Assembly: GCA_963662625.1 (NCBI GenBank)
Contig: OY759726.1
Span: 320,001 to 384,000 of the forward strand
DNA: 64,000 nucleotides
Direction: 5' to 3'
Source: Nitrosopumilus sp.
Lineage (GTDB): Archaea; Thermoproteota; Nitrososphaeria; Nitrososphaerales; Nitrosopumilaceae
The notes beneath the pieces are model-generated. The model worked only from the letters and a program-made list of their open reading frames with translations. It did no database searches and was not told the DNA's origin. The position numbers and the translations under genes are program-made. Shown here one piece after another: positions 1 to 64,000 of the stretch; the first letter of the stretch is position 1; each line of letters begins with the position of its first letter.

Positions 1-532
1 CCAGGTTTGACTTTCCGCGTCCCGTGGTGGCCGGTATCAGGACGTGGTGCGAGAACACGTCCTGGGCGGGGAGCCATACCTCGGCCTCCTTGATCACCTT
101 GCTTCCGCTGCGGATGTGCCCGACGAACACCTGGTCGTCTTCCCGCCGCAGGAACCCCAGGTCGTCGCGGGACACCAGCCTGAGCTTGTTGAAGAACGGC
201 GGGAGGGACTTGGGGATGGCCACGCTCCTCCCGTCCCCGTGTATCCTGGCAAGCGGCTTGATCCGCGCCAGGACGTAGTTTACAAAGTCCGGCTCGTAAA
301 AGCCGGCGTCGGCAGCCCCGTGCTCCAGGTTGACCCCGGACATCATCTGCTGCATCCTGTCCTGGATCTGGGACCCGTATTCCAGCGCGAACACCTGCAG
401 GATCAGGTACGATCCGTCCTCCTCGGAGATCATCAGGTCGCCGATCTCCAGGTCCGTGCCGGACTTTTGGCGGATTATGATGTCGCCGAACTTCCCGCCG
501 ACCACCTGCCCCGCGACCAAGACCTCGTCCAT
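1..532 (-). CDS. herA: HerA bipolar helicase/ATPase, N-terminal part (runs off the window edge)
   Basis: Manual translation from ATG at 532, which overlaps the nurA stop (TGATG): MDEVLVAGQVVGGKFGDIIIRQKSGTDLEIGDLMISEEDGSYLILQV..., HAS-barrel-like; directly downstream of nurA. Not in the ORF track. Confidence 0.8.
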   Translation of the reverse strand, partial: MDEVLVAGQVVGGKFGDIIIRQKSGTDLEIGDLMISEEDGSYLILQVFALEYGSQIQDRMQQMMSGVNLEHGAADAGFYEPDFVNYVLARIKPLARIHGDGRSVAIPKSLPPFFNKLRLVSRDDLGFLRREDDQVFVGHIRSGSKVIKEAEVWLPAQDVFSHHVLIPATTGRGKSNL

Positions 533-1629
533 CAGCTGGTGACCTCGTTGAGGACATCGTGCGCCCCCAGGCCCGCGCCGTACTCCCGGAACTTCTTCCC
601 CTCCGGCCTTTTGAGCATCTCGGTCCGGACGAGCCCCCGGTACATGCCCCTCTCGTGCGCGCGCACCTGGGCGAACCTGTCGGCGTCTATCGCGCCGTAC
701 GGGTAGCCCAGCATGGCCACGTCCTGGGAGTTTGCCGCCATGCTGTACATGACCGAGTTCACGTCCCCCGGGCCCATCCCCTCGAACTGCTCCCGCAGTA
801 TCTCGAACCTGAAGACGTAGGGCGACTTTTCATGGAACCTTGCGGCAAGCATGAACCCGCGGGCGCCGGCGGACGCCTCCTCGGCCACCCTGACGTACCA
901 CGTCCCGAACGGGACGGCGTCGGCTATCTCGGAGATCCTCGCCAGCAGCGGCTCCCCGGACTCCGTGATGAGCCTGCTGGTCTTTGCCAGCCCGCACACT
1001 ATGACGCCCTTCCTCACCGCCGCGTCGTACAGCCCGTCCGAGTACTTCTTCTCGTTCGTGACGCCAGTCTGCAGCGAGCCGTCCATCACGATCATGTCCC
1101 CGGGCCCGAGCTCGTCTTCCACCACGTGCCGCGCCAGCAGCAGTTCGGCGAACCTCCGTTCCGGGGAGGCGTGCCTGGCCCCGTGCAGCGCGGGCGACCC
1201 CCCTGCCCGCGACGTCAGGTCCGACTCCGAGGGCAGGTGCCGCCTGTCCCAGTCGTTGTATGCAAAGAGGCGCGTATCGTGGCTCACCGTCTTCTTGCCC
1301 CCCTCCGTCCGCACGTTCGCGGTGACGAAGGCGAAGAACTGGATCCTGGGGCTTGACCTCGGCTTGATCCTGTCCCTGCCCCTGAACATTGAAAAATAGA
1401 CGCGGTTTACCGTGATCAGGGAGTCTGCCGACTCGTACAGCACGCCGTCCCCGCCGTCAACGAACGCGATCTTGCGCGGGGGCCCGGCCGGGGCTATCTC
1501 CGTGAACCCTGACGGCTTTATCTCGAACTGCCTTCCCCTGCCGCCGTTCAGGACGACGTCCGAGTGCCCCTTCTGCGACAGGCGGGATCCGATCTCTTCG
1601 ACCAGGTCCTTTACGGGGTCGGAATTCAT
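532..1629 (-). CDS. nurA: DNA double-strand break repair nuclease NurA
   Basis: AFVDGG and VMDGSL acidic motifs, GLAKTS, GYPYGAIDADRFA. Confidence 0.88.
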   Translation of the reverse strand: MNSDPVKDLVEEIGSRLSQKGHSDVVLNGGRGRQFEIKPSGFTEIAPAGPPRKIAFVDGGDGVLYESADSLITVNRVYFSMFRGRDRIKPRSSPRIQFFAFVTANVRTEGGKKTVSHDTRLFAYNDWDRRHLPSESDLTSRAGGSPALHGARHASPERRFAELLLARHVVEDELGPGDMIVMDGSLQTGVTNEKKYSDGLYDAAVRKGVIVCGLAKTSRLITESGEPLLARISEIADAVPFGTWYVRVAEEASAGARGFMLAARFHEKSPYVFRFEILREQFEGMGPGDVNSVMYSMAANSQDVAMLGYPYGAIDADRFAQVRAHERGMYRGLVRTEMLKRPEGKKFREYGAGLGAHDVLNEVTS

Positions 1630-2104
1630 GAAACGTCGTCACCGCCGCCTCGTATGATGTTTTCCCGGCGCGACAGTATGACCGTTGGTCACCATGTTTT
1701 CAACCGGTTTCATGGGCTAATTATATGGTTGTGCGCCAGTTCGGCGAAATGCGCGCCAAACGGCCAACCGCCACAATTCCAAACGGATCGACCGGGGATG
1801 GGCCCCCGCAGGACTTGAATTGGATCTAAGCAAGACCCGCCAGGGCAGCTACATGGTGAACGGCCCCCGCCAACGCCAAGGCGCCGTCTCCTGCGCGTGC
1901 GTGTCCCTGGCCCCCCGTGCGGCCCGCGGCGCGCAACTCCCCGTCCATGCCGCGTCATTGATGCCCTCGAGGGGCCCTGGCCGCCTGCCCGTCAGCGGCA
2001 GCCGGGCCGGACGCGTGCGCCATGGCGCGGGGGCCGGAGGGGCGCCGGATCGCGCCCCGCCGCCCGCCTTGATCAGGATTAATTACCCGATCCTCCCCAG
2101 TGGT

Positions 2105-2929
2105 ATGGTGGTGAAGAAGGTTGGCCTGCTGGGGTGCGGCGTGATCGGCACCCGCGTGGCCGCGGCGATCGACTCTGGGAAGATACCTGCAAAACTGACC
2201 CATGTCTACGACCGCTCCAGGGAGGCCTCCGAAAAACTGCTATCGGTCCTGGCCGACAAGCCGAGTATAGTCGAGAACTACCACCTGCTGTCCTCCAACC
2301 CCGTGGACATCGTGGTGGAGGCGGCCTCCCAGGAGGCGGTGAAGGACGCCGCCCTCAGCGTCCTGCAGAACAGGCGCGATCTGATGGTGATGAGCGTCGG
2401 GGCGCTGCTTGACGAGGCGGTGTTCGACGTCCTGTCCGACGCGTGCAGGGACTTTAGGAGGACCATCTACCTCCCGTCCGGCGCGATCGCTGGGCTCGAC
2501 GCGATAAAGTCGGTCCGGGGCGAGCTGGATTCGCTGTCCATCACAACCACAAAGCACCCGGACTCCCTCAGGGGGGCGAGGTTCTTCGAGGAGTCGGGGG
2601 TCGACTTGGACTCCGTCCTCGACCCTACCGTGATCTTCGAGGGGACCGCGGGGGAGGCGGTCCGGCTGTTTCCGGCCAACGTCAACGTCGCCGCGCTTTT
2701 TTCCCTCGCGGGTCTGGGCAGCCGGGAGACTGCCGTGAGGATCGTCGCAGACCCGGGCACCCGCAGGAACACGCACCGCGTCGAGGCCGCGGGCGGGTTC
2801 GGAAGCCTGGAATTCACCGTCGAGAACGTCCCCGACGCCGACAACCCCAGGACCAGCAGGCTGGCTGCCCTTTCCGCAGTGGAGACGCTGAGGCAGTACT
2901 GCTCCGACGAGATCCGGATTGGGACCTAA
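2105..2929 (+). CDS. nadX: L-aspartate dehydrogenase
   Basis: Rossmann GCGVIG, VEAAS, PSGAIAGLD, FPANVNVAA, NPRTS; upstream of nadA. Start reset from 1820 to ATG 2105. Confidence 0.92.
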   Translation: MVVKKVGLLGCGVIGTRVAAAIDSGKIPAKLTHVYDRSREASEKLLSVLADKPSIVENYHLLSSNPVDIVVEAASQEAVKDAALSVLQNRRDLMVMSVGALLDEAVFDVLSDACRDFRRTIYLPSGAIAGLDAIKSVRGELDSLSITTTKHPDSLRGARFFEESGVDLDSVLDPTVIFEGTAGEAVRLFPANVNVAALFSLAGLGSRETAVRIVADPGTRRNTHRVEAAGGFGSLEFTVENVPDADNPRTSRLAALSAVETLRQYCSDEIRIGT

Positions 2930-3021
2930 CGTGGCAATAATTGCCGCGTTTGGTGGATTTTGAGAAATTCTAGGCACCTTCCCACTCTTTAAATCTTCGA
3001 ACCCTGCAATTTTTGTGGTTC

Positions 3022-3978
3022 ATGTTAGTACAGCAGGCATCCAGGCTCAAGGAGGAGATCCGGGGCCTCAAAAAGGAGAGGGACGCGGTCATCCTCGCGC
3101 ACAACTACCAGGTTCCCGAGGTGCAGGACGTGGCAGACTTTACGGGCGACTCGCTGGGGCTCTCGAGGCAGGCCGCCAAGGTGGATCAAAAGACGATCCT
3201 GTTCTGCGGCGTCCACTTTATGGCGGAGACCGCGGCGATCATCAGCCCGGAAAAAAAGGTCCTGATCCCAGACGCCGACGCCGGGTGCTCGCTGTCAGAC
3301 TCGATCACGGTAGGCGAGCTGCGCGAGTGGAAGAAGCGGCATCCCGGGGCAGCCGCGGTGGGGTATGTCAACACCACCGCGGCCGTAAAGTCCGAGCTTG
3401 ACTACTGCTGCACGTCCTCAAACGCGGTGGGCGTCGTGAGGGCGATCCCAGAAGACAGGGAGGTGCTGTTCCTGCCCGACATGTTCCTGGGCTCCTACGT
3501 CGCCAGGGTCACCGGCAGGAAGAACATGCGCATCTGGGCAGGCGAGTGCCACGTCCACGCGGGGATCACGCCCGAGGACGTCACGGAGAAGCTCGACTCC
3601 ATGAGGGGCGCGGAGTTCGTGATCCACCCGGAGTGCAGCTGCACCACCCCCATGATGCACGACGCGGCCAGCGGGCGGTTCGGCGGCAGGAGGGTCTCGA
3701 TCCTCTCGACCGAGGGGATGCTGAACCACGTGGGAAGGTCCCGGGCAAAGAACTTCGTGGTGGCCACGGAGACGGGGATCCTGTACAGGATGCGGAAGCA
3801 GAACCCCGGCAAGACGTTCGTCCCCGCGTCCGAAAAGGCCGAATGCCAGTACATGAAGATGATAACGCTCGACAAGGTCCGCGACGCGCTCCTGCATGGC
3901 CGGCACCGGGTCACCGTGCCGAGGGAGACGGCAGACAGGGCGCGGCTGGCGATAGAGCGGATGCTCGCAATCAGCTAG
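3022..3978 (+). CDS. nadA: Quinolinate synthase
   Basis: ILAHNYQ, GDSL, FCGVHFMAET, HPEC, ECQYMK. Confidence 0.95.
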   Translation: MLVQQASRLKEEIRGLKKERDAVILAHNYQVPEVQDVADFTGDSLGLSRQAAKVDQKTILFCGVHFMAETAAIISPEKKVLIPDADAGCSLSDSITVGELREWKKRHPGAAAVGYVNTTAAVKSELDYCCTSSNAVGVVRAIPEDREVLFLPDMFLGSYVARVTGRKNMRIWAGECHVHAGITPEDVTEKLDSMRGAEFVIHPECSCTTPMMHDAASGRFGGRRVSILSTEGMLNHVGRSRAKNFVVATETGILYRMRKQNPGKTFVPASEKAECQYMKMITLDKVRDALLHGRHRVTVPRETADRARLAIERMLAIS

Positions 3979-3986
3979 GATGGGGC

Positions 3987-4385
3987 TTGGCCGGGTTCTT
4001 TGGCAGCCTCCGGGGGAGCCCCGGGGGGAGGCAAAACGCCAGGATGGCGAGGGAGCTGCGCGGCCTGGTCAGGTCAAAAAAATACCGCGAGGCGCTCAAG
4101 GTCGGGACAGCGTACCTGCAGAGGGTGCCCGAAAACCACGACGTGCAGTTCATAGTGGGCAGCATACACTACATGCAACACAGGTACAGGACGGCGATCT
4201 CCTTCTTTGACAGGGCCCTCGAGATCGGCTCCTACGACGTCGAAGTCCTGATCCTCAAGGCGCACTCGCACCATGCCCTGGGGGAGAACGGCCGCGCGGC
4301 CAAGTGCTGCGGCAGGATCAGGGAGGTCGACCCCGGGAACAGGGCCGCCTCGGAACTGCTGTCGAAGATCGGCGCCGGCGGCTAG
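3987..4385 (+). CDS. Tetratricopeptide repeat protein
   Basis: TPR-like helices (ALKVGTAYLQRVPEN, AISFFDRALEI, IREVDPGN); start uncertain (TTG 3987 or ATG 4043). Confidence 0.75.
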   Translation: MAGFFGSLRGSPGGRQNARMARELRGLVRSKKYREALKVGTAYLQRVPENHDVQFIVGSIHYMQHRYRTAISFFDRALEIGSYDVEVLILKAHSHHALGENGRAAKCCGRIREVDPGNRAASELLSKIGAGG

Positions 4386-5200
4386 ATCTCCAGGCTAACG
4401 TCGATCGCCCTGACCGACGACGTGATGCTCCCGACCGAGATGATGTCCACCCCTGCCCGGCCGAACTCCGCTATGTTCCCAGAGTCGATCCCGCCGGAGG
4501 CCTCGAGGGTCACCCCGTCCCGCAGCCCCATCCTGCTCAGGGTCCTCACCGTGCTCTTCACCTGCGCCGGCGTAAAGTTGTCAAGCATGACCACCGCCGC
4601 GCCCCCCCTTGCCGCAAGCACGGCGTCCGCGGCGTTTTCGACCTCCACCTCGAACCTCCTGCGCCTTTTCCTTGCCTTCCCGATCAGCGCCTCCAGCGAG
4701 CCCTCTGCCGCTATGTGGTTGTCCTTTATCAGAACCATCTCGTCCAGCCGCATCCTGTGCCTGTGGCCCCCGCCGATCTCCACGGCCGCCTTGTCAAAAT
4801 ACCGGAGGCCAGGCGCGGTCTTCCTCGTGGCGTACAGCTTTGCCCTCTTTCCGGGGATCTTTCCCGCGAGGAACCGCGTCTGGGTGGCTATGCCGCTCAT
4901 CCTGGCGAGCAGGTTGAGCGCCGTCCTCTCGCACGCAAGGACGTCCCCCGCGTTCCCCGACACGGCCATTATGGTCCCGCCCCGCCTTACCCTCGAGCCG
5001 TCCCCCGCGAGTATCCTGGCCCTGCACCCGCCGAGCTCGAACAACATCTTCGCAAACCTCGCCCCCGCGACGACTGCCGCCTCCCTCGAGACCACCCTTG
5101 CCCGGACGGGCTTTTCTGAAAGCAGGGCGCTCGTTACGTCGCCCCTCCCGACGTCCTCCGCCAGGAACCGCCTGAGTTGGCTCTTCACGTCAAAGGACAT
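4382..5200 (-). CDS. nadC: Nicotinate-nucleotide pyrophosphorylase (carboxylating)
   Basis: EDVGRGDVT, ATRKTAPG, LIKDNH, EVEV, MLDN, EASGG, ISVGSIT. Confidence 0.95.
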   Translation of the reverse strand: MSFDVKSQLRRFLAEDVGRGDVTSALLSEKPVRARVVSREAAVVAGARFAKMLFELGGCRARILAGDGSRVRRGGTIMAVSGNAGDVLACERTALNLLARMSGIATQTRFLAGKIPGKRAKLYATRKTAPGLRYFDKAAVEIGGGHRHRMRLDEMVLIKDNHIAAEGSLEALIGKARKRRRRFEVEVENAADAVLAARGGAAVVMLDNFTPAQVKSTVRTLSRMGLRDGVTLEASGGIDSGNIAEFGRAGVDIISVGSITSSVRAIDVSLEI

Positions 5201-5231
5201 GCCGCATGATCCTGCCTGTGGGCCCCCCGGT

Positions 5232-5420
5232 TCACGTGACCTTGATCGCGTACTTGCCCCTGGCCGTGATGCCCAGGGTCTTTGAGATCGCGGAGTTTGT
5301 CGGGTCTACCACCAGGACGATCCCGGTCCAGTCCGGCGTCAGGTCCGACGACTTGCAGATCTTGCAGACCTTGCCGGTAGTCACGAACTTGCATTTCCTG
5401 CAGGCCATCTCCCTTGCCAT
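5232..5420 (-). CDS. spt4: Transcription elongation factor Spt4 (RpoE'')
   Basis: MAREMACRKC...CKIC...WTGIV...GKYAIKV zinc ribbon, downstream of rpoE1. Confidence 0.92.
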   Translation of the reverse strand: MAREMACRKCKFVTTGKVCKICKSSDLTPDWTGIVLVVDPTNSAISKTLGITARGKYAIKVT

Positions 5421-5421
5421 G

Positions 5422-6012
5422 CTAGCCTTCCTCCCCCTTGCCTTCCTTTGCCGGGGCATCGCCGTTAGCCTTTTTGATCTCCTCCTCGATCCAGCCGTCG
5501 GCTCCGAGGAACGGCTGCCTGCACGTGATCCCGATCTTCCCCATGGTCGCGGCCTTGCCCAGGGACACCGCCGTGATCCTGGCGCGAAGCGTCGAGCCGA
5601 CCTTCAGCGTCCTACCGCTCTGGTTTGCCACGATCATTCCCGACTTTACGTCGCTTTTCAGGTAGTCGTCCATGACCTGCGAGAGGTGTAGCAGCGCGTC
5701 GGTGGGGCCGATCCTCACAAACGCGCCAAAGTCGGTGATGTCCACTATCTCGCCCTGGACGATCTCCTGGAGTTTCGGGTAAAACGTGAGTGCCTTGAAT
5801 TCCACCTTGTGGAACGTGCCGCTGTCCCCCGCGATCATCTTTCCCATCTCGTCCACCTTGGCATCGAGTATCATTATGATGTAGCCCAGCTCCGCGTTGA
5901 TCATGCTCTCGTATTTTTCCTTGAGGATGTTTATCGCCGCCTTCTTGAGCATCGTCCCAAACAAGCTCGGCGGTATCCTTACCACATCAACTAGGGTAAC
6001 TATAGAAAACAA
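5422..6012 (-). CDS. rpoE1: DNA-directed RNA polymerase subunit E' (Rpo7)
   Basis: DVVRIPP, S1 domain FGAFVRIGPTDALLHLSQ, CRQPFLG; TTG start at 6012 inferred. Confidence 0.93.
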   Translation of the reverse strand: MFSIVTLVDVVRIPPSLFGTMLKKAAINILKEKYESMINAELGYIIMILDAKVDEMGKMIAGDSGTFHKVEFKALTFYPKLQEIVQGEIVDITDFGAFVRIGPTDALLHLSQVMDDYLKSDVKSGMIVANQSGRTLKVGSTLRARITAVSLGKAATMGKIGITCRQPFLGADGWIEEEIKKANGDAPAKEGKGEEG

Positions 6013-6610
6013 CTGTGTAGCTTCCTTGGATTTGAATTTATGAATCTTTGGATCCCGCGGCGGCGCGGCGGGCCCTGTCCGGGACGCGCGGCGGCGTGCG
6101 CATCGGCCCCGGCCCGTGACCCCGACCAACATGGTTTGTAATTGTTAGCCGGCCGGCGCCGTCCCCGGCGCGGACGCCATCCGCCGCGCCGCCGCGCATG
6201 CGCCCGCCGCCACAACCCGTCAGCCCCGCGGCCCCGGCCCGGATCCACGTCCGCCGCGCGGCGGGCGGCGGCGCGAAGGGGTTGCGCGCGGCGCGCCGCC
6301 GGCCCGGGCGGCACGTTTTTCACGCCAGCCTTTTGCGCGGCGCCTTTTTTGATCAGGGCCACGTGCCGGGCCGCCGCTTGCAGGCCGCACGCCCGGCCGG
6401 CGGCCGGCAACGGACACCGGCATGCGCCGCGACCTGGCCCGGAGCCGCCTCGACCGTGCTGCCCCGGTGCCTGAAGCCGAACCGCGCAACCGGCCGGCAA
6501 GTACAAGTTCAGGTCCACCCCGGATTCGTGTCTGGCCGGAGAATGTCTGCACTGGTTTTGTGCCTGCCGTATGCTTGGACCTGAGTATGTACGCCGTCAA
6601 GCACGGTATT

Positions 6611-6618
6611 TTTAAATA
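6611..6618 (+). promoter_or_regulatory. TATA box, probable leaderless mrp transcript
   Basis: TTTAAATA about 24 nt before ATG 6642. Confidence 0.55.
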
Positions 6619-6641
6619 ATGCGTTCTGATCTTTTCAGCCT

Positions 6642-7769
6642 ATGGTGGGAGTGGATCAGGTACTGGAAAAGCTCAGCACCGTGATTGACCCCGACTTGAA
6701 GAAGGACATCGTCTCGATGGGGATGATAAAGGACCTCGAGTTGGATGACGGTAACCTGAAGTTTACGCTGGAACTGACCACGCCGGCATGCCCGTTCAAC
6801 GTCGAGATCGAGGACGACGTACGGAAGGCGATAGGCGAGATCCAGGATCTCAAGAACTTCGACATGAACGTCACCGCCAAGGTGATGGAGGGGCGGTCAC
6901 TTGACGAGGACACCGGCATGGCCACGGTCAAGAACGTGATAGGCGTCGCAAGCGGCAAGGGCGGAGTCGGAAAATCCACCGTATCTCTGAACCTCGCGCT
7001 GGCACTGTCGCAGGCAGGCGCCAAGGTAGGGCTGCTCGACGCGGACATATACGGCCCCAGCATCCCGCTGATGCTGGGACTGAAGGAAGGGTACATGGAG
7101 GTGGAGGAAAACAAGCTGCAGCCGGCCGACTCGAACGGGATGAAGGTGGTCTCGTTCGGCTTTTTCGCGGAGCAGGCCCACCAGGCCGCGATCTACAGGG
7201 GCCCCATAATATCCGGGATCCTGAAGCAGTTCCTGGTGGACACGAACTGGTCCGACCTGGACTACCTCATAGTGGACCTCCCGCCGGGCACGGGCGACAT
7301 CCCGCTGACGCTCGCGCAGACGATCCCCATAACTGGAATCCTCGTGGTGACGACGCCGCAGGACGTCGCAAGCAACGTGGCGGTAAAGGCAATCGGCATG
7401 TTCGAGAAGCTCAACGTGCCGATACTCGGGGTCGTTGAAAACATGAGCCACTTTGTGTGCCCCAACTGTACCGAAAAACACCATGTCTTCGGCACGGGCG
7501 GCGCCAAGAAGATAAGCGAGAAGTTCGACATGCCGTTTCTGGGCGAAATCCCGCTGGCCCCCGGAATAATGTCCGGCTCGGACTCGGGCAAGCCGATCAT
7601 GATCTCCAGCCCCGATTCCCCGAGCGCCCGGGCATTCCGCGACAGCGCCAAGAACATAGCCGCGCAGTGCAGCATCCTGGCCGCAAAACTGCAGGAAGAG
7701 CTAGAGTCCGGGAATGCGGGCGACGGGCAAGGGCCCGGGCAGGCAGGCGACGGGCAGGCAGGCAGCTAG
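6642..7769 (+). CDS. Mrp/NBP35 (ApbC) Fe-S cluster carrier ATPase with N-terminal DUF59/FeS_assembly_P domain
   Basis: DPDL..DIV..G and LTTPACP; SGKGGVGKS; DLPPGTGD; ENMS..CPNC. Confidence 0.92.
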   Translation: MVGVDQVLEKLSTVIDPDLKKDIVSMGMIKDLELDDGNLKFTLELTTPACPFNVEIEDDVRKAIGEIQDLKNFDMNVTAKVMEGRSLDEDTGMATVKNVIGVASGKGGVGKSTVSLNLALALSQAGAKVGLLDADIYGPSIPLMLGLKEGYMEVEENKLQPADSNGMKVVSFGFFAEQAHQAAIYRGPIISGILKQFLVDTNWSDLDYLIVDLPPGTGDIPLTLAQTIPITGILVVTTPQDVASNVAVKAIGMFEKLNVPILGVVENMSHFVCPNCTEKHHVFGTGGAKKISEKFDMPFLGEIPLAPGIMSGSDSGKPIMISSPDSPSARAFRDSAKNIAAQCSILAAKLQEELESGNAGDGQGPGQAGDGQAGS

Positions 7770-7780
7770 AGCCGATTCCA

Positions 7781-8278
7781 GTGACCCTTTCTGATTCCCT
7801 CAGGGAAGAACTGAAAACCCCGCTGGGCGAGCTGGTGCCGGAAGGCCGGGTCAGCAGGGATGCCATAGCGCGGCTGATCCCCGAAGGCGCGTACGTCGTT
7901 TCCGTGGGCGACAGGACGACCGAGAGGATGATCGAGTTTGGCCTCGACCCGCCCTTGCAAATAATCGACAACCAGGAGAAGCGCAAAAAACGCGACGCGC
8001 TCGGCGCCGGGGGGGCGACTTCCCTCCTAGAATGCAGGAATCCGGCGGGGGAGATCACCGAGCAGGGAGTCGGTGCGGTAAGGGAGGCCTTCTCGCTGGA
8101 GGCCCCGGTGAGGATCACGGTGGACGGCGAGGAGGATCTCCTCGTGATCCCGGCCTGCGTCTACGCGCCGCCCAACTCCGTAGTGCTGTACGGCCAGCCC
8201 GACGAGGGGCTGGTCGTGGTGCGGGTCACCGCAGAAATTAGAAATAAGACCCGGGCCATACTTGACTCAATGAGGTGA
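7781..8278 (+). CDS. GTP-dependent dephospho-CoA kinase (DUF359)
   Basis: LREELKTPLG, VGD, NPAGEIT, VDGEEDL, YGQPDEG; GTG start inferred. Confidence 0.85.
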   Translation: MTLSDSLREELKTPLGELVPEGRVSRDAIARLIPEGAYVVSVGDRTTERMIEFGLDPPLQIIDNQEKRKKRDALGAGGATSLLECRNPAGEITEQGVGAVREAFSLEAPVRITVDGEEDLLVIPACVYAPPNSVVLYGQPDEGLVVVRVTAEIRNKTRAILDSMR

Positions 8279-8279
8279 A

Positions 8280-8334
8280 GGGTATGATGAGACGGTGGCT
8301 GTATGATCCGTGATTACACTAAAACCTCTGACCC
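8280..8334 (+). ncRNA. Box C/D guide sRNA
   Basis: GGG(8280-82), box C ATGATGA(8284-90), 12-nt guide, D' ATGA(8303-06), C' GTGATTA(8310-16), 11-nt guide, box D CTGA(8328-31), CCC terminal stem; canonical archaeal size and spacing. Confidence 0.8.
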
Positions 8335-8479
8335 TGCTTCAAACCCTGCGGGGGCGCGGCGGCACCCCGGGGACGGCCTGGCACTCCGCGCGCGGGGAGC
8401 TGGCGGCAAACCAAAATGCACCAACTTTCGCACAACAATTGACAACCACAGATAAACGGCCGCCGCCTGATCCGTCCAT

Positions 8480-8842
8480 GTGAAGCTGGATCCCGACCTG
8501 CGGCTCGCGATCCTGGAGAAGGTCGGGATATACTCCTGCCGCTTTTCCATCCCAGAGCCGCACGTCCTGATGACCACCAGGGAGGTGCTTGGGATGCCGA
8601 AGGGGGTGACGGAAGGCAGAAGGACGTCCGCGTACAAGTACTACGGCGTGTCGTACCTCAACCACAACCTGGTGTTCATCAACGTCAGGAAGATCCCCGA
8701 CGAGAGGGCCCTGGAGAACACCATCGTCCACGAGCTGATCCACTTGCGGTTCCCGTACCTGTCCCACGGCAGGCGCTTCAACAGGCTTGTCAGGCAGGGG
8801 CTGCGGGGGAAGAAATTCCGGCCGTACAGAAAAAGGGGCTGA
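8480..8842 (+). CDS. Small HExxH zinc-metalloprotease-like protein (SprT/M48-like)
   Basis: TIVHELIHLRFPYLSHGRRF. Confidence 0.65.
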   Translation: MKLDPDLRLAILEKVGIYSCRFSIPEPHVLMTTREVLGMPKGVTEGRRTSAYKYYGVSYLNHNLVFINVRKIPDERALENTIVHELIHLRFPYLSHGRRFNRLVRQGLRGKKFRPYRKRG

Positions 8843-8893
8843 CGTTTTTCTCATTGATTTATATTTCCCAGCAAAAGGCATGCTGAGTGTAGT

Positions 8894-10933
8894 ATGAACC
8901 TCCAGGAACTGCTGCCTTTTGGGGCTGGCATCGCGGCTTTCATAGTTGCCGCGATCATGGTGGCCTGGATCTCAAAGCAGCCCAGCGGCACAAAAGAGAT
9001 GATGGAGATCTCAAACGCCGTCAGGGTGGGGGCCGCCGCGTTCCTGAAGCGCGAAATGAAGATCATCGTGCCCGTCGCGGTCGTCCTGGCCGTCATCATC
9101 GGGGTCTTCCTGCAGCCGTCAAACGGCATCGCCTTTGCGGTCGGCGCGGCGCTTTCCGCGGTGGCGGGGCTGATATCGCTCAAAATCACCGTAAAGGCAG
9201 CTGTCAGGGCGGCCAACCTGAGCAGCAGCGGCCTCGGGAAGACATTTGCCATGGCGTTCAGGGGCGGGGCCACCGTCGGCCTGGCAGTGCCTGCCATGGC
9301 GCTGCTCGCGATAACCGGGCTCTACCTGATCTACCCGGATCCAATCACCATCGCGGGGGTGGGCATCGGGGCCAGCCTCATCGCGCTGTTCATCAGGATC
9401 GGCGGCGGGATATTCACAAAGGCCGCGGACATGGGGGCCGATCTCGTGGGAAAGGTGGAGGCGAACATACCAGAGGACGATCCCCGCAATCCCGCAACCA
9501 TCGCGGACAACGTCGGCGACAACGTCGGCGACGCGGCGGGGATGGGATCCGACGTGTACGAGTCCTACATCGTGACGATACTCGCCTCCCTGCTCATCGT
9601 GGCGCTGATCGGCGCGCCCGAACTGTTCCTTTACCCCATACTGATCGGATCGTCCGGGATGATCGCGTCCATCGTGGGCGTCGCGACCATCGGCTCCAAG
9701 AACGTCACGGACGTCATGAAGCCCCTCAACCTCTCGTTTTACGTCTCTGCAGGCATAGCCATCGCCCTCAACTTCGCGTTCACCATGGTGTTCGTGGGGG
9801 ACTCGATCACCGCGTACGCGCTGTTTGGCACCACGGTGATAGGCGTAATACTGGTGCCCGTAATCCAAAAGATCACGGACAAGTACACCAACTACAAGTA
9901 CGGCCCGGTAAACGAGATCGCCGATTCCGCAAAGTGGGGCTACGCGTCGCTGACCCTGATGGGAATAATCAAGGGGCTGCAGTCCACGGGCCCGTTCATG
10001 ATCGCGCTGGTGGCCGCAATAATAATCTCGTTCGCAATATCGTCCTCCGCCGCCCCCGAGGGGGCGGACCCTGTCATATACGGGATATTCGGCACCTCGC
10101 TGACCGCCATGGCGATGCTGAGCCTTGCGGGCATCGTGCTCAGCATCGACGCGTTCGGGCCGATCGCGGACAACGCCGGGGGCATAGTCGAGATGACCGG
10201 GATGGGGGATGAGAACCGGAAGGTCACAGACGAGATCGACGCGGTCGGGAACACCACCAAGGCGGTCACCAAGGGGTTCGCGATCGCCAGCGCGGCCCTG
10301 GCGGCCCTGGCCATGATCCAGGCGTTCCAGTTCGAGGCGTCACACGTGTTCGCGGGCGTCCTTGAGATGAGCTACAGCCTGACGAACCCGTCGGTAATCG
10401 TCGGGCTGCTGGTGGGCGGCCTCGTGCCTTTCATCATCACGGGGCAGCTGATCAACGGCGTGTCGCGCGCGGCCGGCAAGATGGTCGACGAGGTCCGGAG
10501 GCAGTTCAAGGCGGATCCCGAGATCCTCACTGGCAAGTCCAAGCCCGACTATGCAAGGTGCGTGGACATCGCCACGGTGGCGTCGATCAAGGAGCTCTGG
10601 AAGTCCGCGATCATCGCGATCATCGCGCCGATCATCCTGGGCATCCTGCTCGGGCCCACCGCGGTGGCGGGGCTGCTCATGGGCTCGGTGGTGACGGGGA
10701 TATTCCTGGCGTACCACCTGGCTAACACCGGCGGCGCGTGGGACAACGCGAAGAAGCTGATGGAGATGAAGGGGAAGAAGGGCTCCGAGGAGCACAAGGT
10801 CGCGGTGGTGGGGGACATCATAGGCGACCCGTACAAGGACACCGCGGGGCCGGCGCTCAACACCGTGATCAAGCTGCTCAACACCATCGCGATCGTGTTC
10901 GCCCCGGCGTTCATCGCGATAATCGCGATCTAG
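8894..10933 (+). CDS. hppA: Membrane-bound H+-translocating pyrophosphatase, K+-independent type
   Basis: GGGIFTKAADMGADLVGKVE, DNVGDNVGD, GNTTKA (Lys signature), GDPYKDTAGP. Confidence 0.95.
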   Translation: MNLQELLPFGAGIAAFIVAAIMVAWISKQPSGTKEMMEISNAVRVGAAAFLKREMKIIVPVAVVLAVIIGVFLQPSNGIAFAVGAALSAVAGLISLKITVKAAVRAANLSSSGLGKTFAMAFRGGATVGLAVPAMALLAITGLYLIYPDPITIAGVGIGASLIALFIRIGGGIFTKAADMGADLVGKVEANIPEDDPRNPATIADNVGDNVGDAAGMGSDVYESYIVTILASLLIVALIGAPELFLYPILIGSSGMIASIVGVATIGSKNVTDVMKPLNLSFYVSAGIAIALNFAFTMVFVGDSITAYALFGTTVIGVILVPVIQKITDKYTNYKYGPVNEIADSAKWGYASLTLMGIIKGLQSTGPFMIALVAAIIISFAISSSAAPEGADPVIYGIFGTSLTAMAMLSLAGIVLSIDAFGPIADNAGGIVEMTGMGDENRKVTDEIDAVGNTTKAVTKGFAIASAALAALAMIQAFQFEASHVFAGVLEMSYSLTNPSVIVGLLVGGLVPFIITGQLINGVSRAAGKMVDEVRRQFKADPEILTGKSKPDYARCVDIATVASIKELWKSAIIAIIAPIILGILLGPTAVAGLLMGSVVTGIFLAYHLANTGGAWDNAKKLMEMKGKKGSEEHKVAVVGDIIGDPYKDTAGPALNTVIKLLNTIAIVFAPAFIAIIAI

Positions 10934-11109
10934 CCGTCCGTCGTCCGGGTCATGTCAAGCTCGTCTATCTGGGCCTGTATCGCCCTCTTCAGGGTGTCGC
11001 CGTGCCTATCGCAGAACCTGAAATAGCCGTCGACCGTCTGGAAGCACCCGCAGATCCACCCTGTCTCCTTGTCGCCCTCCACGGTCCACCTCGAGTACCT
11101 GTTCTCCAT
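10930..11109 (-). CDS. Small hypothetical protein (CxC...C..H, possibly zinc-binding)
   Basis: 59-aa MENRYSRW... frame with an AT-rich promoter-like region upstream (11140-11160). Confidence 0.55.
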   Translation of the reverse strand: MENRYSRWTVEGDKETGWICGCFQTVDGYFRFCDRHGDTLKRAIQAQIDELDMTRTTDG

Positions 11110-11165
11110 GCACCCGGTGCGCGCAGGATCCAATATAGATTTTGTATAAAAAAAATAAAAGGCGT

Positions 11166-11423
11166 TTAAGGACAGCCTTCCATCTTCTGGATGAAGTATC
11201 CTTTCTCCTTGATCGCCTGCTCTACGGGCTCTGGGGCGCCCTGGGAATGGCAGAACTGGCATTCGTTGGCAGTTATGGTGGCGTTCCCCTCGCCGATTGA
11301 CTCCAGCCACTCCTTGCCGTACGCTATGGCCTTCTCGTGGTTCTTCTCCTCGGTGATCACGTCAAAGTGCATGGTGTGCCCGTCTGCGGCCTTGACGTAA
11401 CTGTCGTATACGTGGATTTCCAT
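11166..11423 (-). CDS. DUF2024 family protein
   Basis: HVYDSYV...MHFDV...ECQFCHS. Confidence 0.85.
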   Translation of the reverse strand: MEIHVYDSYVKAADGHTMHFDVITEEKNHEKAIAYGKEWLESIGEGNATITANECQFCHSQGAPEPVEQAIKEKGYFIQKMEGCP

Positions 11424-11471
11424 GCTACCCCTAAAAGCAAGGGATATTTAATTCAAAGATCTACCCCCCGC

Positions 11472-11858
11472 ATGGGGAGCCGGGTCAGCGTCGACGTTCC
11501 AGGGCACGGTTCCATCCTCCTGGAACTGGGCGGAGGCGACTCGCCCAGGACCGCGGGGGAGCTCGTCCGGAGGCTCCCGTTCAAGGCCACGCTGCACGTG
11601 TGGGGGGAGGAGATCTACTCGTCAGAGTCCCCCGTCCGCATGCCGGAGGAGGGCGCGAGGCAGGCGGTGCAAAAAAACGACGTCGCCTACTGGCCCGCCG
11701 GCAGGGCGGTGTGCCTGTTCTACGGCCCCACGCCGCTCGGGGGCCGGGGGGAGATCGTCCCGGCGTCGCCCGTCAACGTCATCGGGACGATCCTGGATCC
11801 CGACAAGGGCGTGCTGGGCGTCGCCGAGGGGAAGGCCGCCGAGTTCAGGCAGTGCTGA
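11472..11858 (+). CDS. Cyclophilin-like fold protein (DUF369/TM1367-like)
   Basis: WGEEIY, DVAYWPAG.AVCLFYGPTP, PASPVNVIG. Confidence 0.85.
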   Translation: MGSRVSVDVPGHGSILLELGGGDSPRTAGELVRRLPFKATLHVWGEEIYSSESPVRMPEEGARQAVQKNDVAYWPAGRAVCLFYGPTPLGGRGEIVPASPVNVIGTILDPDKGVLGVAEGKAAEFRQC

Positions 11859-12273
11859 CCCCGGCCACCTCGACCTCCGCCATCTCGCCGTCCAGGACGA
11901 ACGCCCTGAAGCACCCGTCGATCCCGGAATATATCACCCACACTACGGGGTTGCCCCGCATGAACCTGGCGTCGGTGTCTGACGGGTACGCCGCGGAGTC
12001 TGGGTGGGAGTGGAAGATCCCCACCACGCCGACCCCCTTCCTCTCGGCCTCCTCGTACGCCCGTATCAGCTGCCCGTTGGGGATGGCAAACCTGCGCGGG
12101 GACCTCTCGGAGTTCTCGGCCAGCACCACCTCCGAGACCGTGGCGTCGCCGCCGTCCACGCTTCCTAGCAGCAGCGCGCACGACTCGTTCGGCATGCATC
12201 CCCGCGCATGGTCTGCAAGGGCCTTCCCCTGCCGTTCCGTCAGTATTATCCTTCGCAAGCCTGCATACTGCAC
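11845..12273 (-). CDS. JAB/MPN+ (M67) metallopeptidase
   Basis: PNESCALLLG...FHSHP....PS.TD JAMM motif. Confidence 0.9.
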   Translation of the reverse strand: MQYAGLRRIILTERQGKALADHARGCMPNESCALLLGSVDGGDATVSEVVLAENSERSPRRFAIPNGQLIRAYEEAERKGVGVVGIFHSHPDSAAYPSDTDARFMRGNPVVWVIYSGIDGCFRAFVLDGEMAEVEVAGVSTA

Positions 12274-12330
12274 CTGCTCCCGTTTTGTTAACCTATCTGC
12301 GCAGGCGCGGCCGCGCCCCCGCCGGGGCGC

Positions 12331-13194
12331 CTACCCGCCGCTCGCGGCTTCCGCGCCCTCCGGCACGGCAGTGGCGACCGGCGCCGCCTCCGCTTCCGGC
12401 TCCACGACGACCAGGGTCGCGACCATCCACGGGTGGACGGCGCACACGTACTCGTACTCGCCCAACTCGAGGGTGCCCGTGTCCAGGCTGAAGACCTCGC
12501 CCCCGTCAAACAGGTTGGAGTTGAATATCTGCCCAAAAGAGTCGCCCGTGTTGGTCACCGTGTGGGGGAGGTTGTCCTCGTTCGTCCATTCGGCGGCGTA
12601 CCCTTGGGGGACTACGGCCCTGTCGGGCTCGTAGTCGGGCTGTCCCTGCTCTGCCGAGCCTGCCAGCACCCTGATTGCGTACGTGGGCCCCGCCGGCTCC
12701 AAGTCCTCCGGCTCTTCCACCTCCACGACCTGCTCCTGCACCATGTAGGTGTCGGGACTGACGAAGCCGAACGCGATCCACACTATGATGCCAGTCGCCC
12801 CCGCCAGCGCCGTGATGGATCCGACCGGCTTTAGGTACTGCGGCATCTTCGCCGCCACGTACGCGATCATGATCGCCGGAAATGCTATCGCCATCAGGAT
12901 TCCTGCCAGCGTCGCCGTAAAGTCCGACGTGTTCAGCGTGAACGCGAACATCCCGAACCCGAGCCCGATCGAGATGATGACCAGCGTGGTGGCCTTTGCC
13001 TTGTTGCTGGTGGAGATCCCGCCGTCCAGGATCCCGACTGCCAGGAAGATCAGCCCGATAAACATGGTGAGGCCCGTCAGGGCGTGCATCCCGTCTATGA
13101 AGGTATGCGCAATGCCTGTATAGGATATGACCACGCCTGCCAGGCCTATGGCCGTCAGCCCCATGCCCGGCATCATGAGATCCCAGTTGCTCAT
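12331..13194 (-). CDS. Membrane-anchored blue (type 1) copper cupredoxin
   Basis: Several N-terminal hydrophobic helices; C-terminal PHTV...CAVHPWM copper ligands. Confidence 0.88.
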   Translation of the reverse strand: MSNWDLMMPGMGLTAIGLAGVVISYTGIAHTFIDGMHALTGLTMFIGLIFLAVGILDGGISTSNKAKATTLVIISIGLGFGMFAFTLNTSDFTATLAGILMAIAFPAIMIAYVAAKMPQYLKPVGSITALAGATGIIVWIAFGFVSPDTYMVQEQVVEVEEPEDLEPAGPTYAIRVLAGSAEQGQPDYEPDRAVVPQGYAAEWTNEDNLPHTVTNTGDSFGQIFNSNLFDGGEVFSLDTGTLELGEYEYVCAVHPWMVATLVVVEPEAEAAPVATAVPEGAEAASGG

Positions 13195-13338
13195 CCATGC
13201 TAGCTGGTAGGAGTGTGATACTTATTCCTTTTGAAATCGCCGGGACCGCGCGCCGCGCCTTGCGCCATCCCGGGGGGCCGCGCGCTCCGGCCGGGCATCC
13301 CACTTGGTGCCGCCACAAGACGCGCAAAAATGGGTTTT

Positions 13339-14295
13339 TCAGCACTTGGCCATGGACGGCCTCAGGGTAATCCTGAGCCTGTACATGCCGAGGATCTCCT
13401 TGCACCTGTTCCTGATCGTGACCTCGGTGACCCCCGCGATGCTGGAGACGTCCCTCTGCAGGATGCTCTGCCCTAGCAGGACGGACGCCACGTACAGGTA
13501 TGCCGCGGCGATGCCGTTGGGGGCCTTGCCGTCGGTGATGCTGCTGTCCTTCGTCTTCTCGGCGATCTCCAGGGCCAGCCTCCCCACCCTGACCTCGGTC
13601 TGGGTCATGTTGGCTATCTTCGAGATGTACTTGTCCATGGTCACCACCGGGGCTGCGGGCCTCCCCGTCTCCATGACTATGGTCCTGTAGTATTTCGCGG
13701 CAAGCTTCGTCTTTGACTTTACGTCCTTCGGGGCGCATATCTCCCTGCAGATCTCCTCGAGGGATCTCACCACGGAGCACTGCTTGCACGCCATGTAGAT
13801 CATGGCGGCGGTGATGCTGGTCACCGACTTGCCCTTCACGTCCACGTGACCGTCCAGGTTCCTGTACGCCATGGAGGCGGTCTCCAGGACGTTCTTTGAG
13901 AGGTTGAGGTTGTCGCACGCCTCGCCCATCTTGGACAGGACGTTGGCAAGCCTCCTGTCCCTCGACGAGGAGACGCGCACCCTCTTTTGCCACTTTCTGA
14001 GGTTGTTCATCTGGCTCGCGACCTGGTGGTTGATCACCTTCCCGCTAAAGTCCTTGGAGCCGATTGATATCTCGGTGGTTATTCCCAGGTCGTGCTGCGA
14101 GTACGTCGTCTGGCCGGTGGCCCTCGCAAGCCTCATCTTGTCTTCCAGGCTGGAGCTCTTCGTCTCCGGCCCGTAGTCCACGATCTGGTCCGCGACGACC
14201 ACGCCGCAGCCGGAGCAGATTATCTCGCCGTTCTGGACGTCGTCGACTAGCGACGCCTTGCATTCGGGGCAGTTCTGCCTTTCCATCACGTTCAT
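13339..14295 (-). CDS. tfb: Transcription initiation factor IIB paralog
   Basis: CPEC...CSGCG zinc ribbon, two cyclin repeats, AGVTEVTIRNR. Confidence 0.92.
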   Translation of the reverse strand: MNVMERQNCPECKASLVDDVQNGEIICSGCGVVVADQIVDYGPETKSSSLEDKMRLARATGQTTYSQHDLGITTEISIGSKDFSGKVINHQVASQMNNLRKWQKRVRVSSSRDRRLANVLSKMGEACDNLNLSKNVLETASMAYRNLDGHVDVKGKSVTSITAAMIYMACKQCSVVRSLEEICREICAPKDVKSKTKLAAKYYRTIVMETGRPAAPVVTMDKYISKIANMTQTEVRVGRLALEIAEKTKDSSITDGKAPNGIAAAYLYVASVLLGQSILQRDVSSIAGVTEVTIRNRCKEILGMYRLRITLRPSMAKC

Positions 14296-14561
14296 TTCTT
14301 CCTTCTCCCAGCCTTCTTCTGCGCGCCCGCGGGAGCCCGCCCCGCCGCAAAGACGCTCTTCCCCACGTACCTCTTGATGTTGTTGGTGAGCGGCGCTGCT
14401 GACGCAAACGGCCTCCTTACCGGGCCTATCAGTTCTACTACCTTCGCTACCTTCGTGCCGTTCTCGTCGCAGAGGACCTGTCCTTCAGCCGCCTTGTCAG
14501 ACAGCTGAATGATCACTCTGCCGCTGCCGGCCAGGTGCATCACTTCGCCTACCTCCTGCAA
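14292..14561 (-). CDS. gar1: H/ACA RNP subunit Gar1/Naf1
   Basis: VGEVMH...VAKVVELIGPVRRPF; conserved gar1-tfb adjacency. Confidence 0.82.
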   Translation of the reverse strand: MQEVGEVMHLAGSGRVIIQLSDKAAEGQVLCDENGTKVAKVVELIGPVRRPFASAAPLTNNIKRYVGKSVFAAGRAPAGAQKKAGRRKK

Positions 14562-14695
14562 TTACTGACCGTAACCACCGCGTTGCTTTCATAACCTTCT
14601 GTCAACTTTACTTTATCTAAGAGCTAGGATTGTGCGAGCAGCCGCCCGGAGCGGGGCCGGGGCCGGCGCGGGCGCGCGTTCCCGGGGCCGGCAGG

Positions 14696-14995
14696 TCACT
14701 TTGCCTGCTTGGGCCTCCTTGCGACCAGCCTCTCCGAAATCTTTCGGAGGATCCTCGTCTTGGGGGGGCCCTTTGGCAAGACGACGTACCCGGACCTCAC
14801 GTACGCCCTCCTGGGATGCCTGACTTTCTCGTCTGACTCGGTCACCTCGAAGCCGGCAGACCGCGCGGCGTCCACGAGCTCCTTCAGGGACGGATCGAAG
14901 ACGCACGCTTCCTTCCCAAGCCTCCTGCCCTTGGACCTTGGCAGGGTCTTGTTGAAATAATCCAGCCAGATTACGACGTGCTCGTAATCCTTCAT
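14696..14995 (-). CDS. srp19: Signal recognition particle protein SRP19
   Basis: IWLDYFNKTLPRSKGRR, HPR. Confidence 0.9.
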   Translation of the reverse strand: MKDYEHVVIWLDYFNKTLPRSKGRRLGKEACVFDPSLKELVDAARSAGFEVTESDEKVRHPRRAYVRSGYVVLPKGPPKTRILRKISERLVARRPKQAK

Positions 14996-14996
14996 G

Positions 14997-15377
14997 TCAG
15001 CCTACCAGGACCGCGTTGACAATCCCGGTCTGGCCGGGCTTGGAGACGACCCTGCACTTGCCCTCCTGCGTCTCCAGTATCGCGCCCTTCGTGATGATGC
15101 CCCTCCTCTGGTAGTCGTTGTTCGTGGCGTTCTCCAGGACCTTCAGGATCTTCGTCTTCTTCACCTTCGAGTCGCCCGTAGCCAGGTTGACAAAGTCCAC
15201 CGTCTTCAGCGCCGTCTTCCTGTTCTTTCCCCTCACGTTCCTCGTGACCGTGACCTGGGCCCCCGTCACGGCCTCGTTGGGGTACCTGTCGATCTCGTAC
15301 TTTCTCCTGATCCTCAGCGGGTGCCTCCTCCCGCCCGTGGTCTTGCTCGTGGCCAGGTTCTCTACGGATTTTTTCAC
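14997..15377 (-). CDS. rps8e: 30S ribosomal protein S8e
   Basis: TGGRR, RGKNRK, IITKGAI, SKPGQTG; GTG start inferred. Confidence 0.93.
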   Translation of the reverse strand: MKKSVENLATSKTTGGRRHPLRIRRKYEIDRYPNEAVTGAQVTVTRNVRGKNRKTALKTVDFVNLATGDSKVKKTKILKVLENATNNDYQRRGIITKGAILETQEGKCRVVSKPGQTGIVNAVLVG

Positions 15378-15509
15378 GATGGTGGTGGGGCCCACTCTAA
15401 TTTATACAAAACGCAGAAGCTGCGGCGCGCGCCAGTCCCCACGCCGCAGGCGCGCGAACCGCGCCCGGCCCCCGGGCGCAGACCCGGCGCGTGCCTGGCG
15501 GCGCAGGGG

Positions 15510-16082
15510 CTACGCCCCGGCGCCCCGGGATTCCCCGCCCGCGCCGGACGCCTTTGCGGCCTTCCTGACCTTGGAAAACAGCCTCTGCCTCAGGCTGTCG
15601 ACGTCGCCCTGGATGCCGAAATATTTCTGGAACTTTTCCGTGGTGCTGTAGATCTTCAGCCTTCCGACGTTCTGGTGGCTGACAAAATCCAGCTGCCGCA
15701 GTTCCTTCAGGTGCGCGTACACCCCCGAGCCCCTGGTCTCCACCAGCTGCTTTGACGAGATGGGCTGCTGGTACGCTATGTACGACAGGGTCTTGAGCGT
15801 GGCCCTTGGCAGGATCGGCTTTGACGCGTACCTCCTCACGGTGGCGCTGTACTCCGGCTTTAGCTGAAACACGTACGAGCCGTCCGGGAGCGTGACTACC
15901 TCCAGCGCTACGAATGCCGACTTGGACTTTTTCATGATGGCGTCGAGGATTGCGTGGGTCCTCGTGCGAGACTCCGTGCCCGACGCCCTTATCAGCTCTT
16001 CTATCTTCAGGGGCCTGCCGGCCGAGTACAGGGCGGCCTCTACCCGCCCAGTGGCCTCCTTGACGTCCTCGATCCTTGCCAA
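15510..16082 (-). CDS. scpB: SMC-Scp complex subunit ScpB
   Basis: VEAALYS, TLSYIAYQQPI, RG, YSTTEKFQKYFG. Confidence 0.92.
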   Translation of the reverse strand: MARIEDVKEATGRVEAALYSAGRPLKIEELIRASGTESRTRTHAILDAIMKKSKSAFVALEVVTLPDGSYVFQLKPEYSATVRRYASKPILPRATLKTLSYIAYQQPISSKQLVETRGSGVYAHLKELRQLDFVSHQNVGRLKIYSTTEKFQKYFGIQGDVDSLRQRLFSKVRKAAKASGAGGESRGAGA

Positions 16083-16098
16083 CTGCCGACCGCCCCGG

Positions 16099-16755
16099 TC
16101 ATCCCGCCTGCCCGGCCCCTGCCAGCGTGATGTTGATGTCGTCGCCCACCTGCTCGATCCCTATCTTCTCGTCCCGCGCCAGGAACAGCACCGCGAAGAA
16201 GCACCTGATGGAGTCGGTCCAGTCGAGGCCGTCGGTTATGTCCTGCAGCGTGCCGGAGCCCGTCCCGGAGATCTTCTTCATCACCAGGTCCTCGTACTTT
16301 CCGATTATGCTCTCAAGCGAGATAAAGTACTCCTGGAAGTCGGGCGGCTCGGCGGGCTCTATGTCCAGGCTCTTGCTCCTCGACTTGGGGTTCGCGATGG
16401 AGCCGATCAGGTTCTGCAGCAGCCCGAGCAGGTCGTCAAGCGAGATGGGGTAGGTGGACTCGTGCCTGTACGGGATGCCGATCATCTCGATGTCCACGTC
16501 GACCCTCCTCCTTGGCGGCTTTTTCTCCATCGCCGCCCGCTGCAGCGCAAAGATGCTTTCGACCTTCATCCTGTATATCAGCGACGACGACAGCGCCGCC
16601 ATCCCGGCAACCCTGAGGTCCTTCTTCCCGCTTTTTTCCAGCATCCCCACCAGCAGGTCCAGGATCTGGACCAGGTCTATGGACCAGACGTCCCTCTTTG
16701 CCACGGAAGACGGGCTGAACAGGATGTTCACGGGCTCTTGCGAGATGCCCGCCAT
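16099..16755 (-). CDS. scpA: Kleisin ScpA
   Basis: DVWSIDL N-terminal motif, FFAVLFLA winged helix; adjacent to scpB; start uncertain. Confidence 0.8.
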   Translation of the reverse strand: MAGISQEPVNILFSPSSVAKRDVWSIDLVQILDLLVGMLEKSGKKDLRVAGMAALSSSLIYRMKVESIFALQRAAMEKKPPRRRVDVDIEMIGIPYRHESTYPISLDDLLGLLQNLIGSIANPKSRSKSLDIEPAEPPDFQEYFISLESIIGKYEDLVMKKISGTGSGTLQDITDGLDWTDSIRCFFAVLFLARDEKIGIEQVGDDINITLAGAGQAG

Positions 16756-16869
16756 GCGGTCTTTGCTCACACATGGGCTTCTCCCCCATTCCATAATACA
16801 TGCGGGATCTATTTTTTTCCCATACCCAGTCAACTAACTTATATATTGTTCAGGCAAATCCCGTAATTC

Positions 16870-17946
16870 ATGAAATCTGCCCAGATCGTGAGCCCCAACG
16901 AGCCGCTGTCATTCTTGGAGTCCGAGACCCCAAGCCCCCAGAACGGCCAGGTGCTGGTGAGGGTAAAGGCGGTGGGCGTATGCCACAGCGACCTGCACCT
17001 GTGGGAGGGCGGGTACGACATGGGCGATGGCAACTTCATGAAGGTAACGGATCGCGGCGTAAAGTACCCCGTGACCCCCGGCCACGAGATCGTCGGCGCC
17101 GTCGAGCGGGTCGGGGGGGACGTGCGGGGCGTCTCCGTCGGCGACCAGGTGCTGGTCTACCCCTGGATAGGGTGCGGGGAGTGCAGCGCGTGCGGGGCAG
17201 GGAATGAAAACCTGTGCGACGCGCCGAGGTCGCTGGGGGTGTTCCAGGACGGGGGATATTCCGACTACGTGCTGGTCCCGCACCACAAGTACCTCATCAA
17301 GGTCTCCGGGATCGACCTCGAAGGCGCGGCATCCCTTGCCTGCTCGGGCCTCACCGCGTATTCTGCCGTAAAGAAGGCAAACGCCAACTCCCCGGAATTC
17401 ATGGTGATCATCGGCGCCGGCGGCCTCGGGCTGATGGGGGTGCAGATCGCGAAGGCGATCACCCGGGCAAAAATAATCTGCGTCGACCTGGACGAGGAAA
17501 AGCTCAACGCCGCAAAAAAGATGGGGGCCGACTTTGTGGTGAACAGCAGCGCAATAGGATCTGTCGCCACGGGCTCCGGCGACGCGGTGCAGAAGATAAT
17601 CTCGATATGCGACGGCAAGGGAGCCGACAGCGTGGTTGACTTTGTAAACGCCCCCGCCACCGCAAAGACCGGCATATCGGTCCTGCGCAAGCGCGGGAAC
17701 CTGATCCTGGTCGGACTCTTTGGCGGCTCGCTTGAGCTCCCGCTGGTCACCGTGCCGCTGAAGGCGATCACCATACAGGGGGCGTACACCGGAAACTATG
17801 CCGACCTGGTCGAGCTGCTGGAGCTTGCCAAAAAAGGAAGGCTGAACCCGATCATATCCGCGCGCTACGCCCTGGACGACGCGACATCCGCGCTGGAAGA
17901 CCTCAAGGCCAGGAAGATCGTGGGGCGCGCCGTGATAAACCCGTGA
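16870..17946 (+). CDS. Zinc-dependent alcohol dehydrogenase
   Basis: GVCHSD, GHE, CGECSAC...C, GAGGLG. Confidence 0.93.
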   Translation: MKSAQIVSPNEPLSFLESETPSPQNGQVLVRVKAVGVCHSDLHLWEGGYDMGDGNFMKVTDRGVKYPVTPGHEIVGAVERVGGDVRGVSVGDQVLVYPWIGCGECSACGAGNENLCDAPRSLGVFQDGGYSDYVLVPHHKYLIKVSGIDLEGAASLACSGLTAYSAVKKANANSPEFMVIIGAGGLGLMGVQIAKAITRAKIICVDLDEEKLNAAKKMGADFVVNSSAIGSVATGSGDAVQKIISICDGKGADSVVDFVNAPATAKTGISVLRKRGNLILVGLFGGSLELPLVTVPLKAITIQGAYTGNYADLVELLELAKKGRLNPIISARYALDDATSALEDLKARKIVGRAVINP

Positions 17947-18199
17947 CCGGGGCGGGGGCATGGCAGCGGCGTGCGCGGATCTTCGGGGCTGCGAACGCGG
18001 GGCTTCGCCCGCATGCAGGCCGCGGATCCGCCGCGCGCCTCCGGGTAATGCGCGCGCGGAACGCTCGTGGCGCCAGCGCTTTTCGCCCGCCGCGATTGCG
18101 CCGGGCCGCGGGGAACGGGCACGCGCTGCCGGCCGGTGCGTACCGCCCGCGCCTGCTGGCCACGAAGTATTAATTAACTAGTGCGTTCACATTAAACCG

Positions 18200-19015
18200 A
18201 TGCTCAAAGACTTTCACGAGTTTCTTGTAAAGCCCGGCAGCAAGGTCCACCTGGAGAAGATGAGGACGGGCTACGACGGGAAGATGAAGAAGAAGCACGC
18301 AAAAAAAGAGCTTGACGCCATACACAAGAGGATGGGCGACCTGCAGTACACCCTCGCAGCCGAAAAGAAGCAGTCGCTGCTGATAGCGCTGCAGGCGACG
18401 GACGCCGGCGGCAAGGACGGCACGATTCGGGACGTCATGCACGGGTTCAACACGCAGGGGTGCAGCGTGACGCCGTTTCGCGTTCCCAGCGACGTCGAAC
18501 GGGCCCACGACTACCTTTGGCGAATCCACAAGGCGGTTCCGCCGAAGGGGGAGATCGGGATCTTCAACCGTTCCCATTACGGCGACGTCTTGGTGGTGAG
18601 GGTGGACAACCTGGTTCCCCGCAAGCAGTGGTCGAAGAGGTACGATCACATAAACGACTTTGAGAGGATGCTGGCAGACGAGGGGGTGAGGATAATCAAG
18701 TTCTTCCTGAACATCAGCAAGGACGAGCAGAAGAGGAGGTTTGACAAGAGGCTGCACAACCCGCTGAAGCACTGGAAGGCGTCAGAAGCTGACTTTGAGA
18801 CGAGAAAGTCCTGGCCCGACTACGTAAAGGTGCACGAGGTGATGCTGGAAAAGTGCAGCACGAAATGGGCCCCCTGGTACGTCATACCCTCCGACACGAA
18901 ATGGTACCGGAACTGGGTGGTCGGGCAGATAATCACGAAGACCCTCGAAGAGATGGATCCACAGCTGCCGTCAGCCACCATCGACATTGAAAAATACAAG
19001 AAAGAGCACAGTTAG
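18200..19015 (+). CDS. Polyphosphate kinase 2 family (class III-like)
   Basis: Walker A DAGGKDG, FNRSHY, lid KHWK...D, PWYVIPSDTKWYRN. Confidence 0.9.
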   Translation: MLKDFHEFLVKPGSKVHLEKMRTGYDGKMKKKHAKKELDAIHKRMGDLQYTLAAEKKQSLLIALQATDAGGKDGTIRDVMHGFNTQGCSVTPFRVPSDVERAHDYLWRIHKAVPPKGEIGIFNRSHYGDVLVVRVDNLVPRKQWSKRYDHINDFERMLADEGVRIIKFFLNISKDEQKRRFDKRLHNPLKHWKASEADFETRKSWPDYVKVHEVMLEKCSTKWAPWYVIPSDTKWYRNWVVGQIITKTLEEMDPQLPSATIDIEKYKKEHS

Positions 19016-19067
19016 GCGCGGGGCGCCCATCGGGCAGGCCCGCAATCGCCGGCCGTGAGCCAGCGCT

Positions 19068-19631
19068 TCACCCTTCCGGAATCCACCCCTTCCGGATCTC
19101 GGCCCTGTCGCGCTCCTCCCCCACCCCGGTGGCGTACCTCCAGACCACCGGCGCAGACGAGCTCGTCCTTGACTTGATCTTGAGCAGCGCCTCGGCCTCC
19201 GAGTCTAGGTTGCCGTCGGCCGATCCGCACTCCCTGCAAAACTTGCATTTCTGATCCAGCGTGACCGGCGCCAGGTCGTTGAGCGGGTACGCCGCGCATG
19301 CCAGCGGCCTCTCGGCATAAATCCTGCACAGGAACCCCCCGTGGGGGGAGCGCCCCCCCGACTCAGTGTCTAGGAACGGGCACGTGTCCCCGTTCTCCTC
19401 CCTTCCCATCAACTGGTAGGCGATTACCTCGGACGGGGCCCTGCCGCCCTCCACGGACGCCCCTATCCTCGGAAGGATCGAGACCTCGATCCCGGCGTCC
19501 CTTGCGAGGCCCTCGATCCTCTCCTTCTCTTCGGGGAGGACGAGCACGCCGATCTTCCCAAACCTCTTGCTCGGATAGTACTCCCTCTCGATGCAGCACT
19601 GGGAGCAGTCCCGGACGCATCCAAAGTCCAT
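19068..19631 (-). CDS. YkgJ family cysteine-cluster protein
   Basis: CVRDCSQCC...CPFL...CRIYAERPLACAAYP; start reset to ATG 19631. Confidence 0.85.
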   Translation of the reverse strand: MDFGCVRDCSQCCIEREYYPSKRFGKIGVLVLPEEKERIEGLARDAGIEVSILPRIGASVEGGRAPSEVIAYQLMGREENGDTCPFLDTESGGRSPHGGFLCRIYAERPLACAAYPLNDLAPVTLDQKCKFCRECGSADGNLDSEAEALLKIKSRTSSSAPVVWRYATGVGEERDRAEIRKGWIPEG

Positions 19632-19831
19632 GGCATGTCTTGCGCCCCCGTGGATAAAATCCCTTGCGACGGCCGTGCGCGCGCCCCGCGCGCCGCAGGC
19701 CCCCGCGGGCCCGGCCGGGGGCGTCCTGCGCCAAGGTGCGCCGATCCGGCCCGGGCGCCTCCCGGCACGCTCCCCGGGGCCGGCCCCCGCGTGCCCGCGA
19801 GCCCTGGCCCCACATCCGCAGCGCCCGGCCC

Positions 19832-21168
19832 CAGTAGATCGAAATGTACTAGCCGCCAGACGACTGGTTGGGCCACGCCCGGCAGCCATCCGTCCCGCCC
19901 GCAGCCATCCCCACCATGCACTCCAGCATGACCGCCAGCCGGATCGAGGCGGTGTCGCGGCTCCCGTACCACCCGGCGGACCATTCCACCGACATCATCC
20001 ACAGGTTGTACATCACCAGCGCCATGAAGAACAGGAACGTCCTGACCGAGGCGTCCGGGCTGGTGGTCCTGGGCCTGGCCTTCTCGGCGTCCCTGTACCC
20101 GGTCTCTATCCCCCACCTCTTCCGGTACTCGTCAGGGACGTCGGCGGCGCGCACCGCCCTGCCGGCGTCCGCGTTGGTGGCGTACGCCAGGTACCTCTCC
20201 TGCGCGTCCCCCGAGTCCCACCCGTCCTCGCCCTCCTTCTTCGGGACTATCACCAGGGTGAACGGCTCGCTGGCCTTCCTGTCCTGGGGCGTCAGGGCGT
20301 GCGGGGACACCGCGGCCCTCTCCCCGCGGGCGTGCTCCCCCACGGCCCTCTTTATCCCGGCAGTCCGCGACGCGGGCATGATGAACCTGTGGCCCGACCC
20401 GGACAGCTCCCCGACGACCCCTGCCGAGAAGAATCCCCGGCCCGGCAGGACCAGCCTGGGGCGGACGCCCACGCCAGCGCAGTCACGCAGCAGCTCGCGC
20501 ACGATTCCGGCCCCCGTGCTCCCCCCCTTGGGCCTGCACGCCAGGTTCAGCCCCGGCCCGTCCACCATCTGGGCGGTGGCGTACCCCTCGAAGCGCGACG
20601 TCCCGGACCTGTGCCTCGCGCGCACCAGCTGCTCCTCCCTGGTCGCGGGATCCCTGTCGTACCTGGGTATCAGGTGGTAGTCCAGGGCCACGACGCAGCG
20701 GATCCGCCTGAGGATCCTCGACCGCCCGGCATCCCGCACGGTGGATGCGAGGGCGCCGGCGCACCGCTCCCGCATGGCGTCCGGTTCGGGGCACGCCCCC
20801 CGTATCCTGGAGAGCACCCACGCCGACGACGGCACGCGGCGGGGCCCGTGGCGCACGGCGAGCGTCCCGGTGGCGCCAGACGCGCACGCGCGGTCCCTGC
20901 ACATGGACACCAGAACGCGCACGAAGTCGGCCATGCCGTACACGGCGTTGTGCCGGCCCGAGAACCCGATGCCCGCCCTCTCCAGCAGCCCGGGCAACAT
21001 TTTAAACGCCTTGCCGGCCACCCTGAGTCGGTGCCCCTGCGGTTCGTTTTGGTTGTACATGACGGATGACAGGGGCGCCTGATCCATTGGTTTTTCTGTC
21101 CAAAACGTTCCAGTGCCAGGTCAATACATGCTGGCCAACGCCCCACAGGGGTACATTTCGATCTACTG
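19832..21168 (-). mobile_element. IS4-superfamily (ISH3-like) insertion sequence, 1337 bp
   Basis: Perfect 18-bp TIRs CAGTAGATCGAAATGTAC (19832-19849 and 21151-21168); 5-bp TSD GGCCC (19827-31 and 21169-73). Confidence 0.9.
19849..21087 (-). CDS. ISH3-like DDE transposase, probably catalytically dead
   Basis: ALDYH (D1), YRKRWGIETGYR (YREK-like motif); the expected D2 motif LDRGFFS reads PGRGFFS. Confidence 0.8.
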   Translation of the reverse strand: MDQAPLSSVMYNQNEPQGHRLRVAGKAFKMLPGLLERAGIGFSGRHNAVYGMADFVRVLVSMCRDRACASGATGTLAVRHGPRRVPSSAWVLSRIRGACPEPDAMRERCAGALASTVRDAGRSRILRRIRCVVALDYHLIPRYDRDPATREEQLVRARHRSGTSRFEGYATAQMVDGPGLNLACRPKGGSTGAGIVRELLRDCAGVGVRPRLVLPGRGFFSAGVVGELSGSGHRFIMPASRTAGIKRAVGEHARGERAAVSPHALTPQDRKASEPFTLVIVPKKEGEDGWDSGDAQERYLAYATNADAGRAVRAADVPDEYRKRWGIETGYRDAEKARPRTTSPDASVRTFLFFMALVMYNLWMMSVEWSAGWYGSRDTASIRLAVMLECMVGMAAGGTDGCRAWPNQSSGG

Positions 21169-21359
21169 GGCCCGGTGGCCCAGTCGTTCGGCGGCGGCGC
21201 GCCCTACATCGTCCTCGGGGCGGCCGGGATCGGGGTCACCGCGCTTGCGGTAGCCCGCCGCGGGAGGCTCGAGCCCAGGCGGCGCCACGGCTAGGCCCGG
21301 GCGGGCGCCGCGGGGCCGCCGCGCAGTAGGTTTAATTTCGAACAAGACCATTACATGGC

Positions 21360-21701
21360 ATGGACCACCCCCTGAACATCGCGGGCAGCGAGTGGGTGAT
21401 CATAGTATTCGTCGCCCTCGTCCTGATCCTGGGCACGAACCAGCTGCCGGCCGCCGCAAGAAAGCTGGGAAAGGCGGTCAACGAGTACAACCGTGCAAAG
21501 GAGGACGTCCGGAACCAGATGCGGGAAGCCGCCGACCACGGCATCCCCGTCTCGGGCCCGGTGGAAAACGAGAGGCAGAAGCTGGAGGCAATCGCCAAGT
21601 CGCTCGGGCTTGACGCCGGCACGGAGTCCGACGACGAGCTGCGGAAGATGATATCGGACAAGATCGGCCGGAAGGGCGCCGACGGCCCCGGGGGAGGGTA
21701 G
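21360..21701 (+). CDS. tatA: Twin-arginine translocase TatA/TatE family subunit
   Basis: GSEWVIIVFVALVLILG...LP.AARKLGKA. Confidence 0.82.
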   Translation: MDHPLNIAGSEWVIIVFVALVLILGTNQLPAAARKLGKAVNEYNRAKEDVRNQMREAADHGIPVSGPVENERQKLEAIAKSLGLDAGTESDDELRKMISDKIGRKGADGPGGG

Positions 21702-21791
21702 GGGGCCGCGGATCCGGCCGGCGCCGGATCCGGAAACGCGGAGGCCCCCGGCAGGTCAAGCAATAAATCCGCATGCGGCGGCCTAGTCTCA

Positions 21792-24302
21792 TTGAAGTAC
21801 CCGTGCCCCGAATGCCGATCCAGCCTGGAATTCCACAGGACGTTCAACAGGAAGATCCACGTCTCGTGCGCCTCCTGCGGCATGGGGGACCTGCTGGAAT
21901 ACGCCAGCAACCGCGACGAGGTGTACCTGGAGTTCCTCTCGAGGCACGACTCGGGGCTGGCGTCCAAGGGGCGGGTCCTGGAGAGCGTGAAGAAAGAGGG
22001 CATGGTCCGCGATGAAAAAGAGATCAACGACATGATCAAGGGGCACAAGCCGGCCGCGCTCACGAGGTCCGTGCTGCGCTCTAAGATGGACTACGTGTCG
22101 CAGTTCAAGGTCATCAAAAGCCCGGAGCCCGAGATGGGCTGCACGCCCGACGAGTCCGGGCTTGACGGGGCGGTCACGGGGCACCTGGCGGACTCCGGGA
22201 TAGGGAGGCTCTACAAATTCCAGGAGGACGCGATACGCGAGATCGCCTACGGTGAGAGCATCGTGATCGAGGCGCCCACCGCGTCGGGCAAGACCGAGGC
22301 GTTCATGGCCCCCGTGGTCCACAAGGTGGTGGGCAAGGCGGGGGCAGGCTCGATCCTGGCGGTGTTCGTATACCCGACAAAGTCCCTGTCCCGGGACCAG
22401 CTTCCCAAGATCCGGGGGTTTGCCGACAGGGCGGGGGTTGCCGTCGGCGTCTTTGACGGGGACACCCCGCCCGCGGACAGGCAGGAGATCCTGTCCCGCC
22501 CCCCCGGCATCCTCGTCACCAACTTTGACGTGCTGCACTACCACCTGTGGCACCAGACCAGGCTCGCGTCCCTGCTCTCGTCCGTGGAGGTGCTCGTGGT
22601 GGACGAGGCGCACGTCTACACCGGGATCTTCGGCTCGAACGTGCACTATATCCTGAAGCGCCTGAAGCGGATCTGCGGGAAGCGCCTGCAGTTCGTCGCG
22701 GCCTCTGCCACGCTGAACGGAGCGGGGGAGTTCTGCGAGGGGCTCTTCGGCGCGCCGATGGGGACGGTCAGCGGCTCGGGCAGGAGGGGGGAGACGGACT
22801 TTGTGATGCTGTTCCCGTCGCTGAGGACACAGCGGGCGCTGATGGTGGACCTGGCAAAGCGGCTCACCGACAAGGGCCACAAGACGCTGGTCTTCAGCAA
22901 CTCGCACCTGAACTCGGAACTGCTGGCGGTGCACGCGCGGCGTAGGAAGGTCGACATCAGGGTCCACAGGGCCGGCCTGATGGCAAACTACAGGAAGTCG
23001 GTCGAGGGGGCGTTCAAGGAGGGCTCCCTGCTGGCCGTCTCGTGCACCCCCACGCTGGAGCTGGGGATCGACGTGGGAAGCGTGGACGGGGTGATATCGT
23101 CGACGATCCCCGCAAACAGGCTAGTCCAGAGGATCGGGCGGGCTGCAAGGAAGGGGCAGCACGGCTTTGCCTTCCTGGCGCTCGGCAACGACCCCATATC
23201 GCAGTACTACAAGAACCACCCGGACGACTATTTCGAGGACGTCGAGCTGCCCCACATCGATCCCGGGAACCCCTTCGTGGAGGAGATGCACGTGCTGGCG
23301 ATGGCGTGCGACCGGCCGATCTCCAGGCACGAGCTCGGGGAGCACCGCGGGGCGATCCGGGAGCACCTCAGGAGGGGAAACATCGTCATGCAGGACAGCA
23401 GGCTCGTCCCGGTCCGCGCCAAGGCAGGGCCGCTGCTAGACCAGTACAGCATAAGGGGGATGGGGGAATCCGTGGACATCTTCCTTGGCAGGAGAAAGGT
23501 GGGGGAGCGGGTGCTCCCGATCGCGCTCGAGGAGCTGCACAAGGACGCGGTGTACTTCGTGGCGGGCACCCGCTACAGGGTCCGCGAGTTTGACTACCCC
23601 GGGGACCCCCGCGCGATGCTGCAGAGGATCCCGAGGGACTACCCGTACTACACCAAGGCGCTCGTCGAGGAGCGGCCCACAGTGGAGGCCGTGTACGAGA
23701 GGAGGCGGGCGTTCGGGGTGGAGGTCGCGTTCTGCAGGCTGCTGATCCAAAAGGAGGTGTCAGGGTACGCCAACGTGGAACTGGGGCAGGAGGCCTCCCA
23801 GGGGACCAGGGTGGCGCTGGACGCGCCCCTGAGGTACGAGTTCACGACCAAGGGGGTAGCCTTTTGCGCGCCAGCCCCGGCCGAGGCGATCCGGGCGGCA
23901 GACGACGGGGAATACGCCGAGGCAAGCGGGTACCACGCGACGGAGCACGTCCTGATCGAGGGCAGCAACATGATCACGGGAGGCGTGTCGCAGGACCTCG
24001 GGGGAATCTCCATGGGGACGTCCGGCATGATATTCATCTACGACGGGGCGATCGGGGGAAGCGGCGCGAGCAAGGCCCTGTACGACAGGTTCGAGAAGGC
24101 GCTGGAGCGGAGCATGCAGCTGGTGGGCGAGTGCCCCTGCAAGGACGAGTCGGGGTGCCCGCGGTGCACCCTCTCGTACAGGTGCGGCAACAACAACGAG
24201 TTTCTGCACAAGCGCTCGGCCCTTGAGATCCTGACGAGGATCAACGGCGGGGAGGATACGGCGATCGCGTACCCGTCGGAGGGCGACAGGCCGCTGGTGT
24301 GA
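21792..24302 (+). CDS. DEAD/DEAH-box SF2 helicase with C-terminal DUF1998 (Hrq1/MrfA/SftH-like)
   Basis: APTASGKT, DEAH, SAT, LELGIDVG, QRIGRAAR, CPCKDESGCPRC. Confidence 0.9.
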   Translation: MKYPCPECRSSLEFHRTFNRKIHVSCASCGMGDLLEYASNRDEVYLEFLSRHDSGLASKGRVLESVKKEGMVRDEKEINDMIKGHKPAALTRSVLRSKMDYVSQFKVIKSPEPEMGCTPDESGLDGAVTGHLADSGIGRLYKFQEDAIREIAYGESIVIEAPTASGKTEAFMAPVVHKVVGKAGAGSILAVFVYPTKSLSRDQLPKIRGFADRAGVAVGVFDGDTPPADRQEILSRPPGILVTNFDVLHYHLWHQTRLASLLSSVEVLVVDEAHVYTGIFGSNVHYILKRLKRICGKRLQFVAASATLNGAGEFCEGLFGAPMGTVSGSGRRGETDFVMLFPSLRTQRALMVDLAKRLTDKGHKTLVFSNSHLNSELLAVHARRRKVDIRVHRAGLMANYRKSVEGAFKEGSLLAVSCTPTLELGIDVGSVDGVISSTIPANRLVQRIGRAARKGQHGFAFLALGNDPISQYYKNHPDDYFEDVELPHIDPGNPFVEEMHVLAMACDRPISRHELGEHRGAIREHLRRGNIVMQDSRLVPVRAKAGPLLDQYSIRGMGESVDIFLGRRKVGERVLPIALEELHKDAVYFVAGTRYRVREFDYPGDPRAMLQRIPRDYPYYTKALVEERPTVEAVYERRRAFGVEVAFCRLLIQKEVSGYANVELGQEASQGTRVALDAPLRYEFTTKGVAFCAPAPAEAIRAADDGEYAEASGYHATEHVLIEGSNMITGGVSQDLGGISMGTSGMIFIYDGAIGGSGASKALYDRFEKALERSMQLVGECPCKDESGCPRCTLSYRCGNNNEFLHKRSALEILTRINGGEDTAIAYPSEGDRPLV

Positions 24303-24381
24303 GCGGCCGGGGAGGGCGCGGGCGCCGCGGCCCGCCGCGCCTGCCGGCATGGGATAAATATGACTGAATACCACAGACCTC

Positions 24382-25212
24382 ATGGACAAGGTAGCGCTGG
24401 TCACCGGGAGTTCCAGCGGCATCGGGCTCGAGGCGTCGCTGGCGCTTGCAAGGGACGGCTTTCACACGTATGCCAGCATGAGGGACCCGGGCAGGGGCCG
24501 GGAACTGCTGGCCGCCGCCGAAAAGGAGGGGCTGCCAGTAGAGGTGATCGGGCTCGACGTCGACGACGCCGCGTCGGTGGCCTCCGCGGTAGGCAGGGTG
24601 GTGGACGAGTCGGGCAGGATCGACGTCCTGGTAAACAACGCCGGCTACGGGCAGTTCGGGTGCACCGAGGACGTGTCCGTGGAGGAGTTCAGGAGGCAGT
24701 TTGAGACCAACTTCTTCAGCATCGTCGGGATCATCCAGCAGGTGGCGCCCGTCATGAGGGGCCAGGGCTCGGGGATAATAGTCAACATCAGCTCGGTTGT
24801 GGGGCGGATGGGGCTGCCAGGGTCGTCTGCGTACATCAGCACGAAGTTCGCGCTGGAGGGGCTCAGCGAGTGCCTCAGGTACGAGCTCGGGCAGTTCGGG
24901 ATAAGGACAACGCTCATCGAGCCGGGGGTCATAAAGACGAACTTTTTCAGCTCCATGAGGATCCCCGAGTCGAACAAGGACCCGAAATACAAGGAGCTGA
25001 CCGGGAACATCCTGGGGGGGCTGAAGATGATGGTGGAGATGGGGACCCCGCCGTCCCAGGTGGCCGAGGTGATCGTCAGGGCAATCCACGACGAGGAGAT
25101 CCTGCCCAGGTACACGGCGGGGGCCGACGCGGCCATGTTCATGGAGGCGAAGAAGTCCAAGACGGACGCGGAGTTTGAGAGGTACATGGGCAAGGAGCTG
25201 TTTCCCAGCTAG
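24382..25212 (+). CDS. Short-chain dehydrogenase/reductase
   Basis: TGSSSGIG, NNAG, YISTK. Confidence 0.92.
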   Translation: MDKVALVTGSSSGIGLEASLALARDGFHTYASMRDPGRGRELLAAAEKEGLPVEVIGLDVDDAASVASAVGRVVDESGRIDVLVNNAGYGQFGCTEDVSVEEFRRQFETNFFSIVGIIQQVAPVMRGQGSGIIVNISSVVGRMGLPGSSAYISTKFALEGLSECLRYELGQFGIRTTLIEPGVIKTNFFSSMRIPESNKDPKYKELTGNILGGLKMMVEMGTPPSQVAEVIVRAIHDEEILPRYTAGADAAMFMEAKKSKTDAEFERYMGKELFPS

Positions 25213-25231
25213 GCCGGGAGCCTCCCGGACG

Positions 25232-27433
25232 CTATTCCAGGTAGTCGATTATCCGCCCGCTGGGCCCCAGCCCTACCGAGTTGATCTCGTTGCCGATGTC
25301 GTCGAGGTCGTTCATCTTGATCACGTCTGCGGACACGGTATACAGGACGTCCTCGATGTAGAGCGAGCGCGGGCCCGACGGGAGGTACGAGTCGGCGGAC
25401 TCTGAGTGGTCTATCGTCCCCTTGAGGCCAAAGCCGTCCCGCGTGTCGAGGCCGTACACGTAAAACCCGTACCAGTACGCGTCACGCTGCGCCGCGCCCC
25501 CGGGATCGGCGGCGCCGGGCGCCCCGCCCTCGATCGGGATGGACAGCACGTCCCTGGCCTTGTCAAACAGGAACGCCCTGTGGTTGTACAGCGCGGCAGA
25601 GCCCGTCGAGCCGTCGCCGATGACCACCTCGTCCAGGACGGAGGGGTTCCTCACGTCCGAGACGTCAAACAGCGCGAGCTTCACCCCGAGCTGCACCACC
25701 CTGCCGGAGTCCTCCTTCGTATCCCTGCCGACGCCGATCACGTGATCCCCGTCGTACGGGTGCAGGTAGTTCGAGAACCCAGGGATCTTCAGCTCTCCCA
25801 GGACCTCCGGCTGGTCGGCCGACAGGTCGATCACGAAGAACGGGTCGATCCTCTCGAACGTCACGAGGTACAGCCTGTCCCCCATGAACCTTGCCGAAAA
25901 GATGCTCTCGTCCTCCGCCAGGTTCTCCACGCTTCCCACCACGCCCAGGCCGTCCTTGTCCATGACGTATACCGAGTTGTACTCCGTGAACCCCCCGTCC
26001 TGGGAGACGCGCTCGTTAGTGGTGGCGACCCGGAACCTGTCGCCGTACTCGTCCATCGAGAACTGGTTCAGCAGCCAGCCCGGGACCTCGCCCTTCGCCT
26101 GGTACTCGAGGTTGCCGCCGTCCAGGAGTACCTTGTGGATCACGGTCCTGTGGGCGTCCGCCACAACCTTGGCGTGGTACTCGGCGAGCGCCCCCTCGAT
26201 CCTGTCAAACAGCCGCTTCCTGTCCTCCCCGTCCATCCCGTTGTATGCGTCCTGCAGGACGTCCGATATCTGGGCCCACTTCAGGCCCCCGTCCTGCGAC
26301 GCGATGCTGTTTATGTCGTCCTGCACCTGCTGTGGCAGCAGGGGCACTACCACTCCGAAGAACCTGTCTTCTTGCACGCGGTCGTGGTAGAGCCTGGGGC
26401 TGCTCTGGTAGGCGGCGTACAGCGCGTCCCGCGAGACGTAGATCGTGCCTGACGCCCCCATGAGGTACGTCTGGGAGTTCACAAAGCTCTCGTCAAGCAC
26501 GTTGAGCGCGGTTATCGTGTTGAAGTTATAGTCCGCCGCGGGGCTGTCAAAGTAAAACACGTCCGGCCAAAACACCGCCTCGCCCGACGCGCCGTCCATG
26601 ACGCGGGGAATCGTGGGCACGAAATAATCGGCCCACACCGTGGACACAAAGTACACATAGTCCCCGATCATCCGCGCGTCGGCAAAGTACCCGTCGACAC
26701 TGTAGTCCCTGAGGATCGCGGGGGCCCCCCTGTCGGACACGTCGATCACCACCGCGTGGGTCGCGGGCGTGGTGTCCCGGACCGGCATGAAATCAAACTC
26801 CGGAATCACGTCCCTGTCGCCGTACCCTTGGTAGAACACCACCAGCCTGTCCCCGTTCAGGAACATGCTCTGCAGGTCCTGCGTGCCTATGTCGAGGGCG
26901 ACCCTCGCGACGACCTCTGCCCCGTCTGCCGGATAGGCGTCGATGATCGTGAGGCTGCGGTCCTTCACTACGTATATGTAGTCCCCGTCGGTCTTGAGAA
27001 AGTCGGGCTCGTCGACCCCGGCCACCTGTATGTTCGTCGACGAATAGTCCGTGGCGACCACGGAGTCCAGCGCGACGGACTCGGCCGTGCCGGGGGATCT
27101 GAGCATGCCTTCGGATACTTGGAACGCCGGCATCGCGATTTCGTTAGCCAGGAATCCCTGGCCGAACCCGTAGTGCCGGGGGCCGCCGTAGGCCGCGGCG
27201 CCGGCCAGAAAGTCCCTCAACTCTTCCTCGGACGAGAATTTCTTGAGCTGCTGCGTCCCCTCAAACGATGCCGGCGGCGCGATCACCGGGGGCCCAAAGC
27301 CGGAACCCGCCTGCCCGGGATCCGCCGGCCCCCCCGCGTCCTGCGGCGACGCGTCCTGCGCGAGGTAAAACCCCAAGACGCCGGCCAGGACGACCGCCGC
27401 CATGGCGGAGGGCAGCACTATGCGGGGATCCAT
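25232..27433 (-). CDS. Membrane-anchored/secreted beta-propeller domain protein (Beta_propel)
   Basis: N-terminal TM; YSSTNIQVAGVDEPDFLKTDG, LLNQFSMDE, GELKIPGFSNYLHP. Confidence 0.88.
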   Translation of the reverse strand: MDPRIVLPSAMAAVVLAGVLGFYLAQDASPQDAGGPADPGQAGSGFGPPVIAPPASFEGTQQLKKFSSEEELRDFLAGAAAYGGPRHYGFGQGFLANEIAMPAFQVSEGMLRSPGTAESVALDSVVATDYSSTNIQVAGVDEPDFLKTDGDYIYVVKDRSLTIIDAYPADGAEVVARVALDIGTQDLQSMFLNGDRLVVFYQGYGDRDVIPEFDFMPVRDTTPATHAVVIDVSDRGAPAILRDYSVDGYFADARMIGDYVYFVSTVWADYFVPTIPRVMDGASGEAVFWPDVFYFDSPAADYNFNTITALNVLDESFVNSQTYLMGASGTIYVSRDALYAAYQSSPRLYHDRVQEDRFFGVVVPLLPQQVQDDINSIASQDGGLKWAQISDVLQDAYNGMDGEDRKRLFDRIEGALAEYHAKVVADAHRTVIHKVLLDGGNLEYQAKGEVPGWLLNQFSMDEYGDRFRVATTNERVSQDGGFTEYNSVYVMDKDGLGVVGSVENLAEDESIFSARFMGDRLYLVTFERIDPFFVIDLSADQPEVLGELKIPGFSNYLHPYDGDHVIGVGRDTKEDSGRVVQLGVKLALFDVSDVRNPSVLDEVVIGDGSTGSAALYNHRAFLFDKARDVLSIPIEGGAPGAADPGGAAQRDAYWYGFYVYGLDTRDGFGLKGTIDHSESADSYLPSGPRSLYIEDVLYTVSADVIKMNDLDDIGNEINSVGLGPSGRIIDYLE

Positions 27434-27477
27434 TCAGTTTATGCCGCCGACTGCGGATTTAAAGGTGGTGCAGCTAG

Positions 27478-28532
27478 TATAGCAACGCTCAAAAGTTCTT
27501 GAGCACCAAGGACTTACTGTTGATGTACCTCATGACGTCCAGGTTGGCGTGGGACGTCCTCAGGTATTCGGACAGGGTGCGCCTCATCTCCCCGAACGTC
27601 CCGTAATACTCCGACACCAGGACGTCGCGCCTTGGCCTGCGCCAGTACTCCTCCATGGCGTTCAGCTCCGGCGTCCCGTCGGGAAGGTACGTGACCCTCA
27701 CGCCGGGGTTGCGCGAGACGTATTTTTTCACGACCCCGGCCGTGTGGGGCGACGCGCCGTCCATCATTGCGTGCACCTTCCCGAAGCGCCGGTGCAGCCC
27801 CTCGAGGTACGACAGGAACGTGTCCTTGTCGAACCTGTCGTGCGTCCTGAAGTGCCTGCGCCCGCCAGCTGCCAGCGCCCCGTACGCCACCGCCTTGCGG
27901 CGGTTGCCGTCGTGCCCCACGACGATCCGCCCGCCCCTGGGGGACCAGTACTTCCTCCCGGTTACCTGGTCGCGTATGTAAACCGCCCCGCCCGGCATTG
28001 CTGTGGCAAAACCCTGCCCTTCCAGGCGCGAGATCTTCCTCCTCGCACTCTTCTGCCACCCGCGTGTCCAGTCCAGGCCCGCCTTGCTGGCGTGGACGCG
28101 CTGCGGCGCCTTGGGGGACAGGCCGATGTTCCCCATGATCCTCCTGACCGACGTGACGTGGTACGCCGCGCCCAGCGTTCTCCGTATGTCGTCGCGGAGC
28201 CTCTCCGGGGCGGCGGTGCCGCCCGTGCCGTCCAGCATGCCTTGGCTCTCCTCAATCTTGGCCTTTGGCGGTCTACCGCTCTTGGGAAGATCCCGGAGGG
28301 AGCCGGTGCCGTCCTACCTGAAGCGTCCCACCCAAGACGACACCCAGTTGGGGCACTGCATGAGGGAGTCTGCCGTGTGTTGGATGCTTTCACTGTTCAT
28401 GCACACCATGCTCACCCCTCCAGCTGCTTGGTCGTTCTACGCCTTGCCACGCACGTACTGGCACCTCCTGCCATAAGGATCAGGCATGATCGCGCCTTGT
28501 TGATTAAAGCGCTGTGTTTGGGCACGCTCAGC
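27478..28532 (-). mobile_element. Degenerate IS630-family element
   Basis: Contains an IS630 transposase pseudogene; end TATAGCAACGCTCAAA at 27478 and a degenerate counterpart near 28518-28532 (boundaries approximate). Confidence 0.65.
27489..28474 (-). pseudogene. IS630-family transposase pseudogene
   Basis: HTH segment WVGRFR*DG...LPKSGRPPK with in-frame TAG at 28314-28316; MDGASPH and PELNAMEEYW retained; first catalytic motif reads MPGGA; 5' part frameshifted. Confidence 0.85.
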
Positions 28533-28582
28533 ACGGCGGCCGACGAATACGGATCAGCATGATCGCGCCTTGTTGATTAAAG
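28477..28582. repeat. Direct repeat, 2 copies, core GCATGATCGCGCCTTGTTGATTAAAG
   Basis: Identical 26-bp core at 28484-28509 and 28557-28582, each preceded by GGATCA(G). Confidence 0.9.
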
Positions 28583-28708
28583 GGTCAGCATACGTGACCT
28601 CATACTTAACTTAGGCGGATGAGCCGTTTTTCCCAACTTCAAGAACCCCTTCATACCTGTTTCGGGCGGACTACCGATATTCGTTTGTGTCCAAACCACA
28701 TGGCATGT

Positions 28709-28805
28709 ATGGCCGAATACCCCACAAAAAGTCAGATCGCAGTAGGTGGCACGGCATACATAGAGACGAATGAGAACCAGGGAAAGGGCGTGCTCACGGA
28801 GGGGG
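28709..28805 (+). pseudogene. YwbE (DUF2196)-like N-terminal gene fragment
   Basis: MAEYPTKSQIAVGGTAYIETNENQGKGVLTEG resembles the YwbE N-terminus; cut off by the following IS fragment. Confidence 0.5.
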
Positions 28806-28806
28806 G

Positions 28807-29064
28807 GTGCTGTGCCTTCCCACCGCCGCGCCGAAGCCCGGAGCGGCGGGGGCCGTGCGGGAGGAGGCAAGGCACGGGCTGGTCACGTCAAGGCACGGGC
28901 TGGTCACGTCAAGGCACGGGCTGGTCACGTCAAGGCACCACGGGACGCTGGAGGGCCTGAAGCACGCGGTCTCGGGGTATTTCAGGACGTGCCCGATCAG
29001 GGTGGACACCTGCAAGTTCCTGTACCGCTCCATCTGAGGGGAAATTTTCAATGATCGTCACTAT
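28807..29064 (+). mobile_element. IS630-family transposase C-terminal remnant and right end
   Basis: LCLPTAAPKPGAAGAVREEAR...TLEGLKHAVSGYFRT...FLYRSI* parallels the C-terminus of the 27489 transposase (YLPDGTPELNAMEEYW...TLSEYLRT). Confidence 0.65.
28868..28938 (+). repeat. 21-bp tandem repeat CAAGGCACGGGCTGGTCACGT x3 plus a partial copy
   Basis: Directly visible perfect copies. Confidence 0.95.
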
Positions 29065-29107
29065 CGGTACATGCGATTACAATAGACGTGGCGTTGATCG
29101 TAAAAAA

Positions 29108-29431
29108 CTATTTAGCGTTTTTCCTATCGACTAGAACAATAACACAGATTACCGCAACAGGTAAAATCACCATGCTAAACAAAAACGGCACATTATCCCT
29201 AATTTGTGTTGTTATTTGAGGCTCTTCCATTCCGCGTGCAGTGCCACTCCACTCTGATATGCCCTCGCCTGTCACCCCAATTGTCAGTACCGGGCGTGTC
29301 AAAACCATTAATGTTGTGTATATGGAACAATCCATGTCAAGGCTTTGGCAAAACTGAAGTAGAGGTACTAGCGAAATACAAAAAAGAGCAAAACACAAAA
29401 CGACTAAAATTGCTTTATACCTAATTTTCAT
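29108..29431 (-). CDS. Small membrane protein, low GC
   Basis: N- and C-terminal hydrophobic helices; AT-rich compared with the flanks. Confidence 0.65.
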   Translation of the reverse strand: MKIRYKAILVVLCFALFCISLVPLLQFCQSLDMDCSIYTTLMVLTRPVLTIGVTGEGISEWSGTARGMEEPQITTQIRDNVPFLFSMVILPVAVICVIVLVDRKNAK

Positions 29432-29464
29432 TAATGCCTCGACAACATTAAAAAACTAAAAAGA

Positions 29465-30181
29465 TCATGGCGTTAACCTCATCGTGCTGTGAACATTATC
29501 ACCAGTCTGTGCACTTTGCGTTTTTAACAAACCACTTTGCATCTCCCGTTCAAGAGCGGTAAAATACTGTGTTGTAAACTTTGTGCCAGTGTCTAAAACA
29601 TCACTGCCCCGTTGGTGTGTCCAATAACTATCAAAGTCTCGTGTGACGGAATAAAAATGCAAATTAGACGCCTCGTGTTCTAGTCTGACATAATTACCAT
29701 ATGCCCAATCACCGTCATCTGCATATTCCCACAATCCTTGGGCACAAATCAGGTCACCGCCACAGCTAAAGTATAACCGATGAACCAAATACCAGTCATT
29801 GTTGGAAACGCTGGTGACGGGTGCGTCAACAAACTTTATTGTGCTAGTTTGTGGGTTTGCTGGTGGTGTTGATGGTGGCGTAGAGTTGTCGTCGATGGGT
29901 GTTACAGGTCCAGTTTCTCGTAAAACATCTGTCCAATAGTCAGGATCATCATGGAACTCCTCACTAAATATCATTCCGTTTTTTATTAATGTTGGCCTAA
30001 TGGCTTCTAGATGCTTTAACAAGTTTGCTTTTTCATCAGTGTTGGCAGTTTCCATCTCTTCGTATATTTTTTCTACTTGATTAATAAGTTCTTTTTGTTG
30101 TTGTGTTGCTCTGACCTCAAGAGCAGTGGCAGACTCTATTTATTCTAAAAGTTCTGCCTTGTCATTTTCTGATAATTCATA
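29465..30181 (-). pseudogene. 5'-truncated low-GC gene (helical region, Pro/Thr linker, beta-rich C-terminal domain)
   Basis: ORF 29465-30055 continues in frame upstream through a TAA at 30140-30142 (ELSENDKAELLE*IESATALE...) to a sharp GC boundary near 30180. Confidence 0.6.
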
Positions 30182-30346
30182 CTCCTTGTGCAGGTCAATC
30201 CCCACGAAGTACTCCCCGCCGTCCGTGCACTGGTTCCCCGCCCCGGAAGCCTTCCTGCGCTTCCTTGCCGGAGCAGGTAATCTGTTTGTTTGCTTCCTGG
30301 CGCGCTTATGGCAGGTACCGTCTGAAACCGGCTTCTTTCGGGGCAC
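30182..30346 (-). mobile_element. IS110-family recombinase N-terminal fragment
   Basis: EYFVGIDLHKE matches the first DEDD motif (VGID.HK) of IS110 recombinases; the rest is missing. Confidence 0.6.
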
Positions 30347-30458
30347 ATATGGTTACTGGGGCCGCTTTCTGCTACTGGGAAGGCTGGCTAAGCTACGTTC
30401 CGGCCGGCGCACGCGGCCCGGATCTCATAATACTTTTAACGAGTCTGGCGCCAGCCAA

Positions 30459-31811
30459 TTGCAGGTGGCCCGCAAGAACAGATTCCTGATAGTCGGCGGC
30501 GGCGGACGCGAAGGCGCATTCGCGGTACGGCTTGCGCAGGACGCGGAGCTGTACGCCGTCATCCCGCACGAAAACCCGCTCATCGTGGACTGCGCGGCGC
30601 GGTCCGGCGGGAAGTTCCTCGTCGGCGACCCCGGCGATCCGCAGACGGTCCTGCAGTTTGCCAGGGACGTCCGGGCAGACTATGCGTTCATAAACTCCGA
30701 CCAGCCGCTGGCAAACGGCGTGGTCGACGCGCTGCTCGGGGCGGGGTTCAGGGCAGTCGGGGGCACCAGGGACGCGGCTCGCATCGAGTGGGACAAGATA
30801 TACTCCATCGGGATGGTGCAGAAGGTGTGCCCCGAGTTCACGCCGTTTTACCGGGTGGCGTCCAGCCCCGACGAGCTGCGGAGCGCGATGTCCGAGTTCG
30901 AGTCGAGGGGAATGGGGGTGGCGGTAAAGCCGCAGGGACTGACCGGCGGCAAGGGGGTGAAGGTCATGCCGGAGCACCTGCAGTCGTACGCGGACTGCGC
31001 GGACTATGCGTCACGGCTCCTCGGGAAGGACGGCAGGGTGCTGCTGGTGGAAAAGCTCGACGGCATCGAGTTCACGATCATGGGAATGACGGACGGCAGG
31101 AGCCTCGTGGCGGCCCCCGCGACATACGACTACCCGTTCAGGCACGAGGGCGACAGGGGCGCGGGCACGGGCGGCATGGGGTGCTTTACGGGCCCGGAGG
31201 GCAGGCTGCCGTTCCTGACCGACGGGGACCTTGACGACTGCAGGGGCATCATGCAGGGGATAATCGACGAGATGGGGCGCAACGGCCTGCTCTTCAACGG
31301 CGTCCTTAACGGCGGGTTCTTCAAGACGCGCGACGGGATCAGGTTCATGGAGTTCAACAGCAGGTTCGGGGATCCGGAGGCGCTGAACGTCCTGAGCGTC
31401 CTCGAGGGATCGTTCTCGGACCTGCTGGTCAGCATGTGGGACAAGACGCTCGCGGACCGGGCCGTGTCGTTCGCGAGAAAGGCAAGCGTCGTGAAGTACT
31501 TGGTCGCGCCCGAGTACCCCGAGCAGAGCAGCGAGTCCACGCGGTTCACGGTGGACGAGGGCGCGATGGGGGCGCTGGGCGTCAGGACGTTCTTTGCGTC
31601 ATGCGTCAGGACGGGGGATCGCCGGTACGAGACGCTGAAAAAGTCCAGGCCGGTGGCGTTTGCGGCCCTCTCCGACGGCGTCGCCGAGGCGTCGTCGCTG
31701 GTGGACAGGGCGATCGGCCTGCACGTCGGCGGGGGCCTCGAGTACAGGCGCGACATAGGGTCGCGCGAAAACCTCGGGAAGCTGGAGCGGGTCAACGCCG
31801 GCCTCGGATGA
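30459..31811 (+). CDS. purD: Phosphoribosylamine--glycine ligase
   Basis: VGGGGRE, KPQGLTGGKGV, TGGMG, EFNSRFGDPE, YRRDIG; start TTG 30459 or GTG 30465. Confidence 0.92.
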   Translation: MQVARKNRFLIVGGGGREGAFAVRLAQDAELYAVIPHENPLIVDCAARSGGKFLVGDPGDPQTVLQFARDVRADYAFINSDQPLANGVVDALLGAGFRAVGGTRDAARIEWDKIYSIGMVQKVCPEFTPFYRVASSPDELRSAMSEFESRGMGVAVKPQGLTGGKGVKVMPEHLQSYADCADYASRLLGKDGRVLLVEKLDGIEFTIMGMTDGRSLVAAPATYDYPFRHEGDRGAGTGGMGCFTGPEGRLPFLTDGDLDDCRGIMQGIIDEMGRNGLLFNGVLNGGFFKTRDGIRFMEFNSRFGDPEALNVLSVLEGSFSDLLVSMWDKTLADRAVSFARKASVVKYLVAPEYPEQSSESTRFTVDEGAMGALGVRTFFASCVRTGDRRYETLKKSRPVAFAALSDGVAEASSLVDRAIGLHVGGGLEYRRDIGSRENLGKLERVNAGLG

Positions 31812-31829
31812 GGCCGCCGGTTACATAGT

Positions 31830-31837
31830 TTTATATT
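31830..31837 (+). promoter_or_regulatory. TATA box for rpl12
   Basis: TTTATATT about 25 nt before ATG 31862. Confidence 0.55.
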
Positions 31838-31861
31838 ATGTTCCAAGGGAGTCCCGTTACC

Positions 31862-32167
31862 ATGGAATACGTTTACGCCGCATTGCTCCTTCACAAGCTG
31901 CAGAAGGAGGTCAGCGAGGACAACGTAAAGGCCGTCGTCTCGGCATCCGGCGCGGAGGTCAACGAGGCGCAGGTAAAGGCCCTGGTCGCGGCGCTTGCCG
32001 ACGTCGACATAGACGAGGCGGTAAAGGCGGCGCCGGTGGCAGTGGCCGCAACGGCGGCGCCGGCCGCGGGCGAGGCGGCGCCAAGCGAGGAAAAGAAGGA
32101 AGAGCCCAAGGACGAAGGCAAGAAGGAAGAGGCGGCCATGGAAGGCCTGTCCTCACTGTTTGGCTAG
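31862..32167 (+). CDS. rpl12: 50S ribosomal protein L12 (P1)
   Basis: [11 protein letters not shown]...EGLSSLFG. Confidence 0.96.
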
Positions 32168-32342
32168 GGGAGCTTTTCCCATTTTTGATCTTTTGTAGCG
32201 CGGTCAGGTTCGCGCCCGCGCGGGATTAGCGGGACTGCCGGCGTGCAATGAGACGCGGGGGCGCGGCAGGCCCGAGACGGCCTGCGTGCTTTTGCCACCC
32301 GGCAGCCGTTACCGGATTGCCCACGGCCATGCCGCGGCAGGA

Positions 32343-33209
32343 TCAGGACGGGCTGTAGCCTTTTGCCATGCCCGCAAGCGACCTGGCATGGGCGTGGGCC
32401 TTTTGCAGTACGAGGTCGCCCGTCTCGCCGGTCATGAACCCGGACTCTGTCGACACGGCCCGCGCGGACTGCGCCGCCTTGCCGAGAATCTGCGCGACGT
32501 TGTCAGGCGTGACGTACGCCGCCTCGATCGACAGCGATGCGGCCTCCTGATGGGCCCGCGCGAACTCGCCGCGGATCGCCTCCAGATCGATCGCCATCTC
32601 GTCCTCGGAGTACCTGCGGCCATCCTCCAGTGCCATGTATAGCGTTATCCCGGCCTCTATCGGCTTGATGTCCAGCTTTCCAAGGATCGATGCGAGCTTC
32701 TCGTTGATTACCTCGCCCTTCTTCACGGGAGTCGTGTCCTTTTGAATCCAGATCGTCCCTTGGTCGATCTTCGTCGGGATGCCGGCCTCCTTGAACTCCG
32801 TGAGCATGGGGCCAGGCGCGATCCCCGTGTTTTTCGCGGGAACCGTGATGTCGATGCTTGAGACGTCGCCCCCCCTGGCAGCCATCATGACCTTGTTTTT
32901 TCCAAGCAGCACGTTCAGCCTGAACGGCGACATGTCAGTGAACAGGAGCATGCACTGGCCCGTGACGTCGCCCGCCATGCCCTTGACCCCGGGAACCCCG
33001 ACCCCCTCGAACGCCCTCTGGGCGACCCTGTCCTTTATGCCCATGAACACCACGTCGTCCTTGAGGATCTTCCTCAGCGGCAGGATCTGGGTCGACCTCA
33101 CCTTGTCCATCCTGACCAGCGCCAGGACCCTGTGTCTGCTTGGGAGCTCCTGCAGCTGCTGGTACATCCTGGCCTTCTTCTTGGGGTACGCCGTCCTGTT
33201 TTCATGCAA
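32343..33209 (-). CDS. rpl10: 50S ribosomal protein L10 (P0)
   Basis: NTGIAPGP, GIPTKIDQGTI, LGKLDIKP. Confidence 0.93.
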   Translation of the reverse strand: MHENRTAYPKKKARMYQQLQELPSRHRVLALVRMDKVRSTQILPLRKILKDDVVFMGIKDRVAQRAFEGVGVPGVKGMAGDVTGQCMLLFTDMSPFRLNVLLGKNKVMMAARGGDVSSIDITVPAKNTGIAPGPMLTEFKEAGIPTKIDQGTIWIQKDTTPVKKGEVINEKLASILGKLDIKPIEAGITLYMALEDGRRYSEDEMAIDLEAIRGEFARAHQEAASLSIEAAYVTPDNVAQILGKAAQSARAVSTESGFMTGETGDLVLQKAHAHARSLAGMAKGYSPS

Positions 33210-33864
33210 ACTTCTTCTTGACCTCCTGGATCTGCTTTATCGGCTGGCCCATCGTGGCCTTCACCATTACCCTCTTGATGTTCTTTTCGCCGTTCGGCAG
33301 TTTCTTCTCCACCGCGCTCAGCACCGCGTGCGCGTTTACCGCCAGGTCCCCGTCTTCCATGGACTCGTCGCCGATCTTGCACGACACGGACAGCGACGCC
33401 CTGGTCCTGACCTTGATTGACGACCTGAACCTGGACAGGAACGCCTCGATCGGCGCGTTAAACGGGACCGGGGTCGGCATCTTCCCCCTGGGGCCCAGGA
33501 GCTGGCCCAGCGTCTTGCCTACCAGCGGCATGACCTGGGTGTCCGCCAGGAAGAAGTCGTACTTGTTGATGAACTTCCTGGACTCCCTCTTGTTGGCGGC
33601 GAACTTCTCCAGCTCCTCCGTCCCGACCACGGCGTCGGCGTTTGCCTGCTTTGCCTTCAGGCTCATGTCGCCCGTCGCCATGACGCAGACCGTCGCGGGG
33701 GAGCTGGTCTTTGGCAGCTGCACCACCTCGTTTAGCGCAAAGCCCTTCTTGACGTCGATGTCCTTGAAGTTGACGATGAGCTCTATCGACTGCTTGAACT
33801 TCCTCTGCTTCGTGTTCTGCTTGGCCTCCTTTATCATGTCGGCAAGCTGGGGCTCTGCAATCAT
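33202..33864 (-). CDS. rpl1: 50S ribosomal protein L1
   Basis: RKFKQSIEL, LGPRGKMP, KATMG. Confidence 0.95.
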   Translation of the reverse strand: MIAEPQLADMIKEAKQNTKQRKFKQSIELIVNFKDIDVKKGFALNEVVQLPKTSSPATVCVMATGDMSLKAKQANADAVVGTEELEKFAANKRESRKFINKYDFFLADTQVMPLVGKTLGQLLGPRGKMPTPVPFNAPIEAFLSRFRSSIKVRTRASLSVSCKIGDESMEDGDLAVNAHAVLSAVEKKLPNGEKNIKRVMVKATMGQPIKQIQEVKKKFA

Positions 33865-34259
33865 TACGGATCACTGTCCCGATCGCCTACTTAAAATCGT
33901 TTAGAGGCAAGATCCGCGCGCCGCCGGGCCCGCGGGGAAACTGCCGCCGCTACCGGGATCCCCGACACCGGATCCGGCCGCCCCGGCATCCCGCGCGGCC
34001 CGCGGCGGGGGCGGCCAAGCCGCGGCGGCAGGGCCCGGCCGCGGGAGGGCGCCGGGCTGGTGCGGGGGACGCGCCGGCCCATGGCGAGCCGGGAGGCCGC
34101 GGCGGCACCGCGCGGCTAGGCCGGCCGCCCCCAAAGGTGCCGCGGCCGGTGCCACGGTTTGTTTTAAAAATTTACATGTTTTAGAAGCAATGTTTGGAAT
34201 TCAATGGCGATTTGCCCGGCAAAATTACATTTATTAAATCGCCGCCCGCTTTTTGTTCA

Positions 34260-34715
34260 ATGCACAAGTTCGACGATCTGGACATGAAGCTGCTGTACGA
34301 GCTCACGATCGACGGCTCCATCTCGGTCCCCGCGCTGTCTAAGAAGCTGGGAATCAACGCGTCGGTGCTGTACAGCAGGATAAAGCGGCTGGTAAAGAAG
34401 AAGATGATCAAAAAGTTCACGGTGGAGATCGACGACTCCCTGCTGGGCATAGGGGTCAAGGCGTCCGTCGGGATCAACCGCGACCCAAAGTTCAAGGACG
34501 CCATCCACAAGAAGTTCTTGGAGACCCCGGAGGTCGTGTCCATCTCGGAGGTCACCGGCAGGTTTGACATCATGATAAAGGTCTATGCCAGGAACCTGGA
34601 GGCGCTGCACTCCGTGGTGATCGAGAAGATCGGGAAGATCGACGGGATCCAGAACACCGAGACGTTCGTCGAGCTGCAAAAGACGGACAAGGATCCGGTA
34701 TACCTCATCCGGTAG
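34260..34715 (+). CDS. Lrp/AsnC family transcriptional regulator
   Basis: DDLDMKLL HTH, VTGRFDI, TETFV. Confidence 0.92.
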   Translation: MHKFDDLDMKLLYELTIDGSISVPALSKKLGINASVLYSRIKRLVKKKMIKKFTVEIDDSLLGIGVKASVGINRDPKFKDAIHKKFLETPEVVSISEVTGRFDIMIKVYARNLEALHSVVIEKIGKIDGIQNTETFVELQKTDKDPVYLIR

Positions 34716-34720
34716 GGCGC

Positions 34721-35200
34721 CTACTGGAACTTTTCGTCCCACTTGCCCTCGCTGATCTCGGCGGTGATCTCCTTTGGCGTCTTCCCCTCGACCTTGACCC
34801 CAAGGGCCAGGCACGTGCCTATGACGGTCTTCGTGACCGCCTTGAGCGACGACGAGTAAGAGCCCTCCAGCTTGGTGTTGGCCACCTTGATGATGGAGTC
34901 CATGGTCACGTCCGCCACCCACTCTGTCCCGGACGCGCCGGAGCCCTTCTGGATCCCGGCCTCCTTCATGACGAGCGCCGCGGACGACGGTATGCCTATC
35001 TCTATCTCGTACTTTTTGGTGTCGCTGTCCACTATCACCGTGACGGGCACCTTCATGCCGTCAAAGTCCTTCGTCCTCTCGTTGATCGCGCTGATCACCT
35101 CCATGATGTTCACGCCGAGCGGGCCCAGCGCAGGCCCCAGTGGCGGGCCCGCGGACGCCGCCCCGCCGGTCACGAGTGATGATACTTTCTGCTCTCCCAT
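34721..35200 (-). CDS. rpl11: 50S ribosomal protein L11
   Basis: GGAASAGPPLGPALGPLG. Confidence 0.96.
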   Translation of the reverse strand: MGEQKVSSLVTGGAASAGPPLGPALGPLGVNIMEVISAINERTKDFDGMKVPVTVIVDSDTKKYEIEIGIPSSAALVMKEAGIQKGSGASGTEWVADVTMDSIIKVANTKLEGSYSSSLKAVTKTVIGTCLALGVKVEGKTPKEITAEISEGKWDEKFQ

Positions 35201-35237
35201 TGCCTAGTCGCCCACTAATGAAAATTTAATCCTTCCC

Positions 35238-35696
35238 CTAGGCCTCGCTCAGCAGCTTCAGGTAGTTCGCGTCCACCGTCACCGGGAGCTGGTACGACGC
35301 GTCGAGCAGCACCACGGTGGCCTCCTCCTTGTCCTGGTCGATCCTGGTGATGGTGGCCTTCATCCCCTTGAACGGCCCGCCCGTGATCTCCACCGTGTTG
35401 TCCACCGCCAGCTGGGACACCGTGGACTTTTTGATCAGGTAGCCCTCTATGTCCTTGAAGTCCAGCTCCCCGCGCAGCTGCCCCCTTATGTGCCTGATGC
35501 CCTCCACCGCCATGTACGCGTCGCTCGGGTTCACCGCCTCGATCACGACATAGCCCTTGAGGTTGTCGACCAGGAGGACAGACTGTATGTTGATCTGGTT
35601 CGAGTTGGACTTTGCCTCCAGCAGCCTCAGGACCACCTTTTCCTGGCCCCCGGTAGTCCTGATTGCAAAGAGGTGGGATTTTACTTCTTCGGTCAA
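35238..35696 (-). CDS. spt5: Transcription elongation factor Spt5/NusG
   Basis: TTGGQE, KGYVVIE, KOW motif VEITGGPFKG. Confidence 0.95.
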   Translation of the reverse strand: MTEEVKSHLFAIRTTGGQEKVVLRLLEAKSNSNQINIQSVLLVDNLKGYVVIEAVNPSDAYMAVEGIRHIRGQLRGELDFKDIEGYLIKKSTVSQLAVDNTVEITGGPFKGMKATITRIDQDKEEATVVLLDASYQLPVTVDANYLKLLSEA

Positions 35697-35872
35697 CTCT
35701 GCCTACCGTACGTGAGTACCGAAAATACGAACTGTATGATAAAGCCAATCGTGCCGACGCCGGCAATGCCCAGCAACACGAGCCTGAGGTGCTGCTGGTA
35801 CTCCTCCTTGTCCGGCTTTTTTGCCATCTTCATGGTGTTGACCATGTTCTTCAAAGTCTGCCTCGGATTCAT
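35693..35872 (-). CDS. secE: Protein translocase SecE/Sec61-gamma
   Basis: Manual translation, 59 aa: MNPRQTLKNMVNTMKMAKKPDKEEYQQHLRLVLLGIAGVGTIGFIIQFVF...; below the ORF-track cutoff. Confidence 0.92.
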   Translation of the reverse strand: MNPRQTLKNMVNTMKMAKKPDKEEYQQHLRLVLLGIAGVGTIGFIIQFVFSVLTYGRQS

Positions 35873-35981
35873 TGCTGGAAATTACTTGCGTGACTTTATA
35901 TCTCTTATTCCGCGGATCCCTGCCGCGCCGCGCCGCGCAGCCGAAAAAGCTTTTTTTATCCGGGCGTCCGACATGTGTGTC

Positions 35982-36758
35982 GTGGAACTGCTCGTGGCGT
36001 ACCGGGACGATCCGGCCGGGCTCAACATGGCGGAGTCCCTGGCCGGGGACATGGATCTGCGGGACGGCGTCTACCGGGGGAAGCACTACGACCTGGTGAC
36101 GATCCCGACGCCGACCATCTCGGCAGACTGGCTGGAAGACAGGTACGACTACGACGGCTTTGTGTTTCTGTCAAAGCACGCGGCCGAGTCCGGGATCCTG
36201 GCCCTGACGTGCCACAGCACGGGCAACTTCGCGGGGGCGAAGTTCGGCGGCAGCGACAGGCAGGTCGCGGTGCCACACCCGGCCCTGCAGAAGGAGTACC
36301 TCCGGGCCCTGCGGGATGACGGTGGGCGGTTTCCGGGGTTCCAGATCACCATAGAGGCGACCCACCACGGCCCCACGGCCCTGTCCAGGCCCTCGATATT
36401 CGTCGAGGTCGGGACCGGGGAGGAGCAGTGGACGGACGCCGCGCTGTGCGGCAGGGTCGCGTCCGTCGTGCACCGGGTGATGGCGCGGCCGCGCGGGAGC
36501 TTCCCGGAGGCCATATGCTTTGGCGGCTCGCACTACCCTGAAAAATTCACCCGGGAACTGCTCGACGGGGAGCACTCCCTCGGGACCGTGATGCCGGCGC
36601 ACGCGCTGGGCGGCCTCGACGGGGAGATGCTCGGGCACATCCTGTCCCGGAACAGGGGCGCGACCGCCGCGCTGCTGGACTGGGACGGCCTCGGGCCGCA
36701 CAGGCAGAGGGTGGTCGGCCTCTTGGAGGGCACCGACCTGGAGGTGATAAAGCTGTGA
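35982..36758 (+). CDS. dtdA: D-aminoacyl-tRNA deacylase (archaeal DTD2)
   Basis: DPAG.N, SKH, CHSTGN, EATHHGP, FVEVG, FGGSHY. Confidence 0.9.
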   Translation: MELLVAYRDDPAGLNMAESLAGDMDLRDGVYRGKHYDLVTIPTPTISADWLEDRYDYDGFVFLSKHAAESGILALTCHSTGNFAGAKFGGSDRQVAVPHPALQKEYLRALRDDGGRFPGFQITIEATHHGPTALSRPSIFVEVGTGEEQWTDAALCGRVASVVHRVMARPRGSFPEAICFGGSHYPEKFTRELLDGEHSLGTVMPAHALGGLDGEMLGHILSRNRGATAALLDWDGLGPHRQRVVGLLEGTDLEVIKL

Positions 36759-37054
36759 ACGTCGAGGAGAGGGTCTACAGGAAGCTGCTAGACGTGCCCC
36801 GGGGCAAGGTCACCACGTACGGCGAGCTCGCGAGGGCCGTGGGGATGGAGAACGGGCAGCGCGCGGTAGGGCGCATCATGAACCGGAACCCGTACCCGGC
36901 GCTGGTGCCGTGCCACAGGGTCATCCTGTCCAGCGGGAAGATCGGCGGCTATGCGTACGGGGGCGAGGTCAAGGCCAGCATGCTCGCCCGGGAGGGCGTG
37001 GACGTACTGGACGGGAAGGTCGCCGACTTTGAGGAACGGCTCCACAGGTTCTAG
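36755..37054 (+). CDS. O6-methylguanine-DNA methyltransferase family protein (single domain)
   Basis: VPRGKVTTYG, RAVG, PCHRV active site. Confidence 0.9.
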   Translation: MNVEERVYRKLLDVPRGKVTTYGELARAVGMENGQRAVGRIMNRNPYPALVPCHRVILSSGKIGGYAYGGEVKASMLAREGVDVLDGKVADFEERLHRF

Positions 37055-37506
37055 CCATTTCTCTTGGCGACAGCCTCTTCCATCAGGGTCCTGAGGTGGG
37101 CCTTGTTCCTCACGGTGTTGCCGCCCACCTTCTTGTACAGGGTCCAGAACTCGGGGTTGGTCAGGTCCTTCCTGTCCTTGGCGATCTTCAGCAACCTCCT
37201 CAGCGAGCGGACCTTCGCCACGTAGGCGCTCTTCTTTCCCACCCTGGCGCCCTTCCGCCCATGCTTGGAGCCCTGGGTGGTCCCGCGCTTGTTCCTCTGG
37301 GACTTCTTCTTGTGGGCCCGCCCCTTGGAGGTGCCGGTGATCGACTTTATCTTGATCGTGTTGGCCGTTATCAGGCTGCGGATGTTCGCCCTGGTGATGG
37401 CGTCGGCGACGTCTTCCAGGTGGTCCGAGTCAAACTTCACCCTGTGGATCCCCACGCCCGTGACCCTGGACACGAGCCTTTTTTTGGCCCTGAGGTTAAC
37501 TACCAC
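37051..37506 (-). CDS. rpl19e: 50S ribosomal protein L19e
   Basis: NLRAKKRL, GSKHGRKGAR, YKKVGGN. Confidence 0.95.
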   Translation of the reverse strand: MVVNLRAKKRLVSRVTGVGIHRVKFDSDHLEDVADAITRANIRSLITANTIKIKSITGTSKGRAHKKKSQRNKRGTTQGSKHGRKGARVGKKSAYVAKVRSLRRLLKIAKDRKDLTNPEFWTLYKKVGGNTVRNKAHLRTLMEEAVAKRNG

Positions 37507-37894
37507 CGGCGCTCACCCTGGCGTTGAAGATCTTAAACTTGCCCTCGATCGCCCTTGCCATTATCTCCTTCCTCTTCTTCGTGCCGACGCCGTGCCCGAA
37601 CCTGACGCCGTCGGTCTTGGGATCGAGCTTCTCCAGGTCGGCGGCGTTGTGCACCAAGTTGTCGGTGTACCCTGACGGGTGCAGCCCCCTGGAGCGTTTC
37701 GGCCCGCCGTAGCCCACCTTGACGAGCCCGGGGCGGCCCCGGCTCTTCTGCTTGCGCTGGTGGTGATCTATCCCCTTCGGCTTCCTCCACGTGGTCTGGA
37801 GCCTCTTGTAGCGCCAGCTCTCGGGCCTCACAAAGTCCGGGTTCCCGCCCTTGACCTCGTCGCGCTTCTCCAGGGCGTCCTTGTTGATTGGCAT
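37496..37894 (-). CDS. rpl32e: 50S ribosomal protein L32e
   Basis: FVRPESWRYKRL..WRKPKGID, GLHPSG; start reset to ATG 37894. Confidence 0.95.
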   Translation of the reverse strand: MPINKDALEKRDEVKGGNPDFVRPESWRYKRLQTTWRKPKGIDHHQRKQKSRGRPGLVKVGYGGPKRSRGLHPSGYTDNLVHNAADLEKLDPKTDGVRFGHGVGTKKRKEIMARAIEGKFKIFNARVSAGGS

Positions 37895-38472
37895 CAGGCT
37901 ATTTCCTGAAATTTTACATAAATACGTTCCTAGGACGGCAGTTGAGCTAAATGCGTGCCGGATCGAGGCGGGGCGCGTGGCCCCGCGGTGCGCAAAGCCC
38001 CGGCCACTGCGTCTGGCGCGGGCTCGCATTTCGCCCAGCTGGACGGCCAGGCCAGCCGCCGGGCCCCAGCCCCAGGAGGCCGGCCCGCCCGGATGCCGCG
38101 CCGCCCGGCCGCACCCGTCGGGGCGCCCTGCCCAACCGCGCGGCAGCTCGGATTGCCCCGCTCGTGCGCAGGGGAGCCGGCCCCGCGCCATGAGAGGGGT
38201 CGATCCGCCCGGGCGACGGCGCCCGGGCGGCAGCCACGCGTTCGCGCGCGCCACTGCGTACGCGGGGCGCCGGGCGCCCCGCCCGCGCGCGGCCCCGCCG
38301 CCGGCGCGGGATCCCGCGCGCCCCGGATCCGCCGGCGCGCCGGGGCGCGGCATGTGCCGCGGCCCGACGGCATTTCTTGGCAAAGAGATAATAAGGAACG
38401 TCAAGTCGGATCGAAATATCTCATGGCGGGGTTCGGGAGTTCTGCAGGGGAATTCGCTGGGGGCGGCACGGA

Positions 38473-40074
38473 ATGACGCAGGTGCTGGGCAGCGCGGCCG
38501 GCGAGAAATTCGCCTCGCAGCTGGTCGGCTTCGGGATAAACCCGTCCAGGGCATACAGGAACCTGACCGTGGAGGAGCTTATGGACGCCGCGGTGTCCAG
38601 GGGAGAGGGCGTGGTCAACGCCACCGGCTCGCTCTCCGTAAACACCGGAAAGTACACCGGCCGCTCCCCCGATGATCGCTTTATCGTGTACGACGGAAGG
38701 ACCCACGATGCGGTGGACTGGGGCAAAATCAACCACCGGTTCCCGGGAGACAAGTTCGAGGCGATCCTGAAGAACATGAGGGACTCTGTAAGGGACAGGG
38801 ATCTCTTCGTGTTCGACGGGTTCGTGGGGGCCGCAAGGGAGGCAAGGCTCCCGATACGAGTCATCAATGACAGGGCTTGGCAGAGTCTCTTCGCCAGGCA
38901 GCTGTTCATCAGGCCGTCAAGGGCGGAGCTTGAGGCGCACGAGCCGGAATTCACGGTGCTGTGCATCAACGACTTCGAGTCGGTCCCGGATGTGGACGGC
39001 ACGGCCTCGAACGTCTTCATCCTCATCGACCTGACCCGGAAGATCGTGCTGATTGGCGGGACCCGGTACGCCGGCGAGATGAAAAAGTCGATGTTCAGCG
39101 TGATGAACTTCCTGCTGCCCGAGCGGGGGATATTTCCCATGCACTGCTCTGCGAACGTCGGCAAGGGCGGCGACACGGCGCTGTTCTTTGGCCTGTCCGG
39201 CACCGGCAAGACGTCGCTGTCGGCCGATCCGAACCGCCTGCTCATCGGCGACGACGAGCACGGCTGGTCCGACTCCGGAATATTCAATTTCGAGGGGGGG
39301 TGCTACGCCAAGTGCATCAACCTGAACCGCGAGGAGGAGCCGGAGATCTGGGACGCGATCAGGCCGGGCGCGGTCCTGGAAAACGTGGCCCTGCGCGGCT
39401 CCGAGCCCGACTACGACGACAACCGGATAACCGAGAACACCCGCGTGGCATACCCGCTGGAGCACATCCGGGGGGCGGTCATCCCTAGCATCGGCGGCCA
39501 CCCTCGGGTGATCGTGTTCCTTACCGCCGACGCGCTGGGGGTCCTGCCGCCGATCTCCAGGCTCACGAAGGAGGGGGCGATGTTCCACTTCATGTCCGGC
39601 TATACCAGCAAGCTCGCCGGAACCGAGAGGGGGATCAAGGAGCCAAAGTCGGTGTTTTCGGAATGCTTCGGGGCCCCCTTCATGCCCCGGCCGGCGTCGG
39701 CCTACGCCAAGCTGCTCGGAGAGAAGATCGCCGCGCACAACACCGTCGTGTACCTGGTAAACACGGGCTGGTCGGGCGGCCCGTACGGCGTGGGGAAGCG
39801 GATCAAGATAAAGTACAGCAGGGCGATGGTGACCGCGGCCATCACCGGGGCGCTTGACAACGTGCGGTACAACCACGATGACATCTTCAACTTGGACACC
39901 CCCGCCGAGGTCCCGGGCGTCCCGCCCGAGATCCTGGATCCCAAAAACACCTGGGTCGACAAGGACTCGTATGACCTGGCCGCAAGCAAGCTGGCGTACA
40001 TGTTCATCGAGAACTTTAAGAAGTTCAACGGCGTCGACGCGGGCATAATAGGCGCAGGGCCGAGGCCCGCCTAG
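38473..40074 (+). CDS. pckA: Phosphoenolpyruvate carboxykinase (ATP)
   Basis: TGRSP, YAGEMKK, GLSGTGKT, IGDDEHGW, NTGW.GG. Confidence 0.96.
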   Translation: MTQVLGSAAGEKFASQLVGFGINPSRAYRNLTVEELMDAAVSRGEGVVNATGSLSVNTGKYTGRSPDDRFIVYDGRTHDAVDWGKINHRFPGDKFEAILKNMRDSVRDRDLFVFDGFVGAAREARLPIRVINDRAWQSLFARQLFIRPSRAELEAHEPEFTVLCINDFESVPDVDGTASNVFILIDLTRKIVLIGGTRYAGEMKKSMFSVMNFLLPERGIFPMHCSANVGKGGDTALFFGLSGTGKTSLSADPNRLLIGDDEHGWSDSGIFNFEGGCYAKCINLNREEEPEIWDAIRPGAVLENVALRGSEPDYDDNRITENTRVAYPLEHIRGAVIPSIGGHPRVIVFLTADALGVLPPISRLTKEGAMFHFMSGYTSKLAGTERGIKEPKSVFSECFGAPFMPRPASAYAKLLGEKIAAHNTVVYLVNTGWSGGPYGVGKRIKIKYSRAMVTAAITGALDNVRYNHDDIFNLDTPAEVPGVPPEILDPKNTWVDKDSYDLAASKLAYMFIENFKKFNGVDAGIIGAGPRPA

Positions 40075-42131
40075 GCCGCCCTCCGGATGATCAGCCCGAT
40101 CGCGCCGATCGCCGCGACGATGCCCGCCATGATCCCGATCTGCCTTTCGGGGACGTCGACATCCCATGGGCCTCCCCCTGAGCGTCCGGGCAGCGAGTCC
40201 ACGGTGACCGTCGCAAACGCGTCGTGCGGCTCCCCATCCACCAGGATGTCTGCCTCTATCCAGTACTCGGCGTTCCCGTATATGCCGACAGACCCGGGCC
40301 TTTCCGGAGTCATCGTGGCCGTCTGCGTCCTTCCGTCGATGCTGTTCGTGGCAGAGACCTTCGCGAACCCCCACTCTTCGGGGTGGCGGACGTCGAAAAC
40401 CAGCCTGTCCCCCTGCACGCTGGCGCCGACGCTCCCCTCGGTGTGGTGGATCACGAGGGGAACCGCGTATTCGGTCTCCCCGTGGCTGACGCGTATCCTC
40501 GCCTCGTGGTCGCCGTAGTCGTCCCCCTCCACGTCCAGCCCTACCCTCAGCACGCCTCCCTCCAGGAAGCTTGAAAACCCCACGGATTCCGGGCCGTCAA
40601 ACGACACGGCCAGCCCGTCAAGCGTCCCCTCCAGCGGCTTCAGGCGCAGCTCCTTCTGCACCGCGGGCTCGAACGACGAGAGGCTCGCCACCAAGCTCGG
40701 GGGCTGTATGATCAGCCTTGCCCCGAACGCCTCGGCGATGTCCAGCCTGCCGGCCCCAGCGTCGTTGACGGAAAACTCGTTCCCGTACGCGTCGGCCACC
40801 GGCTTCACCGTGGTCAGGAGCAGCGACTTGATCTCGTGGTGGTGGATCCCGGGGTTCTTCTGCATCAGCAGGGCGGCCGCCCCGCTGACGTGGGGCGCGG
40901 CGTAGCTCGTGCCGCTGGTAAAGTTGTATCCCGCGTTGTTCTGGGTGGTGTTGATGTAGGCGCCCGGGGCCACGATGTCGGGCTTGATGTAAAACGGCGA
41001 CACCGGGCCCCTCGAGCTGAAGTGGGCCACGAAGTCGGGGTTGTAAAACAGGTGGAGCGCGCCCTCCAGCGGCCCGGCCAGCATGTCGATGATCTCCAGC
41101 CCGTCCTTCCTGTCGATGGACACCACGGGGATCCTCGGCTCGTAGCCATCTCCTGCAAACCGGTGCTTCAACTCCCCGAGGAAGATCCCGGGCTTGTTGT
41201 TGTAGACGATCAGCGCGGCGGCGCCGGCGTCGGCGGAGTTGGACTCTTTTTCCGAAAAGTACAGGATCTCGCCCTCCACGCTGCCCCTCTCGGCCAGCAG
41301 GATCTTGCCGCCGGCGTCGATGCCCACGAAGTCGCCTGCCCGCGCGTGGCCCGCGGACACGACCTCGGCGCGCACCGGCTCGTAGAGCATGGACGAGCCT
41401 GCCATCGGGATTGCGGTGTACTGCTTGCCGTCCACCTCGAGCGTCGCGACCAGGCTGGAGGCGAGGTTGTTGTACGTCGCGCCCACCGTCACCGTGCCCG
41501 GGTTCCTCCCGGGGCTGCCGATGGATCCGCCGTCCGGCCCGTCGTTCCCCGCGGCCGCCACCACGAATATCTCGCGGTCAAGCGCGTCGTTTATCGCGCG
41601 CTCTATCCTCGTGTTGGTCTTGTTCACGCCCAGGCTGATGTTGATGATGTCGGCGCCGTCGTCGATCGCCATGCCTATGGCCCTGATGATCAGATCCGAC
41701 GACACCCCCTTGCCGTCCTCGGAGACCTTGTAGGCCAGGATCTTGGCCTTCGGCGCGATGCCGGTCACGTGCCCGTCGGCGGCGATCACCCCGGCTACCT
41801 GGGTGCCGTGCCCGTTCGTGTCGATCGGCAGCTCCGCCTCGTCGATAAAGTTGTACCCGCCGATTACCTTCCCGTCAGGCCCCCATCCCAGCAGGTCCGG
41901 GTGGTTGTAGTCCACCCCAGTATCGATCACTGCCACCACCACCCCGCCGCCGTCGATCCCCCCCGTCCTTGGAACGTCGGTCCCGACGAACGGGGCGCTC
42001 TTGTCCAGGTAGGCGCGGCCGCCGTCGCCCGGGTATGCCCCGTGCGAGACGGCATACGCCGACAGGGCCACGATTGCTGCAAATGCCAGGAATCTCGCGA
42101 TCCCGGCCCCCCGCGAGCATGTGAACGCCAA
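40071..42131 (-). CDS. Secreted S8 subtilisin-like peptidase with PA domain and C-terminal anchor
   Basis: DTG, HGTQVAG, SGTSYAAPHV catalytic triad. Confidence 0.92.
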   Translation of the reverse strand: MAFTCSRGAGIARFLAFAAIVALSAYAVSHGAYPGDGGRAYLDKSAPFVGTDVPRTGGIDGGGVVVAVIDTGVDYNHPDLLGWGPDGKVIGGYNFIDEAELPIDTNGHGTQVAGVIAADGHVTGIAPKAKILAYKVSEDGKGVSSDLIIRAIGMAIDDGADIINISLGVNKTNTRIERAINDALDREIFVVAAAGNDGPDGGSIGSPGRNPGTVTVGATYNNLASSLVATLEVDGKQYTAIPMAGSSMLYEPVRAEVVSAGHARAGDFVGIDAGGKILLAERGSVEGEILYFSEKESNSADAGAAALIVYNNKPGIFLGELKHRFAGDGYEPRIPVVSIDRKDGLEIIDMLAGPLEGALHLFYNPDFVAHFSSRGPVSPFYIKPDIVAPGAYINTTQNNAGYNFTSGTSYAAPHVSGAAALLMQKNPGIHHHEIKSLLLTTVKPVADAYGNEFSVNDAGAGRLDIAEAFGARLIIQPPSLVASLSSFEPAVQKELRLKPLEGTLDGLAVSFDGPESVGFSSFLEGGVLRVGLDVEGDDYGDHEARIRVSHGETEYAVPLVIHHTEGSVGASVQGDRLVFDVRHPEEWGFAKVSATNSIDGRTQTATMTPERPGSVGIYGNAEYWIEADILVDGEPHDAFATVTVDSLPGRSGGGPWDVDVPERQIGIMAGIVAAIGAIGLIIRRAA

Positions 42132-42175
42132 TTGATTTGTAAAGCAATAAATGGAATAAAAATTTAGACTGCCTT

Positions 42176-42796
42176 ATGGGAAAATACACACTTCCTGAAA
42201 TGCCCTATGCCTACGACGCGCTGGAGCCCCACATCGACGCAAGAACGATGGAGATCCACCACACAAAGCATCATCAGGCGTACACCGACAAGCTCAACGC
42301 GGCCCTGGACGGGTGTCCTACCGAGGTCCAAGACAAGGACATCCTGGACATCCTGTCCGACTTGGACTCGGTTCCCGAGGACAAGAGGGGCGCGGTCAAC
42401 TTCAACGGCGGCGGCTATGACAACCACAGGCTGTTCTGGGGCAACATGAAACCAGACGGGGGCGGAGAGCCTGGGGGCGCCGTGGCAGACGCGATCGGCG
42501 AGTCCTTCGGCAGCTTTCCGGACTTTAAGGAGAAGTTCTCGTCCACCACGGCGGTGATACAGGGCAGCGGCTGGGGCTGGCTTGTATACAACCCGTCGTC
42601 TGGCAAGGTGGAGTACAAGTCCATGCCGAACCAGACCAGCCCGAGGACAGAAGGGCTGGTACCACTGCTGGGATGCGACGTCTGGGAACACGCGTACTAC
42701 CTGAAGTACCAGAACAAGAGACCGGACTACATATCATCGTGGTGGAACGTGGTCAACTGGGACGAGGTAGACGCCAGACTCTCCAGGGCAAAGTAA
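42176..42796 (+). CDS. sod: Fe/Mn superoxide dismutase
   Basis: [16 protein letters not shown]. Confidence 0.96.
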
Positions 42797-42812
42797 GCCC
42801 CCTCTTTTTTTA
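42797..42812 (+). terminator. Oligo-T archaeal terminator after sod
   Basis: CCCCCTCTTTTTTT immediately after the stop codon. Confidence 0.5.
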
Positions 42813-42852
42813 TCCGCCGGCACGCCCCGAGGGGCGCGCGGCCCCGAATGAA

Positions 42853-42860
42853 TTTATAAA
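42853..42860 (+). promoter_or_regulatory. TATA box for pfdA-ftsY-argF
   Basis: TTTATAAA about 24 nt before ATG 42884. Confidence 0.6.
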
Positions 42861-42883
42861 CTAGCGCCGGTGTCTTGGTGTAA

Positions 42884-43315
42884 ATGAGCAGGGAGCAGGC
42901 GCAACAGTTGGCACAGGAGATGCAGATGCTGGAGGCGTACTATGCGGAACTGGTCCAGAAGGAGTCGGCGCTGCTCTCCGTACTGAAGGAGGCCTCCTCC
43001 GCGATAGAGTCGATAAGATCGCTGAAGGACGAACCCGAGTCGGAGGCCCTGATGCCCGTGGGGATGGGGACGTACGTCCGGGGCAGGGTCTCCTCTGGCA
43101 GCAGGTTCGTCCTGAACGTCGGCGCCGGCATCGCGGTGGAAAAGGACGCGGATCCGGCCATCAACTACCTGGAGTCGCGGGTCAAGGAGATCGAGGTCGC
43201 GGTACAGGACACCCTTGCCAAGAGGCAGGACGTCGCGTCGAGGATGGAGCGCGGCAGGGAGCAGATGAACCAGCTCATCCAGGCTGCACAGAAACCAGGT
43301 CCAGGCAATGTTTGA
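42884..43315 (+). CDS. pfdA: Prefoldin subunit alpha
   Basis: Coiled coils flanking LMPVGMGTYV...VGAGIAVEK; upstream of ftsY. Confidence 0.9.
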   Translation: MSREQAQQLAQEMQMLEAYYAELVQKESALLSVLKEASSAIESIRSLKDEPESEALMPVGMGTYVRGRVSSGSRFVLNVGAGIAVEKDADPAINYLESRVKEIEVAVQDTLAKRQDVASRMERGREQMNQLIQAAQKPGPGNV

Positions 43316-45314
43316 CAGCCTTCGCAGCGCGTTCTCGAACGCCGCGAAACGCCTGGGGGAGAAGGAACTCGGGGAAAAGGACATAGACGGCATGCTCTCC
43401 GAGCTGGAGATCTCCATGCTGGAGTCCGACGTAGCGGGCGAGGTAATCGACTCGGTAAAGTCCGACCTGAAGGGCAGGCTGGCCGGCTCCAAGGTGGACA
43501 AGGGCGAGGTAGCGAAGTTCGTCAAGGACAGCCTGATATCCAGCGTGTCCTCGCTGTTCGACGCCGCCGGGAGCGTCGATCTAGTGGGGCTGATCAACGA
43601 AAAGAAAAGCCGGGGGCAGCCGTTCCTGATACTGTTCGTGGGGATCAACGGGACGGGGAAGACCACGTCCCTTGCCAAGGTGGCGCACATGCTCCGGCAG
43701 GCCAAGTTCTCGGTGGTGATAGCGGCAGCCGACACGTTCAGGGCCGGCGCCATCGAGCAGCTGCGCGAGCACGCAAACCGCCTCAACCTGAAACTCGTGG
43801 CGCAAAACTACAACTCTGATCCCGCGGCCGTGGCCAGGGACGCCGTCCTGTACGCGAAGTCCCACAAGACGGACTGCGTCCTGATTGACACGGCAGGGCG
43901 CATGCAGACGAGCAGGAACCTCATGGAGCAGGTCGCGAAGATCACCAAGGTCGTCAGGCCTGACTTTAAGATCTTCGTGGGCGACTCGCTGGCGGGAAAC
44001 GACACGGTGAACCAGGCGCGGGAGTTCTTCGAGCACACCAGGTTTGACGGCTCCATCCTGACGAAGAGCGACGCGGACGCCCGCGGCGGGGCCGCACTCT
44101 CCATAGTGAAGATAACCTCGAAGCCCGTCTTGTACATAGGCGTGGGGCAGGAGTACCCGGATCTCAGGCCGTTTGACAAGGAGACGTTCCTGAAAAACGT
44201 CTTCGGCTCGCTGGAGGGCGTTGACATAAAGGAACTGCCACCCGAGCCCGGGCCTGCCGTGGCAGAACCGGAACATGCCAGGGAAATGCCGGAACATGCC
44301 AGGGAAGTGCTGGCACATGCCAGGGAAGTGCCGGAACCGGACGATGCTGCGACAGAACCGAAGCCGGAAGAGCCGGCAGCTGCGGAACCGAAGCCGGAAG
44401 AGTCGGCAGCTGCGGAACCGAAGCCGGAAGAGCCGGCAGCTGCGGAACCGAAGCCGGAAGAGCCGGAAGCTGCGGAACCGAAGCCGGAAGAGCCGGAAGC
44501 TGCGGAACCGAAGCCGGAAGAGCCGGAAGCTGCGGAACCGAAGCCGGAAGAGCCGGAAGCTGCGGAACCGAAGCCGGAAGAGCCGGAAGCTGCGGAACCG
44601 AAGCCGGAAGAGCCGGAAGCTGCGGAACCGAAGCCGGAAGAGCCGGAAGCTGCGGAACCGAAGCCGGAAGAGCCGGAAGCTGCGGAACCGAAGCCGGAAG
44701 CTGCGGAACCGAAGCCGGAAGAGCCGGAAGCTGCGGAACCGAAGCCGGAAGAGCCGGAAGCTGCGGAACCGAAGCCGGAAGCTGCGGAACCGAAGCCGGA
44801 AGAGCCGGAAGCTGCGGAACCGAAGCCGGAAGAGCCGGAAGCTGCGGAACCGAAGCCGGAAGAGCCGGAAGCTGCGGAACCGAAGCCGGAAGAGCCGGAA
44901 GCTGCGGAACCGAAGCCGGAAGAGCCGGAAGCTGCGGAACCGAAGCCGGAAGAGCCGGAAGCTGCGGAACCGAAGCCGGAAGAGCCAACCATGGGAGAAC
45001 CCGGCGATGTCAAGGAATCTTCACAAGAGGTCACTGCCAATGATCCATTTGAAGGAATCAACGATGAAGATATTTACAATTACTCTGATCTGTTTGATGT
45101 TCCCCCGCCAGAAAATGACGACGAAGCCGCCAAGCTTGGAACCAAGATTAGGCGCTGGATAAAACAGGGACGCCCAGAACATGAGACCGACTCAAAGACC
45201 GACTCAAAGACCGACTCAAAGACCGACGATGCCGGTGATCACGATGAACACGAACAGGACACAGAAGAAAAACCTAAAAAGAAACGGGGCGTATTTGGAT
45301 TCTTCAAGAGATGA
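43308..45314 (+). CDS. ftsY: SRP receptor FtsY with a long Pro/Glu-rich C-terminal repeat
   Basis: GINGTGKTT, DTFRAGA, DTAGR, TKSD, GVGQ. Confidence 0.95.
   Translation: MFDSLRSAFSNAAKRLGEKELGEKDIDGMLSELEISMLESDVAGEVIDSVKSDLKGRLAGSKVDKGEVAKFVKDSLISSVSSLFDAAGSVDLVGLINEKKSRGQPFLILFVGINGTGKTTSLAKVAHMLRQAKFSVVIAAADTFRAGAIEQLREHANRLNLKLVAQNYNSDPAAVARDAVLYAKSHKTDCVLIDTAGRMQTSRNLMEQVAKITKVVRPDFKIFVGDSLAGNDTVNQAREFFEHTRFDGSILTKSDADARGGAALSIVKITSKPVLYIGVGQEYPDLRPFDKETFLKNVFGSLEGVDIKELPPEPGPAVAEPEHAREMPEHAREVLAHAREVPEPDDAATEPKPEEPAAAEPKPEESAAAEPKPEEPAAAEPKPEEPEAAEPKPEEPEAAEPKPEEPEAAEPKPEEPEAAEPKPEEPEAAEPKPEEPEAAEPKPEEPEAAEPKPEEPEAAEPKPEAAEPKPEEPEAAEPKPEEPEAAEPKPEAAEPKPEEPEAAEPKPEEPEAAEPKPEEPEAAEPKPEEPEAAEPKPEEPEAAEPKPEEPEAAEPKPEEPTMGEPGDVKESSQEVTANDPFEGINDEDIYNYSDLFDVPPPENDDEAAKLGTKIRRWIKQGRPEHETDSKTDSKTDSKTDDAGDHDEHEQDTEEKPKKKRGVFGFFKR
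44356..44988 (+). repeat. 30-bp tandem repeat in ftsY (EPKPEEPEAA), 22 units, two shortened to 21 bp
   Basis: GAACCGAAGCCGGAAGAGCCGGAAGCTGCG copies counted directly. Confidence 0.95.
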
Positions 45315-46225
45315 AACTCAAAACCAAGGATCTGCTCACGTTAAAGGAACTGTCTCCAAAGGAATTTGCTCGGCTAATCAACTACTCCATCAAACTAAAA
45401 AAACAGGCCAAAAAGGGGGATTACAGGCCCCTTCTAAAAAACAAAACACTCGCAATGATCTTCCAAAAGCCGTCTACCAGGACCCGGGTGAGTTTTGAAG
45501 CCGGGATGTTCCAGCTGGGGGGGCACGCGATCAACCTTTCCCCAAGCGACATGCAGCTGTCACGCGGCGAGTCCGTAGAAGACACCGTAATGACCCTGTC
45601 CGGATACGCCGACTGCATTCTGGCGCGGGTATACGGGCACGACATGATCGAGCAGATGGCAGAACACGCGACAATCCCAGTTATCAACGGGCTGTCCGAC
45701 TCGTTCCACCCGTGCCAGATCCTTGCAGATTTTATGACGATAAAAGAAAAAAAGAAGAGCCTCAGGGGCCTGAAGGTCTCCTGGATCGGGGATGGGAACA
45801 ACGTGTGCAATTCCATGATGTATGGCGCCATGCTTTCGGGCGCCTCCATGTCGATTGCGACCCCGAGGGGGTTTGAGCCAGACCGGGACGCGGTCAGGGA
45901 ATCCGGAAAACTGACCGAGATCGAGGTCACGACGGATCCGTCCAAGGCGGTAAAGGACGCCGACGTCGTGGTCACCGACACTTTCACGTCAATCCACAAC
46001 CGCGATCCAAAGAGGATGAAAAAATTCCTGCCAAAGTACCAGGTCAACGAGTCCCTGATGGCAATGGCGAAGAGCGACGCGATATTCATGCACTGCCTTC
46101 CGGCAAAGCGGGACAGCGAAGTGACCCCCGGCGTCATCGACGGCCCGCAGTCAGTCGTCTGGGACGAGGCGGAGAACCGCCTCCATACCCAGAAGGCCCT
46201 GCTGGCCTCCCTGATCCGCGCTTAA
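45311..46225 (+). CDS. argF: Ornithine carbamoyltransferase
   Basis: STRTR, HPCQ, HCLP, EAENR. Confidence 0.95.
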   Translation: MKLKTKDLLTLKELSPKEFARLINYSIKLKKQAKKGDYRPLLKNKTLAMIFQKPSTRTRVSFEAGMFQLGGHAINLSPSDMQLSRGESVEDTVMTLSGYADCILARVYGHDMIEQMAEHATIPVINGLSDSFHPCQILADFMTIKEKKKSLRGLKVSWIGDGNNVCNSMMYGAMLSGASMSIATPRGFEPDRDAVRESGKLTEIEVTTDPSKAVKDADVVVTDTFTSIHNRDPKRMKKFLPKYQVNESLMAMAKSDAIFMHCLPAKRDSEVTPGVIDGPQSVVWDEAENRLHTQKALLASLIRA

Positions 46226-46261
46226 CGTATATAAGAGCAGATTCAAACCCGTGTTCTATAG

Positions 46262-46744
46262 ATGGCCTATTCCAAGATATTGCGCAGGCTCCGGGAGGAG
46301 AAGACCAATTACAAGAAGCGCGGGACGATGCTCATGGGCAAGCGCGACTTTATCACCGTGAACATCACCAACGAGAACACCCACGTCCAGGTACTAAAGC
46401 CGGGCATGACCGGGGACAGGATACTGGCCCACGCGCACTCCCGGTACCTGCTCGGGAAGGGGTGGAAGGGATCTAGGAAAAGCATCTCCGCGGCGTACCT
46501 TACGGGCTACCTGGCGGGAAAAAAGGCCCTGGCGCAGGACGTCAAGGACGCCATCCTGTACACGGGCACGAGAAAGTACACGCAGAGGATGGCCGCCGCC
46601 CTGAAGGGGATAATCGACGCGGGGGTCGCCGTCCCCGCCGATTCTGAGACGTTCCCGCCAGACGAGCGGATAAACGGGGAGCACCTTACAGTAAAAAACG
46701 ACGTATCCAGAATAAAGTCAACCATAGACGCCGAGGTCAAGTAG
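46262..46744 (+). CDS. rpl18: 50S ribosomal protein L18
   Basis: RREEKTNYKKR-type N-terminus, AAYLTG, RINGEH. Confidence 0.93.
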   Translation: MAYSKILRRLREEKTNYKKRGTMLMGKRDFITVNITNENTHVQVLKPGMTGDRILAHAHSRYLLGKGWKGSRKSISAAYLTGYLAGKKALAQDVKDAILYTGTRKYTQRMAAALKGIIDAGVAVPADSETFPPDERINGEHLTVKNDVSRIKSTIDAEVK

Positions 46745-46746
46745 GG

Positions 46747-47418
46747 ATGAGTCAGACAACGCAAAGCTGGCACGGAAGAGGCGGCCCCAGGCAGGGCGGC
46801 CCGAGAAGGCCCAGGCGCGAGCAGGAAGAGGAGGTCTGGATCCCCAAGACGATCCTGGGGCGGAAGGTGGTCGCAGGCGAGGTCACGTCGCTGGAGCAGA
46901 TCATCCAGGACGGCCTGAGGATCCAGGAGGCCGGAATCATCAAGAAGCTCCTGCCTGACCTGAAAAGCGAGGTCGTCGACGTGGGGATCATCCAAAAGAT
47001 GACGTCCAACGGCCAGTCCACGCGGTTCAAGGCAATCGTCGCCGCGGGAAACGAGAACGGCTACCTGGGAATCGGCCAGGGCAAGTCAAAGCAGATGAGG
47101 ATCGCGATCGAAAAGGCGACCAACCAGGCCTACCTCAACGTGAACCCGATCAAGCTGGGATGCGGAAGCTGGGAATGCAGGTGCGACCAGCAGCACTCGG
47201 TGCCGTTCAAGGTCCGGGGGAAGGGGGGCAGCGTCACGATCGAAATCATCCCCGCGCCGCGCGGCCTGGGGCTTGTCGCAGGCGGCAAGATTAAGCGGCT
47301 GCTGGAACTGGCAGGCCTGAAGGACGCGTGGACCACGGCGAAGGGCTCCACGCCCACCATGAACTCCACGTCTAAAGCCATCTTGGACTGCCTGAGGCAG
47401 ACGTTCAGCCAGGGTTGA
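46747..47418 (+). CDS. rps5: 30S ribosomal protein S5
   Basis: WIPKT.LG, GCGSWE, PAPRGLGL. Confidence 0.95.
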   Translation: MSQTTQSWHGRGGPRQGGPRRPRREQEEEVWIPKTILGRKVVAGEVTSLEQIIQDGLRIQEAGIIKKLLPDLKSEVVDVGIIQKMTSNGQSTRFKAIVAAGNENGYLGIGQGKSKQMRIAIEKATNQAYLNVNPIKLGCGSWECRCDQQHSVPFKVRGKGGSVTIEIIPAPRGLGLVAGGKIKRLLELAGLKDAWTTAKGSTPTMNSTSKAILDCLRQTFSQG

Positions 47419-47423
47419 TGCAC

Positions 47424-47891
47424 ATGGCAAACGCGTACCTCGTTGTGAGAATAAAGGGCCAGGCCGACGTCCCGCACTGGGCCACGTACACGATGGGCCT
47501 CCTGAAGCTGGAAAAAAAATACCGCGCGACCATTCTGCCCGCCAAGGACAACACGCTTGGGATGCTGAACAAGATAAAGCACTACGTCTCATGGATCGAG
47601 CTCGACGCGGGCCTGGCAAAGGAGATCTTGGACAAAAAGGCGAGAAAGTCGGGCTACAAGAAGATCACAGCGGAGGATCTCGCAGGCCTCGGGTTTGCGA
47701 GCGTGGACGAGTTGGCCGCGGCCCTGTCCGAGGGGAAGGCCGTCCTATCAAAACTGAAGCCGCTAAAGCCGTGGTTTGCGCTCGCGCCGCCGAGGCACGG
47801 GTTCAAGCGCAGCACCAAACGGCTTTATGGGCAGAAGGGGATACTGGGACAGAACAAGGATCTGGGGACACTGGTAAGGAACATGATGTGA
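47424..47891 (+). CDS. rpl30: 50S ribosomal protein L30
   Basis: VVRIKG, GMLNKIKHYV.W, LAPPRHG. Confidence 0.93.
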   Translation: MANAYLVVRIKGQADVPHWATYTMGLLKLEKKYRATILPAKDNTLGMLNKIKHYVSWIELDAGLAKEILDKKARKSGYKKITAEDLAGLGFASVDELAAALSEGKAVLSKLKPLKPWFALAPPRHGFKRSTKRLYGQKGILGQNKDLGTLVRNMM

Positions 47892-47892
47892 T

Positions 47893-48318
47893 ATGGCGAC
47901 GCGGCTAAGAAAGACTAGAAAGCTCCGGGGCGGGCGCAACATGGGCTGGGGCCAGGTGGGCCAGCACCGCGCAAGCGGGCACAAGGGGGGCCTGGGGGTC
48001 TCCGGACTGATGAAGCACCATTACAGTACCTTGCTAAAAGACGATCCGGATCATTTCGGGCACGACTCCACCAGCCCGCCCCACCCGAACATCACAAGAA
48101 AGTGGGCCAGCATCCGCGATCTCGACGACCTGTTCACAAAGTTCGGAAAGGAAGAGGGCGGCAAGAAGGTCATCGACCTGGCAGCCGCCGGGTATGACAA
48201 GCTCCTCGGCGGCGGGAAGGCCACCGGCGCATACTCTGTCAGGATAGGGAGGTCCACCGCGTCAGCGGAAGAAAAGGTCAAGGCCGCCGGGGGAGAGGTG
48301 CTATCAGACGATGGCTGA
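47893..48318 (+). CDS. rpl15: 50S ribosomal protein L15
   Basis: RKLRGGR..GWG, HR.SG.KGG.G, KLLGGG. Confidence 0.95.
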   Translation: MATRLRKTRKLRGGRNMGWGQVGQHRASGHKGGLGVSGLMKHHYSTLLKDDPDHFGHDSTSPPHPNITRKWASIRDLDDLFTKFGKEEGGKKVIDLAAAGYDKLLGGGKATGAYSVRIGRSTASAEEKVKAAGGEVLSDDG

Positions 48319-49741
48319 GGGCAGCGTAACCACGATAATCCGCAAGGTCGTGTTCAGGGCCGAGCCGTACATCCCCCAGGTACCGAAGCCGAAAAAGAAG
48401 ATCCCGCTGTCCATGAGGCTGCTGTGGTGCGGGGTCGCGCTGCTGATCTACATGGTGATGGGCCAGACCCCGCTGTTCGGGGCGACCGCCCCGGAATTCG
48501 ACTTCCTGCAGTTCGCCAGGGTCATATTCGCCTCGCAGCAGGGGACGCTGGTCGAGCTGGGGATAGGGCCGATCGTGACGGCGGGCCTGCTGATGCAGCT
48601 GCTGCGCGGCTCGGAGATCCTCAAATTCAACTTCAGGAACCCCGAGGAGAGGGGGATATTCCAGACCGCGACCAAGCTGGTGACCTACATCGTGATCGTG
48701 GCCGAGTCCATAGTGTACGCCATAGCGGTGTACGGCCCCGGGATAACCGAGCCCCACGTGATGTACATCATGATAGGGCAGCTCATGGCCGCCTCGATAA
48801 TCATCATGTTCCTCGACGAGCTGATCCAGAAGGGCTGGGGCCTGGGCAGCGGGATCAGCCTGTTCATCATGGCAGGGGTGGCGCAGCAGATCCTGTGGAG
48901 CCTGTTCAGCCCGCTGCCGGCCGGGGACGGCGGGACGATCGGCATACTACCGTACATCGGCCAGTCGGTCATGAACGGCGACCTGTCCAACGTGTTCTTC
49001 CGCTCGAACCAGCTTCCCAGCATCTTCGGGCTGCTCCTCACGGCAGGCGTGCTGCTGATACTGGTGTTCACGCAGGGGATGAAGGTCGAGATCCCGATCG
49101 TCTCGACAAAGTACAGGGGCTTCTCGGCGGTATACCCGATCAAGATGATGTACGTCTCGAACATACCCGTGATCCTGGCGTCGGCGCTCACCGCCAACGC
49201 CGTCTTCATCGGGCAGATGCTCTGGGCCAACATGAACCCGCGGAACAACAACTTCTTCATGAACATACTCGGGCAGTTCGACCCCACGAGCCCGTCCACG
49301 CCGATCGGGGGGCTGATCTACTACATCACGCCGCCCAGGGGACTGGAGGTCGCCGCCGAGGATCCCGGACGCGCGGTGGGATACGTGCTGTTCATGGTGG
49401 CCATAGTGATCGTGTTCGGGAGGCTGTGGGTGGAGCTCGGCGGCCTGTCGCCGAAGAGCGCGGCGCAGAACCTGCTCGACGCGGACGTGCAGATCCCGGG
49501 ATTCAGGCGGTCCAACAAGCCCGTCGAGGCGCTGCTGAACAAGTACATCCCGTCCGTCACGCTGATAGGCTCGGCCATCCTGGGGGTGCTGGCCGGCGTG
49601 TCCGACGTCCTGGGGGTGTTCGGCTCCGGGATCGGGGTCCTGCTGATGGTAGATATTCTTATTAACTATTACACCCAACTGGTGAGGGAACAAGTAGAAG
49701 TCGTGATGCCTCGGCTAGGAGCCTTACTTGGAAGAAAATAA
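48311..49741 (+). CDS. secY: Protein translocase subunit SecY
   Basis: ELGIGPIVTAG, GLGSGISLFI, YVSNIPVI, IPGFR. Confidence 0.96.
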   Translation: MAEGSVTTIIRKVVFRAEPYIPQVPKPKKKIPLSMRLLWCGVALLIYMVMGQTPLFGATAPEFDFLQFARVIFASQQGTLVELGIGPIVTAGLLMQLLRGSEILKFNFRNPEERGIFQTATKLVTYIVIVAESIVYAIAVYGPGITEPHVMYIMIGQLMAASIIIMFLDELIQKGWGLGSGISLFIMAGVAQQILWSLFSPLPAGDGGTIGILPYIGQSVMNGDLSNVFFRSNQLPSIFGLLLTAGVLLILVFTQGMKVEIPIVSTKYRGFSAVYPIKMMYVSNIPVILASALTANAVFIGQMLWANMNPRNNNFFMNILGQFDPTSPSTPIGGLIYYITPPRGLEVAAEDPGRAVGYVLFMVAIVIVFGRLWVELGGLSPKSAAQNLLDADVQIPGFRRSNKPVEALLNKYIPSVTLIGSAILGVLAGVSDVLGVFGSGIGVLLMVDILINYYTQLVREQVEVVMPRLGALLGRK

Positions 49742-50306
49742 GAGAGTGATAATGGCAGGAATACCCGGAGTCGGGAAGACCACGCTACTCAAGAAGCTCG
49801 TCGGGTCATTCAAGGACCGCGGCATGAAGGTCAGCGTCAACAGCTTTGGCACCGTGATGTTCGACGTCGCGCAGGAGAACGGGGTGCAGAGCAGGGACGA
49901 GCTGCGCAAGCTGCCCCTGTCCGAGCAGCAGCGGCTCCAGAGGACCGCCGCCGAGAAGCTGGCGAGGCTCGGGGACGACATAGTGGTGATAGACACGCAT
50001 GCGTTCATCAGCACCCCGGAGGGGTACTATCCAGGCCTTCCGGCGCATGTGCTGGAGATCATACAGCCCACCAGCTTCATCTCGGTCTCGGCAAAGCCCG
50101 AGGAGATCTACAACAGGCGGATGAACGACGCCACGAGGAGCCGGGACGTGATCACCCTGACCCGGATCAAGAAGGACCTGGACGTGCAGGCAGGCATGAT
50201 CTCCTCGTGCGCGGTGATAACCGGGACCCCCATCGTGTTTATCTCAAACGACCAAGGCAGAGTGGACGAGGCGGCCGCCGACATCATGGCGGCGCTGGGG
50301 GTGTGA
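49728..50306 (+). CDS. adkA: Archaeal adenylate kinase
   Basis: GIPGVGKTT, RDELRK, IDTH, YYPGLP. Confidence 0.92.
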   Translation: MEENKRVIMAGIPGVGKTTLLKKLVGSFKDRGMKVSVNSFGTVMFDVAQENGVQSRDELRKLPLSEQQRLQRTAAEKLARLGDDIVVIDTHAFISTPEGYYPGLPAHVLEIIQPTSFISVSAKPEEIYNRRMNDATRSRDVITLTRIKKDLDVQAGMISSCAVITGTPIVFISNDQGRVDEAAADIMAALGV

Positions 50307-50310
50307 AGGC

Positions 50311-50952
50311 ATGGAGCCCGGATCCGTCCTGCTGTTCTTGGACTCGCTCTTCCTGCAGGGCGACGGCGGCGGGTTCTTCGACTTCATGGGCGGCCGCGCG
50401 GGCGCGCTTGGCAGCGACGACCCGATGATCCAGGGGCTCATCGCGTCGATGTTCGCCGTGGCCGGGTTCGGGATACTGCTCAACCTGTTCAACTCGGGGG
50501 TCAGGAAGAAGATGGTGGACCAGACGAAGCTCAGGAGGATAATGAAGGAGACCCGGGCATGGCAGAAGGAGAGGATCGCCGCGATGAGGGCAAAGGACCA
50601 GGCCAAGACCAGCGAGCTCAACAAAAAGTCCGCCTACATGAACAAGATGTCCATGGAGATGATGCAGATGAACATGAGGCCGATGATGATAACGTTCGTC
50701 CCGCTGATCCTGATATTCTACCTCGTGCTGCCGCAGCTGTTCTCGTACACCGTGGCGCTATCCCCCATACCGCTGAACGTGATCCCCGGCGACTTCTTCC
50801 AGCTCACGTGCACCGCCGGGCAGGCGGCGGATCCAGAGCACGTCTGCACCGACGAAAACTCGCTGTACCTCTGGGCGTGGTACTTCCTCTCCTCCATCGC
50901 CTTCAGCGGCATCATAATGAAGCTCACAAAAACCTCGATGGATCTCAGTTGA
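50311..50952 (+). CDS. DUF106 / EMC3-TMCO1 (Oxa1 superfamily) membrane insertase
   Basis: Met-rich coiled coil, RPMMITFVP, WAWYFLSS; conserved position after adk. Confidence 0.88.
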   Translation: MEPGSVLLFLDSLFLQGDGGGFFDFMGGRAGALGSDDPMIQGLIASMFAVAGFGILLNLFNSGVRKKMVDQTKLRRIMKETRAWQKERIAAMRAKDQAKTSELNKKSAYMNKMSMEMMQMNMRPMMITFVPLILIFYLVLPQLFSYTVALSPIPLNVIPGDFFQLTCTAGQAADPEHVCTDENSLYLWAWYFLSSIAFSGIIMKLTKTSMDLS

Positions 50953-51509
50953 AAAAGTCAATCGTGATCTCCGGGCCGCCAGCAGTGGGGAAGACTACCG
51001 TGGCCAAGGGGCTGGCAGAGGAGTTCGGCATAACGTACATCAGCGGCGGCGACGTCCTGAAGGAGATGGCAAGGGAGCATGGCTACGACTCCGTCGGCGA
51101 CGACTGGTGGGACACGCAGGAGGGGCTAGACTTCCTCGGCAAGCGGGAGGAGAACCCGGAGTTTGACAAGAGGCTTGACGGCAAGCTGATGGAGCTGTTC
51201 GCCAAGGGCGGGTTCGTCATCACCAGCTACACCCTCCCGTGGCTGGTCGACGACGGGATCAAGATATGGCTGGAGGGCTCGCATGCCAGCAGCATAGAGA
51301 GGATGCAGAACAGGGACGGCATGAGCCCGGAGGAGGCGTCCAGCATCACCAAGCAGAGGTTCGACAAAAACAAGGACCTCTACAAGAGGATATACGACTT
51401 TGACTTCGGGGCCGACGAGTCGGTGTTCGACGCGGTGATCAACACGGACAGCCTTACGGCAAGGCAGGTGATCGGCGTCGCGACCGAGACCGTGAGGAAG
51501 ATGCTGTGA
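50949..51509 (+). CDS. cmk: Cytidylate kinase (archaeal)
   Basis: ISGPPAVGKTT, SGGDVLKE; TTG start inferred. Confidence 0.88.
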   Translation: MKKSIVISGPPAVGKTTVAKGLAEEFGITYISGGDVLKEMAREHGYDSVGDDWWDTQEGLDFLGKREENPEFDKRLDGKLMELFAKGGFVITSYTLPWLVDDGIKIWLEGSHASSIERMQNRDGMSPEEASSITKQRFDKNKDLYKRIYDFDFGADESVFDAVINTDSLTARQVIGVATETVRKML

Positions 51510-52507
51510 CGCTCAAGCAGCTGCGCGGCCTGGAGGTGGTCGACCAGGACGTCACCGACGACAAGTACGGCACGTACTACGACCGGCGCTCGGTGGAGCA
51601 GCTGCTCCGCTACGGCCTGATAATACTGGACAAGCCGCCCGGCCCCACCAGCCACGAGACTGTCGCGTGGGCCAAGAGGATCATGAAGCTCCCGAAGATC
51701 GGCCACAGCGGGACGCTTGACCCCCAGGTGTCGGGGGTGCTGCCGCTGGGACTCGGCGAGGCGACAAAGGCGCTGGGGGTCCTGCTCTACGGCCCAAAGG
51801 AGTACCAGGCGCTGGGCAGGCTCCACTCCCTCCCGGCGAAGGAGAAGCTTGACCTGGCGATCGACGCGTTCCGGGGGGAGATATACCAAAAGCCGCCGCA
51901 GCGCTCGGCCGTCCTGCGGCAGACGAGGACGAGGACGATCTACGAGCTGGAGGTACTGGAGCGAAAGGAGAGGCTGCTGCTGGCCCGCGTGCTGTGCGAG
52001 GCCGGCACGTACATCAGGAAGCTGTACTACGACATCGGGGAGGTCCTCGGCCCCGGGGCCACGATGATCGAGCTGCGCCGGACGCGGGTGCACCAGTTTT
52101 CCGAGGCCGACGGGTTGGTGACGCTGCACGAGCTCGCCGACGCGTTTGCGCTGTGGGAGGAAGAAAAGGACGACTCCAAGCTGCTCCGGACGATACGGCC
52201 GGTCGAGCACGCCCTCAGCGAGATGAAGTCGGTGGTGATCAGGGACTCGGCGGTGGACGCGATGTGCCACGGCGCGCAGCTGGCGATCCCGGGAGTCCTC
52301 GAGGTCTCGCCCGGCCTCAGGAAGGGCGACGCCGTGGGGGTGTACACGCAGAAGGGCGAGGCGGTGGCGCTCGCCGAGTCCGTGATGTCCGAAGCGGAGA
52401 TCAAGGACGCCACGAAGGGCTACGCCCTTGAGACGAGGAGGATCATCATGGCGCCCGGCACCTACCCCCGGAAATGGCGGGCCAGGGCCTCCGCCCCAAA
52501 GGAATAA
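51506..52507 (+). CDS. cbf5: H/ACA pseudouridine synthase Cbf5
   Basis: DKPPGPTSH, GHSGTLDP, CEAGTYIR, PUA domain. Confidence 0.95.
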   Translation: MTLKQLRGLEVVDQDVTDDKYGTYYDRRSVEQLLRYGLIILDKPPGPTSHETVAWAKRIMKLPKIGHSGTLDPQVSGVLPLGLGEATKALGVLLYGPKEYQALGRLHSLPAKEKLDLAIDAFRGEIYQKPPQRSAVLRQTRTRTIYELEVLERKERLLLARVLCEAGTYIRKLYYDIGEVLGPGATMIELRRTRVHQFSEADGLVTLHELADAFALWEEEKDDSKLLRTIRPVEHALSEMKSVVIRDSAVDAMCHGAQLAIPGVLEVSPGLRKGDAVGVYTQKGEAVALAESVMSEAEIKDATKGYALETRRIIMAPGTYPRKWRARASAPKE

Positions 52508-52533
52508 AACTTTGGAAAACGACCCCCCTGCAG

Positions 52534-52980
52534 TTGCCTGCAAAAAGCCTCGTGATCTTCGTAGCGGTGGGAGTCGCGGCGGGGCTGGCGCTCGGGGCCT
52601 ACCTGATCGACGCGCGGCAGGAGGGCCAGCCCGCATTCGTCGAGGGGCCGTCGCTGTCGGTGGTCACCGAAAAGTCCGACTTTAAAAGGGGCGAGCAGAT
52701 AAGGATAAGGATCGTGAACTCTGGAACGGTGCCGCTGGAGTTCCCGGACGCCTCCTACGGGCTCAGGATCACGGGGCTGTCTGGGATGCTGATGTACGCG
52801 CCGGTGTCGGCGCAGGTGGCGTCAGGCCTGGAGCCGCGCGACGAGGTGGAGTTCGTCTGGGACCAGGTCAAAAACGACGGGGATCCGGTTCTGGAGGGGC
52901 TCTACAAGATCCACTCCGGGGGGTCGGACCCGCAGGGAAACGCGGTCGAGAGGTCGGTCACCGTGGCCGTCTGGAAATAG
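52534..52980 (+). CDS. Hypothetical membrane-anchored protein with an Ig-like domain
   Basis: N-terminal TM, beta-rich body (FVWDQ..GLYKI); start uncertain. Confidence 0.7.
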   Translation: MPAKSLVIFVAVGVAAGLALGAYLIDARQEGQPAFVEGPSLSVVTEKSDFKRGEQIRIRIVNSGTVPLEFPDASYGLRITGLSGMLMYAPVSAQVASGLEPRDEVEFVWDQVKNDGDPVLEGLYKIHSGGSDPQGNAVERSVTVAVWK

Positions 52981-52998
52981 GGCCCCCGGGTAACACAA

Positions 52999-53006
52999 TA
53001 TATAAT
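52999..53006 (+). promoter_or_regulatory. TATA box for tRNA-Ser
   Basis: TATATAAT about 35 nt upstream of the tRNA. Confidence 0.6.
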
Positions 53007-53040
53007 CAAATCCCGCCGAATAACACTGTCACACGACAGT

Positions 53041-53140
53041 GCCGGGGTCGCCTAGCCTGGTAGGGCGCGCGCCTGGAATTAACTACCATAGAGCGCGTTC
53101 TCGCAAGGGAACGGGAGTTCAAATCTCCCTCCCGGCGCCA
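53041..53140 (+). tRNA. tRNA-Ser(GGA) with a 13-nt anticodon-loop intron (about 53079-53091) and encoded CCA
   Basis: Acceptor GCCGGGG/TCCCGGC, anticodon stem CGCGC/GCGCG with CT-GGA-A, long variable arm, GGGAG-TTCAAAT-CTCCC, G discriminator, CCA. Confidence 0.93.
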
Positions 53141-53210
53141 TCATCATGCGGCAGGCCCGGCCGAAGCCGGGCCCGGGGGGTGCCGGATTCCGGCCGCGCG
53201 GGGAACCTGC

Positions 53211-53720
53211 CTAGTTGAGGATCTTGAGGCTCCTGCATATGGAATAGAGCGTCCTCTTCAGGTTCTTGTCCACAAGCGTGTCCATCCTGTGGCGCAGGAC
53301 GCGCTTTGCCTCGTCCCTTTCGGCGCCCGGCGGGAGCGACAGGACGTTGTTGATAAGCTCCGGCAGGGACTCGCGGATCCACCCGTCCAGCATGGAGTAT
53401 ATCTTGGGGGGCAGCAGGTCGCACTTGTCCCTGTCCAGGTCGATCACCTCGGCAAAGTTCTCGTGCTCCACCCTGTACACCAGCGCCAGTATTATGTTGT
53501 CCGGGGTCGGGTGCTGCAGGATCTCCACGGAGCGCTCGCCAGTCTTTCCCTGGGCGATCTTGTTCTTGAGGCCCACCGGGTCTATTATTATGCCGTTGAC
53601 CCCCACCTTGCGCCCGTCGACCCCGGTCACTATGCCGAACACGAAGTCGTTGTACTCGCCGTTGGGCCTGGTCGAAAACACGTGGACGCCCTCCTTCAGG
53701 ACTGGCTTTCTGCCAAACAT
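53211..53720 (-). CDS. Hypothetical protein
   Basis: 169-aa ORF with host-like codon usage and natural composition; no motif recognised. Confidence 0.75.
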   Translation of the reverse strand: MFGRKPVLKEGVHVFSTRPNGEYNDFVFGIVTGVDGRKVGVNGIIIDPVGLKNKIAQGKTGERSVEILQHPTPDNIILALVYRVEHENFAEVIDLDRDKCDLLPPKIYSMLDGWIRESLPELINNVLSLPPGAERDEAKRVLRHRMDTLVDKNLKRTLYSICRSLKILN

Positions 53721-53760
53721 GGTACAGGTCAGTCGTGCGGCGCACTTAATATGTCTTGAA

Positions 53761-53991
53761 CTACCGCCCGCCCCTGCTGAGCTCCGCCTCCCTCATGAGG
53801 TCGTCCTGTTCCCGGATTGCCCTGCTGAGGCGCTTCGACTCGCGGTCCTTGCCGGTGCATGTGAAGGCTCCGCCGTCGTACCTGTAGTGGGCCGAGCCGT
53901 CCTGGTTCTGCCACTGCAGCTTGTTGGCGTACGGGTGCATGTACCTCGACATCCTGCACACCAGCCTCTCGCCGCACTTGTGGCAGACCAT
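53761..53991 (-). CDS. Small putative zinc-binding protein
   Basis: MVCHKCGERLVC...LQWQNQDGSAHY...C. Confidence 0.55.
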   Translation of the reverse strand: MVCHKCGERLVCRMSRYMHPYANKLQWQNQDGSAHYRYDGGAFTCTGKDRESKRLSRAIREQDDLMREAELSRGGR

Positions 53992-54154
53992 GGCTGCCCC
54001 CTCGCGCTTCTCCGCCACGACTCGGCACGCGTTCCCAAACAATAAGACTGTTCCGCGCACCCGCGGCGTCCCCCGCCCCCGGGCCGCCCGAGCTCCGGAA
54101 ATGCCGGGAATCCGATTAGTTAATTCTTAATACTGGGATTATGCAGGCACTGCG

Positions 54155-56842
54155 TTGGAAAAAAACGAGCTGCTGAGGGAGTTCTCGGCGGATCCCGACA
54201 GGTACTACCGCGTGGACCTCTTCGAGGAGCACGGGTTCGACAGGAGGCAGTGCGCCAGGTGCCGCAGGTACTTTTGGACGCTGGATCCTGGGAGGGACAT
54301 GTGCCCCGACGACGCGCCCGACACCTACTCGTTCATAGGCGATCCGCCCACCACGGAGAGGCTCGACTACGCGCGGTCCTGGGAGCGCATCGAGGAGTTC
54401 TTCGTGGAGAACGGGCACTCGTCCATACCGAGGTACCCGGTAGTCTGCAGGTGGCGGGACGACCTGTACTTTACGATCGCGTCGATCGTGGACTTTCAGA
54501 GGGTGATGGGCTCCAAGGTCGTGTTCGAGTTTCCCGCCAACCCGCTGGTCGTGCCGCAGACGTGCCTGCGGTTCAAGGACCTGGAGAACGTGGGCGTCAC
54601 GGGGCGGCACTTTTCGAGCTTCTGCATGGTCGGGCAGCACAGCGTCGCCGGCGGCGACGGCGGGTACTGGAAGGACAGGTGCATCGACCTGGACTTCAGG
54701 CTGCTGACCGACCGGTTCGGGATAGGCAGGGAGGAGGTGGTCTTCGTGGAGGACGTGTGGGCCGGCGGGGGCTCGTTTGGCTCGTCGCTGGAGTACTTTG
54801 TGAGGGGGCTGGAGCTGGGAAACGCGGTGTTCACCGAGTTCCAGGGGGACCTGGGCAGGCACTCCGTCCTTGACCAGAAGATCATCGACATGGGCGCGGG
54901 CCTGGAGCGCTTCGCGTGGGTCACGATGGGGACCCCGACGGCGTACGACTGCTGCTTCGGCCCGATCAACGGCATGCTGCTCGGGGAGCTGGGGCTGGAC
55001 ACGGACTCCCCGTGGCTCCCGGGATACTTTACGGAGGTCGCAAAGGCGCTTGAGCGCTTCGGCGACCTCAACGACGTGAGGCGCCACGCGACGAAGCGGG
55101 CAAACCTCTCGGACGGCCAGCTGGACAGGGTGGTCGCCCCGCTGGAGGGGGCGTACCTGATAGCGGATCACCTGAGGACGCTGATCTTCGCGATCGCGGA
55201 CGGCGCGCTGCCGAGCAACGTCGGAGGGGGCTACAACCTGAGGATGATGCTGCGGCGGATCAACGGCACCGCCAGGAGGCTCGGCCTGGGCCTGGACCTC
55301 GCCGCCCTGGTAGACGCGCACGTCGACTACCTCATGGGCATGTACCCGGAGCTCGACTCAAAGCGCGGGGACGTCAAGGCGATCCTCGAAATAGAGTCGC
55401 GGAGATACGAGGAGTCCAAGGCGCACATGAGGAAGAAGGCCGACAGGATCCGGGAGCGCGGGATCCCCACGGTGGACGATCTGATCACTCTGTACGAGTC
55501 AGACGGAATAACGCCGGACTACCTCAGGGAGGTGCACGCGATATCGGAGATACCGCCCACGTTCTACTCCAGGCTGTCCGACCTGCACCAGTCCGCGAGG
55601 AAGAAGGGCGCCGCGGAGCTCCCGCCGATGGACGTGCCCGAGACCGACGCCCTGTTTTACAAGGACGACCCGATGGAGTTTGAGGCCCGGGTCCTCAGGG
55701 CGTTCGACGGATGCGTGGTGCTCGACAGGACGTCGTTCTACGCCCGGGGAGGGGGCCAGGAGCCCGACCACGGGACGATAGCCGGGTTCGAGGTGACCGA
55801 CGTGGACAGGCACGCGGGGGTCATCGTGCACAGGCTGCGGGGCGGGACGCCGGCCGAGGGCCGGACGGTGGAGTGCAGGGTAGACGCGCAGAGGCGCATG
55901 GACATCACGAAAAACCACACCGGCACGCACATACTCAACGCGTCGTCGCGGGAGGTGCTGGGCTCCTGGGTCTGGCAGCACTCGGCGTTCAAGGACCGCG
56001 ACCACGCCAGGCTGGACATCACCCACCACTCGTCGCTCACCGACGCGCAGGTGAGGCAGATCGAGGACGCCGCGAACGGCATGGTGGGGGAGGATCTCCC
56101 GGTGGGGGTGCAGTACCTCGACAGGGGCTCCGCGGAACGGAGGTACGGGTTCAGGATCTACCAGGGGGGCGTCGTGCCGGTAAAGTCTGTGCGGATAGTG
56201 TCAATCGGGGACAGGGACGTCGAGGCGTGCGGCGGGACGCACGTGGGAAAGACCGGGGAGATCGGGCTGATCAAGATAACCAGGACGAAGCGCATACAGG
56301 ACGGGGTGGTCAGGCTGGAGTTCGTGTCCGGCCCTGCCGCGTTCGAGTACGCCCGGCTCCAGCGGGCGAGGGCCGAGGAGCAGAAGGAGCTAGACGCGGG
56401 CAGGGAAAGGCTCGAGAGGGAGCGCGGGGAGAGGCGGCGCAAGGCGAGGGAGGCGATGCCGGCGCTCCTGTCCAGGATCCTCGCGGGGGAGGCAGGCGAC
56501 ATAGAGGGGATCCAGGTGAGCGACGGGATGTGCTTCACGGCAAGCGACCGGTACGACGAGTTCTTCCACGTCGACTTCGGAAGGAGGGTGGCCGGCGAGG
56601 CGGCCGGCTCGGCATACTGCGGGATATTCGACTCGGGGCCGACTGTCCGGGTGGTGGTGTGCTGCGGCGGGCAGTCCGGCAAGGACGCGGGGGACGTCGC
56701 AAGGCGGGTCTCGGCGGTACTCGGCGGCTCCGGCGGCGGGGACGCGGGGTTCGCGCAGGGGGGCGGAAGGGACACCTCCAAAAAGGGCCAGGCGGTAGAG
56801 CTGGCACGATCGATCATGCTGGGGCGGGAAGATGGGGGCTGA
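54155..56842 (+). CDS. alaS: Alanine--tRNA ligase
   Basis: RYPVVCRWRDD, GLELGN, DHLR, editing domain HTGTH...CGGTH, GGG...AQGG. Confidence 0.96.
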   Translation: MEKNELLREFSADPDRYYRVDLFEEHGFDRRQCARCRRYFWTLDPGRDMCPDDAPDTYSFIGDPPTTERLDYARSWERIEEFFVENGHSSIPRYPVVCRWRDDLYFTIASIVDFQRVMGSKVVFEFPANPLVVPQTCLRFKDLENVGVTGRHFSSFCMVGQHSVAGGDGGYWKDRCIDLDFRLLTDRFGIGREEVVFVEDVWAGGGSFGSSLEYFVRGLELGNAVFTEFQGDLGRHSVLDQKIIDMGAGLERFAWVTMGTPTAYDCCFGPINGMLLGELGLDTDSPWLPGYFTEVAKALERFGDLNDVRRHATKRANLSDGQLDRVVAPLEGAYLIADHLRTLIFAIADGALPSNVGGGYNLRMMLRRINGTARRLGLGLDLAALVDAHVDYLMGMYPELDSKRGDVKAILEIESRRYEESKAHMRKKADRIRERGIPTVDDLITLYESDGITPDYLREVHAISEIPPTFYSRLSDLHQSARKKGAAELPPMDVPETDALFYKDDPMEFEARVLRAFDGCVVLDRTSFYARGGGQEPDHGTIAGFEVTDVDRHAGVIVHRLRGGTPAEGRTVECRVDAQRRMDITKNHTGTHILNASSREVLGSWVWQHSAFKDRDHARLDITHHSSLTDAQVRQIEDAANGMVGEDLPVGVQYLDRGSAERRYGFRIYQGGVVPVKSVRIVSIGDRDVEACGGTHVGKTGEIGLIKITRTKRIQDGVVRLEFVSGPAAFEYARLQRARAEEQKELDAGRERLERERGERRRKAREAMPALLSRILAGEAGDIEGIQVSDGMCFTASDRYDEFFHVDFGRRVAGEAAGSAYCGIFDSGPTVRVVVCCGGQSGKDAGDVARRVSAVLGGSGGGDAGFAQGGGRDTSKKGQAVELARSIMLGREDGG

Positions 56843-59690
56843 CTGGGGCGAGATCGAGGCCCGGTGGAGGGCCAGGTGGCGGGAGGACCGCGACTTTGAG
56901 GCCGATCCCGGGGAGGGGAAGAAGAAGTTCATCACGGTGGCGTACCCGTACCCCAACTCGCCGCAGCACATAGGGCACGGGAGGACCTACACCATAGCCG
57001 ACGTCCACGCTAGGTTCTACAGGATGAAGGGCTACAACGTCCTGTTCCCTATGGGGTTCCACTACACCGGCACCCCGATACTCGGGATGGCGAAGAGGGT
57101 GGAGTCGGGCGACGCCGAGCTGATAGACGGGCTGAGGAACCTCTACCACGTCCCAGACCGGGACATCGGGACGTTTTCGGAGCCGATCAAGATAGCGGAC
57201 TACTTCCACGAGGAGATCAAGGCCGGCATGATCGAGATGGGCTATTCCATAGACTGGAGGCGGGAGTTCACCACCATAGACCCGGCATACCAGAAGTTCA
57301 TCGAGTGGCAGATAGTCACGCTGAGGGAAAAGAACCTGATCATCCAGGGGAGCCACCCGGTGGGGTGGTGCCCCAGTGACCAGAACCCGGTGTCGCAGCA
57401 CGACACGCTGGGCGACGTGGAGCCGGACTTTACCGAGTACGTGCTGGTCAAGTTCCGGCTGGGGGACCGCGTGGTGCCCGCCGCGACGCTGCGGCCCGAG
57501 ACGCTCTTTGGCGTGACGAACCTCTGGGTCAACCCCGACACCGTGTACCGGAAGGTCTCGGTCGACGGCGAGGGCTGGATCGTGTCGGCCGAGTGCGCCC
57601 ACAAGCTGGAGTTCCTGGACAAGGAAGTCGAGTACGAGGGGGAGGTTGCCGGGGCCGACCTGGTAGGGAAGATCGCGGAGGTGCCGCACAGCGGCGCGCG
57701 GGTGCCCGTGCTGGGGGCGGGCTTCGTCAAGCCGGGGACCGGCACGGGGCTCGTGATGTCGGTGCCCGCGCACGCGCCGTTTGACTACCAGGCGCTGGCA
57801 GACCTCGAGAAGAGCCCCCCGGCGGGCTCGGCGCCGCCGGGGATCGTCCCTGTCTCCCTGATAGCCACGGAGGGGCACGGCCCGTTCCCGGCAAGGGAGG
57901 CGTGCGAGAGGCTCGGCATCAGGGACCAGGACGACCCGAGGCTGGAGGAGGCGACCTCCGAGGTCTACGAGAGGGAGTTCTACAAGGGGATCCTCACGGA
58001 CGCCTGCGGGGAATTCGCGGGAAGGAAGGTCTCCGAGGCCAAGGACGCGATCAGGGAGTGGCTGTCGCGAGGCGGGCACTCCGACGTCCTGCTGGAGCTC
58101 ACGAACGCGCCGGTGCGGTGCCGCTGCGGGGCCGAGTGCGTCGTGAAGATCCTCTCGAACCAGTGGTTCCTGAACTACGGGGACGCGCGGTGGAAGGAGA
58201 GGGCCAGGGAGTGCCTGGACGGCATGAGCGTACTGCCGCCGGAGATCGTTGGGGAGTTCCACTACGTGGTGGGCTGGCTGCGGGAGAGGGCGTGCGCCAG
58301 GCAGCACGGGCTCGGGACCAGGCTCCCGTGGGACAGGGACTGGATCGTCGAGAGCCTCTCCGACTCTGTGATCTACATGTCGTATTACGCGATCTCGAGG
58401 TTCGTCAACGACGGGACCATATCGGCCGAGGACATGTCGAGGGAGTTCTTCGACTACGTGTTCCTGGGGCGGGGATCCGCCGCCGGCATCCCGGGGATCG
58501 GGGAGGCCGTGGCGGAGCGCATACGCGGCGAGTTCCTGTACTTTTACCCCGTGGACTCGCGGCACTCCGGGCGCGACCTGGTCCCGAACCACCTGACGTT
58601 CTTCGTGCTCAACCACGTCGCGGTATTCGGAGAGGGCGACTGGCCGCGGCAGATCGTGGTCAACGGATCCGTCCTGATGGACGGCAAAAAGATGTCCAAG
58701 AGCATGGGAAACATCATCCCGCTGCGGAAGGCCATACGGGACCACGGCGCGGACCCCATCCGGCTCGCGATACTCGTATCCGCGGAGCTGCTCCAGGACG
58801 CCGACTTTAACCTGGACTCCGTGGGCGGCATCAGGCACAAGCTCGAGGCCATGCTGGGGGAGTGCTCGAGGCTGCGCCCCGGCGGCGCGGGGGCCGGAGG
58901 GCCGGAGGACAGGTGGATCGCAAGCCGGCTGGACGCGCTCGTGGCCAGCGTCAGCGACTCCGTGGAGAGGATGAGGCTGCGCGAGGCGCTGCACGGGATC
59001 CTGTTCTCGTTCGAGGACGACATACAGTGGTACCTGAAGCGGGCTGGCGCCAAGGGGCGCGATGACTGCGTGCCGACGCTGCACCGCGTCTACAGCACCA
59101 GGGTGGCGCTGCTGTCCCCGTTCGCCCCGCACGCGGCCGAGGAGATGTGGCACGCCCTGGGCAACCCCGGCGCGGCGTCCAAGTCAGGGTGGCCCGAGCC
59201 CGCCGGGCCGATCGACGCCGGGGCGATCCAGTCCGAAGACCTGCTAAAGTCGATCATCGCCGACATCGCGAACATCCTGAAGGTGACCGGGATGAAGCCG
59301 TCACGGATAACCGTCTACACCGCGTCCCGCCCCAAGGCCGGGACGTACCGCGCGGTGCTCGGGAGCGTGACGTCGGGCCGGACCACCATGGGGGAGGTGA
59401 TGAGGGGGCTGGCGGCGAACCCGGAGACGGCAGATGCCAGGCGCAACCCGGACTTTGTGCAAAAGGCGCTACGGGACATCCTGTCCGCGCCGTCCGAGAT
59501 CAGGGGCGCGAGGCTCCAGGCAGCGGGCTTTGACGAGCACGGGTTCCTGTCGCGGGAGCTGGAGTCGGTGGTGATGGCGGAGTTCGGGGCGCCCGTGTCC
59601 GTCCTTGCCGAGGACGACCCGGGCATCCGCGACCCCAAGGGCAAGGCCAGGCACGCCAGGCCGTTCAAGCCAGCGATCCTGATCGAGTGA
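56832..59690 (+). CDS. leuS: Leucine--tRNA ligase
   Basis: HIGH, TLRPET, GTG.VMSVPAHAP.D, KMSKS. Confidence 0.96.
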   Translation: MGADWGEIEARWRARWREDRDFEADPGEGKKKFITVAYPYPNSPQHIGHGRTYTIADVHARFYRMKGYNVLFPMGFHYTGTPILGMAKRVESGDAELIDGLRNLYHVPDRDIGTFSEPIKIADYFHEEIKAGMIEMGYSIDWRREFTTIDPAYQKFIEWQIVTLREKNLIIQGSHPVGWCPSDQNPVSQHDTLGDVEPDFTEYVLVKFRLGDRVVPAATLRPETLFGVTNLWVNPDTVYRKVSVDGEGWIVSAECAHKLEFLDKEVEYEGEVAGADLVGKIAEVPHSGARVPVLGAGFVKPGTGTGLVMSVPAHAPFDYQALADLEKSPPAGSAPPGIVPVSLIATEGHGPFPAREACERLGIRDQDDPRLEEATSEVYEREFYKGILTDACGEFAGRKVSEAKDAIREWLSRGGHSDVLLELTNAPVRCRCGAECVVKILSNQWFLNYGDARWKERARECLDGMSVLPPEIVGEFHYVVGWLRERACARQHGLGTRLPWDRDWIVESLSDSVIYMSYYAISRFVNDGTISAEDMSREFFDYVFLGRGSAAGIPGIGEAVAERIRGEFLYFYPVDSRHSGRDLVPNHLTFFVLNHVAVFGEGDWPRQIVVNGSVLMDGKKMSKSMGNIIPLRKAIRDHGADPIRLAILVSAELLQDADFNLDSVGGIRHKLEAMLGECSRLRPGGAGAGGPEDRWIASRLDALVASVSDSVERMRLREALHGILFSFEDDIQWYLKRAGAKGRDDCVPTLHRVYSTRVALLSPFAPHAAEEMWHALGNPGAASKSGWPEPAGPIDAGAIQSEDLLKSIIADIANILKVTGMKPSRITVYTASRPKAGTYRAVLGSVTSGRTTMGEVMRGLAANPETADARRNPDFVQKALRDILSAPSEIRGARLQAAGFDEHGFLSRELESVVMAEFGAPVSVLAEDDPGIRDPKGKARHARPFKPAILIE

Positions 59691-59740
59691 CTCCCGGGAT
59701 CCGACGTGGCGGCCCGCCCGCGGCGTGCCGCTAGGCGGCG

Positions 59741-60340
59741 CTAGAAATGTCCCTCGAACGCCACCTCGGACAGGGGAAGCTGCCCTCCCCTCGGGGGCGG
59801 ATCCGCCGCCCTCTTGCCCACGACCACCATCATCGTGATGACGTGGTCCGGCGGCAGGTTGATCATCTCCCCTACCCTGCCAAAATCGAACCCCTCCATG
59901 GGGCACGAGTCGTAGCCCATGGCCCTCGCGGCCAGCATTATGGTCTGGGCCGCCAGGCTGCAGGATCTGAACGCCTCGTCCCTCTCCAGGCCCTCGTTCC
60001 CCCCGTACGACCGCCTGATCGCGTCGGCGACGCCCCTCCGCTGCCCCTCGGGAAGGCTCTCCCAGTACCTCTCGGGATCCCTGTCCCACGCCTTCAGGTC
60101 TGCGCACAGGACGATCACCAGGGACGCCTCGGCCACCTGCCTCTGGCCGTACGACAGCCCGCACAGCCTGTCCTTTGCGGCCTGCTCGGCCACCGTGACG
60201 AACCTCCAGTTCTGGATGTTGTAGGACGTCGGTGAAAGTATTGCAAGTTCCAGCAGCCGCCTGACCTCGCCGCGGGGCATCTCGTGCCTCCTGAATCTCT
60301 TGACCGAGCGGCGGCTCCTGATCGCCTCGAACGCGTCCAT
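59741..60340 (-). CDS. Nitroreductase family protein
   Basis: RRSVKRF, SPTSYNIQNWRF, GYDSCPMEGFD; start reset to ATG 60340. Confidence 0.92.
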   Translation of the reverse strand: MDAFEAIRSRRSVKRFRRHEMPRGEVRRLLELAILSPTSYNIQNWRFVTVAEQAAKDRLCGLSYGQRQVAEASLVIVLCADLKAWDRDPERYWESLPEGQRRGVADAIRRSYGGNEGLERDEAFRSCSLAAQTIMLAARAMGYDSCPMEGFDFGRVGEMINLPPDHVITMMVVVGKRAADPPPRGGQLPLSEVAFEGHF

Positions 60341-60407
60341 GGTTACATGGTGGTCGCCTGGCCTCGCTAAATAAAGGCTCGGCACGGCGCCGCGCCACGG
60401 CCGGCCC

Positions 60408-63400
60408 TCACGGCGGCACCAGGCCGATCTCCATGGGAACGGTGGAGCCCGGCGCGGGGTCGGCAACTGTCAGCATTCCCGGAACCCTGGATGCGGGATC
60501 CCCGGGGGAAGTCGCATGCCAGTACAGGAGTACTGCTTGCGCACGAAAGTCCGCGGGAACGATGTCCGTGGATGCGGTGCCGCCTGCGTCGGTGACCACA
60601 TCCCACGTTTCGCCCGTGGAGTACGTGTGTATGCGGACGGTCACTCCGGGCAACGCGGGCTCTCCGGCGTCCCTGGTGCCGTCGTAGTCTAGGTCGCGGA
60701 ATGTCGTGACGTTGAGGGTGACCGCCTCGGACGGCAACACCGGACGGAACCCCGCGTCAAACGTCGCGGTCTTGCCCGGTCCAGGACTCACGTACGCGTA
60801 GAACGGACCGGTGGTGATGACGTGATCAAACGGAAAGTACGAAGTCTGCACCAGTACCGTTTCGTCCATGGCGTTTATGCCAAATATGTACGTGCCTCCT
60901 GCGTCGGTAACCGCTTCCAAAACGGCATGTGGGCTTGCGGGGTCTATCACATGCATCGTGTACCCGGGGATTCCTGCCTCTCCCGCGTCCCTTGTGCCGT
61001 TGCCGTTCGTGTCGTAGAACACCGTGCCTGCCACGATCACCGGGGCGGCCGTGGGGCCGTCTGCAACCGTGACGGTGATGCCCATTGAGCTGGGATGCCC
61101 AAAGCCGCCGGAGGACACCACGGTGATGTCGTAGGACGCCTTTGCGTACTCGGCAGACTTGGACAGGAGCACGTTTCCGCGCACCTCGAACAGATCCCCG
61201 TCTCCTTCCGGGACCACGCTGTACGAGGGGTTCTGCCCGTCAAGGAACCTGTTCTGCGCCGCGAGGGTAGTTACTGCGAGGTCGCCAACTGCCACCTCGG
61301 TATCGCCCGGCACGACGTACCAGTCTCCCAGATCTTGGTTGAACGAGTCCGCGCCTGAGAACATGCCGGACATGTCGGTGGCGGCAGAGACGTCCCAGGA
61401 GTCCAGGGGCTGGTTGAAGGATCCAGCATCCCGGAACATGCTCGACATGTAGGCGACACTTGAGACGTCCCAGGAGCCCAGGGGCTGGTTGAAGGATTCA
61501 GCATCCCGGAACATGTCGGACATGTCGGTGGCGGCAGAGACGTCCCAGGAGTCCAGGGGCTGGTTGAAGGAGGATGCAAACGCGAACACGCCGTACATGT
61601 CGGTGGCGGCAGAGACGTCCCAGGAGTCCAGGGGCTGGTCGAAGGAGAAGGCACCCATGAACATGCCGGACATGTCGGTGGCGGCAGAGACGTCCCAGGA
61701 GTCCAGGGGCTGGTCGAAGGAGTTCGCTCCCGCTAACATGCCGGACATGTCGGTGGCGGCAGAGACGTCCCAGGCGTCAAGGGGCTGGTTGAAGGATTCA
61801 GCATCCCGGAACATGCCGGACATGTCCGTCACGCCAGACACGTCCCAAGAGGAGATGCCGCCGTTGAAAGAGGATGCACCATGGAACATACGGGACATGT
61901 CGGTGACCTCGGCGAGGTCAGGGGCGTCCGTCGCGTTGTATGTCATGTTGGCCGCGTCTCGGAACGCCGACTCCATCGTGGTCCACTCTGCGGTGCCCCA
62001 CTGGTCTATCGAGCGCAGCTTGGCGGCGTTCTCTGGATCCCCGCCCAGGTAGATCCTCGTAAAGTCGCCGTACACCTGCACGGTCCATGTGCCGGGGGAG
62101 GTGTAAATGTGGGTAGTGTCAGACCTATGCATGCTAACGTGTCCGTCCCCCCAGTCGACTGCATAAGTGCCGGTGGCATCACCTACAGGGATCGTGATTG
62201 TTTCCCCAGGATAGTCAGTCTGCCACGTAGTGACAAACCGGTCGGATGTCGCAGGCGGCTGTATTGGTGGGACTACCGTGATGGTCAGGCTAATGGAGTT
62301 GGGCGACGAAAAGCCCCCGGTGGACACTATGGTGATGTCGTAGGAGGGCTTTGTGTATGTGGGTAATTTGTATTGGAGTACATTCCCATACATCTCGAAC
62401 ATGTCCCCGTCGCCTTCCGGCACGACAGTATATGTGGGGTTCTGCCCCTCAAGGTATCCATTCTGCGCCGTGATAGCAGTTACCATGACCGCGTCGTGGA
62501 ATACCATGGTGGAGACAGGCACGATGTACCAGTCTCCCAGATCTTGGTTGAACGAGTCCGCGCCTGAGAACATGCCGTACATGTAGGTGGCGGCAGAGAC
62601 GTCCCAGGAGTCCAGGGGCTGGTCGAAGGATCCAGCATCCCAGAACATGCTTGACATGTCGGTGACGCTTGAGACGTCCCAGTCGCCCAGATCCTGGTTG
62701 AACGAGTCCGCGCCTGAGAACATGCCGTACATGTAGGTGGCGGCAGAGACGTCCCAGGAGTCCAGGGGCTGGTCGAAGGATCCAGCATCCCGGAACATGC
62801 TTGACATGTCGGTGACGCTTGAGACGTCCCAGGAGTCCAGGGGCTGGTCGAAGGATCCAGCATCCCGGAACATGCTTGACATGTAGGTGACGCTTGAGAC
62901 GTCCCAGTCGCCCAGATCTTGGTTGAACGAGTCCGCGCCTGAGAACATGAAGGACATGTAGGTGGCGGCAGAGACGTCCCAGGAGTCCAGGGGCTGGTCG
63001 AAGGATCCAGCATCCCGGAACATGCTTGACATGTCGGTGACGCTTGAGACATCCCAGGAGTCGAGGGGCTGGTCGAAGGAGGCGTTCTGGGCGAACATAT
63101 GATTCATGTCCGTCACGCCTGACACGTCCCAGGAGTCCAGGGGCTGGTCGAAGGAGGATGCAAACGCGAACATGCCGGACATGTCGGTGGCGGCAGAGAC
63201 GTCCCAGGAGTCCAGGGGCTGGTCGAAGGAGGATGCAAACGCGAACATGCCGGACATGTCGGTGACACTTGAGACATTCCAGGAGTCGAGGGGCTGGTCG
63301 AAGGAGGCGTTCTGGGCGAACATATGATTCATGTCCGTCACGCCCGACACGTCCCAGGAGTCCAGGGGCTGGTCGAAGGAGTTCGCTCCCTCGAACATCC

Positions 63401-64000
63401 AGCTCATGTCCGTCACGCCCGACACGTCCCAGGAGTCCAGGGGCTGGTCGAAGGAGGCGTTCTGGGCGAACATATGATTCATGTCCGTCACGCCCGACAC
63501 GTCCCAGGAGTCCAAGGGCTGGTCGAAGGAGGCGGCGTCCTTGAACATCCCCTCCATGTCCGTCACGCCCGACACGTCCCAGGAGTCCAAGGGCTGGTCG
63601 AAGGAGGCGGCGTCCTTGAACATCCCCTCCATGTCCGTCACGCCCGACACGTCCCAGGAGTCCAGGGGCTGGTTGAAGGAGTCCGCGCCCGTGAACATCC
63701 AGCTCATGTCCGTCACGCCCGACACGTCCCAAGAGGAGGTGCCGCCGTTGAAGGAGGATGCACCATGGAACATACTGGACATGTCGGTGACCTCGGCGAG
63801 GTCAGGGGCGTCCGTCGCGTTGTATGTCATGTTGGCCGCGTCTCGGAACGCCGACTCCATCGTGGTCCACTCTGCGGTGCCCCACTGGTCTATCGAGCGC
63901 AGCTTGGCGGCGTTCTCTGGATCCCCGCCCAGGTAGATCCTCGCAAAGTCCCCCCACACCTGCACGGTGTAAATCCCGGGTGAGTCGTATTCGTGCGTGG
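60408..64000 (-). CDS. Large BspA/DUF285 leucine-rich-repeat surface protein with PKD-like, cadherin-like and SdrD-B-like domains (5' end outside the window)
   Basis: 25-aa repeats SFDQPLDSWDVSxVTDMxxMF (about 17 + about 8), VDWGDG, GTVFYDTNGNGTRDAGE; frame open to 64000. Confidence 0.92.
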   Translation of the reverse strand, partial: THEYDSPGIYTVQVWGDFARIYLGGDPENAAKLRSIDQWGTAEWTTMESAFRDAANMTYNATDAPDLAEVTDMSSMFHGASSFNGGTSSWDVSGVTDMSWMFTGADSFNQPLDSWDVSGVTDMEGMFKDAASFDQPLDSWDVSGVTDMEGMFKDAASFDQPLDSWDVSGVTDMNHMFAQNASFDQPLDSWDVSGVTDMSWMFEGANSFDQPLDSWDVSGVTDMNHMFAQNASFDQPLDSWNVSSVTDMSGMFAFASSFDQPLDSWDVSAATDMSGMFAFASSFDQPLDSWDVSGVTDMNHMFAQNASFDQPLDSWDVSSVTDMSSMFRDAGSFDQPLDSWDVSAATYMSFMFSGADSFNQDLGDWDVSSVTYMSSMFRDAGSFDQPLDSWDVSSVTDMSSMFRDAGSFDQPLDSWDVSAATYMYGMFSGADSFNQDLGDWDVSSVTDMSSMFWDAGSFDQPLDSWDVSAATYMYGMFSGADSFNQDLGDWYIVPVSTMVFHDAVMVTAITAQNGYLEGQNPTYTVVPEGDGDMFEMYGNVLQYKLPTYTKPSYDITIVSTGGFSSPNSISLTITVVPPIQPPATSDRFVTTWQTDYPGETITIPVGDATGTYAVDWGDGHVSMHRSDTTHIYTSPGTWTVQVYGDFTRIYLGGDPENAAKLRSIDQWGTAEWTTMESAFRDAANMTYNATDAPDLAEVTDMSRMFHGASSFNGGISSWDVSGVTDMSGMFRDAESFNQPLDAWDVSAATDMSGMLAGANSFDQPLDSWDVSAATDMSGMFMGAFSFDQPLDSWDVSAATDMYGVFAFASSFNQPLDSWDVSAATDMSDMFRDAESFNQPLGSWDVSSVAYMSSMFRDAGSFNQPLDSWDVSAATDMSGMFSGADSFNQDLGDWYVVPGDTEVAVGDLAVTTLAAQNRFLDGQNPSYSVVPEGDGDLFEVRGNVLLSKSAEYAKASYDITVVSSGGFGHPSSMGITVTVADGPTAAPVIVAGTVFYDTNGNGTRDAGEAGIPGYTMHVIDPASPHAVLEAVTDAGGTYIFGINAMDETVLVQTSYFPFDHVITTGPFYAYVSPGPGKTATFDAGFRPVLPSEAVTLNVTTFRDLDYDGTRDAGEPALPGVTVRIHTYSTGETWDVVTDAGGTASTDIVPADFRAQAVLLYWHATSPGDPASRVPGMLTVADPAPGSTVPMEIGLVPP

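Follow-up and report, generated by a model that had tools for sequence, protein, structure and literature searches.

Repeat-induced point mutation (RIP) of fungi is a one-way transition hypermutation that acts on both strands, ruins transposon copies by C>T changes and needs RID/DIM-2. Diversity-generating retroelements perform adenine-specific mutagenesis through a reverse transcriptase, on one strand of a short target in which A is replaced by any base, within a pair formed by a template and a variable repeat. A recent preprint (bioRxiv 10.64898/2026.01.13.699255) also describes RIP, together with a TpA hypermutation in Bigelowiella natans that affects integrated viral DNA and for which an adenosine deaminase has been proposed. 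In very-short-patch repair Vsr nicks 5' of the T in a T:G mismatch and the T is replaced by C (PMC6116569, PMC12907096); some Vsr enzymes cut T:G in any context (PMC6116569), and Vsr is restrained by MutS (PMC6116569, PMC12907096). Prokaryotic mutation is regarded as AT-biased (PMC2936535), and an AT-biased mutation has been reported in two haloarchaea (PMC9997560). Symbiotic Nitrosopumilaceae, members of a family otherwise of low GC, have 47-67% GC, numerous transposases and restriction systems (PMC7848895, PMC6790972). The organism analyzed here resembles them in all three respects; the passages of those papers on the symbionts give neither a mutation spectrum nor a mechanism.

The host is an ammonia-oxidizing archaeon. 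Its genome (Nitrosopumilaceae, assembly completeness 99.5%) has 63% GC while its relatives have 33-41%, the closest ones about 40%, as expected from the original prediction of a high GC content within a low-GC family. Its GC3 and GC4 values are 0.887 and 0.90. Among third-codon-position changes A>G (626/1010) and T>C (709/926) prevail over the reverse changes (12/433 and 3/245), and the equilibrium GC calculated from the spectrum of the insertion sequences (IS) is 0.91, in agreement with a GC4 of 0.90-0.91. The codon-position and IS spectra bear out the GC-biased mutational process that had been proposed: a GC-ward mutation drive exists in this lineage, and genome-wide single A:T>G:C changes can explain a rise from about 40% to 63% GC. 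The window, which is the whole 64,000-nucleotide stretch that was analyzed, includes the following features (coordinates; strand; description, with G+C fraction for the spacer cores):

1900..2070; no strand; GC-rich spacer core, 0.81
6050..6500; no strand; GC-rich spacer core in the interval between the rpoE' and Mrp genes, 0.79
17950..18160; no strand; GC-rich spacer core, 0.79
19670..19830; no strand; GC-rich spacer core next to the ISH3 copy, 0.88
19832..21168; minus; insertion sequence of the ISH3 family, terminal inverted repeats present at both ends
20441..20444; minus; coupled doublet TGGA>CGGG (CTG GAC > CCG GGC, LD>PG), coding-strand T>C at 20444 and A>G at 20441
21170..21330; no strand; GC-rich spacer core next to the ISH3 copy, 0.82
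27478..28416; minus; decayed IS630-family element, first catalytic motif PGGA at 27987-27995
28800..29065; plus; remnant (3' part) of an element from a second IS630-type family; a 21-bp tandem repeat lies inside it
33905..34155; no strand; GC-rich spacer core, 0.85
37950..38370; no strand; GC-rich spacer core, 0.84; four other places in the genome match it weakly (72-77%)

The ISH3 element belongs to a set of seven copies at least 99.5% identical. Its ORF (19849-21087) is open, it has lost the second catalytic Asp, and its match to NCBIfam NF033541 (E 1.5e-30) is below the cut-off. The ISH3 and IS630 motif changes singled out in the original prediction are real. LDRGF, replaced by PGRGF in the window, is kept in four of the seven near-identical copies, and D rather than a pre-existing PG is found at this place in 15/15 external homologues, so that the PG-bearing active homologues by which the original prediction would have been refuted did not turn up; the LD>PG doublet is common to three of the seven young copies and to seven of the nine older ones covering the site. 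The PGGA motif of the IS630 element has an IDEA counterpart in another genomic copy, and the remnant at 28807 matches the second IS630-type repeat family at 71-91%. What had been missed is the paired nature of these changes, a T>C followed by an A>G three bases downstream.

The changes in the IS copies are coupled A:T>G:C pairs located on opposite strands and three bases apart (TNNA>CNNG), of which the LD>PG of the window is one example. In IS pairs less than 1.5% divergent, TNNA sites show 18 double versus 4 single changes and any other of the 20 motif-spacing classes has at most three doubles. Comparison of lightly hit copies with intact reference copies at TCGA/TGGA/TAGA-type sites gave 36 double changes, no single change and 84 unchanged sites. 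Given a T>C at position 0, the A is changed at +3 in 77% of cases, at +2 in 25%, at +4 in 33%, at +1 in 8% and at -2 to -4 in about 30% (background 4-18%), while a same-strand T at a distance of 2 or 3 on either side is changed in 4-7%, under the background. Therefore the coupling joins opposite strands and not positions of the same strand. The site preference of the doublets is dyad-like, S-T-C-G-A-S being the best, with TCGA and TGGA as hot contexts and TGCA and TGAA as cold ones; the sequence context learned on one IS family predicts others (AUC 0.70-0.83), and changes follow G, C and T alike. Codon periodicity was discarded as the origin of the three-base spacing: ANNT and ANNA/TNNT pairs do not have it, and doublets occur at all three codon positions. 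Literature searches found no description of this coupled signature for any microbe.

The substitution spectrum of IS copies that the original prediction had proposed to tabulate is nearly one-way. The numbers of A:T>G:C changes, reverse changes and transversions are 44/0/0, 89/0/1 and 198/1/4, the last corresponding to the most changed of these copies, an IS110 element. The excess of A:T>G:C in IS copies is about 10-fold per site, and the changes are transitions that affect both strands about equally along whole elements. Because they are recurrent, tree parsimony mis-polarized the spectrum and homologue anchoring was used instead: the TA state agrees with external homologues at 22/23 non-synonymous doublet sites, and for IS110 the homologues support this direction by 131 versus 5 residues.

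This process and RIP have in common one-way transitions on both strands that wreck transposon copies, but RIP is C:G>T:A, whereas the changes in this archaeon are A:T>G:C and come in coupled pairs. RIP hits any long similar duplication, whereas here two-copy non-IS duplicates are spared and the 135 CRISPR repeats are identical. As for the confinement of RIP to repeats, in the host coupling is absent in non-IS pairs and yet an imprint at four-fold sites is found genome-wide. The case of B. natans shares an almost pure A:T>G:C change of foreign DNA, exemplified here by the IS110 copy. That organism is a eukaryote in which TpA alone is hit, whereas TpA (+1) is the cold class in the host and the unit is a pair. 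Diversity-generating retroelements share the adenine specificity and differ in that the host changes are transitions on both strands of whole elements. As for very-short-patch repair, the host has vsr genes and C5 methyltransferases, and MutS was not found; the known repair of this type handles one mismatch per event and has not been reported to produce coupled opposite-strand pairs or IS erosion. The Vsr patch runs 3'; the host co-change profile is unlike a 3' patch. Many low-GC relatives also have vsr.

The best explanation, to which we assign a probability of about 0.38, is that paired adenine lesions made by a two-site enzyme, followed by a Vsr-type removal of thymines, give TNNA>CNNG in IS. 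The enzyme would damage, probably by deamination, two adenines that lie on opposite strands at a three-base distance; a Vsr-type nuclease, in a predicted role, would likely then take out the opposing thymines, and both changes would thereby be fixed in one molecule. Thymine replacement would be needed because two opposite-strand lesions would otherwise segregate as singles. The direction, purity and coupling of the changes are counted directly in the copies; from there we infer the lesion, the enzyme, the participation of Vsr and the singling out of IS. In favor of this explanation are two intact-looking vsr genes, which both congeners lack, and the fact that MutS and NucS were not found. Both Vsr proteins match PF03852 over the cut-off, and one of the genes adjoins an intact C5 methyltransferase gene, the usual neighbor of vsr, and an HNH gene. 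Vsr is not sufficient, since within the family (46/301 genomes) it is found mostly at low-GC loci (21/28 below 45% GC). Against this explanation, no candidate for a DNA adenine deaminase emerged from motif scans or when island proteins were scanned with Pfam (167 scans) and NCBIfam (56 scans), and AAG/MPG, which removes inosine, is present. Parallel IS110 hits above the context model point to copy-to-copy transfer, against an editor. Moreover, non-IS duplicates are GC-polarized by uncoupled singles, which makes it less than obvious that one enzyme accounts for both the IS changes and the drift of the genome at large. The host has one CDA-fold gene, common to its relatives, and a free-base adenine deaminase gene at genome position 740644. 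Argonaute was not found in the genome, and CRISPR guidance was discarded, as none of the 134 spacers has a full-length match to an IS.

An extension of the lesion reading is a RIP-like archaeal defence, in which dyad adenine editing of double-stranded DNA would preferentially affect IS and a spill-over would have raised the genome from about 40% to 63% GC. Transposases would be killed via LD>PG, ID>TG and IE>TG. We consider this extension possible but on the unlikely side.

A different target, compatible with more than one chemistry, is the whole genome: a long-lived coupled process may have taken GC from about 40% to 63%, IS being only its largest neutral recent record. This is a serious contender, although we would not give it even odds. 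Half-changed motifs (CNNA/TNNG) at consecutive four-fold sites are depleted in the host (ratio 0.74; 0.62-0.89 in four 100-kb samples) compared to eight other genomes (0.90-1.29; low-GC pool 1.08), including 1.0 in G088, whose GC4 equals that of the host; synonymous sites thus bear a faint imprint matching the coupled pattern. The agreement of the IS equilibrium GC with GC4 also fits, as does the GC richness of spacers, which is independent of the distance to IS. The claim that spacers are GC-richer than genes stands for the seven chosen cores (0.79-0.88 versus 0.638 for the window genes, still below GC3 and GC4) and fails for non-genic DNA overall, which has 0.607 GC in window positions 1-40000, spacers across the whole genome having 0.62-0.67. 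The entire rpoE'-Mrp gene spacer has 0.675 GC while those of two congeners have 0.36-0.39. Against a genome-wide target, non-IS pseudogene duplicates of the host have 0 doubles and 41 GC-polarized singles (4 and 35 in a second count of non-IS duplicates), non-genic duplicate pairs are at background level (15/121), and the depletion of half-changed motifs in spacer cores (0.67) is shared by small samples of G076, G014 and G088 (0.58-0.79). The core-gene coupling test was saturated, paralogues supplied too few synonymous pairs, and there is no TNNA depletion over the whole genome. Short target duplications are nearly all identical. In seven other family genomes coupling is weak or none, and G076 and G148 give a weak signal; the congeners, at about 70% DNA identity, are too distant for doublet analysis, and the best of 80 metagenome loci have 65-70% DNA identity and 32-40% GC.

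Another possibility, which we hold to be rather doubtful, dispenses with an editing enzyme: T:G-selective gene conversion among IS copies, in which Vsr would nick heteroduplex T:G and a short patch would copy the donor. G:C alleles would spread one way with neighboring changes traveling together, which fits the purity and the restriction to multi-copy IS, and the vsr genes and missing MutS and NucS suit it as well. It also fits the nested hit sets (44/44 and 88/89 lie within the 198), the recurrence of all 18 young doublets in other copies, and the parallel changes between IS110 subclades (29/36 versus 15-19 under the context model). However, with a 3' patch the co-change should peak at +1, where it is 8%, and should extend to same-strand T, which is suppressed. 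Transversions have no 3' excess below 6% divergence (59 versus 58; 220 versus 168 at 6-13%). Half-changed alleles would be required first and most ISH3 doublet sites show none, and two-copy non-IS duplicates of 645-994 bp with 93-97% identity have no doublets.

The segregation problem would also be solved, with no need for repair, if both changes arose on one new strand, with Dpo4 or a second PolB inserting C opposite A and, three bases on, G opposite T. The host has this Y-family polymerase and, in an integrated element, a further family-B polymerase whose ExoII motif is altered. We consider this improbable: a second error, always of one type, would have to follow almost every time, and the idea predicts neither the palindromic site preference nor the secondary co-change from -2 to -4 and leaves the IS focus without a reason. 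Furthermore, all 22 family genomes searched for Dpo4 have it, and a 40%-GC congener also has a second PolB match.

The cause suggested by the original prediction, loss of NucS or EndoV with independent A:T>G:C changes, is very improbable. Neither gene was found in the nearly complete genome, and the non-IS singles are GC-polarized. For a mutator of this kind the gene should be kept by non-mutator kin, whereas here neither was found in the low-GC congeners; NucS is present in 2/36 and EndoV in 6/36 family genomes, and MutS is likewise missing in low-GC relatives, so the absence of NucS and EndoV does not set the host apart. Loss of a repair gene is rejected as a sufficient cause because it predicts independent singles, which cannot yield coupling of 18:4 or 36:0. 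Unrepaired adenine deamination as such is not supported either, since the genome carries AAG/MPG, ITPase and two UDGs. Inosine repair and the proofreading exonuclease motifs of the host PolB look intact; an OGG1/AlkA-like glycosylase, considered as another possible loss, is present. Hardly credible is an assembly artefact, in which palindromic sites that are modified would cause errors of base calling or polishing that persist only in repeats: the signal is restricted to repeats and the contig comparison covered single-copy DNA, but the copies with many hits have diverged by 12-15% and are in effect unique, the load is one-way, homologue-polarized and increases by degrees from 0 to 198 changes in individual copies, and run X1 contigs agree with positions 1950-19800 with no differing letters in long pieces, strain differences in this region being absent among contigs of three runs of one study.

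If an enzyme edits adenines on both strands of the duplex, it would stand for a new class of defence and be the natural equivalent of the engineered adenine base editors; if Vsr-driven conversion is responsible, GC-biased conversion in a prokaryote would have a direct molecular example. Counts of the TNNA>CNNG signature can be made in every genome rich in IS, and the signature lends itself to in vitro assays. About 23 GC points were acquired by one lineage inside one genus, with a measurable mutation spectrum, and as some symbiotic Nitrosopumilaceae have 57-69% GC, the finding bears on the reason for such high values.

The source genome is complete (1.86 Mb, 63.4% GC), codes for an archaeal AmoA, and reaches a GC3 of 0.887 and a GC4 of 0.90 with our own gene caller. 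Since its two congeners have 0.39-0.41 GC and the best 80 metagenome loci by closeness 0.32-0.40 GC, the GC increase can be placed on the branch of the source genome. A GC-biased process in this lineage, as proposed in the original prediction, is supported by 25 genes aligned with both congeners: when congener-conserved third-position bases were scored, A had become G at 626 of 1010 sites and T had become C at 709 of 926, as opposed to 12/433 for G>A and 3/245 for C>T. GC elevation in symbiotic Nitrosopumilaceae is already known (PMC7848895, PMC6790972). Loci of 0.57-0.69 GC recur in several genera of the family (g2, g7, g11, g13, g15, g18; loci L052-L080), often in IS-rich genomes.

The claim that spacers are GC-richer than genes held for the stretches named, which have 0.79-0.88 GC, but these are picked cores, and the non-genic total of the window is 0.607 versus 0.638 for genes. 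Genome-wide, 331 spacers average 0.63-0.65 GC, independent of IS distance, to be compared with the GC3 of 0.887; one orthologous spacer has 0.675 GC versus 0.36-0.39 in the congeners. The window also includes a polyphosphate kinase 2 gene (18200-19015), a low-GC island (29100-30300, 41-51%) with two ORFs, in which a 196-amino acid product has no Pfam match, and, adjoining the IS630 remnant, a direct repeat (≥26 bp, period 73; 28484-28582). The latter is one of about 15 non-genic repeat-spacer-repeat units in the genome, which resemble off-target CRISPR spacer insertions.

The changes noticed earlier in transposase motifs are real, and they are coupled. The ISH3 copy at 19832..21168 (-) has six siblings, each at least 99.5% identical, and all eight internal differences within this set of seven form four pairs, a T>C with an A>G three bases on (once four): TCGA>CCGG twice, TGGA>CGGG, which is the LD>PG change (20444 and 20441), and TGATA>CGATG. 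Across 11 repeat families treated as IS, one of which proved afterwards to be a host gene, pairs less than 1.5% divergent showed 18 double and 4 single changes at TNNA sites; no other of the 20 motif-spacing classes exceeded 3 doubles, and 40 of 70 transitions sit in TNNA pairs. With divergence the double/single counts, taken from spanning-tree edges that are partly non-independent, became 56/32 (1.5-5%), 99/78 (5-10%) and 66/79 (10-20%). Nine families together have 374 distinct TNNA sites, of which 138 are clean doublet sites, spread along entire elements and over all codon positions; an assembly artefact seems unlikely.

Rather than already carrying PG, 15 external homologues favor the TA state: of the 23 doublet sites that are non-synonymous, 22 fit it better, among them those of invariant D, D and E residues. 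Compared with the sole intact IS110 copy, four others differ (A:T>G:C/reverse/transversion) by 44/0/0, 89/0/1, 182/10/13 and 198/1/4; homologues favor the intact copy at 131 residues as opposed to 5 for the 198-change copy, with 19 ties. Over 64 of 81 IS copies (17 were excluded as other subfamilies) the spectrum is not AT-biased, the per-site AT>GC : GC>AT ratio being 10 and the equilibrium GC 0.91; the underlying counts are inflated by shared ancestry, and the ratio is biased upward because the copy richest in AT served as reference. The first catalytic Asp is missing from two IS110 copies that are identical but lie at different sites (L414:474-1565; genome 728432, 720871), suggesting that copies with such hits are still moved in trans.

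Relative to 850 T>C anchors (divergence <6%), A was changed at +3 in 77% of cases, at +4 in 33%, +2 in 25%, +1 in 8%, at -2 to -4 in 28-34%, and at distant offsets in 4-18%; a same-strand T at two or three bases on either side was changed in just 4-7%. TCGA, TGGA/TCCA and TAGA are hot contexts and TGCA, TGAA and TTAA cold, and a ±6 context model predicted hits in families outside its training set with an AUC of 0.70-0.83. This pattern points to a dyad-symmetric event on opposite-strand adenines with a stagger of three bases 3'.

NucS, EndoV, MutS and Argonaute were found neither in the source genome nor in the congeners. Loss of NucS/EndoV, the cause originally proposed, is therefore not sufficient, as the congeners are low in GC. 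Host PolB retains motifs ExoI-III, and AAG/MPG, ITPase, two UDGs, Nth-like and OGG1-like glycosylases and Dpo4 are present; scans covering part of the proteome yielded no DNA deaminase candidate. The source genome differs from the congeners in the following genes:

L351:1498-1902 (genome 1510895), vsr 1, which follows an HNH gene and an intact C5 methyltransferase gene; an IS110 copy lies immediately upstream
L353:1336-1908 (genome 1521112), vsr 2, adjoining a TGT/ArcS island
L378:13863-16232 (genome about 219900-222200), an intact second family-B polymerase, accompanied by PriL and helicase genes

The polymerase lies in a ~60-kb integrated conjugative element with three C5 methyltransferase genes. 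Vsr is frequent in low-GC kin too. A complete-looking dndA-E phosphorothioation cluster occupies a low-GC island (L309:12082-18245), and two spacers of a type I-G CRISPR array (135 repeats) match the genome itself at full length (838035, 1799725).

Opposite-strand lesions would be split at replication into singles; a doublet needs both thymines replaced beforehand, or both errors on one strand. We favor, with a probability of about 0.38, paired adenine lesions on both strands that would be fixed as a doublet by Vsr-type removal of T. Ranked second, and rather unlikely, is Vsr-driven conversion among IS copies; IS110 hit sets are nested (44/44 and 88/89) and parallel hits across subclades (29/36) exceed the 15-19 given by the context model, so copy-to-copy transfer may contribute. 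A double error on one strand ranks third and is improbable. The closest systems to the TNNA>CNNG pattern are fungal RIP and Bigelowiella TpA hypermutation (bioRxiv 10.64898/2026.01.13.699255), from each of which it departs in a defining feature, and VSP repair, where it goes further than PMC6116569 and PMC12907096 report. Searches of the open-access literature turned up no paper describing, for any prokaryote, A:T>G:C changes coupled across opposite strands.

Whether the coupled process is focused on IS stands at about even odds. Five non-IS duplicate pairs, three of them GC-polarized, showed 0 doubles and 41 singles; at hot sites, double/single counts were 4/35 in 35 polarized non-IS pairs (mostly coding) versus 128/14 in IS at similar load; and in non-genic pairs, which include tRNA paralogues and some IS scraps, TNNA (15/121) equals ANNT (14/132). 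Evidence against a restriction to IS comes from consecutive four-fold sites, where half-changed motifs (CNNA/TNNG) are depleted to a ratio of 0.74 (0.90 at six-base spacing), while eight other genomes gave 0.90-1.29. Among ISH3-like copies elsewhere in the family, double/single counts are 3/138 (G200), 2/37 (G103), 4/66 (G310), 4/52 (G088) and 3/41 (G112), with a weak twofold doublet excess in G148 (18/74, p 0.04) and G076 (32/168, p 0.002). The G076 genome is skewed toward AT>GC (105/15/25), yet shows little coupling, which indicates that coupling is not required for high GC.
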